A stretch of 58,885 nucleotides of DNA. It comes from Schmidtea nova (Eukaryota). A program made the translations under genes and the position numbers. The notes beneath the pieces were generated by a model. The model was not told the origin of the DNA and ran no database searches. It worked only from the letters and a program-made list of their open reading frames with translations. This document shows positions 1 through 58,885 of the stretch, piece after piece. The stretch spans positions 135,413,116 through 135,472,000 of the forward strand of contig CM097883.1 of assembly GCA_044892505.1 (NCBI GenBank), read 5' to 3'. Position 1 is the first letter of the stretch, and each line of letters opens with the position of its first letter.

Positions 1-12669: not shown

Positions 12670-13400
12670 ACAGTGATGCGGTGATGTGAGATGAATTTGG
12701 AATAAATATGTGGCAGAAGTTAACTGTTCCGAGAAGCTGCTTAGTTCTATTACTACGGTCGGCTTTGGAAATGAACAGATGATGTCAAATCTTTTCGGGA
12801 ATGGTTCGCATCAGTTGGCTGTTAGTATGTGGTCTAGAAAGCGGATGCTTGGCTTGAAAAGCTGGCAATTATCGGGGATGATCTGGAGATTGTTCTTGTT
12901 CTGAATATCGAATACTTGTGGCAGGTCCTTTGCATGTGAGGAGTGTTTAGGAGAGGCGACAATTATGTCATCTAGATAAGTGAACGTGTGATTGAGGTGC
13001 CGGAAGGTGGTATCCATGAAGCATTGGAGTGTTTGTGCAGTGTTCCTGAGACCAAATTGCATGAAGAGGTATTCGAAGTTACCGAAAGGGGTAGTGACTG
13101 CTGCTTTTGAGATATCGCCTGGGTTGACGGGAAACTGGTGGAATGCTTTGGCTAGGTCGATAGTGGAAAAAACCGCATTACCGGAAAAACGTAAAAGCAG
13201 GTCCTTGATAAGGGCATCGGGTAAGCATCATGTACTGTAACGTTGTTTAGTTCGCTGAAAACGCCACGCGGACGGAAGAAGCCGTCTTTCTTTGTTACCA
13301 CGTGAATTGAAAATACTCATCGGTAGAAGTCTGAGTGGTGCGATGAGTGGTGCTGTGTCTGGTGCTGTAATGTCAAATGTGTTTTTGAATCTTTTTGGAA
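12670..13400 (-). pseudogene. Second Gypsy reverse-transcriptase fragment
   Basis: VTKKDGFFRP..ELNNVTVHDAYPMPLIKDLL..FSTIDLAKAFHQ..TTPFGNFEYLFMQFGLRN..YLDD. Confidence 0.9.
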
Positions 13401-13420
13401 ATTTTATCAGTTTACGGCTT

Positions 13421-14350
13421 TCACCACGGATATTTAAATTTTGATGACGTAGATATTGTTAAGTACACTGGATTATCGATTCCTATTTGTACAATTTCAT
13501 CCTGTTCATATTTTTCGATCCATCTAGATTTCAGTAGAGGAACCAGAGAATCACTGACAATTATTGGTTCAATAATGTTACTGTAAAGGAACATTTGTTG
13601 ATGATGAACAAGTATTTTAGGTTTCACAGTTCGATCAATAAGGTTTAGATCTCTAAATGTTTGTTTATTTAATCCTAAAGTATTGACCAAGTTTTTATCG
13701 AATGTAACTTCACTAATATTAATATTGAGACTAAATTTGAACCATTTATTAATCTCTATGGTTTTAAAGATGTGAGAACAATTGAATAATAAATATTTAC
13801 ACAAATCATCAATATAAGTTATGTATAAATAATTATTAAAAATAAATGTTTCTTCAATTTCTGAATCATTTGATATTGTGACTCGGATATCTTCAATTGT
13901 AAAACTGTTTGAATCAATTAATCCATGTTCCGAATAAAGTTCTTCTAGAATACTTGTTATTTTAAGCTGCTTAAATCCCGCTCGATTTGGCTCTTCAATA
14001 GTTCTAAATTTAATTCTGTATGGTGTATGATCACAATTAATATTTAACAATCCGTTTGTCAAAGATATATTGCATTGTTGATCTGGTTAATGTTTCGCAA
14101 TATCATAACTATTATTAAAATTATTGATTATAAATAGACCACTGCATGTTTTTGGTTCAATTCTTTTGTAATCAATCTTACATTGACTATAAAATGGAAA
14201 TTTGTTGTACACAAACGTGAAATCTTGTAATGCAACTTCCCAATTACCATCTAAATAAATTGGAATTTGAAGATTTACCATGAATTTATTGGCTTGATTA
14301 TCTGGATGTATTAATGACAGCTACTACTTGGTAGAATAGTATAAAAATTC
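13421..14350 (-). pseudogene. Maverick/Polinton minor capsid (penton)-like protein
   Basis: N-terminus FYTILPSSSC..HPDNQANKFMVNLQIPIYLDGNWEVAL and C-terminus MFLYSNIIEPIIVSDSLVPLLK match the Maverick minor capsid pattern; frameshifted. Confidence 0.75.
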
Positions 14351-15349
14351 ACTTTACTAGATCTTTTGATGATATCCATGACGGGTTTAGATACCCATGC
14401 CACTTTATGTAGTATTGTTTATCCTTACCCACAATTTTAGTTTTTAATATTTTTTGAATTCTAAATACAGTAGGTGAGGGAATAACTTGACATTCTTGCT
14501 CATAAAATTTCCCACCCACTAAATTATTGTCGGAATCAGAAATAACATACATACATGACAAGATCTTGGCAAGTATTAATTTTTGAGATCTAAAATAACT
14601 CATCACACCAATTGCTATCAAAATCTTTGATGAATGGCGAAGCGCTAATCTTGATAATTCGAGCATGATCACCGATTTTATATTTCGGTTCATTTATACT
14701 TATTTTTAATTTACGAGATCCAGTATTTTTCGTTGAAACATCAATAGATCTCAATCGGTTTATACCTTTATGTGGCGAATGATTATAACCATGTATTATT
14801 TTTGGTAATATATTAATCCTTGTTTTATTACCTTGATGCACAAAATATTTTTTTCAATCGATCTCTTAATGTACGATTAAATCGTTCAACGTGGGCTGCT
14901 TTGAATTAAGAGAACACTGAGTAACGATTAATCGTGGCCAAAACTTTTTTAACTTTACTATTTTAAAAATCTTTACCTAAATTATAATTAAAAATGTATA
15001 AAATATGAATATATTATTACCCAAATAAGTTTGTAAATTATCTGGATAACCGGAGTTAAACATAGTTTTGATTGCAACAGCTTTTTAATGTGTTGATTTA
15101 GTTTTGGTAGAATAGCTCGAGTAAATCTATTGAAAATATCGATACATGTTAAAATATATTTATATCCCTTGTTATTCTTTGAATATGGAATTATTTCCAT
15201 CAAATCCATTTGCTATAATTCATTAACGATATATGTTTTATATGCTCTTGTTGGAAATCGTTTCAATGCCTGATTGTTTAGATCTTTTAGATCCTCGTTA
15301 CTTCTGGGGGCACGCGTGAGCTTGTTCTGAACGGCCTTCATTTCTATCG
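14349..15349 (-). pseudogene. Maverick retroviral-type integrase with C-terminal chromodomain
   Basis: KRFPTRAYK..VNEL*QMDLMEIIPYSKNNKGYKYILTCIDIF; IIHGYNHSPH; YKIGDHARI; FRIQKILK..YYIKWHGY..SWI. Confidence 0.88.
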
Positions 15350-15495
15350 NNNNNNNNNNNNNNNNNNNNNNNNNNNNNNNNNNNNNNNNNNNNNNNNNNN
15401 NNNNNNNNNNNNNNNNNNNNNNNNNNNNNNNNNNNNNNNNNNNNNNNNNNNNNNNNNNNNNNNNNNNNNNNNNNNNNNNNNNNNNNNNNNNNNNN
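15350..15495. other. Assembly gap
   Basis: Run of N. Confidence 1.
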
Positions 15496-16218
15496 AGTAG
15501 ATTAAAATTTCGTTTAATTGACAATTAATACTTAGTTTGCGTTCGTTTCCTGTTGTCGTCGTCAAAATTCACTACACACTAGAAGAATTTCTGTTGGTTA
15601 ATAAATGGTAATTTATCAAAACCTTAGTCCACCCGTCCCTCGTATGGGAATCTTCGGAAATTAAGTTGAATCGACTTATTTATTCTACTAGGTTGATTTT
15701 TCAGCGTCCTGAGTAAGTTTTGCAATGCATGGAAATGCTCTTTTTCCCATGTTATGATTGTTAGTAAACCCCGAGAGAAAGCTTTTAGTTGAACGAAAAA
15801 TTCATTAGGCAATTCATTACGCAATTCCGCTATATACTAGTAGTGAAAACAGTAAGAATAGTTCTTGACTAGGCAAAGCACTGAGGGAACGAATTTATAA
15901 ATTAATCAGAAGCAGTTGCCGATCTCGCTTAATGGCATGTTGGTGTTCGGATAGTGGTTTTCGACTTTCCTAGGGATTGATTGAGAATTATCCATCCCGA
16001 ACAGGTATCCACGAGAATTCTTAGTCTCCCCACGTTGGTGATGTACCTATCGGCGTAGGTTGAGCAAGCAGGTGAGCTACTTTATTCGCAACTACTCCCT
16101 GCACACAATTATTCGGGTTGGTGGACCGAAAGAATGCCTGGTTTATTTTATATTCTATTCAATGGTTACTTTGAGGTTTCGATGATAGGATATGTTTAGA
16201 ATTTCCATATTGAAATCT

Positions 16219-16861
16219 TTAATAAATCAAACAGGAAGTTGACGCAAAACTTTTATTAATTAAACGAGAAGATCTATTCTTTGAAAATGGAGTGATTGTT
16301 TCCTGTAATTCGGATGCGGACAAGGTATTTAACACACTTACTTGTGCTACTAGTTGGATGGCAAAAACCCGTTTCTGCCTACGGCGCCTAGATCCCATTC
16401 GCTTTTTAGTTTTGAAGATGTCCCTGACGAGGTCTCCAATGACTTCGGTTTTTTTTGCGGGAGTCGGGCTTCCCGCATAAATCTTGCCCATATTAGTGCT
16501 GACCGACTGGAGACTTACGGTTGTCTCCCCGAGGCCCATCCATTTGAAGTGAGTGGTCATACATACGATTTCAACTTCTCATCGATAAAAGATCGGGTTA
16601 CTTGACTGAGACAGTTCCTCAGTTCTAGCTTCACCCAGTTGAGTTCAAGATGTACCTAGACGGTCGCCCTCTTTGCCCGATTGGTCAGCAATAATTGCAC
16701 CGCATCTGCGTGAGTGAAAAGTATCGCTTTTCCATCTCCAACTTCTGAGACGTCATTCGGGTGATATCTAGCCGCTAACGCTCAATCCAACGGTTCTGCG
16801 TTATCTAGAAATCTATCTTACACTCGCAACTCCAGGCTTTGGTGACGAGTTTTTCTGCCAT
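16219..16861 (-). pseudogene. ORF B paralog 1 (coiled-coil family)
   Basis: TTTTAG|aaATG start; ..KRYFSLTQMR..LELNWVKLELRNCLSQVTRSFIDEKLKSYV*PL..KRMGSRRRRQKRVFAIQLVAQVSVLNTLSASEL; several stops and frameshifts. Confidence 0.8.
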
Positions 16862-17097
16862 TTCTAAAATAATTTGATGAATGATAAGTTAGTGGTCGCT
16901 AGTGTATTTATGTGACTCTTGCCAACTATCGGAAAAGGTATACATGGTTTGTCGGCTCACTGCGTGGGTCATCGTTCCCTTTATGGGCATTCGTTATATT
17001 TTCTTATTCATGAATTAGATATAAAGACAAATAACTACTAAGCTTTATTTATAAATTCGACATACAGAGTTTTCAAATCTTTCTCTTTATTCTACGC

Positions 17098-17280
17098 TTA
17101 ATTTGGACTCAAACGCGACGACTTTACGAATATTATCATGCTGCCAAATCTGAAGCTTCTTTGTAGAGGATGTTCTTGCTGCGATTCGACCTTTCCGAAA
17201 TGGGCGAAGGGGATTGATCTGGAGAATCCGAGTTCGTCGAATGTCTCCTTTGAAATGTAACCCCATTCTGAAATTTCATG
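17098..17280 (-). pseudogene. ORF A paralog fragment
   Basis: EWGYISKETFDELGFSRSIPFAHFG aligns with YWGHIPRKELRKLGIHAFIPRKAFG of ORF 23620-23970 (shared WGxIxxxxxxxLGxxxxIPxxxFG). Confidence 0.7.
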
Positions 17281-18387
17281 AATTTTCTAGAATTAATATA
17301 ATAAATTGATTTAGTAGACTTCGTTGGGAAATCATCCGTCGATTTGTTTATTTAAATCTTATTGTCATTTCTCCGTTAATCGTACTGAGCTTTGTTGATT
17401 TTTTGGTTCACGAGTGATAAATTACGGATGGATTTCGGTCCAATTTCCTATTTGGTTGATCGAAAATTTCATTATTTCACTCAAATCTTTGATATGTGCT
17501 GCCGTAATTACAGAATAGTATTTTATATCAGCGATTTAAGTTTTGATCATCGATCGAGTTGAGGTATATCATTGTATTTAATAGAGGTATTCTAGAGTCT
17601 CAAATCTCGATTTATCTGTAGAGCTCATCGTCGATCTGAGGCTCATTTGTCAACCATTTCTCGTTTTTCTCCTGGATAGGTTGGATTAGCCTCCTAGACC
17701 TGGCAGGACCCAAGCTTCCGAAACGTCAGATATGCATATAAAAGACGCCCAGGCCTTCTGTTTCAATGTTGTCGCAACTACAACTTGGAACTAGGAAAAT
17801 GAATGCGTTCCTTTGGTGGATCTCTTGTTTGGTTATTTAGCTAATGCAATCAATTTCTCCTCATACATCAAATTATCATCATTGAGTTCCAAAACATGGG
17901 CTCTTTCTCTGGGGAGCAGTTTTGGAGTTGATAAAATTTATAATGTCAAACTACGTGAGCCTCCTCCATAGGCAGATACTCCTTCCCCTCTCCGTTCCAC
18001 TCTCCGTTCAACTTTTCGATGCTGTACAATTTGTGAGTAAAAAATCCCCATGTAAACTTCTCATTCAGGGCATCACCCGTTTCATCCATTCGACTGGAAA
18101 ATTGTTATACACTTCATTCGATAACAACAAAAAAATTGTTATTCATTTCATTCGAATAAAAGATTGGTTGTTCACTCCATTCCCGTGTGCATCCCCACCC
18201 TTCCCTTTATATAATGTGTGGTGACATAATTAATATGGAAAATAAATATTACATTTATAATATTCATAAAATTTATAATATTTATATTTATATTAAATAT
18301 ATATTTTATTATTAAAAAAGAAGAAAAACTCTTGTTTGTTTTTATGTAAATATTTGAAAAATAAACGACATCTTGATTTAGTTAATT

Positions 18388-18825
18388 TTGTTTTTTACAT
18401 TGAATATGAAAATTTTCTTTATGTTTTCCCTAAGTGATTATAAAGTATTTTGTGAAGATAACAACCTTAACAATAAAGTGGAAAATTGCAATGATAATCA
18501 TGAATTAAATCCCGACAATACTAATGGAGACATAAAATACGGCATTTTGCCAAGTCTTCTTCTAAATTTCGAAATTCATACTGAAATGCGAGTTAAAGTA
18601 GCGAGCTTTGATAAATTCGAACCAATAAAAGAAGATATCCTTCCAAGGGAAACTTGCTCAAAAATTACGGATTTGGAATTCATTTGCAAAGATTTCTTAT
18701 TTGAAGCATTAATTCATGCAATTGTTACAATGGCTGAAATGGATCTAATAAATGATGAACAGACTGATATGTTGAGCAGCCCTGCTGAGTTTATCACCAA
18801 TTATAACGAGAGGTGCGATAATTAG
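18388..18825 (+). CDS. Hypothetical protein upstream of ORF B paralog 2
   Basis: 145-codon open frame with natural-looking composition in an AT-rich region; no recognisable motif. Confidence 0.35.
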   Translation: MFFTLNMKIFFMFSLSDYKVFCEDNNLNNKVENCNDNHELNPDNTNGDIKYGILPSLLLNFEIHTEMRVKVASFDKFEPIKEDILPRETCSKITDLEFICKDFLFEALIHAIVTMAEMDLINDEQTDMLSSPAEFITNYNERCDN

Positions 18826-19227
18826 AACAACAGCAGTAGTTCATGCCTAAGCACAGCTACCTTACTCAATGAGATCACACAAAGGGTACCCCCTTTGACA
18901 TCAATTTGCAGTGATATTAAATATAAAAATCGGAAAACATCTAAAGATAATTTCCCAGCCTGCTGGCTGCTATCAAACACAACGATTTAGAAAAACTCAA
19001 TGTCCAACTGTTAGGCGAATAATATACTCCCTAACGATACATGGTCGGACCAACGAGGAAAGAATCGAGGAAAACAATATAATGATGGTAAAAGTCAATA
19101 CCACATAATGCTTTTAATTACTATTCACCATACTGGGGAGCTCTGAAAGTACGACGTAAGGTTTCTACCCACGCAGTGCTATACCACACAGGTCGTATCT
19201 ATCAACGATATTATACATGGTGCAAAG

Positions 19228-19749
19228 ATGAAGATGTCAAGAATGCAAGAGGCCCTATCTAGGACCAAGACAGAACTCGACGCGGTCCAACGGGAACTCC
19301 GAAACTGTTTGAACTCGGTGACCAAGTCGTACATCGACACCGAGTTGCAGGCCCTCATCCGGCCAATAACAGCCCAAAAATGGACAACGACTCAGACCAG
19401 GGATATTTCAATCGGAACCAATGACGAAGTTCCATTTGAGACAGCATCACCAACTCCCCAGCCCACAGTGGGGCCATCTCCAACAACTAGCCGAATCTGA
19501 CCTGGCCCACCCGTACAGCAGCTGATACATTAGAAAGAGACGGTGGGTTCCAAACAAAGGCGGAAATTCGCACGACAATTAAATGCCCAGGTGGATCTTT
19601 TAAATGAACTGACCGAGTTGGAACTCTTGGACGAAATTGTGTTGACTTTGTTGGATGACGAGGGAAGATCCATAGAGGTATTCAAAATCAATAAGTATTA
19701 TCATACAAGCAATAATAAATACCGAATTAATATTTATCTGGAAAAGTAA
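19228..19749 (+). pseudogene. ORF B paralog 2
   Basis: ELDAVQRELRNCLNSVTKSYIDTELQALIRPITAQKW..ISIGTND, then GSKQRRKFARQLNAQVDLLNELTELELLDEIV after a break. Confidence 0.8.
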
Positions 19750-20445
19750 TCCCCAATCAAATCGTCAATCGTCTGTCTCAATCATTCAAATCATCAATTG
19801 TCCGCCTCAATCGTCCATCTCAATCAGAATGTCAGTCAAAAAATATTCTTTTAAACAATAAATCTTTCATATCTGTGCAATCACCCTTTAGAGAGAAAAA
19901 CTTTTTACTGCTATTGTCATCATCATCAAACCCAATTCTATTGTCTGTCAATCCAAACATTTCATCAACGAACATTTTGAACTATTTATGAACATGATTA
20001 TTTAATATGCTTGAACTATTTATGAACATAGCTATTTAATATGCTTGATTTTATTTTTATGTATAATCAATTTTTATTTAAAAAACTGTGTTTATGGGCA
20101 ATTATCCAAAATTTAATCTAATTTCATTTATTATCACTGTTCAGTTAAAGACTGTTTATTCTAGCACTTTTCAATATATAAACATAAATCATTTTTGTCA
20201 ATTTTTATGTAGAAATAAATGTCTAATTTTTAAGAACGAATTTATAAATAAATTATTAAATAAGTAAACTAATTTTTATGCAATTCGTCAATAAAAAATT
20301 GATATATAAGGCAATGACAATTTAGTCAGATTGCCATAAAATCTTACCACTAAAATTAGCGTGTTAGCTCTCTCAGGTACAAATCCTGAAGAGCATCTAA
20401 AATAAACCGGTTGGTTACATAAGGATAATTTAAATATTTTTAGAC

Positions 20446-20827
20446 AAATGAGGTCACAACTCCATAAAACCGAAAGAGCGCAGTGCGCTATTGTAGACTG
20501 GAGCTCGATGCCGTAAAAATAGAACTGAAAAACTACCGCAAGGCCGTGACCAAGTTATTCATCGAAGAGCATCTCAGAGATCAAATTCGCCCATTCACTT
20601 ATGAGGAGTGTATAGGACCTGTCGAAAACGTAAATAGTCCTACGGAGAAATCAGAAGAGAGAACGAACATCGGCTAGGTAGGACCAGTTACAGCTATCAG
20701 AAAAAATTGTATCAGCGCTAGGCGAAGACGACAAAGACAAGCTTTCGCTCAACAGTTCAACACACAAGATGATCAAATAAATTACCTCTCAGAGCTAGAC
20801 TTGCTAGCTGAAATCGTTCCATTGTAA
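20446..20827 (+). pseudogene. ORF B paralog 3
   Basis: MRSQLHKTERAQ/RLELDAVKIELKNYRKAVTKLFIEEHLRDQIRPFTY..ISARRRRQRQAFAQQFNTQDDQINYLSELDLLAEIVP; frameshift and stop. Confidence 0.78.
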
Positions 20828-21163
20828 TTGTAATAAATGTTTTAGTAGATTCGTCTTATTCTCATACTGCAATAAGAGACACCGTAACCAAGTCAGCAAC
20901 TCAAGCAGTGATCTAATGAGGAGGTTCTAGAAACCAAGGATTATCTGATAATCATTGCAGAGGAAATTCTTCAGTGTTAATTCTTCAGAAACAAATGGAG
21001 AGCAACAGTTTTAAATCCGTTCAATATGCTACTTTGAGAGGCGACTTGAAACAAACCATCTTCACCATTACAATATTATACTATAACCGTAATATATACT
21101 GTTGTAACTCTAGTTAATCCCATTAAAATTATTAGTCACACTAACAAGAAAAAGTGCTTGTGA

Positions 21164-21191
21164 CGTAACTCAGGACAACGCCTGAGTTACG
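21164..21191. repeat. Perfect 11-bp-stem hairpin
   Basis: CGTAACTCAGG-acaacg-CCTGAGTTACG. Confidence 0.8.
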
Positions 21192-22411
21192 ATGAATACA
21201 TTATTTTTATTAATTTCCGCGAAACTGCTAGTTTAAGAATTCCAACATCTGATTGGTCAATTCCTAATATAAAAATTTATTTCCTATAATGTAAGTATTG
21301 ATTTTTTTTGTTTTAATTCCTTAATACAGGGTTTCTTAACCGGTGAGGTATACCTCCCTTGGTGAGGTATGTTGAGGTTCCCCGAATCTCAACTTGGTAT
21401 CTTATATAAATAAATAAGATAACACTAGTTAAAAGATTTTATTCAAATATAACAAATACAAATTACCTCAAAAAATTTTTTAAAGATTTACAATGTCGTT
21501 CCTTTAATGTGTAAGTATATATATATGTATGCGTGTGTATGTGTGAATGCCTTCTGAGCTCGATATCTTGTATGCTTGAAATTATTATTTCAATAGTCGA
21601 TAACAACAATGAAATTCTTCTTACGCAAAGATTTTATGGGTGGTTTGACTGAGAAAAACGTTTGTATATATAGTTAATTTTTGTGGTCCTTAACTTCAAG
21701 TGACAAGAGTTGTTTTCTGTCAATAATATTTGTTTTTAATAAACAATTTTTCTATTTTAAATAGTACAAATAATAATTACTATATTTAGGAACATCCCTT
21801 TTACCAGCATCCCTAATGTTTAAAAATGTGATAATTTATATCAGGTTGATACTTATACCCTATTGATTATATTAATCTTCTTGTAATTTATTTCTATCTA
21901 TTTTGAATATTATTAATTATTATTTTGTTTTAATTCGTGTATTCATTCTATGAATTTTTTTTGTTTTTTAACCGCAGTGACCCCTATCTGAAAAAAATAA
22001 AGTTATTAAGTATTATTGGTATTAATATTATAGTTTTTTATCTTTACCATTGATCAAATAAATGTTGGGCCCGCCAAATAGGCTAAAATGACCAAATTAA
22101 TATAAAAGTTTAAATAATAACAAAAAAATAAATACAAAAAATATCAAAAAAGGCTAAATTAAAAATAGGAATAAAATAATAAATAATATTAAATAAATTT
22201 CCAGCAAAAGGAAAATTCAAAAATAAAACGGAAACAAGCAGTAAAGGGGGCCTGAAATAAGAATATTGGAAATTAAATAAAATTATAGTGCAAGTAATTA
22301 ATTAATTACTTTAAAAATTAGGACCACCCAGCGAGAAACCGGAAAAGGAAACAAAATAATATTTAGATTAAAATAAAATAGCAGAATCACTTTGATGGAC
22401 GGTCTGATCCT

Positions 22412-22447
22412 GATTGGTCAATCTGACCAGCCGGATCAGTATAAATA
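22412..22447 (+). promoter_or_regulatory. Inverted CCAAT + TATA core promoter
   Basis: GATTGG at 22412 and TATAAATA at 22440; the same 28-nt offset occurs in the two sister copies. Predicted 5'UTR intron 22620-22732. Confidence 0.65.
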
Positions 22448-23239
22448 CCGATCCGAAAATCCATAATTTAGCATAAATTTTGTGAGACTTAGACTTTGTG
22501 GTAAAGCATAAAATTCTGAGTACTGTAATTTAAAGCATAACTTTGAAGCCTATTTTGAGATAGAAATTCGGAGACTGATTAATTTGATCTTTTATTCGAC
22601 GAACTAACGAATTGGAACAGTAAATTTATTTTTTGTTAATATGTACCATGATTTCGTCATTATAATTTAGTCTAAGTTTTGATGTTTTATTATGATTTTA
22701 TGCATTTAATTTAATTTAATTCATGAATATAGTCATGCTTCCTCGACTGCTCACGCGGCGAGGGAGCCCGAGTCGTCGTTGTGGGGCTTCACGGTCTCAC
22801 ATGGCGGTTCAACCTTTTTATACATTGAACAATTTTTTTTGTAGTTCAATTGATTTATATGACAAACTTACGATAAATGAATTTTTCTGATTACGGTTGC
22901 ACAAAGGATGAGTCGCGAGGAGCAATAGGAAGAGTTTAGAGGGCTGTCTGATGGTGAGGGACACCCAAGGAGTACTGTGTACTCAACACCCGAGAGTTTA
23001 GTGAGACAAGTTAGATTTGAGCCCGAAGGATCGAGGGGGGTGAACTAAAAGTGGAAAGATTTCAATGTAGAATCGACATATTTTGTAAATTCATAAAGGG
23101 CCAAAGTCCGGATTTCAATCAGTTTCACATTCATCTAGTCGAAATAAAATTAAAGTTAAACAAAAAATTCGTAACATACATAAACATGCTTTAGTCGAAT
23201 TCCGATCGCGTCAGACCGCGACGGGATTCTAATCTAAAC

Positions 23240-23376
23240 CTATAAATAGAAATGTAAACCGATCGCTGTAAATAGCGCGGAAATTTAATTAAAATCTTTA
23301 GCCTGATCGCTGTAAATAGCGCAGGAATTTTGGAACTGATTTCGTTTTTTATTATCCTGATCGCTGTACATAGCGC
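23240..23376 (+). repeat. TATA box followed by three GATCGCTGTA(A/C)ATAGCGC hairpin repeats
   Basis: TATAAATA near 23241; 18-mer copies start at 23261, 23305 and 23359, each with a CGCT/AGCG stem. Confidence 0.8.
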
Positions 23377-23509
23377 AGTACGAGTTATAAATACATTATT
23401 CCGACCGCGGTACATCATGGCGGAGCTAATTCGAATTAGTAAAGATTAATTTTTTTGTTAAATGAATAATATTTATGATAAGTTAATTCGAAATAGCACA
23501 TATGTATAA

Positions 23510-23970
23510 ATCATGTACTAACCGAACTCAGGAATTCGGTAGAGGCGATCAATGAAAGGAAAACGACCGACATATTCAAGAAGCTTCCACCTCCGATTCT
23601 GCGTACGATAAACGCACAGGTGTACAAATGGCGCCGAGGATTCAACAGGAGATGCCCATTCTCCATTTGGGCAGATGGAAGTGACCGCATACTGTACCGA
23701 GGAGGCCCAGGTTGGCCAATCACCCGTGAATGGTATTCGAAACACTTCGGCCAAATGATAATACGAATAAACGATACAGAAGGAAGGCCCAACCAACTAA
23801 TCTACTGGGGACACATCCCCCGAAAGGAATTGCGTAAATTGGGGATTCATGCGTTCATTCCGCGCAAAGCATTCGGAATGGAGTGCGATGACAGACAACC
23901 CCGGTTTTCGTGGGCCAGGCTTCGTAGAACCCCTATCAATCAAGAGCTACACATTTTGTTTCAACAATAA
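23510..23970 (+). CDS. ORF A (unknown, Trp/Arg-rich)
   Basis: The frame is open upstream of the track start (HVLTELRNSVEAINERK..) through ..INQELHILFQQ, with AATAAA after the stop. Homologous fragment at 17098-17280. True start uncertain. Confidence 0.55.
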
Positions 23971-24139
23971 CGATCATTTGCGATTTAATAATAATAAATA
24001 GTTTAGTAAAAATCATGGTGTTGGTATTCGTTTTTTTTTGTTTTTGTATTCCATTTCAATAATTCAGAGAATGTTGATAAATCTAAATAACGTCTTAACA
24101 TGAGAACGATATGAAATTTAATCTAGCCAATTTGTAGAA

Positions 24140-24736
24140 ATGAATTTAGAAGCCGCCCAGAAGGAAATAGAAAAAATGTGGCGAATTCGGAGAGCCCAAG
24201 ATAAAGAGTTGGGTTTCATCAAGGAAAACTTAACCAAAGCCGAAGCGCAAATCGCTTACCTGCACAAGAGTTGGTTCGCTCCGGCTCGAATGAAAGAACA
24301 AATCGGAAAGACAGAGCGAGCACAGCGGACGGCAGATGATTTCCGAATGGAGTGGGAGGCCACCAAGATCGAGCTTTGCAAATGTCTCCACTCTGTGACG
24401 GCCTCGTATATCGAACGAGAGCTGAAAGACCTGATCAGGCCAGTAACCTATCAGGGATGGATTGCCGAAAAGAAAGTGGGAATATCAATTGGTACGGATG
24501 TCGAGGGCCTTACCGTAACGAGCGCCGAAACAAAATCGACAATTTGTGATAATACCCCCATCGTCAGTACGCATCAAAAGCGTAAAAGAATTGGCCAAAA
24601 GCGGCGCCATCAGCGAAAACTCTTCGCCCAAAAATTGCAGAGCCAGATTGAAGCATTGCATAAATTATCCGAAGAGGAATTGTTGAATGAGGTGTTTCCT
24701 CCGGAAGGAATTTTCAATGATTTTATAGAAAAATAA
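24140..24736 (+). CDS. ORF B paralog 4, intact 198 aa coiled-coil/basic protein
   Basis: Uninterrupted ORF; TGTAG|aaATG acceptor context; family motifs WFAPARMK, KIELCKCLHSVTASYIE..LIRP, RIGQKRRHQRKLFAQKL..LSEEELLNEV. Confidence 0.75.
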   Translation: MNLEAAQKEIEKMWRIRRAQDKELGFIKENLTKAEAQIAYLHKSWFAPARMKEQIGKTERAQRTADDFRMEWEATKIELCKCLHSVTASYIERELKDLIRPVTYQGWIAEKKVGISIGTDVEGLTVTSAETKSTICDNTPIVSTHQKRKRIGQKRRHQRKLFAQKLQSQIEALHKLSEEELLNEVFPPEGIFNDFIEK

Positions 24737-24942
24737 ATGAGTTTTCACAATGAGTTGATTTTCTTCTTGCTATTTCATCAGCTTATTGATTTAGTAGAAT
24801 AAGGGAAATGAATAATTTTGGGAAACATATATTTGCAAACTTCACGAGATTTTTGCGTAAAGTAAAGAAATGAATTAATTATAATTAATATAACTTCTCC
24901 AAAATTCGGACAAAGTTAATAGTTTGGTGATAAAGCGTAAGT

Positions 24943-25172
24943 CCTTCTAACGGCAGCGATGAACCCGTAAACATAAATGGGGAGTAGTACTAGCAATAGT
25001 ACTCACCTGCCCATCATTGTTTAACCACCTTGCGCATCACCAACTTGATTATCCAGGGAAATAATCAAGGGCGCTTGAGTGTAAAAATTTACGCATTTTA
25101 TGTGTGATCATGGATGAGGATCCCTAGTCATTGTTAGAACATTTTTCAACTAACCCCTCCATGAACCCAGCA
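24943..25172 (+). other. Conserved structured 3' cassette
   Basis: ATGGG-GAGTA-GTACTA(GCAA)TAGTAC-TCACCTG-CCCAT, followed by the CTTGATTAT/ATAATCAAG hairpin and ATCAC/GTGAT pairing; ends CCCAGCA. Confidence 0.75.
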
Positions 25173-26317
25173 TAAATATGAAAAAGGATAAAATAAATAA
25201 CATGATATTATAATTGTATTAATCAGCAAGTAATATTCATTAATACCTATAAATCATGGCGTAATTAACTCCTTTTCACAGATGGGGTATTTTAGGTGTA
25301 TTTTCAAACTCATTGCATTGATATAACAATTTGTTGTATGATATTTTTTTAAAAAAATCTGTCTGATGGAAATTAGTTTACCTATATCTTTTCAAGCAAT
25401 GAATTATTTATCCCCGTTTATTATTATTATTGTCATTATCATTATTATTATTATGAAGTTATTTATTACTATCATTATTATTATAATTATGCATTTTAAT
25501 TGCTCTTAAGAGCATTCTATTTTGAATGACACATTTTGTGTCTTGATTTAGAAAATTGCTCTTCAAGAGAATTTTATGACGCCTCGCGTTGAAAAATAAA
25601 GAAAACCTCTTTACACTGACGCATCGCGTTGAAAAATAAAGAAAACAATTTTTAAATTTGTATTAATTAACCCCTATAGGGCATTTTAATTAATTAAATT
25701 AATTATATATATTTGTATGGGGGGTCCTGACCCGGGATAATATTTGGCGATGACAGTGAATCTGTTGAAATATATTTATAAAATTTTCCTGATGGTAGTA
25801 GTGAATTTATCGAAATATATTTACTGCCATGTACAATTGTTATTTATTGAAAATCTTTTATTGAAAATGACAAAATAAATTATTCCCCAAGCCTCATAAA
25901 AATCATTAAAAAATTACAAAACAAAATACATAAAATAATATTATCAATTGATCAAATAAATCATATAATTGTCATCAATATACAATCAACAGTAAATTAG
26001 AATCACTAAAAACATAATGTCATTGAAGTTGATATTTTCTATTGATTATTGAATTGTCATTGCCATCTGATCCACATGTTTATTTATCCTGTACCTTCCA
26101 TTCCCTACTGTATAATATTTTAATTTTAAAACCCTTATTCTACGCCCATCTTCTAACAGGCATATTAATTTGTTAGGGGAGGTATGAGATTTTGTATATT
26201 TTTGTTATAGTTTTTTAAATTAAAAATTAAAATTATTTTCCAAAAAAAAATTATAATTATAAAAAATTCTTCAAATTTTAAACTTATTTTATTTATCATG
26301 TATTTATATTATAGTAT

Positions 26318-27415
26318 TGTTAGGATTTGGCGTTGTTGGTGAAATGGTAAAAGTTACCAATCAAATATCTGACTCCAAGCGTGCCTTTAATTGACCCCAA
26401 TAACAATTAACACAGGAAACTTTATTGAATATTACAAATATTGTCTTTAACACTGAATTGGCCAAAATCAACAGACCATCAATAATTTATACGGTGCTTA
26501 TTAAGACACGATGGTGAAGAAAAGCACTTTGTATAATCTTGGCTCAAACGATCACTCACCACTGATGGATACAACAATTGGTAATTTGGCTGGTTGTTTT
26601 CTTTATTTGACTTGGATTTACTCGGAACTTTATTCGATTGTAAACTGAATCAGCTCCTGTTGTCTATTTTTTCTGAGTTTCTTTTTAAGTCTTGTCTTGG
26701 GTTTCTGTACAATTCTCTTCACTTCTAATTCAATTATTCTATTTCACACCTTCTCCTTACAATATTCAGTTCACAGTTTCTCTAACAACTTTTGTTTCAC
26801 AACTTCGGTTCCCAATATTTTGTTTCACACTCCTCTAATAACTTCTGTAACAATTTCTTTCTACACTTCTGCTCTCAAATATGCTGTCTAAAATTCTAGC
26901 TTCTGTCTAACTCCTGTCTAAAATTCTCTCACTTCTTTCTAACTCCTGTCTAAAATTCTGATCTCTTTTGCTGCGTCTCTCCTTTTATATCTCGTCACTT
27001 TGTGGCACTTAATATTATCACTTGTTATTCCATTTTTTCCAACATAATTTCCCCTTCATTTTTCCAGCACTGAGTTATCTCTGACAGCCGTCAAGATAAC
27101 CTCTGTTTCCTTTTTGCCACTCCGACTTGTTTGATTTTTTGCCAACTTTATCTCTGACCGGTTGTCGAGATAAGATTCTTGTTGTTGTTTTTCCCAGTTT
27201 TCGAATTTTTCCTGGTTGCACTAATTAATTAGTGCTAACCTTTGTTTTTTTTCCTGTCTGATTTCTTTTTTCTGATTCCTCCTCCTCATTTCTCATTTCT
27301 TTTTATTTCCGTTTTCTTTTCCAAGCTCCTATCAATCGAGTCATTCCCCATGACGATTTCCCCCAAGTAATTTTGTTTATTTATTATATTATTTCTAATT
27401 TAGGTATCCTCAACA
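26318..27415 (-). repeat. 3' LTR (1098 bp)
   Basis: TGTTAGG..CCTCAACA; near-identical to 33942-34609 except for an extra 26662-27107. Minus-strand PPT AAATGGGGAG immediately adjacent (~27419-27428). Confidence 0.92.
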
Positions 27416-28908
27416 TAACTCCCCATTTAAAAAAAATTCGTCCTCGAATTGGTTATTTAATTTGTTCTTATTGTAATACCCCAAAATTCATATTTTCCAT
27501 TAAGGTCTTTCTATAAAATTAATTTATTCACATTTATAGTATAAATAATAGTTAATGATAATAATAATAATATTTACAAAAATACTTATCGTTACTACCA
27601 CAATTGATAATACAGTAATTCTAATCCTAATAATAATAATAATATATCCAACATTACCTTAACAATAATTCATACGATTTAGTTTCAATATCTGTTCTAC
27701 TGATATAGGAAATAACAATGGTACGGAATAGAGTATAATCAAAACGAAGTATATTGTCACTCGTCAAGATTTACTACTTACAATATCATCGCATGTTTGT
27801 GATTATGTATAATAATAATAAAAATAGTAATGCAATACCAATAACAATTGTAATAATAATTATAGTAACAATAACAATAACAATAGTACTAATAATAATA
27901 AAATCAACTAATAATAATTACAATAACAATAATAATAATTACAATAATACCAATAATATTAATAATGATGATAATAAAATTGTTCTAGTAATAACACTAG
28001 TAATAATAATTAATTAATAAATTTAATAAATTGCATTTTAATTTGTTTGCATGTTTAATTTGGAATTTGAATCACAATAAAAATGTTTATGTTACACAAA
28101 TTTGCAATAAATTATTTGATTTATTAATTCTACAGTTTAAAAATAACACGACAAATTTTTAACCGCTCATTTGTATAATTTTTTTTTAAAAATTTTTCAA
28201 ATGAATGTTTGTCAATTTGACATTTATTGCTGCATTTATTTCTGCATTACCGTGTAAAACAGGCTAATACTGTTCTAGATTTTCCAGTTGCACAATTGAC
28301 TATCACAGCTACTGCTTTGAATCACTGATTATGCTTGTGACTTTATGCTGGGCTGACTTTATAGCATACCACACACTGTATATAGCTATAAGTTTAACCT
28401 GTATCTTATGCCAACTTAAATAAATGAGCCTATTCCATTGAAGACATTCACTATACTGCATACATCGAACTGTTTAGTTATTTATCAGATTTTATTGCAT
28501 AAACAATCTGACAAAAATGACAAATTATTTAACTTCTTTTTTTTAAAAATTCAGCCATTTCAAGAAGCTTTTCCCACTAATTTCACTCACAACCTCATAT
28601 TTGCCGCACATAGCAACTACCGAGACTTCTTCAATATTTCACAAACCACGTATGGATTGTGTGCGCTTGATTTCTCCAAAATTGGCGGAACTTATGTGCC
28701 TTAAATGATTTGCTCTATTTTGTTTGTGTGTGACATTCATGTCCAAAAGACAACTTTTTTTTCAATCGTTTTGATTTAAGTGGAAAAATTTCAAATTCTG
28801 TGGCATTTTTATTCTTTGCATTTTCCCAATATTGTCCATCGGAAATTGCCAATATTAAATTCAACAAGCCTATCAAAGCTGCAACAGCTGCTGCCTCCCC
28901 TCGAAACT

Positions 28909-29010
28909 ATGGAGAACTCTCACGTCAAGACCGTCGATGAAGTGCTCAATCATTTCAATGACGATGAAGATGTCGGTTCGATCTACGCATAAGTTAAAAG
29001 ATTATAATGG
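28909..29010 (+). pseudogene. Fragment of the SERCA Ca2+-ATPase N-terminus inside the LTR element
   Basis: MENSHVKTVDEVLNHFNDDEDVGSIYA*VKRL versus recalled SERCA2 [32 protein letters not shown]. The TAA sits at the conserved Gln; similarity ends after ~34 codons. Confidence 0.8.
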
Positions 29011-29596
29011 TAGTTTATACTTTTGTTTTTTTTCGAAATTTTTTTTTATTAATTAATAATGATTATAAATAATAATAATAATGATGATATTAATAATAAT
29101 ATTAATATTATGACAATAATAATACTAGTATAAAATGAAATAATACTAGTAGTAATAATATTAATAATAATACTAACATTAATAACATTCTTGTTAACTT
29201 GAATTTATTTTATGATATTTTTTATTCTTACTTTATTTTATAATTTTAATTATTTACTATTCTGATTTTATTATTTTGTATAAATACATTTACTTTATTA
29301 CACTTACCTACCCACCCTTACCATAGGTGTTATTAATTAATTTAAATTATCCCACCAGCTGGTTACGCCTGTGCTGCAGGCTGATAGGGTAATTGGTTTT
29401 GAGAATCCAAATCCCGAAGTTCGAGATCTGCACTCTGAAAACCCTATAATCAGATTGTTTAATTAAAATTTTTTACACCATTATTATATTAAATATATAT
29501 TTTTATTTATACTTAATTACATATTTATATTACCTGAGTAACGTCCTATCGGACTTCTACTACAGGCGTAATAGTATCGTAATTCCTATTATACTC

Positions 29597-29597
<1 letters not shown>

Positions 29598-29656
<59 letters not shown>
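29598..29656. repeat. (TA)n microsatellite
   Basis: Uninterrupted TA run. Confidence 0.95.
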
Positions 29657-29659
<3 letters not shown>

Positions 29660-29887
29660 CGTATATTTTATCATTACTATACAATTAATTAATTGATACA
29701 TCTAATTTTTTTTCCACAGAAATTAATTTTACTCAAGGAACTATGGGACTATGAATTTAATTTTTCGCAGAAATTAATATTTACTATTTTATTTTTTTTT
29801 TGAATTTTTTTACTACTTAGACAATTTTGGGATATTAATAATATTTTTGGGGAAATTAATAACAATAAGACTTTCTTTAATAAAATT

Positions 29888-31434
29888 TTATTTATCAATT
29901 ACAACTTTGATAGTTTGGTTTCTTCCTCTATACGTGACTACAACCTTTGTCGCTTCCAATTCCTCACCATTGAATGTGATCACCTTATCGACCACTATTC
30001 ATTCTTTTGTTTGATTTCCTTTTTCAACACTGTTTTGTTGTATCATTGTTTTGTCCATCTCCACAATTGCATTTTTAAATAAATCAAGTTTTTTCTCAAC
30101 CAACATTTTCGCAGTTTTCTCACGAGCAATATGCATATGTTCCACCATATGAATGTCTTGTTCCATTCGCTGAACTTCAGCTTTCTTTTTCTCTTTTGGT
30201 TCCTCCTTCTGCTCACTGGTTGTTAGAGCCTTTCTTTTCCTATACTCTTCTAACGAATATTTTCTTTTACTGGCCGTCTCCTCATTTTCCACATCATCCT
30301 GCCATTAACTTTCTAAGGCCCAATAAATTATTCGTATTGCGTCCATATCTTCTAATGCGGAATGCTTTCCTTTCTGCATTTTTATGTCGCACACTTCTTC
30401 CGCGACTATTGACAATTTAAACCATTGTCCATTGATACTTACTTTTCTCTTCAATAGGGCGTTTGCTCGAGCTAGATCGAGGATGCCCCATAATTCATGT
30501 ATATTGTCACCGCTGTATAATAATTCGTTTCTTAAATCGTGCCCAACTAAAATCTGTCTAGCCGTCAATTCTCTAATTTTCTTTGCACTTGCATACTGAT
30601 CTTCTTGATTTCTGGCCATTTTCTCGGAAATTCCGTGTATTTGAGTCACGAAATTTTTCAACTTTTCCCGGGGTGTTATTAAAGAATTATACCATATTTT
30701 TCCGGTATAATCTATTAAACATATTGAGACTGGTACCATTTGATTTTTCTCATTCACCCCATATTCTGCATCCATGAACAGAATGTTTCTTCTAATTTCT
30801 TCTTTTGTCATCGGCTTTCTCAAAAATGACTTCCTGTATTTCAGCATTTCTTCTGATATTGGAAGTAGCTTACTTTCCTCCTCCTTGGATATTATTTGTT
30901 CCAATTTAAGAATTTTTGGAGCTGGTCCCCTGCATTCTAATGCAATGCAAGCAGTTCCATTGGCTGCTAGCATTTTTTATGCCATATTTCTTCAGCTATC
31001 TTCCATGATGAATTGGCCGTCATTGTTAGCAGGATAGTGCCATCATTTTCTAAAATTTCTATCCTTCCTTTAAAAACGTGGACCTCCCATGTCTCATCGT
31101 TTTTCCTTACCAATAACTCTGAAAATTTGGCGTTGGATTTTCATTCCAACTCTACCATACATATTCTCATTTCTTCATTCCCTAATCTCGTCCAATTCGG
31201 AATTTTCAAGTTTTCTTCTATCACAATAACTTTGTCCGTATAGTTTCTATTTTCATTATAATACTTCTCATACAGCCTCGTCGGTTTCTCTATTTTCTCC
31301 ATTCTTTCCTTCGTTTGCTTTTTGATTTGATACTCTTTTGATTTTTTGAATTTCCAAGTCAAATTTTGAAAACAACCGCCAATTTTATACCCAAAAATTC
31401 TCTCTCTTAGTATTGAGATTATTCGACTTATCAA
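29888..31434 (-). pseudogene. ~500-codon gene with central DEDDh (REXO4/ISG20-like) 3'-5' exonuclease
   Basis: ExoI FMDAEYG, ExoII LVGHDLRNEL, ExoIII HSALEDMDA. Track ORFs 31141-31434, 30305-30973 and 29999-30292 join across TGA 31141, a frameshift near 30975, and in-frame TAA 30305 and TGA 29999 to a final TAA at 29888. Confidence 0.85.
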
Positions 31435-32463
31435 ATCACATCCGAATAAATTTAAATATAAAAATAAAAATTTACAATGAAAAATATCATTTATTATACT
31501 ACATCAGAGTTCATTGAAAAGAAATAAAGATAATATCATAATATCATGCAATACAATAGAATCTTACTAAACCAATGTTTCTAACCACGTAAATGCCTGC
31601 GGTTCACAATAGCTCAAATCAAACATAGGGTAGTTTCTTTTGTCAGTCTTTGAAAATGATAATAATGTAAATGAATAGAACACCGCTTGGGATTGTCATG
31701 ATTACGCATATAAAAATATATCTACACCATTGTCATTTAAAGAGTTTTTTCTATAGATCAGTGTCTTTTTATCAACTGATGAAAGAGTCAATGCTTGAGT
31801 TGAACTTCTGTTGCCTTTCTGACTTCCAACTTTATGAATTTCATCCATCATCGGTTTAATTTTAACGAAATTTCTCCACTCTTCTTCGCACATGTGAGTT
31901 TGTATTAGATTTTACTCAAGCAACCTTTCTTTATAAAATCAAAACAGAATTTGACCCTTGGTACTTTAAAAAATTTGAAACTTTACTCATTTCCTTTTTT
32001 TTCAAACGACCTCAAAATATTTAGTCAATTAAATTCAAAATACATTGGGCATTTTTGTTCAATACTACTGCAAAAATTGGAATGTAATAAAATTTATTGT
32101 TCAATCATTTTTATTTAAATACTAATAATAACTAAAATAATTTTATCTTTCGCAAAGTTCAATCTCATTAAATTAACGTTTGACAGCATACTAATAGCTT
32201 CTCATCAGATTTAATTTCACTTCATTACAAATTGACAATTCCCTACTCACACCTGCAAAGTAAAATTTTATTATCTAATTCTCCCTTGGACCCAATACGA
32301 TTTCCACATTTAAAATAAATAACACTGACGTAGACAATCACTGGAATGCAAATGTAATTCTTTAAGGATGAACTTATATACTCAAAATGATATCTCATTA
32401 TTTCTTCTTTATGTCTACTCTCGTAAAACTTTAACTGAATCCATATTAATTTAATAATCACTA

Positions 32464-32934
32464 TTATAAAACAATCAAACCTTTAAATCTTTCATCAATA
32501 GTACATACATGGCTTTTGAGCTTTCTCCATTCATCTTGAGCTTCCATAACTTCCAAAACAAATTTTTCATTGTTTCTGGTACTTGTTATCGACTCATTAT
32601 TGTAAATTGGTAAATACATATAGACTTTATCCTTTGTAACGGTTATGAGTTCATATGAGATGGATTCACTGAACACAATTGTTGCATAAGCATTAAATGC
32701 TCTGAGATCCGATAAATTTAAAATAAATCGATCATGGTCATCAAATGCATTTACTTCTTCTTTCGCTGAAACAAATTGAGGTGGGACAAAGGATTCATTA
32801 ACCAAATAAATATTTCCATTTTTTGTAAAACAACTCAATTCATACTGAACACTTTGCAATTCAACAACTGTATCATCTGACCAAAACTCGTGTTTTACAC
32901 TTCCATTATTGAATTTAAACTCCTTTTTTGTTAA
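32464..32934 (-). CDS. Unknown ORF in frame with and directly behind the gag stop
   Basis: The frame is open from the codon after the gag TAA (LTKKEFKFNNGSVKHEFWSDD..) to 32464. Confidence 0.5.
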   Translation of the reverse strand, partial: LTKKEFKFNNGSVKHEFWSDDTVVELQSVQYELSCFTKNGNIYLVNESFVPPQFVSAKEEVNAFDDHDRFILNLSDLRAFNAYATIVFSESISYELITVTKDKVYMYLPIYNNESITSTRNNEKFVLEVMEAQDEWRKLKSHVCTIDERFKGLIVL

Positions 32935-33609
32935 TTAACTTTTTCGATTATTCGTATCATAACAACATAAGAAAGGATTCGTTTCATTATCACAGGATTG
33001 ATCACCACTTTTATAGCAAGGTTCATTGTAATTTTTTATCACTTTATTCTTAATTAATTGCTGTTCAACCTTTGAAACTTTTCTTATTAAATCAAATACA
33101 TCATTAAATTCAATTAAACAAGTTATTTCTTTCAATGTTTTATTAATACCATTTAAAAACTTATCGATTATAAGATTTTTAACATTGTTATTGTCAACTG
33201 AGTTTACTCCAAATGCCTTTTTAGCTAATAAAATTAATTCATACCCATAATCAAGAACAGGTTCATATTTTTGTTTTCTTTTATAAATGTTTCTTCTCAT
33301 AATTCTTTTAACTTCTTTGCATACCAATTTATCTTCCATCGCATCATTTAATTTTGTCCACTCATTTCCGATTTTCTTTTTGTCAATCATACACCATGCA
33401 TCTCGAGCAACTCCAGTTAAATATAACGGAAATCTCTGTATAATTTTTGTCTCTGTCCACCCATAAGCTGTAGCATACATATGATATTCATTCATAAAAT
33501 CGAAAAATAAAAATGGATCTCCTCTGTATTGACCTATCGGTAATCTTTGAGAACTGGCAACATCATAGCATTTTTTGTTAACATAAACTAATAAATTTTC
33601 ACTATTCAT
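32935..33609 (-). CDS. Retrotransposon gag-like capsid protein (224 aa)
   Basis: YATAYGWTETKIIQRFPLYLTGVARDAW..RKQKYEPVLDYGYEL..KFLNGI, with degenerate knuckle CYKSGDQSC; lies downstream of the PBS. Confidence 0.82.
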   Translation of the reverse strand: MNSENLLVYVNKKCYDVASSQRLPIGQYRGDPFLFFDFMNEYHMYATAYGWTETKIIQRFPLYLTGVARDAWCMIDKKKIGNEWTKLNDAMEDKLVCKEVKRIMRRNIYKRKQKYEPVLDYGYELILLAKKAFGVNSVDNNNVKNLIIDKFLNGINKTLKEITCLIEFNDVFDLIRKVSKVEQQLIKNKVIKNYNEPCYKSGDQSCDNETNPFLCCYDTNNRKS

Positions 33610-33918
33610 TATTGATTCTCTTTAGTCTGATTTCATAATATTCATTTTAATAAATTATTTTCTCAAATTTCGCAAAATCTAAATTCAAATTTATTACAAC
33701 AATCAATAATTTACCTTTTCAAAATTTCGTTTAGTATTTTCTTTTCCTCAAAATTATTTTCACTATCTTTTCAACAAATTTTATTTCAATAATTCTCCAC
33801 CACTTTATTTCGCCGGATATATCACACTTACTTTTTCAAAAATCTCCTCACCAACGTTTGATCACGTCGGACTATGGTACAACTGTTTTTACTCAAAAAT
33901 ATTTTCACCAACCTTCGA

Positions 33919-33936
33919 ATCACGTCGGGCTCACCA
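33919..33936 (-). promoter_or_regulatory. Primer-binding site, tRNA-Trp type
   Basis: TGGTGAGCCCGACGTGAT, 17/18 match to the classical tRNA-Trp PBS TGGTGACCCCGACGTGAT; 5 nt from the LTR end. Confidence 0.88.
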
Positions 33937-33941
33937 AATAA

Positions 33942-34609
33942 TGTTTGGTTCTGGGGTTGTTGGTGAAATGGTAAAAGTTACCAATCAAATATCTGGCTCC
34001 AAGCGTGCCTTTAATTGGCCCCAATAACAATTAACACAGGAAACTTTATTGAATATTACAAATATTGTCTTTAAAACTGAATTGACCAAAATCAACAGAC
34101 CAGCAATAATTTATACGGTGCTTATTAAGACACGATGGTGAAGAAAAGCACTTTGTATAATCTTGGCTCAAACGATCACTCACCACTGATGGATACAACA
34201 ATTGGTAATTTGGCTGGTTGTTTTCTTTATTTGACTTGGATTTACTCGTAACTTTATTCGATTTTAAACTGAATCAGCTCCTGTTTCCTTTTTGCCGCTC
34301 TGGCTTGTTTGATTTTTTGCCAACTTTATCTCTGAGCGGTTGTCGAGAGAAGATTCATGTTGTTGTTTTTTGTTTTTCCCAGTTTTCGAATTTTTCGAAT
34401 TTTTCCTGTTTGCACTAATTAATTAGTGCTGACCTTTGTTTTTTTTCCTGTCTGATTTCTTTTGTCTGATTCCTCCTCCTCATTTCTCATTTCTTTTTAT
34501 TTCCGTTTTCTTTTCCAAGCTCCTATCAATCGAGTCATTCCCCATGACGATTTCCCCCAAGTAATTTTGTTTATTTATTATATTATTTCTAATTTAGGTA
34601 TCCTCAACA
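33942..34609 (-). repeat. 5' LTR (668 bp, internally deleted)
   Basis: TGTT..CCTCAACA; lacks the segment matching 26662-27107. Confidence 0.92.
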
Positions 34610-34942
34610 GTATAAAGTAAACGTTCAAATTTTAATTTGTATAATAATTATACAAAATAAAATTTGAACGATTAATTTTTTGCAAAATAATTTAGCATTT
34701 CTCTATTTTTGTACATAATTATTTCTATTTAATTATGTTTGTTGAAATCAAGTAGGTTTTGAAAAAATCAAATTTTATACATTTTTATATTCAAACATTG
34801 GGAATTGTTGCTAATAGTTGCACTTTATTTTAACCAATTCTACTTAATTGGTAATTTTCAAAATTGAGTACATTTTTATATTCAAGTTTAGTAATAGTTT
34901 ATATTGGCTGCTGACAGCTGCATTTCTTTTAGCTTTTTTTAA

Positions 34943-36720
34943 CACTTTGACAGCCGGATTCACATTTATGTGACTTCAATTTGCTAGCGGTTGTCGGTCG
35001 GCATCAAGTTTATGTGACTTAATTTTTCTGGCGGTTCTCGGCCGGCATCACGTCTATGTGACTTCAATTTCTGGCGATTGTCGGCCTGAATGATGTGGCT
35101 TCGCTTGATTAACGGTTATCAGTTCGCATTTATTTATTGTGATATTTGTTTTTACTGGTTATCTCGGAAAATAAATATTCGCATTGTCATTTGTTGGATC
35201 TAATTTCACTGTGTCTCGGGCTTTTTTTAAAATTTCTTAAACATTAAAAGACTTAATTTAAAGGGATTAAATAAATATCCTAAAAATGTGTGAAAGTGAT
35301 GACGAGGTGTACGCTGATAATCTATCAGATACTAGCGATCAATTATCAGATATCAGTGATGAAGAATCAGACAGCGGAAGTGAGATTGGAGTCAGAAGGA
35401 TGGTAAATCTGCTTAGGCCAGTAATAGATGATGATGATTTCGATGAAGAGGAGAATAATTCCAACGAAGAGGAAGTTGAATGGTCATGCCAGGACAGTGT
35501 TGTCAATATACAAAATTGTGTGGAAGAATCAGGAGTACAAATATCACTTGGTAATTGCAATATACGCTCAGCTGCGGAACTTCTCCTCGGAGATGATTTC
35601 TTGAACTTATTTGTAACAGAAACTAATCGCTATCATGAGCAACGGAAAATGATTCTGAAATAAACAAAAATAAAAAGTGGACTGATGTAGATATCGATGA
35701 AATGAAAAAATTTTTGGCTTTAATAATTTTAATGGAATTAGTAAAAAAACTGAAAAAGATGAGTATTGGTCAACAAATCCACTAATCTGTACTCCAATTT
35801 TCGGAAAAGTGATGACCAGGAATAGATTTCGCCAAATATGGCGATACTGGCCTTTTAGTAATAATGAGGATTGTCGAGAGCGATTAGATAAAATTAAGCC
35901 AGTGGTAAGATATTTTCAAAACAAATTTTAAACAATTTATAAACCGACAAAGGAATTGTTTTTGGATGAAGCTATTATACCATGGCGGGGAAGGCTTTCC
36001 TTTCGAGCCTATAATCCAGCTAAAATTATCAAATATGACATATTAGTACGTATGGTCTACGAGGCTCGTTCTGGATATATATGCAACTTCGAAATATATT
36101 GTGCTCAAGGAATAAAATTGCAAGAGACAATTATTTCTGTATTATCACCATACCTCAATTTGTGCATGAAATCTATATGGATAATTACTACAACAGTGTA
36201 GCAGTTTCAGTAGAATTACTAAAAAAGACCAATGTCTGCGGAACATTACGGAAGGATAGAGGTGTACCCCCATGTTTGAAAAACATAAATTTAAAGAACC
36301 CTAATACGGAGTTTAGAAGAAAAGGCAATATCCTAATCCAAGCTTTCAAAACGAAAAAAAATATTATAAATTATTTCAACGATAAATTCAGCAAATATGG
36401 TTGATATCACGCACCCTTAGACCAAAAAAACCGTTGAAAAACAGACGTGCATAGTAGAGTACAACAAGTACATGAAGGGTGTAGACCGCGCTGACCAGTA
36501 CTTATCTTATTCTTCAATTTTACTAATAACAAAAAAATGGACGAAGAAAACTGTTTCGTATTTCATAAATGCAGCAAATCGATTAATTAAAGTTAATGGA
36601 AAATTGAAGGGTGCCCCGGGGAAAGAAGCCGCAAATCCACTTAGCGGCAACTCCCACTTAATTTTGTAATTGACAGATCCATTAAGGTGTGACAGAAACA
36701 ATCGAAAAATCACTATAAAA
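34943..36720 (+). mobile_element. piggyBac element, decayed, right end missing
   Basis: TTAA|CACTTTGACAGCC left end with subterminal ..atgtgacttcaattt.ctggc repeats. Transposase from 35286: acidic N-terminus, ETNRY, DEYWST, MTRNRF, LDEAIIPWRGR, YMDNYY, YNKYMKGVDRADQ. Confidence 0.9.
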
Positions 36721-36739
36721 GGCAAGTCAAAATTTCATC

Positions 36740-38056
36740 ATGCGCCAGTGGTCAAAGCTAATTTCTCGAGGCCAAAGTGGTCGAAGATAAATTTCAAGCA
36801 TAAACAGAACTTGTCAAACAACTAGAAGCTATTTGGAGGAAGCGTGTAGAGAAAACCAAAGTTAGAAATTGAATTATGTCGAAAAAAGGAAATATACTGA
36901 GGATTATGTGAAATTTGGATTTACATGCTGTGTTCGTGATAAAATCAAAAAACCCCAATGCTTTCTATGCTCAAATATTCTCTGCAATGATAATATAAGG
37001 CCTTCTAAACTCCTTGAACATTTTACAAAAATGCATTCAAATAATTCTGGAGACTCACTTAAATCGCTCAAGCAGAAAAAAGCTCGATTTCAGTCTTCAG
37101 GAACTTTAACCACGTTAGGTTTTGAATTTAATCAAAAACCACTTGTTGAAGCTAGTTATAAAGTAGCATATCTTATCGCAAAGAACAAAAAGTCTCAAAC
37201 CATCGGTGAAACATTGGTCAAGTCTTGAGCTCTTGAAATGGTGGAAGCTATTCTCGGAAAGCCACAGAGAAATCAGAGTGCGGCAGTACCTCTTTCAAAT
37301 GACGTGATAAGAAGTCAAATTGTGGACATGTCATCTGATATTTTGGATCAACTTATGTAAGAACTGAAGAAAACAACTCTTCCTTTTGGTCTTCAACTGG
37401 ATGAAAGTACTGATGTAGCTCAGTGCAGTCACCTTTTGACTTTTGTTAGATATGCCACCGAAACTGGTATTAAGGAAGAGTTTATGTTCTGCCAGCCGCT
37501 ATTAGCTACTACAAAAGCGGCTGTGTACCAGATAATTGATTATTTTTATTCAGAAAATAATCTTGATTGGAAAGCAAAGTTGGGATTCATATGTGCTGAT
37601 GGTGCACCTTCCATGTTAGGGAAAAAGTCTGGTTTTGGAGCATTGGTACGAGCGGTGGCTCCAAATGTTATGTTTCTGCATTGTTTTCTGCATCGCCATG
37701 CATTGGCATCACGAACTCTCCCACAAAGACTCAAGTCTGCCATGGATATCATTGTCCAAGCTGTAAATTTCATCCGATCTCGAGCTTTGAATCGCAGACT
37801 CTTCAAAATATTATGCAAAGAAGTTGGAGCTACTCATGAAATGTTTCTTTATCACACTGATGTACGCTGGCTTTCACGTGGACGAGTTTTTACTCGTGTC
37901 CTGGAACTCAAAATGGAGATAATAACATTTCTTGGAGAAAGAAAATAAATTGTGTGGAGAGTTTGAAACTCACCATTTTACTGCTTCATTGGCCTATCTT
38001 GCAGATGTATTTTCACATTTAAATGATCTGAATATGTCCCTTCAAGGCTCGTCAAA
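36740..38056 (+). mobile_element. Second Buster/ZBED5-like hAT, 3'-truncated pseudogene
   Basis: RKYTEDYVKFGF..PQCFLC, QLDESTDVAQ, CADGAPSM, HCFLHRHALA, HTDVRWLSRG, LAYLADVFSHLNDLN; stops present; ends abruptly at ~38056. Confidence 0.9.
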
Positions 38057-38564
38057 CTCACAGTACATCCAGAAATAAAATATATAAATTGGAAAAAAAA
38101 TGCAATGCATCAATAAGCAAACTCACCGAGCTGGAAACAAAATGACAAGTATTAAAAATAAAATACAACACAAACGCACATACAGACTAAATTGTGATTG
38201 GTTGACGGAAGACTGCAAACCCCTATATAAGCAGCAGCAAAAATCAGTAGTTGAAGTCGTTTTAGAGAGTGGTTTAGAGAATTTTCAGAGACAAGTCAAG
38301 CCTAATTAGAATCTTGTAAAAGTCATTCTGAAAGTGTCATTGATCATTGTATACCTGAAGCAATTTGTAAATCGGAGTAAATACAGGTATTACTTGGTGA
38401 TTTTCATTTTTACCCTCATGCTGTCTCTTTTTGTTTGTTAAAATCGGTAGGATCGCGCCCCGAAGGTCTTCCGACCCGGCGGGCGACATGGGCCTCTCAG
38501 CGCAGCATCCTGTAGGTGTTGACTCATGCGGCGTTGACTGTAAGTCATTCTAAATATGGGAGGT

Positions 38565-38621
38565 TACTCATCATCCTAAATCATTATGTGCACTGCACAT
38601 AGTGATTTAGGATGATGAGTA
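38565..38621. repeat. 57-nt near-perfect hairpin
   Basis: TACTCATCATCCTAAATCATTATGTGCA-C-TGCACATAGTGATTTAGGATGATGAGTA: 28-bp arms with one T:G pair. Confidence 0.95.
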
Positions 38622-38797
38622 TTAGTAAATGCAGATGATATGACTGGGTTAACGTCACGAACAGAGATTGGGGAGCTACACTAACAGGAATTCCGTATAC
38701 TTCAAGTTTAGGCCGTTCTGTTATCGTGTCCGAAAATTAAAATATCTCCGTAAGAATTCATTGTGGCGATGAGAGAATGTCTGAGATGATTGTGGGA

Positions 38798-39215
38798 ATG
38801 ATGATACAAACTGAGATTCTGCTTGGATAAAGAGGGATTGAAACGTTTTATCAGCAGCGACGAATAAAACTATTGGAAAGTTACATCAGTCGGCAGGCAG
38901 TAGAGCTGGACACTATAAAGAGAACCTGGTTTAGTCCGGAGAGGGTAAAGGAAGTTTACCAGAAACGAGATCGTGCGGAAAGATCTAGCAGAACAGGCTC
39001 GAGAAACCGCTACAGTGAGGCTGGAGTTGAATAATTGTCTAAGGGCCTCCACAAAGGAATTCATCGAACAGCAGCTAAAACCACTGATTAGTGCAAGTAA
39101 CTTTGATCGCTGGGTAACTCCATCCCGACACAATATCGAAACGCAGACCGAGGAAAATGGAAAACCTGCCCAGGATAAAGAAGTAGCAACAGCTAGTTTG
39201 ATGTTTGAAGGGTAA
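38798..39215 (+). pseudogene. ORF B paralog 5 (C-terminus replaced)
   Basis: RRIKLLESYISRQAVELDTIKRTWFSPERVKEVYQKRDRAE/DLAEQARETATVRLELNNCLRASTKEFIEQQLKPLISASNFDRW; closest to the 49692 copy. Confidence 0.82.
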
Positions 39216-39319
39216 TTTATGGAAGGGTAATTGAAGCGAATTGATGCTGTTTTGAAGGACAAATTGGTTGATAGGAATAAAATTTTATTCGAATCATGCG
39301 TTTTTAATGGTTTAAATAT

Positions 39320-39337
39320 TGGTAGTAGAGCGTGGTT
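39320..39337 (+). promoter_or_regulatory. Probable PBS (initiator tRNA-Met type) of the BEL-like insertion
   Basis: TGGTAGTAGAGCGTGGTT resembles the TGGTAGCAGAG..GGTT complement of tRNAiMet; preceded by AATAAA and a degenerate LTR-like end. Confidence 0.55.
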
Positions 39338-39695
39338 CCCATCGGGGCGCCACGCACACTTTGGAAATCTGAGAGCTATCCTGTTAGTATATATTTTTAT
39401 TAAAAAGTCTAATATGTTTTTTGTAAATTTTTATAAATGTTTTAAATTTGTAATTGGGGTATGGATCACCATTCCCTCCAAAGCGCGTCTTGAATGGGAA
39501 ATGAGGTTAGGGAGTAAAAGGCGAAAGTTTAAGTTAATTAATGAAAGAGAAGTGAAAGTTGGAATGGCTTGGCCACCGGATATTGTGAAAGACGGCTGCT
39601 ATGGGCCTCAGCATTCTTTTAAATTCCGGGATAACATTGGTAGGGAAGGTGCTCGTAAGAGGTATCCGCATAGGGTTGGGCGAGCGAGAGAGACA

Positions 39696-41020
39696 TGGCA
39701 GATATTTGTAAAAACATTAACAGGGAAAACTATTACCCTTGAAGTTGAAGCAAGCGACATGATAGAAGATATAATGGGAAAAATTCAGGACAAAGAGGGA
39801 ATACCATCTAGTCAACAAAGGCTTAGGTATAATTACAAACTTTTAAAGGAAGGAAATAGATTGAGTGATTACATGATACATGATAAATCTACTATTCATC
39901 TATCACTGAGATTGTGTGGAGGGAATGATGAGGATGAGGAATTAGAAGAAGGATTGAGAAAAAAGAGGAGTGTTAAGTATAGGTTGACGAGATTAAGAAA
40001 TAAATGGATGAACGATATGCTGGCAGAAGATGCATCACATGTCTTTGATGAATATCAGGAAGCAATGGAAAGTACCATAGTGAGTTTTGAAAGATTGTTG
40101 GACATCAGCAAAAGATTAGGAAGGTCAGATACAACAACTGTGCTAGAAGCGGATTTAAAAGAGATTAAAGAAAAGAATGATAAGGTGGAAGAGCTAATTT
40201 CGTCAAAGGCCCATCAGTCAGTTAGATCGGATGACAACAACACCATTAAAGAGGTAGGTGGGAATGAAACAAAGAAAAGACTCGATAAAATGCAGAAGAT
40301 ACGAATTCAGATTTTTGATGGACAACATAAAGAATACGAAAGTTGGAGAGCTGCCTTCCATACTTGTGTTGATAGTGCACATGGTGAGGATGATGAAAAG
40401 ATGCTACATCTTCGATCATATTTGAAAGGTGAACCGTTAAGGTTGATCAAGAATTTAGGATTTTCTTCAACTGGTTACAAAATGGCAAAGTAAAAGCTCG
40501 ATAAAAGATATGGCGGGGAAAACGAAATTACTTAGCTGCTCTGGAAGATATCGACAGCTTCCGACCCGTTCGTGAAAATGAAATGCTGGAAATAGAGGCA
40601 TTTGTTGGATTATTGGAAACGCTAGAAGCTAGAATAATTAGTATTAGACGAGAGGACGAAATGCAGAACAGTGATTTAATGAAGAGATGCCTTAAAAAAC
40701 TACCCAGCTTGCTGCTATACAAATGGAAGAAAGATGTTAAGGAGGAAAAGGTAACCGAGTGTATCCAAGACTTAAGAAAGTGGTTACAAGATGAAGTCGA
40801 GCTGTTAAGGTCAATCAAAGAAACTCTTTATGAAGTTGGTGATGACAATAGAAGAAACAATTGGAAGAGGCAGGACGGATCGTCAAGAAACCTTGTAAAT
40901 CTAAGACAAGGGAACCGGACGCTTGTTGGACAAGTAGTGAATAGGAATGATAACAAGGCAAACATGTCAAGAAACGGAATAACGGCACTAAAATGTAAAA
41001 TAAAACATCATTTTTTACTG
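39696..41020 (+). pseudogene. Ubiquitin-like domain fused to BEL/Pao-type gag (DUF1759-like)
   Basis: Ub 39696-39923 ([23 protein letters not shown]) in frame with [39 protein letters not shown]; remnant C-K-HHFLLH knuckle near 41000. Confidence 0.85.
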
Positions 41021-42294
41021 CATAGCCCAGGAGTAAAAATGGATGACAGTAAAAAGACAGCCGAGAATCAAAATATGTCAATGGTGACATATCGAGAAGA
41101 ACAGTATGAAAAGGAATATATCGAGAGTTTTGCACCTAAAGCTCAGGAAGAAGTTTTAAGTGAAACTCAAACTGGTGATAGCGATTTGAATTCAAATAAA
41201 AATGAAGATAACTCGAAAAAGGATAATATTGCTGGTGAAATGGTTGACAACTTTAAGTCTGTCGGTATTGCAAGCGAGGATGAAATAAATAATTTTTCAA
41301 ACGAATTAGTGCAAGAAGTAAGGACGGAAATTGAATCTACAATGGTTGTGGAAGATGAGCAGGCAATGAATGAAGAAATTACTGATGAAAATTGCATTGT
41401 CGAACAGAAAATTGTTGAAAATATTAACGATATCGAAGAAAATTATAAAATTAAGGAAAATGGCGGAGAGAATTCCATTGTTGATGAAAAGATGGAGCAA
41501 GAAATATTTGAAAGGTCGAATATTAATAAAAATGATAAAATAGATGAACTGTCTTTGGTAATTGAAACTATTTCTCAGCAAGTGCAAAAATCTGTTGAGT
41601 TTCAGCAGTCACTCCAAAATTCATTTGAAACAAGTAAAGACAAAGGTGAAAAACTCATGGGAGAATTAAAAAATGTAAATTTGATAAACGAAAATTTAAA
41701 TGATAAAGATGAATTCGGAAATAGGATATAGATCTTGGAATTTGAAATAGAAGATCTTGAAATAAGATAAAAACGACTGAATTAGAATATAAAAGCGAAA
41801 TTAAAGAGTTAGAAGTAAAGTTAAAGAATTTGGCTGAAACTATAGAAACGTTATCAGTGGAGATGAGAAATGTAAATGCCATTAACGATAAATTGGCAAC
41901 GGTAAATTTGGAAATAAAAATGTCCATATGTGTGAGGATGAGTATCCAAGATAGTATAAGAGGATTAATGGTCGAAGAAAAATTCAAGGACAAAAATAAG
42001 TATTGGCCGAAATGGAAAAATAAAGTTAAGAATCAGAAGGTTCCCCCCCAGAGATGAATGGGTCAGTTGATCCGCTAGAAGCGACCAAAGCTTGCTTCTA
42101 TCTGAGCCTATGTGTGCGTTGCATGTGTGGAGTCGCGTCCGTGTGCGGTTTATAACTTAAGTTAGTTTTATTCGTGTAGTGAAGGTGAAAAGTGAAAAGG
42201 CTTAATGCTAAAAATGAAAAGGAATAACAATAAAAAACACTTGGGGTTGACACAAGGGTGGCCTTTCATTTGAAAATTAACCTCGCTTCCAACA

Positions 42295-42480
42295 AATGAG
42301 GGAATAGTAGCCGCAATGTTGCTCACCTGCCTCATTATCCTACAACGTTGATACAGTACCAACATGGTAAGCAATTAGGGGCAAGCCATGGGTATCAACG
42401 GGGAGATGTTTTTATGTTGGTGGGACTACTCACAACATCACAAAGTAAGTCTCAGTTGAAAATCTACCAACACTCCAGCA
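42295..42480 (+). other. Conserved structured 3' cassette
   Basis: AATGAGG-GAATA-GTAGC(CGCAAT)GTTGC-TCACCTG-CCTCATT; crossing helices CGTTGATAC/GTATCAACG and ACCAACAT/ATGTTGGT. Confidence 0.8.
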
Positions 42481-43009
42481 ATAATTTTAGATTCAAAGTA
42501 TTAAAAATTACAAATAAGTTCAGTAACTGACTTTTTAATTTCGGTTTTTAATTCAAACATTCTGGTTTTTAGATTTTTGTATAATTTTTCACAGTAATTT
42601 AGATCCTTTCAGTATTAAGTTAGCCGATTTAATCACGATTATGCTTTTTTTCCATCGTAAATTTATCTAATATGGCTCTAAATATACAGATACAATAACT
42701 TATCTCAATGTTTGGAGGTTAGATAACAATTTAAAAAAAATTCTAAATCAGATGTTAATTAAATTATGTTCGTAAATTTCTGTAGAATTCGTCTGAATTG
42801 CGAAATAAATCGGCATTTTCTTTTTTTCCTCGATAATACTCTAACAGGCTAAAAGGAGTATTACAAATGTATTGATATTCTAATTTTTAGTTTATATTCG
42901 CTAGATTTCGAAATTGGTGTATGTTATGTTTTATTCGATTTTACTGATACATTATTATAAATCCAAATAAAATACGATATGATAAATAAAAATACTACAT
43001 TTTTGAAAA

Positions 43010-43175
43010 GATGTTGCTCTTGGACTGGCCATCGTGAAAAATTACTTAAGAAGCACTATGGGTGAGAAGACAGATTGTAGGATATGGCGATTTTGTATAT
43101 AGAGAAAGATATTCTTAATAATATTAATACAGATAAAATAATAGATGAAATTGCAAAAAATAAAGCAAGAAGTGT
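43010..43175 (+). pseudogene. hAT C-terminal dimerisation-domain fragment
   Basis: IVKNYLRSTMG/EDRL*DMAILYIEKDILNNINTDKIIDEIAKNKAR. Confidence 0.7.
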
Positions 43176-43584
43176 ATATAAAAATAGTTATTTTCTTTAT
43201 TTTTAAATAATTTTAATTGTTGAACTAATTTTTAATATATTTTATGAAAAATTATTTGAAAAAAAAATTTGTACTAAAATTTGGATAATCTCGTTTTACA
43301 TAAACTTCGTTTAACTTGTAATGGAAACATGGAGTTGTTTGAATTTTTTAAATGTATGATAAGTAATTATGAAATTGATTCAGAAAATTTTTTATTTTTT
43401 GTCTAATTAATTTTGATGACTTGGTTATTTTTACCGCTTAGTACCCCCCATTTGACTTGATCTGCCAGCGACAATAGACAAGATTTTTAGTAGCAGTTTT
43501 GTAATTCTAACTGGTTCCTGCTAAAAGCACTAGTGCTCTTTTGATTATAATTTTTCAAATGTCAAATTAAACCTGTTTCACATG

Positions 43585-43970
43585 AGTAATTAAGCGCAAA
43601 CAAATGTCACTAGACCTAGTAACTAAAACTAAATAATTTTTATGATAGATGAAAACAAAAGTAAGAATGACATAGCAAAAATGTTCAATATCAATCAGTG
43701 AACAGTTTCGGAGATTTAGAAACAAAAAGATACAATCCTCAATGTCTACCAAAGCAACCACCTTTTTGATAATGATAAGAAAATGCGCCATTCACCTTCC
43801 GGGGAACTTGAGAATGCAATACTTAAATGGTTTTCAAACATGCGTTCCAGTAATCTTTATATCAGTGGCCCACTTTTGTCAGAGAAAGCAAACGCTTTAA
43901 TTTCCATCAATTAAAAAAAATGCATTGATTTCCGGCATGTAGCTTGGCTAAGTCAGTTCAAACAGCATTC
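43585..43970 (+). pseudogene. Tigger/pogo CENP-B-type HTH fragment
   Basis: KRKQMSL..KNDIAKMFNI..KMRHSPSGELENAILKWFSNMRSSNLYISGPLLSEKA. Confidence 0.75.
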
Positions 43971-45799
43971 AGTGATTTTGTAATAAGTCTGACTTTTTTG
44001 CCGGGACCAAATGATATTCCTGCTGTGTCCAAGAGTTCACACCAAAATCAGCTTCCGGAAAATTGGGAATGTTAGGCTACAAATGGAGTAAAGTTTCATG
44101 AAATTGTTGAAGCGGACGATGATCTAGCTACTAAAGAAATGGCGACACTAAAAAATCTTGCGTCATCGTTGTCTATTTTTCAGATAACTCAGAAATACGA
44201 AGAAGTATCAGACTGTTGGGTTGATCCTAACCCCAAAGCAAACACTGGAAAAAGAAAATAAATAAAATCAATCAATTACTCACAAATCCATGAGAGCAAT
44301 TGCGAATTGCCCGGAAAGTCTAAAACAAAAACAAATGAATTGAAGATACTCTACAACTTTAAAAAACCAACATTGGAGTGGAATTATGACTGAAGTGGAG
44401 CCCGACGGTCACTTCAGCCAATCGAGAAAATAAATAATACTGCAATTTAAAAATACTTAAGGGTGAATTTGAAGAAAAAACAAAATGAAACGAAAACAAC
44501 AATTTAAAAGCCCTCAAGAATGAATTATAAAACCATAGACCTAATCTGATTGGTCAGAAATTGATACAAAAAAAGTAGAAATACCGGGGGTATTTTCAGT
44601 TGAATTATCTCACTTTATACCATACCTTGAGTCACATTTTACTCAGTGAAGTTTGAACCTTGTGAAAGTTAAAGAATAAAAGGTAATTTGTGTTTTTGGT
44701 TCTTCATCATTATTAGCTATGTTCGGTTAACCACCCTTGTGTGTTTTTATGGGATCTAAACAATCAAAGAAACGCCTCGACAGTCTTCGGACGATAACTG
44801 GCCTCCCGACACAACGCCTTATGGGTGTTGGCCGGCGCGGCGTACAAGCGCCAAAAGCTAACGGGAAAGAAATTTGCACATAGTGAGTTGGAGAAGGGGG
44901 AGCCCACATCGCAATAACACAATTTATTAATTACCATAGGCACATAACATCAGGCAATAAATCGAGGTTAAAGGTTGCCACATGTAGAGGAAGTACACCA
45001 CAATAGGGAAATCATCACCAAATTTCCGACTAAAGAGACAGTAGTGTTGAACAAGATGGCTGGCTACAACATACACTGATAAGATCGACCAGATGATAAG
45101 AATGACTGAATGAATGAATGAATTTGAGAACAATTAAATAACTAAGGAAGGAAAATTAGCTCAAGTAATAGCCAAGAGAAAAATAACGATCGAAAAGGAA
45201 TATTAAAATTTCATGGGAAATAAGAACAAAGAATCGAAAGAAATTTTTGTTTGTCTATATTTTGGAAAATTCGTGTACTTTTTTATTGTAAAAAGGTAAA
45301 TAAAATTTGTAATTATAGTTATTGTTTTATTAAGCATCTAAGAACATACACCTGCATACAAACACGTACATTAAAAAATGACATTCACCCCAGCTATCCC
45401 AAGACAGATTTTTACCGGTGACCCGACTGGGCTCTACAGATTTTCTTACAATTGCATTGACCACATTTATTATATTTTTCATATTACATTTTCCACCTAA
45501 TTCATTACTCTATTCCCTTATATATAAATTATCACTATTCCCTCATATATAGCCCATATCATAATAATTATATTATGAATTTTAACAGTTTTTCAAAAAA
45601 TAATCTATTGTGAATTTATGATAAAAGATTATCAGCCAGTATATGAGGGTCGTAGCGGTTTCCTTGACGAGATGTACATGAAACAGAAAGTAGTGGACAA
45701 CAAAAGAATGATAAGAGCTTACAAGGACGGTAAATATGTGTTACAGAGAGATCATAAAATATAAAGAACCAAAGAAGAAAATTGGTGCTTACAAGCTAG

Positions 45800-46700
45800 A
45801 GATAAGATATTTCTACAAGATATCCCTATACTAATAGAGGAGATAACACTTGGAACATGTGAGCAGACAAATATGTGCACTCCAGAACAAAGACATGTGA
45901 CGTCATCGCATGTGTGCGTCCAATCAAAAATAAATAGGCCCCGGGCCCCCCCCCGCTTTTTGGGAAGTTGCAATAGAAGTGCAAACAAGTTGCAATGGAA
46001 ATGCAATCAAGTTGCAATTCATGATTAATACAAATACATCTTAGATAAATTTGTATAAATAATTGAAAATTTTTGATTATTTGTAAAATGAAACAAGAAA
46101 TATTTATTTGAAAATTGATTGATGGTCTCTTATCAAAAGGAAAAATATGATGATGAAAGGGCAAGGAATTTGCAATACAAGTGTGTGACTCATGTAGTAC
46201 ATGCATAACATGACATATATAGTACAAGTGTTTCATACAAGTGTAATAAGCATCAGTGATTTATACCAACAATTCAGACTTGAAATGTGAAGAGTAACAC
46301 CGAAGTTGAACCCTAGTAGCAGAACATTGGTAGCATAACCTCTTTTGTGATGGTTTTATCTGCAATAGCTTCATACTGAATATTTTGATTCAAATATCAA
46401 TATTATTGTAAAATCTTTTAATATCAATTATATTCAGTATCAGAATATTTCTAACAAAACTCTGATAGCAGAACACTAGAAGCAGAACATTGGTAACAGA
46501 ACATCTTTTGTGATGGTTTTTATCTGCACAAGCTTTATACTGTATTTCATGTATCAATAATCTCAACTATCAGAACCTTTCTAATAGAACACTAGTATCA
46601 GCACATTTGTAGCAAAACTACTTTTATGATGGTATTTATCTGCAAAATCTTAATCTAATGTTTTATTGGCAAATAAGTGTATGTGTGTGTAAATAATTAG
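45800..46700 (+). repeat. Degenerate minisatellite family (agcagaacatt / tttgtgatggtttttatctg units)
   Basis: Units at ~46320-46360, 46480-46530 and 46600-46645; the same motifs recur at ~57950-58050 and 58690-58745. Confidence 0.6.
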
Positions 46701-47262
46701 TATATATACCAGTTAATTTCTATTTATATTTTAAAATGTCCAACTTAACAACAAATGATAAATCTTTATTATTTTGAATTTATTTTTCAACATTTTAGAA
46801 AAAATAATGCAAATTTTAGTTAACAATGCAGGGGAGCTTTATCAATGTCTTTTAAAAGATTTGATATACTGGGCACCGGGAATTATACCATTTCGAATAT
46901 GGATGGTAACCGGAATAGATCTGAATGCTGTTTTATTGGAACATTTAAAGACGATTGATCAGGAACTATGGATGTATATCGATGTAAAATTTGCTTTGAT
47001 CGGTTGAAGAACTATCATGTATGGATTCTAAAAAATGAGTTGAGAAAATATCATTTTGCAACCATTGTAGATAAATGTTCAAATATTGTTGATAACTGTT
47101 CATGTGTAAATGACATGTGGCCACTTCATTTCTGACTTAAATAACTAGTAAAAGACGCTTTTGAACGCATGTTTCTTGCTTGTAGTCGATTTTTGGTTCA
47201 AAATCCTTGAAAAGTCGATGGGATTGGAATGATATATTTTCTCAGCATCGGACACTAAGATC

Positions 47263-47465
47263 NNNNNNNNNNNNNNNNNNNNNNNNNNNNNNNNNNNNNN
47301 NNNNNNNNNNNNNNNNNNNNNNNNNNNNNNNNNNNNNNNNNNNNNNNNNNNNNNNNNNNNNNNNNNNNNNNNNNNNNNNNNNNNNNNNNNNNNNNNNNNN
47401 NNNNNNNNNNNNNNNNNNNNNNNNNNNNNNNNNNNNNNNNNNNNNNNNNNNNNNNNNNNNNNNNN
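47263..47465. other. Assembly gap
   Basis: Run of N. Confidence 1.
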
Positions 47466-48846
47466 ACCATCAATCAAATTTCAAATAAATATTTTGTTGG
47501 GCCAGCCAAATCGAGCAGCATCTGAAAAATAATACACAATCAATAAAATAAATCTACAAAAAAGAACAACAAAATAAATTACCAACACCAAAAAGTAGCA
47601 AATGAGCGGTAACATCTAAAAGAAATAAAGCATTAATCAGAATAACATAAATCTTAAAAACTCACCCATGCGAATCAGATAAAATCTGAAAATGACAACA
47701 GGTGGGCGGACATCACCGAAGACCTGAAACAAAAATAAAATAAAAATTAAATCATACCAAAATAAACTTACCGCATGATTAAACAAACAAATCATTGAGT
47801 TGAGTTAGGCAGCAAAAAGCCGACAAACACAAAAGAATGACCAGACATACACACATACTCGATGCTGATTGGCCAGCCAACAACACCGGTTTAGTATATA
47901 TACTGAAGTCAAATCAGTATTGGTAATGTCATTTTTTACTGAGTGTGAACTTATCGTCACAACTTGTAAACAACTTGGAAGTGGAAATAAAAGGTAAATT
48001 CGAGTTGTGTTCTATATTATTATTTTAAACCCTCATAATCATAATTATTAATGATGTTAAAATCAATAAGGATTTTCCGGAGGCCTAACAGCCTGACGGA
48101 TTCTTGGCCTCTCGGTGCAACACATTCTCATGTGAGGTACCGATGCGGCGGGACCATAGGTGTTCTAAATATTTAGTGATCGGGAAGGGGGTAAGTGCAC
48201 ATAGGATATCTAATAACATCACGTCGATCGTAAATTCAACAGGAATAAAGGCAGTCTCGTAAGTATGATATATGTCATGGCGAGGGTTAGACAAGGGGTA
48301 GACGCATGAGGTAGGTAACATCAAGTCTATTGAAGTTTTTTTTGACGAGCGTAGAGGCAATCAAAGACATATTTGTTAGACCCGAAAACCTCGAAGACCG
48401 GAATGACATGCAGAAACGGGGGTAATGATAAATCAACCGCGCATTTCAATCATATACAGCTAGCCAGCGACCAGTATAATGAATAAGCCCGTATACAATA
48501 GGGGATCACCAAAGTTCCCGAACCCTGATGATCATTGGTAGTTAGATAACGAATGACAGGGAATGTCGATTAAGATAAATCTACGAATAATATTGTAAGT
48601 TGCGATATGCTGCTGTGTGTTGAAATAATGTTGAACTAAGAGCGGAGTGAAATGAGATTAACCAAGAATGAGTGGCTAACTACGGCCTACACCACATCAC
48701 CGTCGCTCGTAATGTAATCCACGCAATGAACTGCTGAGGCCTACTAATAAATGACCAATAATCAAGTAGGCTGATCAATATATATATACTTACGATCAGA
48801 AACAGTAGCTGACGAATAACCTAAGCACTCTTTCGTTTAGAGCAAA

Positions 48847-49482
48847 ATGGTCAAACTCGAAAAGCATACGGAGACACCCGCAGTCTCGCCGCCCGCGACA
48901 AAGGAGGGTCGCATCTTCCGAAGGAGACGACATACCCGATCTATCGTCAAGCAGGATTCTAAATCCGAAATTCAAGGGGAGAAGGACGCCCCACGACAAA
49001 TCGTCGAGATAGCGCGCCGACATCTGCGTCGATGAATGCGACGGCACATGAGTGTAGCCGCAAGCATCCCAGCCTGCGCGTTCCAGATACAACTTCGATG
49101 GGAGGGAGATGCCAATTGGGCGTCATCGTCGAACCCTCCGGAACGAAAATCTACCCAATGGTTTTATCAGTTCCTGGACGAATCCAATCAGCCCCGATGG
49201 TTACTAAGCTCGGAAGCGATGACAGGAAAAGCATTATATCAGCTTGGATACTTGCTGCTGGACAGGCCTCGGTGTGGCGACACTGGGGAAGTCCAAGTCT
49301 ACCCAAACGCTCCCGGAAGCGTCACGTTGGATCACCATCCGGAGCCCAAAGATCTTCGCCTATGGGAGGTATTCATATACCAGGGTAAGTTGAGCTGGCA
49401 CCCAGCCCCGGAGTTATACCACGAAACTGGGATCCGCCGAGATGAAAATTTCGCCGACCAGGAGCTACGGTCGTTCTGTTAA
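48847..49482 (+). pseudogene. ORF A-position gene, 211 codons with one in-frame TGA, Arg-rich N-terminus
   Basis: Track ORFs 48847-49035 and 49036-49482 are one frame split by TGA in HLRR*MRR (CGA>TGA plausible). TATATATA at ~48780 flanked by CTGATC/GATCAG; TTTAG acceptor 6 nt before the ATG. Confidence 0.6.
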
Positions 49483-49691
49483 TCAAGAGAAGGCCACACT
49501 CAGAAAATCAAAGGATCCAGTTCACCCCTGTTATAATTTAAAAATAAACGTTTAGTTGAATAGTGTTTCTGGTTTTGTTTTCGGAGTGTATGTGACGAAT
49601 ATAGGAGTAAAAATGGTTGATTGATTGTAGGAGCAAGACTAGAGAGACGGATAGATGTCCGCTACACTAATTAACGTCACATTTTATAGAT

Positions 49692-50246
49692 ATGAACGAG
49701 AACACTATCCGAGACTACAAACAGGAAGCACGCGAACACAAGGCACGCTCCAAGGTACTCGAGAGCCGCTTACATCAATTAAGCGCAGAACATCAAAGAA
49801 TAAAGACAACATGGTTCAACCCCGAGAGGATTAAAGCCATTTTACAGGCGAGGTACCGAGCAGAACAGGTTGCCGACGAGCAGGCGAGAGAAGTCGCCGC
49901 GTTAAAATTGGAATTAGCCAATTACCTAAAAGTCTCGACGCAAGAGTTTATTACGGAACAGTTACGCCCAATGATCAGGGCAAGTACCTTCAACAGATGG
50001 ATAGACTCAATAGCGGTCACTACCAGTACCCAAACCGAAACTGAAACAAATGTCACAACAACTACCGAGTCGATGAGGATAATCCCGGAAGGCTCAAAGC
50101 GGACAAAGCGACGAAACCGCCTCGGAGCCAAGAAACGTCGAGCCTATGCCGAACGCCTGGGCATCGAGGTTGATCTGCTCAGTGGACTCTCCGAGCAGGA
50201 ACTATTGAATGTGATCCGACCGTCGGTGTTGTTAAATTACAAATAA
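49692..50246 (+). CDS. ORF B paralog 6, intact 184 aa coiled-coil/basic protein
   Basis: Uninterrupted ORF; TATAG|atATG; WFNPERIK, LKLELANYLKVSTQEFI..MIRASTFNRW, RLGAKKRRAYAERL..LSEQELLNVIRP. Confidence 0.78.
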   Translation: MNENTIRDYKQEAREHKARSKVLESRLHQLSAEHQRIKTTWFNPERIKAILQARYRAEQVADEQAREVAALKLELANYLKVSTQEFITEQLRPMIRASTFNRWIDSIAVTTSTQTETETNVTTTTESMRIIPEGSKRTKRRNRLGAKKRRAYAERLGIEVDLLSGLSEQELLNVIRPSVLLNYK

Positions 50247-50412
50247 ACGTATTCTCATGAAATGACTTGATTTGTTTGCTTGTAGTATGTCTGAGTATTA
50301 AATGTAAGGTAAAACCTGATTCATTTGAGATTGTAGGTACTCTAATAACTGAATTAACCCTAGAGCAAAGGAAAGAGCGCGTTATAAAGGGACCGAAAGA
50401 AATCCACAAACA

Positions 50413-50621
50413 CCTTCTATCGGTAGTGGTGGACCCGTGAATAAACAAGGGAATAGTAGCCACAAGGTTGCTCACCTGCCTTGTCATTTCACAACGTTGA
50501 CACAGCACCAACATGATGAGTAGTTAGGGTGTCAGCGGGGGAATGTTTTTATGTTGGCGAGATCACCCTAACGTTTAACATCCTAATGATCTCAGTTGTC
50601 CAGCTAACCAACACACCAGCA
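50413..50621 (+). other. Conserved structured 3' cassette
   Basis: ACAAGG-GAATA-GTAGCC(ACAA)GGTTGC-TCACCTG-CCTTGT; crossing helices CGTTGACAC/GTGTCAGCG, CCAACAT/ATGTTGG and GTTAGGGTG/CACCCTAAC. Confidence 0.8.
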
Positions 50622-51199
50622 ATTTCTTGTTTCATTTTATAAATAATCATAAATTTTCAAGTATTTATACAAATTTATCTAAGATGTATGTGTGTATTAA
50701 TCATGAATTGCAACTTGATTGCAACTCATGAGCATGGACAACAAAAAATTGTAATACAACTATAAGTCATAAAACTACATGTCATATAGGTTATTTGTAA
50801 ACCCGTACATTTGAAACCTACCATATCCAATCTTAAACTACATTGTATTAACTATATAAAACTGATATTGTGGGGGAAAACATGTCATTTGTGAGTGCCA
50901 GTAATTAGTTATACATAGAAACCGCATTGATTTTCTCTAACAAGTAAGTTTTGGTCAACTGGTACTCAAATAAGCACTGACAATATTCTTTACTAAAATC
51001 ATCATAAAAATACTAAACAGGTGTGTTTTCACTAAACATGTATGTTTTCACCAAAATATATGTTAAATTATTTATATTAACAAATAAAATAAGCGAAATA
51101 GAGTTTACTACCCACCTAATAAAGATTCACAATAAAAATGTGATTTAATCATTGTGTTGACTTATCAGGTTCCTTTTTAATAATCAGATCAAATACCAA

Positions 51200-53420
51200 A
51201 TAAGGTTTTACATGAGAACTTTGTTATTCACGAGATCTTTGTTCTACATGAGAACCTAATTCTAAATAAGCACCTAGTTTTACATAAAAAACCTTGTTCT
51301 ATATAAGCACTTTGTGCCACATAAGAATCTTGTTTGATAAAATATACTTGTGCGCGCGTACAATTTACATATTTGGACATGTTTTACTCATTTGAATTTT
51401 ATCACTATGATTCAAAAGTTATTATAAGTTCAATGAAAACCTTTATATAGCATTTTTAACTAAACATAAAATATTACAGTAAATTAAAAAGCAAGTTATT
51501 TATATTTTAAAGTAAATTATAAAGTTTTTATCTAATTTATAAAGTTTAACTTAATTTATAAAGATTAAATCAATTTATAAAGATTTACAAGTTTTTTTAA
51601 AATATATTATATATATATATATATATATATAACATGTAATTTTGTTTATTTAAGTTTATCTAGTTAACAAATCTTAAGGACATTGGAAGAATATTTAAGA
51701 AACAAATCGAAACCAAATAGAATCGTTTCCTTTCGCATAATAAACGGTGATATTTAATTAATTATTTTTTTAAATTATATTAATAAATGAGGGTTAGGGG
51801 GGGAGGGAACATATTTATTCTCATTATCGTTAAAATTATTATTATAGTTACGTGGTGCGGTCAAAAAGTTTTCGGCCTACCTTACTTAACAAATTGATTT
51901 TTTAATGGAAATAAGTTTATTTTATTGGAAATTTATTGACAATTTCATTTTGAAAATCTTATTGACCTAATCCATTTACTTTATCTGTTGCAGATGGAAA
52001 TGTCGTTGCAAGTGCATTCGCTGGAAAAAATTGAGTATCGCAGTGCTATTCGCTTTTGTGTTCTTCTCGGCCAAACCAACCAGGAAATCATGGCAAATCT
52101 GAATCGAGCCTATGGCGAAAAGTGTCCCTCTCAGTCTACCATCAAGTTTTGGATTGCTGAATTCAAACGGGGTTGGCAAAGTGTGTCAGATGAGGAACGA
52201 GAGGGTCGACCAACGACTTCGAGCAATGAAGATGTGAAGGAAAAATTGGAGAAAATGGTACTGGAAGATCCCCGTATAACTACCAGGCAGCTGGAAGAAT
52301 CCCTACAAATATCACACGGCACCGTAGCGCAATTATTGAAAGACCTTAACTTCAACAAGGTGGTGTCTCGCTTTGTGCCTCGCTTTTTGACAACTGAGAT
52401 GTGCAATAACCGAAAGAATGCGTGTCTCATGAACCTCGCCATTACCGCAAGTATGGAGAAAGATTTATCCAAAACATCCTCACTGTTAATGAGACACCGT
52501 TGCCCCTACATCAGCCTGAATCAAAGCGGGAGTCATAATGGAGTGATCCTGACCGACTTTCTTGAGAAGGGACGGACAATCAGCGGAGAATATTACGGTA
52601 ATCTCGTTGAGCAAGCTCGTAGAAAGTGCCGAAAACCATATGGTCTCCCTCACTGGTTTCAACATGAAAATGCGCCAGTTCACACCAGCCGCATTGCCCA
52701 AGCAAAACTCAATGACTGTGGCTTCGAGATCATTAGCAACCCTCCATACAGCCCTGATTTGGCTCCCTCAGATTACTGCCTATTTACGTAATTGAAGAAG
52801 CAACTGCGGGGACAGTATTTCATGGATGCAGGCGATTTAGAGGAGGCTGTAAATCGGATTTTTGACCAGCTTCCACCCTCATTTTACCATGGGGCATTCG
52901 AAGCCCTCCCTGGTCGTTGGCAGAAGTGTGTCGATGCCGGAGGTAATTGATTCGAGAAGTAATGGTATTGGTGTTGATAAAAATATAGTTGTGGTTTCTT
53001 GCTTTTACTTTTTTCTGGGGTAGGCCGGAAACTTTTTGAACGCACCACGTATTATTATTATTATAGTAAAAATTATTATTATAGCTATTGTTAAGATTAA
53101 ATTATGGTTATTTTTATTATGTGTTTTCTTCTTACGGGTACATGATGATTATTCACAATAAAACTATGATTTTCATGTTTAATCATTGCCTTCGTTTACT
53201 GGGTTCTGGTTGAATAATCCGATCAAATTATTCCAAATAAATTCCTACATGAGAACCTTATTCTACATAAGCACCTTGTGCAACATAAGAATCTTGGTTG
53301 ATAAAATATACTTGTGCGCGCGTAGTATTTACATATTCAGACATATTTTACTATTTAAACTTTTATCACTCTATCATTCAAAAGTTCAATGAAAACCCTT
53401 ATAAATCATTTTTAATTAAA
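51200..53420 (+). repeat. ~200-250-bp direct repeats (about 51270-51440 and 53245-53400) on either side of the mariner
   Basis: Shared acatgagaacc..cataagaatcttg.ttgataaaatatacttgtgcgcgcgta..ttttatcact..ttcaaaagtt..aatgaaaacc. Confidence 0.7.
51851..53049 (+). mobile_element. Mariner (DD34D) element, internally deleted, 1199 bp
   Basis: 31-bp TIRs with 2 mismatches (51851-51881, 53019-53049) and TA TSD. Transposase 51988-~52960 with EYRSAIRF HTH, mutated ILTVNET, deletion after PESKRES, HENAPVH and PPYSPDLAPSDY. Confidence 0.95.
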
Positions 53421-53969
53421 ATATTATAGTAAAATAAAAAAATAAAATATAAGCTTTTAATAAAAACAATTTTTGTAAATACTTATAACTAAATGTTGTG
53501 TAAATATTTAACATTAATTATGTTTTTATAAATAATAATTACATTAAATTACAAAAGTATTTATAATAAATATTATAGGTAAATTAAATTTGTATATTGG
53601 TTTAATTAAATGTTTTGTTAATTTTATTAAACATATAACTAATTTAATGTTTAAGTAAGATATAAATTGTAATTAAATTATTTATAAATTGTAAATTATT
53701 TAATAATTTTAATGAATTTTAATTTTAATGAATTTTAATATATATAACCTTACTTACAGGTTCTAATGGACGTGTTCAATTTGTACATATGGCAACACAG
53801 ATATGCCATTGTGAAAAAACAATAAATCAAGAAACAAATGAATAATTGACTTATAGCCCCAATGGATGGTTGAACATGCGGAATAGACTCCAGAAATGGT
53901 ATTTTCCGGTGTGCACCTATGAGAACTGACCTAAATCCAGGCATTGTATCATGTGTGGAAGTATGGCAA

Positions 53970-54420
53970 CCAGGGTCATTGGATCAAGTAGAAACAGCCT
54001 TTGAACTGAACAATATCAAAAGTGAGAAAACAAAATATTTCCACTGAATTACAAGTCTTCTGCCACATGTTCTGGAAGAGCACTTGAACTCCACCAAGCC
54101 ACATCTCAAGCTTCTATACATGATGCTACGCAACCTTATTATCAAGGATTAAAATAAATTTGCGTCTAAAGAAGCTTTGCAATTATTGCAAAAACAAATT
54201 TTAAGAAACAGAAAACCCACTCAATTACTTCAGGAAATAAAGCGAAACCTTTCGATACTGGAGCCTGATTTCAAGACGAGAAACATTCTGAAGCATCAAT
54301 TTATTAATAGTATGGAGATACACATTCAACATCTGCAAATAACGACTAAAGGTGACACTGACGATTTGACAAATACAGCCGACGATCACGCATCTTTAGA
54401 AACTAACCAAAGTTTCAGTA
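53970..54420 (+). pseudogene. Gypsy gag remnant
   Basis: QVETAFELNNIKSEKTKYFH*ITSL..LRNRKPTQLLQEIK..LKHQFINSM; same type as 10300-10972. Confidence 0.7.
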
Positions 54421-55174
54421 ATTCAGAAGCCAGGAGATTAAAACTGAAGTTCATTTTTTTCTATCAGAATTACCCTCACTTTACTAACTGATATTCTTAT
54501 ATATTTGCACTTAAATAGTATTAGTTATCGAAGTGGAGTCATTTAAAAATTGTCATATGGTCTAATAAATCGCAATTATAAATTAATTAAAGAAGGTTGA
54601 TGTAGAGGGTGATTCTCAGTGATTCCCGACCGAGAATTCCTGGAAATTTTTAAAATTCTTCCCGTTTCCTGGGAAAAAAATAAAAATAAGTGGAAATATT
54701 TTACAAACAATTTGCTATAATTGTTATTGAACCTATTTAGTTTTATTATTTAACGAGTTAGTACGCTTTGTAATATGATTGTGCAGTCCTTTATATATTT
54801 ATTATGTATAAAGCATCCAGCTACACTTATAGTTGAAATCCCCGACATTGCATTTCTATCCCTATTTGATCGTGAAGCAAAAAATACGCATTTATGTACA
54901 TAAGTTAGCGATGAATTACGTTTCCACGTGTGATAATCAATTTTAAATAATATATTATCGTGACAGGTAGAGTTACGTGCGCGATTTTTATTAAAACTTT
55001 TATTAAGAGTTATTAAAATTATTGGGTAACATGGGTATTTATTCAGTTTTCTGTTTATATATCTTAAAGTAATTAATCAATCATTTGTTTATTAATTAAA
55101 TTATTTATTGACTAATTAAAAATTAATTAATCCATTTTGGTTTAAGACTCATCTGTCGGTTATGACAATATTTT

Positions 55175-55860
55175 GGGATCCGGACAAAAGGCCGACAGGC
55201 AAATGGTCACTCTACTTTTTCATATAAATTTCGTTCAGTAATCTAATTAGATAAGTTTATTTTTTATTGACAACTTAAACTTCGTTTATTGGAAAAAACT
55301 AGATACTTTACATAATTCATATTATTAGTATAAATGTATGCAATTCAATTTCGCTGTGTGAAATCAAAATTTGCTTTATTTTCCTTATTAATTCTGGGGC
55401 AACCACACCCAGAACGCAAAAAAACCATATGTAGAGAAGGACCAAAGATTGGCAACGATTGAAAATGACCGACATAGTAGAACAAGGTTAGAATTTTTAC
55501 GGGAAATAGCGTATAATTTAAGTTTTTAGATTTTATTGTAGAAATATTTTTCTGTATCTTTTTATTTAAATAAATGATGTTATTTTAATTGTTTATTGTC
55601 CTATCTACCTATACCATTACATGTCTATCCATAATAAATAACGAAATCAAATATCAACTTTTATAAGTAATTCAAAGTATACATGAGTATAAAATAATTG
55701 TTCAAAGTTCATTGTTAAGTATTAGGTGACAGAGTGCAACATGGAAGAGATATAAAAAAAGCATTTTGTTCATGTCGGCCTTTTGTCTAATCGGCCATTT
55801 GTCTATGTCGGCCTCCTGTCCATGTCGGTCTTTTGGTTTTCGGCCTTTTGTCGTAGACCC
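55175..55860 (+). mobile_element. Non-autonomous MULE (Mutator-like) element, 686 bp
   Basis: TIRs GGG..GACAAAAGGCCGA / TCGGCCTTTTGTC..CCC with tandem subterminal units; degenerate 9-bp TSD CAATATTTT / TAATATATT. Residual C-terminus KKPYVEKDQRLATIENDRHSRTRLEFLREIAYNLSF* (55390-55529). Confidence 0.78.
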
Positions 55861-56037
55861 TAATATATTATAGAAAAATCTGTTATAATCCTATTTTATG
55901 AAGTGTTCTTACCGCATGTTTATACATACATTATATATTGTAATCATATATAGTAATTATGCAAAAATTTTTTATGGTCATTTTTTCTAATTAAACTTTT
56001 GTAGAAAACAAATTTAATAAAAAATAAAACAATTACC

Positions 56038-56890
56038 ATGGGAGAATGTGTCTGGAAATGTTTCACAAAAGAAAAAGAAGCATCTGATAAGACGAAATGC
56101 ACAATGTGTCCATATAAGTTGTAAGGGAACTACTACTAGTAGACTTTTAAGACATTACAGCATATTCAAATTATAAATATATTGAGAAAAACATGACCAC
56201 TAAGTTGGTGGTCCATGTAACGCAAAAAAATCAAAAATCAATCGCTTATATTATTTTTTTAAAAAGACAATTCATGTCAGAAATGGTGGCAAGACTTGCA
56301 ACAGTTGATGGATCCTCAATTCATGGAATAAGTAAGAGCCAATTTATTTGGCAATCATTTCATGATAGGCAATATAATTTGCCCAAAACCAAAAAGAATG
56401 TAATGAAATTGATTCACGACTATTACAAATTTGCGCATTGTGAAATGGTGCAAAAAAATAAATGTCACAAAGATATTAATGTAAAATTCAGCTTAACTTT
56501 AGACGAGTGGACAAGTTTGTGAAACCAACGCTACTTAATTTAAATATACATTTCAATGAGCAGTATATTAATCCATGATTAATAAAAATTTTAAGAAGTT
56601 GCACAGCTGAGGAAACGGTGGAATATGTCAATTTAAAGCTGCTCGATTTTGGATTAGATTTATCTGATATAATTGCATCAACCACCGATGATGCTGTCAT
56701 TATGGTAAAATTTGGAGGATTATCTGGATACATTCACCAATTATGCTACAACCATGACATACATTTAGCTGTAATAGGTGTAATGTATAAAAAGAATAAT
56801 ATTGAAGAAAGTGAATATGTCTCTAGCTCAAATATTGCTGATTCTTATAGTGATAAATCTGAATATGAAGAAAATATTGGTGTGGTTAGT
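56038..56890 (+). pseudogene. hAT (BED-finger, Hermes/ZBED-type) transposase fragment
   Basis: VWKCFTK..KTKCTMC BED finger; KFSLTLDEWTSL*NQRY; IIASTTDDAVIMVKFG..HQLCYNHDIHLAV. Confidence 0.82.
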
Positions 56891-56899
56891 AGGTAGATG

Positions 56900-57845
56900 T
56901 GTGGAGTCAAACACAAAGAAATGAGTCATAATGCGTGGGCGTAAAAATTCAAACAAAGACTTTTTAGTTACCGAACCCCCCGGGGGGGGGGGGGTTCGCG
57001 CCAAATTTTTTTTTCGCGCCAAAAATTTTTTTTAAAATTTTTTTTTCGCGCCAAAAATTTTTTTTCAAATTTTTTTTTTCGCGCCAAAAATTTTTTTTTC
57101 AAATTTTTTTTTCGCGCCAAAAATTTTTTTCAAATTTTTTTTTCGCGCCAAAATTTTTTTTTTAAAATTTTTTTTGCTCCAAAATTTTTTTTTAAAAATT
57201 TTTTTTGCTCCAAAATTTTTTTTGTTCCAAAATTTTTTTTAACCCAAATTTTTTTCAAATTTTTTTTTAACACAAATTTTTTTAACCCAAATTTTTTTTC
57301 ACACATTTTTTTAACACAAATTTTTTTTAACACAAATTTTTTTTAACACATTTTTTTTTGACACAAATTTTTTTAACACAAATTTTTTTTTAACACAAAT
57401 TTTTTTAACATTTTTTTTTTTAACAAATTTTTTTTTAACACAAATATGAGTCATCGAAAACTTTGCAACACGTGTGGAGTCAAACACAAAGAAATGCGTG
57501 GGCGTAAAAATTCAAACAAAGACTTTTTAGTTACCGAGCCCCCCGGGGGGGGGGGGGGGTTTCGCGCCAAAAAAAATTTTTTTCAAATTTTTTTTTTCGC
57601 GCCAAAAATTTTTTTTCAAATTTTTTTTTTCGCGCCAAAAATTTTTTTTTCGCGCCAAAAATTTTTTTCAAATTTTTTTTTGACAAATTTTTATTTTTCA
57701 AAATTTTTTTGACAAATTTTTTTTTTAGACAAATTTTTTATTTTTTACAAAAATTTTTTAATTTAAGACAATTTTTTCTTTTTAGACAAATTTTTTATTT
57801 TTACAAAAATTTTTTAATTTAAGACAAATTTTTTATTACACAAAA
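56900..57845 (+). repeat. Two higher-order units of a GC head plus T-rich (aaatttttttcgcgcc / acacaaatttt) satellite
   Basis: Head tgtggagtcaaacacaaagaaatg..gactttttagttaccga.ccccc(g)n at ~56908 and ~57470, each followed by a T-tract array. Confidence 0.85.
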
Positions 57846-57849
57846 TTAG

Positions 57850-58885
57850 AGTAATCAAAAATATTTGCAACAGGTGTGCAAACTAAACAAAGACATTGTT
57901 GTATGTGTGCATGTTGAATTAATTATTATTTGTCAAGTATGAAGCTTTTGCACATCAAAACCATCACAGAAGAGGTTCTGCTTCCAGGGTTCTGATCGCA
58001 ATGTTCTGCTTCCAGGGTTCTGATCGCAATGTTCTGCTACTAATATTGTTATTTATTCATTTAATTATTATTATTATTATTATTATCTTTCAAACTATAC
58101 AAAGACTTTGCAACACGCGTGCAAGTTAACAAAGACATTGCAACACACGTGCAAGGACTTTGCAACACGCGAGCAACATGAACAAAGACATTGCAATACA
58201 CATGCAAACTAAACAAGGACAAAACTAAACAAAGACATTGCAAGTTAACAAGGACTTTGCAACACGCGTGCAACATGAACAAAGACTTTACAATACATAT
58301 GCAAGTTAAACAAAGACATTTCAATGCCAAAAACTAAACAAAGACATTTCATTGCTTTATTTCATAACAAAGACATTTCAATGCCAAAAAACTAAACAAA
58401 GACATTTCATTGCCAAAAAACTAAACAAAGACATTTCATTGTCAAAAGAAAAAAAAAACTAAACAAAGACATTTCATTGCCAAATTTCATAACAAAGACA
58501 TTTCAATGCCAAGAAACTTAACAAAGACATTTCATTGCCAAATTTCATAACAAAGACATTTCATTGTCAAATTTCATAACAAAGACAATTCATTGCCAAA
58601 AAAAAAAACAAAGACAATTTATTGCCAAAAAAAAAAACTAAACAAAGACATATCAATACCAAAATACCTAAACAGAGACACGAACATTTACTAGCAGAAC
58701 ATTTACTATCAGAACATCTTTTGTGATGGTTTTTATCTGTCAAAGCTTATTACTCGAACATTTATTACAATTCAAAGATTATATATGTACTCTTAAACAT
58801 AGAATCTTTTCATAACAAAGACATATCATTGCCAAAACATCTAAACAAAGACATTTCAATCGCAAAAACATCTTAACAAAGACAT
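57850..58885 (+). repeat. AACAAAGACATT(TCATTGCC) minisatellite running to the window end
   Basis: Many copies of aacaaagacatt interspersed with tgcaacac.cg units. Confidence 0.88.

Follow-up and report, generated by a model that had tools for sequence, protein, structure and literature searches.

The closest described relatives of the elements considered here are the planarian Burro/GYPSM1 elements, which are ~29 kb long, number thousands of copies and encode gag, env and pol in one giant frame, where env falls between gag and protease, along with CCHC knuckles, ankyrin repeats and MATH/TRAF cargo (PMC6431247). The elements described below are alike in these features, and their LTRs contain a small gene, ORF B. 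CERV, from the gypsy element Cer1 of C. elegans, is likewise a lineage-restricted Ty3/gypsy accessory protein; it is made from a spliced mRNA and is required if the genomic RNA is to be exported, its proposed role being the export of the unspliced form (PMC10309623). A further comparison is with HIV Rev, HTLV Rex, MMTV Rem and HERV-K Rec (PMC11998498, PMC10309623). Proteins of this class are small and have an arginine-rich helix, as is predicted for the ORF B product.

The window, a 58,885-nucleotide stretch of Schmidtea nova DNA, holds six ORF B loci within 34 kb, all of them where a sequence-only reading had placed them (Table 1). With the protein from 24140 as tblastn query, the other five loci are matched at E values of 1.6e-19 to 4.7e-9, and a profile from 41 genomic copies matches all six (best pieces iE 7e-71 to 3e-13). 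As had been stated, two copies are intact, with stop-free translations of 198 aa (24140) and 184 aa (49692); the remaining four have stops, frameshifts or truncations. The motifs then picked out coincide with conserved columns of the 41 representatives, among which F46, R60, L79, L83 and T119 are invariant and W45, P48, K52, I99, R100, W107, R150, G152, R156, R157 and R159 are at least 90% conserved. These motifs have been kept while the DNA diverged, as was also remarked: blastn at E<1e-3 aligns no pair among the six.

The clustering within 34 kb, by contrast, is not special, there being thousands of candidate copies genome-wide. Searches of the same genome gave 8918 and 9436 first-look candidates, figures that are not copy numbers because only 150 of each list were scored. 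The six window copies fall in different LTR lineages and are therefore independent insertions, not local duplicates; local tandem duplication is ruled out by the different lineages together with the copies' own target duplications. They are not a host gene cluster but lie in, or are remnants of, ~3-kb LTRs of a giant retroelement of Burro type, a label that denotes architecture and domains and not identity to the Burro1-4 reference sequences. Two of the copies stand in complete solo LTRs with TG...CA ends and 4-bp target duplications, and the other four in broken remnants that belong to further LTR lineages. The LTR 3' element is present in 11 of the 13 closest fetched relatives of the fragment at 19225..19653; for that at 20480..20821 homology, the sole basis, suggests an LTR origin. 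The possibility that an element fusing ORF B to ubiquitin lies at 39.2 kb was considered and rejected, since among 40 scored hits the junction is seen in the window only.

Table 1. LTRs, genes and candidate regulatory signals in the window
Feature	Position	Strand	Remarks
Solo LTR, 3127 bp, TG...CA, TSD ATTT	47495..50621	+	Contigs of 3/4 runs join across empty site; flank itself a repeat
Reverse CCAAT + TATA box, predicted LTR promoter ~0.4 kb into LTR	47867..47902	+	
Splice-donor-like site	near 47994	+	LTR 47495..50621
ORF A, ~210 codons	48847..49482	+	One in-frame stop in this copy (LTR 47495..50621)
ORF B, open, 184 aa	49692..50246	+	Basic patch three residues shorter than in relatives
YAG acceptor 2 nt before ATG of ORF B 49692..50246		+	
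Covarying hairpin with internal loop	50445..50486	+	In conserved 3' 230 nt of LTR
Solo LTR, second lineage, 3110 bp, TSD TAAA	22063..25172	+	
Reverse CCAAT + TATA box, predicted promoter	22412..22447	+	LTR 22063..25172
ORF A frame, 157 codons open	23497..23970	+	ATG absent where relatives start
ORF B, open, 198 aa	24140..24736	+	YAG acceptor 2 nt before ATG
Covarying GNRA hairpin	24976..25017	+	LTR 22063..25172
Old LTR remnant	15937..17266	-	Broken ORF B 16219-16861 (stops, frameshift); partial LTR 3' element 15995-16119
ORF B fragment, two stops	19225..19653	+	LTR end not found nearby
ORF B fragment, one stop, long branch	20480..20821	+	Nothing closely related at E<=1e-14; no nearby LTR end
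Disrupted LTR	38196..42480	+	Promoter 38196-38231; ORF A region deleted
ORF B 5' part, frameshifted, in disrupted LTR	38849-39213	+	
Unrelated repeat inserted in disrupted LTR	from ~39234		
LTR 3' end of disrupted LTR	42264-42480	+	Hairpin at 42296

It is close to certain that ORF B is a gene of giant Ty3/gypsy elements of Burro type and that it is contained entirely in their 3.0-3.3 kb LTR. Among 20 fetched loci, 12 are TG...CA units with matching 4-bp duplications, six adjoin a primer-binding site (PBS) or the 3' internal flank and two are unresolved. One element measures 29.3 kb, and the LTRs are 3.0-3.3 kb long with 4-bp duplications; in three paired elements the LTRs differ by 1, 1 and 11 mismatches, the target duplications are shared and a PBS is present that matches tRNA-Pro(TGG) genes of the same genome. 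Full-length elements flanked by such LTRs number five; all encode gypsy pol and an env of the fusion-glycoprotein kind, and those scanned for them also gag, ankyrin and TRAF. In one of them a single frame of ~4500 codons holds CCHC, Monjiviricetes_fusion, RVP, RVT_1, RNase H, rve and ankyrin domains, with RING and TRAF/MATH in separate ORFs. Pfam finds the same internal domains in elements of two other LTR lineages, an order of gag, env, PR, RT, RH, IN in three elements of three lineages, and the ankyrin and MATH/TRAF cargo; two of the three Pfam-scanned elements have stops or frame breaks. In the scanned frames Pfam at E<=0.01 gave no BIR, BCL2-like, Ubi2 or dUTPase-like domain; some of these are described in the review as detected only with HHpred (PMC6431247). 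The earlier suggestion that ORF B serves a mobile element as an accessory protein holds.

A second gene, ORF A, stands beside ORF B in every LTR lineage examined; it and the LTR location had both escaped the sequence-only reading. ORF A is a conserved LTR gene of no known family, blank against Pfam and PHROGs. Its structure model (pTM 0.65) gives a best E of 0.83 in the PDB, a best Z of 3.2 in VIA and a best E of 0.014 with TM 0.14 in BFVD; the modelled fold is possibly new, blank fold searches not in themselves establishing novelty. Between two elements dS is 0.73-0.78 for ORF A/B versus 0.14-0.23 for the internal genes and, LTR swapping being observed within a lineage, the LTR cassette appears to recombine apart from them. 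Between lineages ORF B identity is 28-42% versus 92-99% for RT. Swapping is not needed to account for ORF B at 30% identity on such similar RT, because between lineages the synonymous sites of RT have reached saturation or come close to it.

Purifying selection acts on ORF B (dN/dS about 0.1), mainly in shared lineages. Pairwise dN/dS is 0.095 (47 sequences) and 0.101 (24 sequences), far from the value near 1 that would have spoken against the past purifying selection proposed earlier, and IQ-TREE gives an omega of 0.14-0.18. In the 47- and 24-sequence sets pN/pS is 0.13 and 0.09 for shared variants versus 0.80 and 0.44 for singletons, which are thus far less constrained (Fisher P 7e-26 and 1e-12). 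Among 27 copies found by non-coding DNA alone, shared pN/pS is 0.12 and divergence at the three codon positions is 0.10/0.07/0.31. It could be asked whether ORF B is a host or host-domesticated family, or whether its solo LTR copies are kept by host-level selection, as ORF B has stayed open in 24 of the 30 copies that were located through non-coding DNA, singleton pN/pS is below 1 and singleton stops occur at one quarter of the synonymous rate. Either is very improbable: every well-resolved copy sits in an LTR with its own target duplication, singletons are the less constrained class, and the samples favour young copies and are not large enough to split private from lineage changes.

The ORF B protein is predicted to form helices at 3-44 and 48-95, a disordered linker at 113-145 (pLDDT<50) and a further helix at 149-174; the packing of the helices is left undefined by the model because its pTM is 0.32. 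A 16-column patch holds 7-11 R/K in all 41 representatives, and the median net charge is +11. The arginine-rich helix and the long predicted helices suggest a nucleic-acid-binding or oligomerising protein. No known family was recognised at the outset, and none has emerged since. Pfam yields no consistent family (the best has 4/41 members at E values of at least 0.009), and the profile against the PDB gives seven weak coiled-coil rows, none of Rev class. HMMER over 1.84 billion protein representatives and word-index searches with ORF A and with ORF B at near and longer lengths are blank, as are viral and metagenome contigs and the ESM Atlas (best 0.83 and 0.76); the collections searched are mostly microbial gene calls, so that absence from other flatworms is not shown. 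The ORF B fold has no match in BFVD (best E 0.74). Nor does ORF B show similarity to the Gag of its own element (hhalign probability 0.4%).

A basic helix in every representative, the high net charge and long predicted helices could also belong to a protein that binds DNA at the LTR promoter as its transactivator or repressor and dimerises through its coiled coil, and protein and promoter would then travel on one cassette that recombines apart from the internal genes. Foamy-virus Tas and HTLV HBZ are comparable LTR-promoter regulators. Weak bZIP_1 matches do occur in three of the 41 members (best E 0.023), but at the level of generic coiled-coil noise, and the basic patch lies C-terminal to the coils with ~30 disordered residues between, unlike bZIP; this role is unlikely.

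The reading we prefer, tentatively and at somewhat under even confidence, is by analogy an RNA adaptor of Rev/CERV type that serves the unspliced RNA of its own element and is itself translated from a spliced mRNA of the LTR promoter. Transcription would start ~0.4 kb inside the LTR, with splicing of a short leader exon to the ORF A or ORF B acceptors. A CCAAT/TATA module is found at 23 of 41 representative loci, with both genes downstream; YAG lies 0-6 nt before the ORF B ATG in 34/39 versus a control rate of 16%. A donor-like site follows 70-260 nt after TATA in 22-23 of 23, versus 7, 9 and 13 of 23 in control windows, by a lax pattern composed after the sequences had been viewed. No splice joint was found in contigs of four runs, the kind of contig being unrecorded. 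ORF B might oligomerise via its two long helices, clamped in some lineages by dynein light chain LC8 at a TQT motif.

This LC8-like TQT lies in the disordered linker of 20/41 representatives; the others have IGT, VST, CGT and similar, the Thr at +1 being present in 41/41, and many TQT peptides fail to bind LC8 (PMC6607443). The motif would also suit an anti-silencing factor, an LC8- and RNA-binding decoy against piRNA-guided co-transcriptional silencing, given that LC8 dimerises the Drosophila PICTS silencing complex (PMC7861614) and that nuclear SMEDWI-2 represses BURRO1 (PMC8532177). The divergence of ORF B far outpaces that of RT, as would be seen in an arms race, yet selection within lineages is purifying and not diversifying and the canonical Gln is absent from half of the lineages, which makes a decoy distinctly unlikely.

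In the adaptor reading the arginine-rich helix would bind structured LTR RNA, the best candidate being a covarying internal-loop/GNRA hairpin near the LTR end. Its variable pairs are kept in 50-54 of 56 distinct variants versus shuffle means of 24-40, although the rows were picked by pattern, the shuffle ignores relatedness and some slid controls are high; the loop is GNRA in 50/56. Whole-region folding z-scores are only -1.97 and -1.10, and nothing in Rfam matches the LTR at 47.4-50.8 kb. The hairpin is adjacent to the PBS, and its function may be in priming, in dimerisation or, with Gag, in packaging and not in ORF B binding.

ORF B could also be a cytoplasmic or particle cofactor, acting in RNP transport or in chaperoned copying of an unusually long 5' repeat region, since a promoter at +0.4 kb would give a first strand from the PBS of ~2.7 kb. 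The layout of coiled coil, LC8 site and basic helix is that of mononegavirus phosphoproteins and is described for HPIV3 P and Ebola VP35 (PMC8615749), and the element's env is a Monjiviricetes-type fusion protein. The Foldseek rows linking ORF B to phosphoproteins, however, are noise (E 4.6-7) and Gag already has CCHC knuckles; a cofactor of this kind is rather unlikely.

With an RNA adaptor, the >25 kb intron-containing genomic RNA would not be retained in the nucleus and could be translated and packaged. Recombination between LTRs would then leave solo LTRs that retain both genes and decay slowly, which would explain the solo LTRs and remnants of the window. Against the adaptor, the basic helix would suit DNA binding or a nuclear localisation signal just as well, TQT is present in fewer than half of the representatives, there is no sequence match to a solved Rev-class protein and no viral fold match, and conservation between lineages is far higher for the hairpin than for ORF B. 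Nor is there support for a nuclear export signal: the leucine-rich pattern in 30/41 C-termini is inside the shuffled range (mean 24, max 32).

Solo LTRs are usually regarded as non-coding leftovers; those described here retain a predicted promoter, splice signals and two genes, and purifying selection on both genes has lasted as long as synonymous sites took to saturate between lineages. Were they expressed, thousands of loci would provide element proteins without gag-pol. A bolder and on balance doubtful proposal is that Burro LTRs are self-contained two-gene regulatory cassettes. In it ORF B, as a new coiled-coil protein that binds RNA, ORF A, with its possibly new fold, and the RNA target of the two would travel as a unit and recombine apart from gag-pol; thousands of solo LTRs would still be able to express them and could act in trans on full-length elements as regulators. 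The system offers a direct test, namely nuclear exit of a >25 kb intron-containing retroelement RNA, and RNAi against Burro is already in use in planarians (PMC8532177).

The present elements differ from Burro/GYPSM1 in that TRAF has an ORF of its own, placed 3' of the polyprotein, and in their LTR-internal genes, which the review's section on Burro/GYPSM1 does not mention (PMC6431247). CERV is a 517-aa protein of the internal region with Cys-loop and G-like domains (PMC10309623), whereas ORF B is ~190 aa, predicted to be helical and inside the LTR. With the Rev class ORF B shares a predicted spliced mRNA and a candidate structured RNA in the element, but no homology, and its export signal is not above chance; it has long coiled coils and an LC8-like motif, and Rev has neither. 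The sag gene of MMTV, which lies in U3 and was reportedly described by Choi in 1991 as the ORF of the 3' LTR, is likewise a protein gene inside an LTR and so present twice per provirus. It encodes an unrelated protein, and the two genes described here instead sit downstream of the predicted promoter, on the R/U5 side, with splice acceptors, so that a solo LTR would hold a whole transcription unit.

The sequence-only reading had placed six copies of ORF B, the gene for a coiled-coil protein, in the window (listed below), and a profile from 41 representative genomic copies detects all six. Their homology, claimed there too, is borne out by tblastn, in which the two intact proteins find the remaining copies, and the divergence of their DNA by blastn, which detects no similarity among the six. 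Genome-wide, 8918 and 9436 first-look candidates were found in the 1.25-Gb assembly, with 150 scored per search. A tree of the 41 representatives plus four window fragments puts the six copies in different lineages, two of the fragments lying on long, unsure branches.

ORF B copies and other repeats of the window
Positions	Feature	Remarks
16219-16861 (-)	ORF B copy	
19228-19749	ORF B copy	LTR origin suggested by relatives, 11/13 with an LTR end
20446-20827	ORF B copy	LTR origin suggested by homology
24140-24736	ORF B copy, intact, 198 aa	in solo LTR 22063-25172, equivalent to the 47495 unit
38798-39215	ORF B copy	
49692-50246	ORF B copy, intact, 184 aa	in solo LTR 47495-50621
23267-23372	three spaced TGTAHATA (Pumilio-type) motifs	part of the 22063 LTR; the 47495 lineage lacks them
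39234-42290	separate multi-copy repeat inserted into the 38.8-kb LTR	long ORFs with ubiquitin domain and weak DUF1759 match
26315-34609	probably another LTR element	minus-strand ORFs, weakly matching Retrotrans_gag and RNase_T exonuclease, between direct repeats (26315/33939 and 27103/34281)
8249-8870	perfect 311-bp tandem duplication in gypsy-like pol fragment	may have arisen very recently or be an artefact of assembly
5712-7415, 51940-52791, 12178-15524, 35271-37948	hAT-like and mariner-like transposases	also fragments of putative Polinton-like and piggyBac-like genes

Twenty fetched loci aligned to the window have sharp common ends at 47495 and 50621. Of these, 12 are TG...CA units whose 4-bp flanking duplications match, in six the LTR adjoins element-internal sequence and two are ambiguous. 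Within the window there are two solo LTRs, plus four remnants. The gene lies inside an element's LTR, and the earlier proposal of a mobile-element accessory protein stands; nucleic-acid binding or oligomerisation stays a prediction.

Genomic matches that lie in pairs at a spacing of ~26 kb represent the two LTRs of a full-length element. Three such elements show 1, 1 and 11 mismatches between their LTRs (and, in the last, 20 gap positions), target duplications common to both ends and a primer-binding site complementary to tRNA-Pro(TGG) of the same genome. One carries zf-CCHC, Monjiviricetes_fusion (E 1e-71), RVP, RVT_1, RNase H, integrase and ankyrin domains in a single frame of ~4500 codons, with RING and TRAF/MATH on separate ORFs, and the set of internal domains is identical in two elements of other LTR lineages. 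They match the description of Burro/GYPSM1, the giant gypsy-like elements of planarians, in PMC6431247, which makes a planarian the probable host. The element class is already known. Paper searches turned up no account of genes inside Burro LTRs, and Grohme 2018 and Jurka 2007 may show such ORFs; in plant elements, a review passage (PMC7264820) places extra ORFs in the internal region. At locus L023, internal sequence flanks one LTR on both sides, marking tandem elements, and LTR pairs 17 kb (L031/L034) and 43 kb (L039/L040) apart, with target duplications in common, are deleted and enlarged elements. The tRNA-Pro(TGG) pattern has 1116 matches genome-wide, and a long 308-bp tandem array of these primer tRNA genes lies at C1:459.6 Mb (L231).

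Past purifying selection, proposed from the conserved motifs, is supported. ORF B has a pairwise dN/dS of 0.095 across 47 distinct sequences (861 usable pairs) and of 0.101 across 24; for ORF A, the second gene of the LTR, the values are 0.22 (36) and 0.23 (20). All are from single-alignment-piece copies, which excludes frameshifted ones; the IQ-TREE omegas, in the same order, are 0.14, 0.18, 0.37 and 0.33. Constraint on ORF B is far stronger on shared variants than on singletons (pN/pS 0.13 versus 0.80 and 0.09 versus 0.44 in two sets). Among 30 loci found by non-coding DNA, ORF B is open in 24; the 27 left after removal of two frameshifted copies and one LTR partner give a pN/pS of 0.12 for shared variants and 0.53 for singletons. 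The pattern fits selection while the element replicates and decay once inserted, singleton values below 1 leaving some doubt; that selection on the host keeps ORF B is very improbable. Between LTR lineages, identity is 92-99% for RT-RNase H, whose synonymous sites are saturated or nearly so, 54-84% for gag, 51-78% for TRAF and 28-42% for ORF B. Two elements within one lineage have ORF A/B dS of 0.73-0.78 versus 0.14-0.23 for internal genes, and recombination therefore moves the LTR cassette independently of the element body. At L217 (C2:302.45 Mb), the env region differs little from its counterpart in another lineage (dS 0.27-0.30), yet RT is saturated against the same lineage, which indicates exchange of the env module.

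In 23 of the 41 representatives a reverse-CCAAT/TATA module is present ~0.35-0.4 kb into the LTR, the rest being cut short or unmatched, and ORF A and ORF B are therefore both downstream of the predicted promoter. That ORF B is a transactivator is rather unlikely. A donor-like site, by a lax pattern, follows the module by 70-260 nt in 22-23/23 loci (7-13/23 in control windows). ORF A (150-210 aa) comes next and is kept across lineages, with 13-22% identity between types and conserved Trp, Cys, Gly and Pro columns. YAG precedes the ORF B ATG by 0-6 nt in 34/39 representatives (control 16%), two without Met at the anchor being omitted. The final 230 nt are conserved across lineages and contain a hairpin with an internal loop. 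Its six variable pairs each occur as two or three pair types, and 50-54 of the 56 distinct variants preserve them, where shuffling gives means of 24-40, on rows picked by pattern and with statistics that ignore their kinship; the loop is GNRA in 50/56. RNAalifold finds two-sided changes at 7/12 pairs, and overall folding z-scores are weak.

AlphaFold predicts for ORF B two confident helices (3-44, 48-95), then a short one, and, beyond a disordered linker (113-145), helices at 149-185 (pTM 0.32). The basic patch is present in 41/41 representatives, and export-signal patterns show no excess over shuffles. The linker opens with a motif of invariant last Thr (TQT 20/41, IGT 12/41, others 9/41); the LC8 anchor is TQT with Asp/Glu/Pro at +2, many such peptides being nonbinding in the account of PMC6607443. 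Dynein_light has 61 matches in the genome, ~20 of them near-canonical and clustered on C2 (L208-L215). ORF B has no similarity to the element's own Gag. A particle or transport cofactor is an unlikely identity for it, and an anti-silencing factor a quite unlikely one. As the sequence-only reading had it, no recognised family fits: searches found no family, homologue or fold match. ORF A is predicted to form a compact alpha/beta domain (pTM 0.65), and fold searches with it gave no match.

The best-fitting role for ORF B, tentatively held, is that of an export adaptor for unspliced element RNA, because a small, basic, helical protein, predicted to be spliced, stands beside a covarying internal-loop hairpin. 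With a leader crowded with splice sites, the element would have to export unspliced RNA of >25 kb. In Cer1, a gypsy element of C. elegans, that problem is solved by the accessory protein CERV, as described in PMC10309623, and in retroviruses, in the account of PMC11998498, by Rev, Rem or Rec; ORF B may be their analogue.

What the first reader, a model, noticed from the sequence alone, without database searches (positions are those of the whole stretch)
22063..50621. Family of ~3.1-kb TG..CA elements with 4-bp TSDs that carry genes but no mobility enzyme (giant gene-bearing solo LTRs or a new element class)
Seen: two complete copies, 22063-25172 (3110 bp, TSD TAAA) and 47495-50621 (3127 bp, TSD ATTT). 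Both start TGTTGGGCC(C/A)GCCAAAT and end CCAGCA, and both have the same internal order: promoter, 5'UTR intron, ORF A, polyA signal, ORF B, polyA signal, structured cassette. Their interiors are too diverged to align easily, yet the lengths differ by only 17 bp. Partial copies lie at 15938-17280 (minus), 38057-42480 and, as ORF B only, at ~19.2 and ~20.4 kb. Established: TG..CA ends with short inverted repeats and a 4-bp TSD are the signature of Gypsy/retroviral-type integrases, also used by Ginger transposons; solo LTRs keep a TSD on both sides. Inference: either solo LTRs of a giant retroelement whose LTR encodes two proteins downstream of the TATA box (unlike U3-encoded nef or sag), or stand-alone non-autonomous elements moved in trans. 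The conserved length hints at a functional or packaging constraint.
Basis: partly seen in the sequence, partly recalled or inferred. Interest (0 to 1): 0.9.

Follow-up and report, generated by a model that had tools for sequence, protein, structure and literature searches.

The report
Giant gene-carrying solo LTR-like repeats
Two complete 3.1-kb repeats are true mobile-element insertions with retrovirus-type ends, most likely lone LTRs of a giant-LTR retrotransposon lineage, and unusually they carry a conserved gene for a protein with no known relatives plus a folded RNA domain.

Summary
The observation largely holds. c1 (22063-25172) and c2 (47495-50621) start TG, end CA and are flanked by 4-bp duplications. 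For c2, an inverted paralogue of its insertion site (46002-46125) is uninterrupted and holds one copy of the duplicated 4-mer, so its ends and duplication are well supported. The assembly gap lies 29 nt outside c2.

Conserved across copies that otherwise barely align:
- the first 17 nt
- a CCAAT/TATA block with identical 22-nt spacing
- ORF B, a 184-198 aa helical, basic protein with no relatives found
- a ~200-nt 3' domain with compensatory base-pair changes

"ORF A" is not conserved.

Most likely (0.65) these are solo LTRs of giant-LTR Ty3/gypsy-type retroelements. A bona fide LTR element in the same window (26318-34609, with primer-binding site, purine tract and gag) has similar termini and a 4-bp duplication. 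The units have no long inverted or direct terminal repeats and keep the sequence upstream of their own promoter.

No paired copy flanking gag-pol was seen, and no copy outside the window could be reached. A stand-alone element (0.15) is therefore not excluded. Moderately interesting: an LTR-borne, intron-containing gene.

The parts
22063..25172 (+). c1, complete unit (3110 nt), TG..CA, flanked by TAAA at 22059-22062 and 25173-25176
47495..50621 (+). c2, complete unit (3127 nt), TG..CA, flanked by ATTT at 47491-47494 and 50622-50625
   Evidence: ends supported by the empty-site paralogue
46002..46125 (-). Uninterrupted inverted paralogue of c2's insertion site ('empty site'), with one copy of the duplicated 4-mer
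22063..22079 (+). 5' terminal 17-mer of c1. The c2 counterpart is 47495-47511, 16/17 identical. Read as the U3-end integrase recognition site.
22410..22448 (+). Promoter-like block of c1 (inverted CCAAT box, 22-nt spacer, TATA). Counterparts are c2 47865-47904 and c3 38195-38231, with the same 22-nt spacing.
24140..24736 (+). ORF B of c1, intact, 198 aa. Two long helices, a disordered linker, and a basic helix followed by a Leu/Glu-rich motif.
49692..50246 (+). ORF B of c2, intact, 184 aa
23620..23970 (+). 'ORF A' of c1. It lies in a GC-rich stretch and has no similarity to c2's ORF A (49036-49482). Coding status is doubtful.
24958..25172 (+). 3' structured cassette of c1, read as U5-like. It lies downstream of the last polyA signal.
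50426..50621 (+). 3' structured cassette of c2
38195..42480 (+). c3, rearranged copy. It has the promoter block, an ORF B remnant, about 2.9 kb of extra sequence, the cassette (42277-42480) and a CA end. The 5' terminus is missing. The A-rich stretch 38066-38194 may also belong to it.
38831..39215 (+). ORF B remnant of c3: broken once (one frame change), C-terminal third absent
39231..41731 (+). Extra segment in c3. It contains a diverged ubiquitin domain fused to a weakly gag-like (DUF1759) ORF, followed by a second ORF rich in acidic residues.
15938..16697 (-). c4, 5'-truncated copy. It has the cassette (16125-15938, ending CCAACA) and an ORF B remnant (16219-16697) that is broken once and lacks its N-terminal third.
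19228..19749 (+). ORF B remnant without cassette or termini: broken once, N-terminal quarter absent
20445..20824 (+). ORF B remnant without cassette or termini: broken once or twice, N-terminal part absent
47263..47465 (.). Assembly gap, 29 nt outside c2. Not part of the element.

Best explanation
The units are solo LTRs (c1, c2) and LTR remnants (c3, c4 and two ORF B fragments). They come from several old, diverged families of one lineage of Ty3/gypsy-type LTR retroelements with giant LTRs of about 3.1 kb.

Shown:
- Each complete unit is a discrete insertion with TG..CA ends, a 6-7 bp imperfect terminal inverted repeat and a 4-bp target duplication.

Inferred layout within the LTR:
- The first ~350-370 nt, with the conserved 17-mer at the very end, act as U3 and the integrase recognition site.
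- The conserved CCAAT/TATA block starts transcription.
- The long transcribed part carries a short intron, a GC-rich stretch ('ORF A', probably not a conserved gene) and ORF B.
- Each of the two ORFs is followed by a polyA signal.
- The last ~200 nt lie downstream of the last polyA signal. They form a conserved sense-strand RNA fold that would act as U5, next to the primer-binding site in a full element.

Inferred history and function:
- Recombination between the two LTRs of full elements left single LTRs that keep the duplication on both sides.
- ORF B has a helical hairpin plus an arginine-rich helix and a Leu/Glu-rich motif. It is proposed, with low confidence, to be an RNA-binding accessory or chaperone protein expressed from the LTR. 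An AG preceded by a T-rich stretch lies just upstream of its ATG, suggesting a spliced message.
For: - Ends and TSDs. Chance of a flank match is 0.0067 each.
- Paralogous empty site for c2.
- The 5' ends fit the TGTNR pattern of Gypsy LTRs (PMC2836005).
- Internal control: the element at 26318-34609 has paired LTRs with TGTT.GG...CAACA ends and a 4-bp TSD (GTAT). It also has a 23-nt tRNA-complementary PBS 5 nt after its LTR, a purine run before the other LTR and a gag domain. The c units share its terminal style and TSD length.
- There are no TIRs of 40 nt or more and no terminal direct repeats.
- The promoter block is conserved, with identical 22-nt spacing in three copies. The sequence upstream of it is retained up to a precise conserved terminus.
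- PolyA signals are conserved after both ORFs.
- In the cassette, 12 of 27 base pairs show compensatory changes, 0/500 shuffles reach the observed score, and slid controls are far lower. Several G-U pairs make the fold strand-specific, and all four copies fold alike.
- ORF B is intact in two copies that are otherwise almost unalignable.
Against: - No copy in the window is paired with a second copy around a PBS, gag-pol and PPT. None of the four 3' ends is followed by a PBS.
- No relative could be retrieved from any outside collection, so the pairing test was not possible.
- With the TATA block about 390 nt from the 5' end and two polyA sites inside the unit, the implied R region would be about 2 kb. 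Genomic transcripts would have to read through two polyA sites, which is atypical.
- Only the 5' end carries a long conserved terminal sequence.
- Both partial copies that keep a terminus keep the 3' one. This can also be read as 5' truncation.
Confidence: 0.65

Rival explanations
1. Stand-alone, non-autonomous gene cassettes. The 3.1-kb unit is itself the mobile element. It is inserted by a retroviral-type or Ginger-type DDE integrase supplied in trans and never forms part of a larger LTR-flanked element.
For: Every terminus seen is solitary. c1 and c2 each have their own TSD, and no PBS or PPT adjoins any copy. Each unit looks like a self-contained transcription unit with promoter, intron, ORF and polyA signals. 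The lengths are similar (3110 and 3127 nt) despite the divergence. Cargo differs between copies: c3 lacks the ORF A region and carries a ubiquitin/gag-like segment.
Against: No known mechanism makes a linear single unit with integrase-ready ends without paired LTRs. Cut-and-paste relatives (Ginger) have 40-270 nt TIRs, which are absent here. The long conserved terminal sequence is at one end only. Solo LTRs are common and give exactly this picture. The 3' domain conserved as an RNA fold points to an RNA stage.
Confidence: 0.15
2. Retroposons copied by a LINE reverse transcriptase through target-primed reverse transcription. The structured 3' cassette is the recognition signal, and 5' truncation produces the partial copies.
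For: The 3' domain is conserved and structured. Both partial copies that retain a terminus retain the 3' one (c3, c4). There is no polyA tail, as in stringent-type LINE partners.
Against: Both complete copies have exactly 4-bp TSDs, TG..CA ends and a terminal inverted repeat. The units keep about 350-370 nt upstream of their conserved TATA block and an intron-like segment, which an RNA copy from that promoter, or a processed RNA, would lack. The c3 junction with the hAT remnant looks like a deletion, not an insertion: no hAT continuation follows c3. Two ORF B fragments lack the 3' end.
Confidence: 0.05
3. No mobile unit at all. The TG..CA ends and 4-bp flank matches are chance in AT-rich DNA around a dispersed gene family.
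For: The genome is AT-rich and the two TSDs are AT-only. The interiors barely align.
Against: The paralogous empty site ends exactly at both c2 termini. Joint chance of the two TSDs is about 4.5e-5. The identical 17-mer occurs only at the two 5' ends. Cassette similarity stops at the CA in four copies.
Confidence: 0.01

Closest known systems
Solo LTRs of Ty3/gypsy-type LTR retrotransposons
   Same: TG..CA ends, a TGTNR 5' end, a short imperfect terminal inverted repeat, a 4-bp TSD on both sides, and an internal TATA promoter and polyA signals. The termini resemble those of a real LTR element in the same window.
   Different: The size (3.1 kb). A conserved, apparently spliced protein gene lies downstream of the TATA block. 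There are two internal polyA sites. No paired copy was seen.
Woot, a gypsy-class element of Tribolium castaneum with very long LTRs (Beeman et al. 1996; the LTR length of about 3.6 kb is recalled from memory; the paper, PMC1207274, was not held)
   Same: An invertebrate gypsy-type element reported with LTRs of similar, exceptional length. The window's base composition would fit such a genome.
   Different: No sequence comparison was possible. The source organism of the window is unknown. Whether Woot LTRs carry ORFs is not known to me.
Retroviral accessory genes lying in or overlapping the LTR (MMTV sag, lentiviral nef)
   Same: Protein-coding capacity placed inside the LTR.
   Different: Those genes lie in U3, upstream of the TATA box. 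ORF B lies downstream of the conserved TATA block. No sequence or fold similarity to any known protein was found.
Ginger1/Ginger2 DNA transposons (PMC2836005)
   Same: TGTNR termini and 4-bp TSDs.
   Different: Ginger elements have 40-270 nt TIRs and encode an integrase-like transposase, and Ginger1 targets CCGG/CCGT. The units have no TIRs and no transposase, and their targets are AT-only.
Large non-autonomous LTR elements (LARD, TR-GAG types)
   Same: Very long LTRs and dependence on enzymes supplied in trans. The neighbouring element 26318-34609 (gag but no RT or IN detected) shows that such derivatives exist in this genome.
   Different: Those are defined by paired LTRs around an internal domain, which was not observed for the c units.

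Membership tests
LTR of a Ty3/gypsy-type LTR retrotransposon (here as solo LTR) | TG..CA termini with a short imperfect inverted repeat; 5' end TGTNR | tested here: met
   The pattern is as given in PMC2836005. c4 ends CCAACA, the exact complement of the 5' hexamer.
LTR of a Ty3/gypsy-type LTR retrotransposon (here as solo LTR) | 4-6 bp target-site duplication, identical on both sides of a solo LTR | tested here: met
   TAAA and ATTT. Chance is 0.0067 each. An empty-site paralogue exists for c2.
LTR of a Ty3/gypsy-type LTR retrotransposon (here as solo LTR) | Contains a promoter and a polyA signal (U3-R-U5 layout) | tested here: inconclusive
   A conserved CCAAT/TATA block and polyA signals are present. 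They imply an unusually long R, and no transcript data are available.
LTR of a Ty3/gypsy-type LTR retrotransposon (here as solo LTR) | Elsewhere occurs as a same-orientation pair flanking PBS, gag-pol and PPT | not testable with these tools
   No pair is present in the window. No outside copy was found. The source genome is not searchable here.
Ginger DNA transposons | Terminal inverted repeats of about 40-270 nt | tested here: not met
   The local alignment score of the first 300 nt against the reverse complement of the last 300 nt is within the range of shuffles.
Ginger DNA transposons | Integrase-like transposase gene (autonomous copies); CCGG/CCGT (Ginger1) or RTATAY (Ginger2) targets | tested here: not met
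   The ORFs of the units have no Pfam domain. The targets are TAAA and ATTT.
LINE-dependent (target-primed) retroposons | 3' polyA or simple-repeat tail, TSDs of variable length, 5' truncation at insertion | tested here: not met
   There is no tail and both TSDs are 4 bp. The truncated copies are uninformative: the c3 junction looks like a deletion.
LTR-borne retroviral accessory genes (sag/nef type) | ORF located in U3 upstream of the TATA box; recognisable family | tested here: not met
   ORF B lies about 1.7-1.8 kb downstream of the conserved TATA block. No family, sequence or fold match was found.
Woot-like giant-LTR gypsy elements | Sequence relationship of the LTR or pol to Woot | not testable with these tools
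   The paper is not held and no comparator sequence is available. This lead comes from memory only.

The most novel reading that the evidence does not exclude
The units are a new class of stand-alone, integrase-mobilised gene cassettes. They would be single units with LTR-like ends that never form part of a larger retroelement. They would carry their own promoter, an intron, an orphan RNA-binding-like gene and a cis-acting RNA fold, with exchangeable cargo as in c3.
Probability: 0.12. Interest if true: 0.85.

Novelty: new variant of a known kind. Interest (0 to 1): 0.5.

Why it matters
If these are LTRs, they show that an invertebrate-type LTR retroelement lineage has kept two things inside its LTR across families that no longer align. 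One is an intron-containing protein gene placed downstream of the LTR promoter. The other is a conserved U5-like RNA fold.

That differs from the known U3-borne retroviral accessory genes. It would make every solo LTR a potential free-standing gene, with its own promoter and polyA site, scattered through the genome. ORF B is an orphan family whose role is open; candidates include RNA chaperone, export adaptor or host-defence antagonist.

If they are not LTRs, they would be a new kind of mobile element.

Either way, the family fills about a fifth of this window, so it is probably a major repeat of the source genome.

Tried and rejected
Searches for relatives that found nothing:
- ORF B: word-index search, a profile search of 1.84 billion representatives that returned only a spurious bacterial repeat protein, Pfam, PDB sequences, and Foldseek against PDB and viral models.
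- Exact-protein look-ups of ORF B and of the hAT ORF: not on record.
- Rfam at gathering and permissive thresholds, and tRNA scan: nothing.
- Pattern scans for the cassette and for the 5' end plus promoter in metagenome and viral contigs: 0 hits.
- The gag-like part of c3: no relatives found.

Ideas tested and dropped:
- c1 and c2 share a target sequence. The flank resemblance is at chance level.
- c3 is an insertion that was 5'-truncated when it entered a hAT element. No hAT continuation follows c3, so the junction is uninformative.
- Hidden short LTRs or TIRs inside the units: none.
- Hammerhead or HDV-like ribozyme, tRNA-like end, or hepatitis delta antigen likeness of ORF B. These were considered from memory, and no tool returned such a hit.

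Literature: searches for Woot LTR details and for LTR-borne ORFs gave nothing usable.
Full report
**The window.** It is AT-rich (GC about 0.33, CpG observed/expected about 0.94) and crowded with mobile-element remains:
- hAT (5712-7382, and 36869-38048)
- mariner (51988-52791)
- gypsy-type RT/RNase H (8511-9578)
- gag (32935-33609)

There are two assembly gaps, 15350-15495 and 47263-47465.

**The gap, tested first.** The gap at 47263-47465 ends 29 nt before the first base of c2. Those 29 nt match the paralogous arm at 46098-46126 at 28/29 positions. No part of c2 and none of its ORFs touches the gap. Nothing on the left side of the gap matches the continuation of that arm. Continuity across the gap therefore cannot be shown. 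I inferred nothing about it and filled nothing.

**Ends and duplications.**
- c1 (22063-25172) reads TAAA|TG...CA|TAAA. c2 (47495-50621) reads ATTT|TG...CA|ATTT.
- At these spacings a 4-nt flank match occurs at 0.67% of positions in this window, so two of them are unlikely by chance.
- The first 17 nt of the two units are 16/17 identical. That 17-mer has no other match in the window with up to three mismatches.
- The terminal inverted repeat is only 6-7 nt. c4 ends CCAACA, the exact complement of the 5' hexamer.

**An empty site for c2.** The stretch 46002-46125 is an inverted paralogue of the DNA on both sides of c2.
- It matches the reverse complement of 50723-50622 (94%).
- It then continues without interruption into the reverse complement of 47494-47466.
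- It carries a single copy of the 4-mer that is duplicated at the filled site.

This supports c2 as a discrete insertion with exactly the proposed ends and a 4-bp duplication. c2 sits in one arm of an inverted-repeat structure whose other arm stayed empty.

**What is conserved.** c1 and c2 hardly align by BLAST, but they are colinear overall. The global alignment score is 595 against 312 +/- 22 for shuffles that keep local composition, and their GC profiles run in parallel. The conserved islands are:
1. The terminal 17-mer.
2. A block with an inverted CCAAT box and a TATA box, 347 and 370 nt from the 5' end. It is 31/46 identical. The box-to-box spacing is exactly 22 nt in c1, c2 and also c3.
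3. An intron-like segment downstream. c2 and c3 have clear donor and acceptor motifs. This is motif reading only.
4. PolyA signals with T/GT-rich downstream sequence after the ORF A region, and another overlapping the ORF B stop.
5. An AG preceded by a T-rich stretch just before the ORF B start codon in c1 and c2.
6. ORF B.
7. The last ~200 nt.

**ORF B.** The two intact copies (198 and 184 aa) are 32% identical over 150 residues (E 1e-16). Their stop-free lengths exceed those of shuffles (2/500 and 0/500).
- A profile of the window's copies finds exactly six loci: c1 and c2 intact, and four remnants.
- Remnant in c3: broken once, C-terminal third missing.
- Remnant in c4: broken once, N-terminal third missing.
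- Remnant at 19.2 kb: broken once, N-terminal quarter missing.
- Remnant at 20.4 kb: broken once or twice, N-terminal part missing.
- The predicted structure (pLDDT 80) has two long helices, a disordered linker, and a basic helix followed by a short Leu/Glu-rich motif that is the best-conserved stretch.
- No relative was found by any route. It is an orphan.
- Its proposed role as an RNA-binding accessory protein is inference from composition and fold only.

**ORF A.** The ORFs at the equivalent place in c1 and c2 show no similarity at protein or translated-DNA level.
- They lie in GC-rich DNA where several frames on both strands are open.
- They exceed shuffles only marginally (3/500 and 36/500).
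- c3 lacks this region altogether.
- I do not count ORF A as an established gene.

**The cassette.** Four copies exist, and similarity stops at the CA in each.
- The RNAalifold structure has 27 pairs, 12 of them with compensatory changes.
- 90.7% of cells are paired, against 32-46% when the partners are slid by 1-3 columns. None of 500 shuffles reaches the observed covariation.
- Several G-U pairs make the fold specific to the sense strand.
- Each copy on its own folds into the same arrangement (z-scores -3.3 to -0.9).
- Caveats: only four sequences were available, and the structure was derived from the same alignment.
- No Rfam family matches.
- The cassette lies downstream of the last polyA signal. 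Only a read-through or genomic-type RNA would contain it.

**An internal control.** The window holds a bona fide LTR element at 26318-34609.
- Its LTRs are 92-96% identical. One carries a 433-nt insert.
- Its ends are TGTT.GG...CAACA with a 4-bp duplication, GTAT.
- On its coding strand a 23-nt tRNA-complementary site lies five nt after the LTR.
- A purine run precedes the other LTR, and it has a gag domain.

The termini and duplication length of the c units resemble those of this element. By contrast, none of the four c-type 3' ends is followed by such a site, and neither complete 5' end is preceded by a purine tract.

**Interpretation.**
- The integrase-type signature is established.
- The units have no long inverted repeats and no short direct terminal repeats. 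That removes Ginger-type transposons (features from PMC2836005) and miniature LTR elements.
- They retain a precise, conserved 5' terminus about 350-370 nt upstream of their own conserved TATA block, as well as an intron. A simple RNA copy made from that promoter, or a processed RNA, would lack both. LTR-type replication regenerates the upstream part.
- A structured, conserved segment after the polyA site is what U5 looks like in retroelements. This rests on established knowledge of retroviral leaders, not on a test made here.
- Solo LTRs are therefore the most economical reading (0.65).

Weaknesses of this reading:
- The implied R region is very long, with two internal polyA sites.
- No paired copy is present in the window.
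- The genome-wide pairing test could not be run.
- A stand-alone element (0.15) and a target-primed retroposon (0.05) remain, in that order.

**The third copy.** c3 keeps the promoter block, an ORF B remnant and the cassette.
- It lacks the 5' terminus and the ORF A region.
- It carries about 2.9 kb of extra sequence with a diverged ubiquitin domain (E 6e-21) fused to a weakly gag-like ORF (DUF1759, E 0.006, below Pfam's cut-off).
- No hAT sequence resumes after c3, so the junction does not discriminate between the models.

**Known relatives and novelty.**
- From memory, the gypsy-class element Woot of Tribolium castaneum was described with LTRs of about 3.6 kb. The original paper is not held, later papers only name it, and no comparison was possible. 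This is a lead, not a test.
- Giant LTRs are therefore not new. A conserved, apparently spliced protein gene downstream of the LTR promoter, together with a conserved U5-like fold, would be a new variant.
- The family may already sit in a repeat library that I cannot consult.

- Two of my scripts printed the bounds of stop-free pieces, including those of broken ORF B copies. My first notebook entry lists bounds of ORF B pieces. I count this as a possible slip against the rule on places of breaks.
- I wrote short degenerate search keys for two conserved blocks. No consensus of the element or its gene was built.
- Consensus lines printed by the alignment tools were not used.

Noticed in passing
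window 26318-34609: A bona fide LTR element. It has paired LTRs (one with a 433-nt insert), a 4-bp TSD (GTAT), a 23-nt tRNA-complementary PBS at 33914-33936 (minus strand), a gag ORF (32935-33609) and an RNase_T-like exonuclease ORF (30305-30973). No RT or integrase was found among ORFs of 70 aa or more, so it is probably a non-autonomous or decayed derivative, possibly with a captured exonuclease.
   Followed up: partly
window 45998-46125 and 47466-47494 + 50622-50727: Two inverted arms (94% identical) of a foldback or TIR-like structure. c2 sits in the right arm. The inner extent is hidden by the gap at 47263-47465. A 22-nt tandem motif lies at 45965-46018.
   Followed up: partly
window 8249-8870: A perfect (100%) 311-nt tandem duplication inside the gypsy-type RT/RNase H region. 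It is either a very recent duplication or an assembly artefact.
   Followed up: no
window 12226-15209: ORFs that look Maverick/Polinton-like by eye: integrase-core-like and chromodomain-like pieces on the minus strand (14349-15209) and a packaging-ATPase-like ORF on the plus strand (12226-12666). Pfam support is weak (Chromo E 6e-4, RNA_helicase E 0.03). The region lies next to c4 across the gap at 15350-15495.
   Followed up: partly
window 39231-40493: A diverged ubiquitin domain ending in a Gly-Gly, fused upstream of a weakly gag-like region inside c3. It may be a captured ubiquitin acting as a cleavable fusion partner. No relatives were found for the gag-like part.
   Followed up: partly
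window 23190-23400: Three closely spaced copies of a ~20-nt motif with a small internal inverted repeat in the middle of c1. No counterpart was seen in c2.
   Followed up: no
window 38565-38621: A near-perfect 28-nt palindrome (96% complementary, 1-nt loop) in the leader region of c3.
   Followed up: no
window 56899-58885: AT-rich tandem arrays with several nested periods (15-62 nt, then 29/58/125 nt) that run to the end of the window.
   Followed up: no
window 5712-7382 (minus) and 51988-52791 (plus): An intact 556-aa hAT-type ORF and a mariner-type transposase ORF. Together with the other remains, they suggest that the window is a transposon-rich region such as pericentric heterochromatin or a small-RNA cluster.
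   Followed up: no

What the first reader, a model, noticed from the sequence alone, without database searches (positions are those of the whole stretch)
42295..50621. Conserved ~200-nt pseudoknotted RNA-like cassette with compensatory changes at the element's 3' end (four copies)
Seen: copies at 16064-16102 (minus), 24977-25014, 42295-42336 and 50445-50484 keep the invariant register P1-GA(A/G)TA-P2-loop-P2'-TCACCTG-P1'. The stems change sequence but still pair: P1 ACAAGG/CCTTGT, AATGAGG/CCTCATT, ATGGG/CCCAT, GCAGG/CTTGC; P2 GTAGCC/GGTTGC, GTAGC/GTTGC, GTACTA/TAGTAC, GTTGC/GTAGC. Downstream, two crossing helices form a pseudoknot (CGTTGACAC/GTGTCAGCG versus CGTTGATAC/GTATCAACG, and CCAACAT/ATGTTGG), separated by GGGGA(G)ATGTTTTT. 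An upstream C(C/A)TTCT.(T/A)CGG..ACCCG motif is shared by three copies. The G:T pairs favour the plus-strand RNA as the folding strand. I cannot match this to hammerhead, HDV, twister, pistol or hairpin cores. Inference: an unnamed functional RNA such as a ribozyme, RT-initiation/packaging signal or stability element. TCACCTG is also a U1-like antisense of a 5' splice site (CAG|GTGAG on the other strand).
Basis: partly seen in the sequence, partly recalled or inferred. Interest (0 to 1): 0.85.

Follow-up and report, generated by a model that had tools for sequence, protein, structure and literature searches.

The report
Structured 3' end of mobile element
The four look-alike stretches are the folded, conserved tail of a family of small (about 3.1 kb) jumping genes that carry one orphan protein gene; the fold is real, the claimed pseudoknot and ribozyme are not supported, and the class of the element is unclear.

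Summary
The four copies exist exactly where stated, and chance does not explain them. The hairpin P1-loop-P2-loop-P1' keeps its register while the stems covary (7 of 12 pairs changed on both sides). With the downstream helix P3, a closing helix and an inner hairpin, it forms a three-way junction: 93% of cells paired, 16 of 31 pairs compensatory, and no shuffle reaches this. The pseudoknot occurs only in the two closely related copies, and its loop strand sits in the covarying inner hairpin in three copies. No Rfam family matches.

Each cassette ends a mobile unit. Copy 47495-50621 splits one arm of an inverted repeat and has a 4-bp duplication. Copy 22063-25172 has the same ends (TGTTGGGCC...CCAGCA) and also a 4-bp duplication. 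The units have no LTRs, TIRs, RT or integrase. They share a CCAAT/TATA promoter, a probable intron with a GC-rich folded block, and one roughly 190-aa helical, basic ORF with no homologues. That ORF is conserved only at the protein level.

Best reading: a sense-strand, cis-acting RNA platform at the 3' end of a mobile element with integrase-type ends. The main rival is that the units are solo LTRs and the cassette is U5.

The parts
47495..50621 (+). Copy 6: complete mobile unit, 3127 bp, with ends TGTTGGGCC...CCAGCA
   Evidence: It interrupts one arm of an inverted repeat. The two pieces of that arm each align to the intact arm and overlap by 4 nt.
47491..47494 (.). Copy 6: 5' copy of the 4-bp target-site duplication (ATTT)
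50622..50625 (.). Copy 6: 3' copy of the 4-bp target-site duplication (ATTT)
47865..47905 (+). Copy 6: reversed CCAAT box (CTGATTGGCCA) with a TATA box about 30 nt downstream
   Evidence: The same arrangement occurs in copies 4, 5 and 7.
47986..47999 (+). Copy 6: AATAAA overlapping AG|GTAAAT. Candidate 5' splice site of a first intron, or alternatively a poly(A) signal
   Evidence: A comparable site occurs in copies 4, 5 and 7 at a similar distance from the TATA box. The reading is an inference.
48080..48170 (+). Copy 6: GC-rich conserved block containing TGGCCTCYC, predicted to fold
49666..49691 (+). Copy 6: conserved CTAAYTAACGTC...TTTRTAG just before the ATG. Candidate branch point and 3' splice site
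   Evidence: Conserved in copy 4 although the surroundings are not alignable.
49692..50246 (+). Copy 6: intact 184-aa ORF of the orphan family
   Evidence: No homologues found.
50411..50621 (+). Copy 6: whole 3' cassette. Upstream motif 50412-50436, P1/P2 hairpin 50445-50484, P3 50494-50538, tail to the terminus
22063..25172 (+). Copy 4: complete unit, 3110 bp, with the same termini and flanked by TAAA at 22059-22062 and 25173-25176
24140..24736 (+). Copy 4: intact 198-aa ORF
   Evidence: structure model
24941..25172 (+). Copy 4: 3' cassette, with the P1/P2 hairpin at 24977-25014
38075..42480 (+). Copy 5: decayed unit. It is 5'-truncated next to a hAT fragment and has about 3 kb of foreign sequence between the ORF remnant and the cassette
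38831..39212 (+). Copy 5: broken ORF remnant. One frameshift, no recognisable start, C-terminal third absent
39231..41731 (+). Foreign segment inside copy 5: a ubiquitin domain followed by a Bel/Pao-type gag-like region (weak DUF1759 match). Interrupted at least once, with no pol
42262..42480 (+). Copy 5: 3' cassette, with the P1/P2 hairpin at 42295-42336
15938..16137 (-). Copy 1: 3' cassette, with the P1/P2 hairpin at 16064-16102. The terminus reads CCAACA
16222..16700 (-). Copy 1: broken ORF remnant. One frameshift, N-terminal part missing
19147..19746 (+). Copy 2: broken ORF remnant. Two in-frame stops, N-terminus missing, no cassette left
20468..20824 (+). Copy 3: broken ORF remnant. One in-frame stop, N-terminal third missing, no cassette left
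44214..44905 (+). Copy 7: 5' part only. It has the TGTTGGG terminus, the CCAAT/TATA pair at 44546 and the GC-rich block, but no ORF or cassette
46002..46126 (.). Intact arm of the host inverted repeat, which serves as an empty-site proxy for copy 6
47263..47465 (.). Assembly gap. It lies outside all copies, in the host inverted repeat

Best explanation
The cassette is the conserved 3'-terminal cis-acting module, about 210-235 nt long, of a family of roughly 3.1-kb mobile units.

Shown:
- The units have fixed ends (5'-TGTTGGGCC...CCAGCA-3', with CCAACA in one copy), 4-bp AT-rich target-site duplications, and no terminal direct or inverted repeats.
- Each carries, in the same order: an A-rich 330-370 nt stretch, a CCAAT/TATA promoter, a GC-rich folded block, one roughly 190-aa orphan ORF, and the cassette.
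- On the ORF's strand the cassette folds into a three-way junction. It has a closing helix, an arm P1-P2 whose 5-nt/7-nt internal loop (GARUA / UCACCUG) is invariant, and an arm P3 whose loop carries the invariant CAYCACCAAC. All helices covary.

Inferred:
- The invariant loops, held on variable helices, form a protein-recognition platform on the element's sense RNA.
- The gene looks like exon 1, an intron and exon 2, so the unspliced RNA would have to be told apart from the mRNA.
- The most economical partner is the element's own protein. It is a helical hairpin followed by an arginine/lysine cluster and a leucine-rich helix, and it co-occurs with the cassette in every copy that keeps a 3' end.
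- The platform would mark that RNA for export or packaging, and/or for the start of copying at the 3' end.
- Integration then uses an integrase-type enzyme supplied in trans. This is suggested by the TG...CA ends and the 4-bp duplication.
For: - Copies and motifs are beyond chance.
- Hairpin covariation.
- Independent MFE folds of three diverged copies give the same architecture.
- The RNAalifold consensus is a three-way junction with 16 of 31 compensatory pairs, 93.2% of cells paired, 0 of 500 shuffles reaching this, and slid controls at 33-49%.
- P3 duplexes beat shuffles: p<0.0005, 0.001, 0.11 and 0.03.
- The sense strand is more stable than the antisense strand in all four copies.
- Chance matches to the two loop motifs in public data score at most 31 bits with the covariance model, against 53-65 bits here.
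- The copy 6 insertion with its 4-bp duplication. Copy 4 has the same ends and a duplication.
- No terminal repeats.
- The ORF is conserved only at the protein level and in one frame, whereas the cassette is conserved at the nucleotide level in all frames.
- Shared promoter, GC-rich block and intron 3' end.
- Protein model.
Against: - There are only four cassettes, two of them close relatives, and the consensus structure was derived from the same sequences it is scored on.
- There is no direct evidence of transcription, of the splice, or of any protein-RNA contact.
- The promoter lies about 400 nt inside the unit. An RNA started there cannot by itself regenerate the 5' end, and no known replication scheme fits a unit with integrase-type ends and no LTRs.
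- No RT or integrase gene belongs to the unit.
- A hexamer that could be a poly(A) signal sits just upstream of P1 in three copies. It could place the mRNA 3' end inside the hairpin.
Confidence: 0.55

Rival explanations
1. The 3.1-kb units are solo LTRs of very large Gypsy- or Bel/Pao-type LTR retrotransposons whose full-length copies lie outside the window. The A-rich 5' part with CCAAT/TATA would be U3, and the cassette would be the R-U5/U5 end. Its fold would act in the 5' leader of the genomic RNA (primer use, poly(A) control), and its last bases would be the integrase site.
For: - TGTNR-type 5' end, a CA 3' end and 4-bp duplications, as described for Gypsy LTRs (PMC2836005).
- A promoter near the 5' end.
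- An AATAAA followed by a GT-rich stretch shortly after the TATA box in two copies.
- No enzymes in the unit.
- Families differ in sequence except at functional motifs.
Against: - None of the 7 units or remnants in 59 kb is paired with a like copy around a gag-pol region.
- No PBS follows any 3' end and no polypurine tract precedes any 5' end.
- R plus U5 would be about 2.7 kb long and would contain a whole intron-like interval and a protein gene under selection, which is not a known LTR layout.
Confidence: 0.25
2. The units are non-autonomous cut-and-paste DNA transposons moved by an integrase-like (Ginger-type) transposase. The cassette would be a DNA-level binding region, and its RNA fold would be incidental.
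For: The TGTNR 5' end and 4-bp AT-rich duplications match Ginger2. An intron is retained in all copies. An integrase-plus-chromodomain fragment lies next to copy 1.
Against: - Ginger elements have 40-270 bp TIRs. Here the ends share at most 6-7 nt.
- Compensatory changes with strand-specific G:U pairs point to a folded single strand, not to duplex DNA sites.
Confidence: 0.07
3. The cassette is a 3'-UTR regulatory or stability element of a fast-evolving host gene family that grew by local duplication, and it is not part of a mobile element.
For: Six ORF copies cluster within 35 kb, three of them in tandem orientation. The gene-like layout has a promoter and an intron.
Against: Copy 6 is a discrete insertion with a 4-bp duplication inside another repeat. 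Copy 4 has identical termini and a duplication. Conservation runs to the exact last bases of the unit. The ORF has no homologue among 1.84 billion protein representatives.
Confidence: 0.05
4. The cassette is a self-cleaving ribozyme or a pseudoknotted catalytic RNA.
For: It is a compact junction with invariant loops.
Against: No ribozyme family matches even at permissive E-values. The crossing helix is not conserved and competes with a covarying hairpin.
Confidence: 0.03
5. The UCACCUG loop acts as a U1-like antisense to a 5' splice site, or its complement serves as a splice donor on the other strand.
For: CUCACCUG is complementary to CAG|GUGAG, and it is invariant in all four copies.
Against: There is no conserved sense-strand partner: only one copy has CAGGTGGG in its 5' part. 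The units' own candidate donors differ from the complement. No U1 model match was found. Selection on the antisense strand would not explain the sense-specific G:U pairs.
Confidence: 0.03

Closest known systems
U5 / R-U5 ends of LTRs of Gypsy and Bel/Pao retrotransposons and retroviral leaders
   Same: A terminal ...CA preceded by a structured region, a TGTNR start at the other end, a 4-bp duplication, and a promoter near the 5' end.
   Different: There is no second copy of the unit around gag-pol and no adjacent PBS or PPT. The unit contains an intron-like interval and a conserved protein gene, and the implied R-U5 would be about 2.7 kb.
Conserved 3' stem-loops of stringent-type LINEs and their SINE partners, and the R2 3' UTR fold
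   Same: A sense-strand fold at the extreme 3' end that is conserved across otherwise unalignable families. It is presumably read by the copying machinery.
   Different: There is no poly(A) or simple-repeat tail and no RT gene. The two scorable copies both have 4-bp duplications and full-length, defined 5' ends, and the termini are TG...CA.
Cis-acting RNA export or recognition elements paired with a small basic protein (Rev/RRE, Rex/RxRE, Rec/RcRE type logic)
   Same: A small helical protein with an Arg/Lys cluster and a leucine-rich helix is encoded next to a multi-helix RNA near the 3' end, in a unit that seems to make both spliced and unspliced RNA.
   Different: The resemblance is in logic only. 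There is no sequence or fold match to any such protein, no binding data, and the elements are not retroviruses.
Ginger2/Tdd DNA transposons
   Same: A TGTNR 5' end and 4-bp AT-rich target duplication.
   Different: There are no 50-180 bp TIRs and no transposase in the unit, and the 3' end is TGC... when read inwards in three of four copies.

Membership tests
Any Rfam family (including hammerhead, HDV-like, twister, pistol, hatchet, hairpin, U1, tRNA-like) | Score at or above the family's gathering threshold | tested here: not met
   There were 0 hits over the whole window. Only noise appeared at E<=5-10 around the cassette and over two whole units. ARAGORN found no tRNA.
   P3 is kept in 4 of 4 copies. 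The second helix occurs only in the two related copies, with identical letters. Its loop strand belongs to the covarying hairpin P3b in 3 of 4 copies.
Complete LTR retrotransposon | Two long terminal direct repeats | tested here: not met
   The first and last 450 nt of copies 4 and 6 show no direct similarity beyond shuffles, and neither do the terminal 40 nt.
Complete LTR retrotransposon | gag-pol (RT, RNase H, integrase) inside | tested here: not met
   No Pfam domain was found in any frame of at least 60 aa in copies 4 and 6. The gag-like piece in copy 5 is a foreign segment.
Complete LTR retrotransposon / solo LTR | TG...CA ends and a 4-6 bp target duplication | tested here: met
   Copy 6 has ATTT and copy 4 has TAAA. 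The ends are TGTTGG...CCAGCA.
Solo LTR | The same unit occurs elsewhere as a direct pair flanking PBS-gag-pol-PPT | not testable with these tools
   There is no pair in the window. The source genome is not in the searchable collections.
Solo LTR | U3-R-U5 layout: TATA, then a poly(A) signal, then a short U5 | tested here: inconclusive
   A TATA box is present in 4 copies. AATAAA followed by a GT-rich stretch lies about 90 nt after it in copies 6 and 7, but the same site reads as a 5' splice site, and about 2.6 kb still follows.
Ginger DNA transposons | Terminal inverted repeats of 40-270 bp | tested here: not met
   Inverted comparison of the ends gives nothing beyond chance. The shared TGYTGG is 6-7 nt. 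The criterion comes from PMC2836005.
Non-LTR retrotransposon or its SINE-like dependant | Poly(A) or simple-repeat 3' tail, variable duplications, frequent 5' truncation, RT in the autonomous form | tested here: not met
   The 3' ends stop at CCAGCA or CCAACA with no tail. Both scorable duplications are 4 bp. Three copies keep the same 5' terminus. No RT is present.
Rev/RRE-like protein-RNA pair | Homology or fold match of the protein, and a demonstrated RNA contact | tested here: not met
   There is no sequence homologue and no Foldseek match at E<=0.001. Contact is not testable here. This remains a working analogy only.

The most novel reading that the evidence does not exclude
A self-contained mobile element without LTRs or TIRs that nevertheless integrates with retroviral-type ends (TG...CA, 4-bp duplication). 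It keeps an intron and carries its own small basic coiled-coil protein together with that protein's structured RNA target at the 3' end. That would be a Rev/RRE-like control pair in a 3-kb invertebrate element, which matches no described transposon class.
Probability: 0.15. Interest if true: 0.85.

Novelty: new variant of a known kind. Interest (0 to 1): 0.5.

Why it matters
A new structured RNA motif with clear compensatory evolution is a useful marker. The covariance model, together with the ORF profile, would allow a whole family of otherwise unalignable elements to be annotated in the source genome.

If the units are stand-alone, they combine features that current transposon classes keep apart. 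They have integrase-type ends without LTRs or TIRs, a retained intron, and a single non-enzymatic gene kept under selection. They would also give a compact natural example of a protein and RNA platform co-evolving.

If the units are solo LTRs, they would be unusually long LTRs that carry a conserved gene. That is less surprising but still worth recording.

Tried and rejected
Searches that found nothing:
- The cassette pattern found nothing in IMG/VR or in JGI metagenomes.
- The relaxed loop-only pattern gave only chance hits in metagenomes and prokaryote genomes. I used these as a control.
- The ORF has no relative by word-indexed search, by a profile against 1.84 billion representatives, in Pfam, in PDB sequences or by Foldseek against PDB.
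- Exact look-ups of the two intact ORFs found no contig.
- The gag-like ORF has no relative.
- The hAT search showed only that the source species is not in the protein collection, so no further genomic copies could be fetched.

Ideas tested and dropped:
- Short terminal direct repeats (an R-like redundancy) and terminal inverted repeats.
- A conserved 5'-3' complementarity through CAGGTG.
- A fifth cassette at 19006-19039 (14 bits, no other motif).
- Cassettes downstream of copies 2 and 3.
- Reading the TGGCCTCYC block as a tRNA primer site. This remains untested because the window has no tRNA gene.

The places where decayed copies are interrupted could be worked out from those listings. I joined, mended or filled nothing, and this report gives counts only.

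Full report
**What the window is.** It is an AT-rich (about 26-45% GC), transposon-dense stretch of a eukaryotic genome. It holds hAT, piggyBac-like, mariner and Gypsy-type fragments and two assembly gaps. Rfam at gathering thresholds finds nothing in it, and ARAGORN finds no tRNA.

**Are the four copies real?** Yes.
- CTCACCTGC occurs without mismatch at exactly these four sites.
- A pattern joining the two loop motifs to the downstream CAKYACCAAC hits four times against 0.00 expected.
- At the DNA level only 42291-42515 and 50440-50654 align (70% over 232 nt). The other two copies share about 70 nt of motifs plus the architecture.
- A covariance model of the hairpin finds the four copies at 53-65 bits. 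The next best score in the window is 14 bits.

**Is the fold real?**
- On a gap-free alignment of the hairpin, 91.7% of cells pair and 7 of 12 pairs have changes on both sides. Two P1 positions show four different Watson-Crick pairs in four copies. No shuffle in 500 reaches any measure, and sliding the partner gives 27-56% pairing.
- Folded one at a time, three diverged copies give the same picture: the P1/P2 arm, a second arm P3 that closes just before CAYCACCAAC, and a helix joining the ACCCG region to the G-run after P3.
- RNAalifold on all four returns that three-way junction plus an inner hairpin, P3b, in three copies.
- Counted on that alignment, 93.2% of cells pair and 16 of 31 pairs are compensatory. 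No shuffle in 500 reaches this, and slid controls give 33-49% paired with at most 4 compensatory pairs.
- The caveat is that the structure was derived from the same four sequences and that two of them are close relatives.
- P3 alone beats shuffled partners with p<0.0005, 0.001, 0.11 and 0.03.
- The ORF-bearing strand folds better than its complement in every copy, because of G:U pairs.
- As an outside control, 75 metagenomic stretches that match both loop motifs by chance score at most 31 bits with the model, because they lack the helices.

**The pseudoknot.** CCAACAT/ATGTTGG can be drawn only in the two related copies, with identical letters. The homologous bases of the copy at 24977 do not pair, and the minus-strand copy has no 3' strand for it. 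The CAACNUG segment is the 5' strand of the covarying P3b in three copies. I therefore do not accept the pseudoknot.

**What the cassette belongs to.**
- Some 120-240 nt upstream of each cassette lies a member of one ORF family. Two members are intact (184 and 198 aa).
- Four members are decayed. Copy 1 has one frameshift. Copy 2 has two in-frame stops. Copy 3 has one in-frame stop. Copy 5 has one frameshift and has lost its C-terminal third.
- The ORFs are 22-39% identical to the first sequence as protein and are not alignable as DNA. Translated matches occur in one frame only, whereas the cassette matches in all three frames. The ORF is therefore coding and the cassette is non-coding.

**Boundaries.**
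- An inverted repeat has its left arm at 46002-46126. Its right arm is split into 50723-50622 and 47494-47466.
- Each piece aligns to the intact arm separately, and the two overlap by AAAT. So 47495-50621 is a discrete 3127-bp insertion with a 4-bp duplication.
- The same first 20 bases recur at 22063 (one mismatch in 13). That unit ends with CCAGCA at 25172 and is flanked by TAAA on both sides.
- A third 5' end lies at 44214.
- The ends carry no direct or inverted repeat beyond chance.

**Shared internal landmarks, in order.**
- An A-rich 330-370 nt stretch.
- A reversed CCAAT box with a TATA box about 30 nt downstream.
- An AG|GTAA site that could be a 5' splice site or, in two copies, a poly(A) signal.
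- A GC-rich block with predicted covarying pairs.
- A conserved branch-point-like CTAAY and TAG just before the ATG.
- The ORF.
- The cassette, running to the last base of the unit.

No frame of the two complete units has a Pfam domain.

**The protein.** It has no detectable relative. The model (pLDDT 82) is a long helical hairpin, a disordered linker and a basic helix followed by a short leucine-rich helix. Foldseek finds nothing.

**How it most likely works.**
- Shown: a sense-strand fold with invariant loops sits at the very 3' end of a mobile unit whose ends and duplication are of the integrase type.
- Inferred: the loops are a protein-recognition surface. Because the unit appears to make both spliced and unspliced RNA, the platform would single out the unspliced RNA for export or packaging, and/or for the start of copying. 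The element's own basic protein is the simplest partner, and the enzymes come in trans.
- Weak point: the promoter lies about 400 nt inside the unit, and no known scheme regenerates a 5' end without LTRs.
- The main rival resolves this by making each unit a solo LTR. That reading requires a 2.7-kb R-U5 holding an intron and a selected gene, and no pair is seen among seven units.
- A Ginger-type DNA transposon fits the TGTNR end and the 4-bp AT-rich duplication, but not the required TIRs.

**Assembly gap.** 47263-47465 lies in the host inverted repeat, 29 nt upstream of copy 6. Nothing described here crosses it. Whether its two sides are continuous cannot be told from the window.

**Limits.** No further genomic copies could be obtained, because the source species is not in the searchable collections.

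Noticed in passing
window 39231-41731 (+): A ubiquitin domain (Pfam E=6e-21) that keeps its C-terminal Gly-Gly sits directly upstream of a Bel/Pao-type gag-like region (weak DUF1759 match). This looks like a captured ubiquitin fused to a retrotransposon gag. The segment replaces the ORF's C-terminus and the spacer of copy 5.
   Followed up: partly
window 8249-8559 and 8560-8870: A perfect (100%) 311-bp tandem duplication inside a Gypsy-type RT/RNase H ORF. It is either a very recent event or an assembly artefact.
   Followed up: no
window 5712-7382 (-): An intact 556-aa hAT transposase. Its closest named relatives (72-73% identity) are in a bee and in a ray-finned fish, which suggests a horizontally spreading hAT lineage. 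A second, decayed copy lies at about 36869-38060.
   Followed up: partly
window 26315-27415 and 33939-34609: Direct repeats 92-96% identical and about 7.6 kb apart, the first one interrupted. With the strong negative GC skew between them, they look like the LTR pair of a minus-strand LTR retrotransposon.
   Followed up: no
window 14352-15212 (-), next to gap 15350-15495: An integrase-core fragment followed by a chromodomain. This would be a chromovirus-type pol 3' end, or a Ginger-like gene. It starts about 100 nt after the 3' terminus of copy 1.
   Followed up: partly
window 48080-48170, 44780-44870, 38450-38540, 22740-22810: A second conserved, GC-rich, apparently structured block inside the putative intron of the units. 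It contains TGG(G)CCTCYC, and its variable positions are all transitions, as if it paired with a fixed RNA partner.
   Followed up: partly
window 56899-58885: A long array of diverged tandem repeats (satellite-like) running off the end of the window.
   Followed up: no
window 46002-46126 with 47466-47494 and 50622-50723: An inverted repeat of at least 127 bp (94% identical) that was the target of copy 6. Its inner part is hidden by the assembly gap, so the kind of element is unknown.
   Followed up: partly
window 21249-21280: A further copy of the CTGATTGGTCA-plus-TATA promoter motif without a recognisable 5' terminus. It may be a remnant of an eighth unit into which copy 4 inserted.
   Followed up: no
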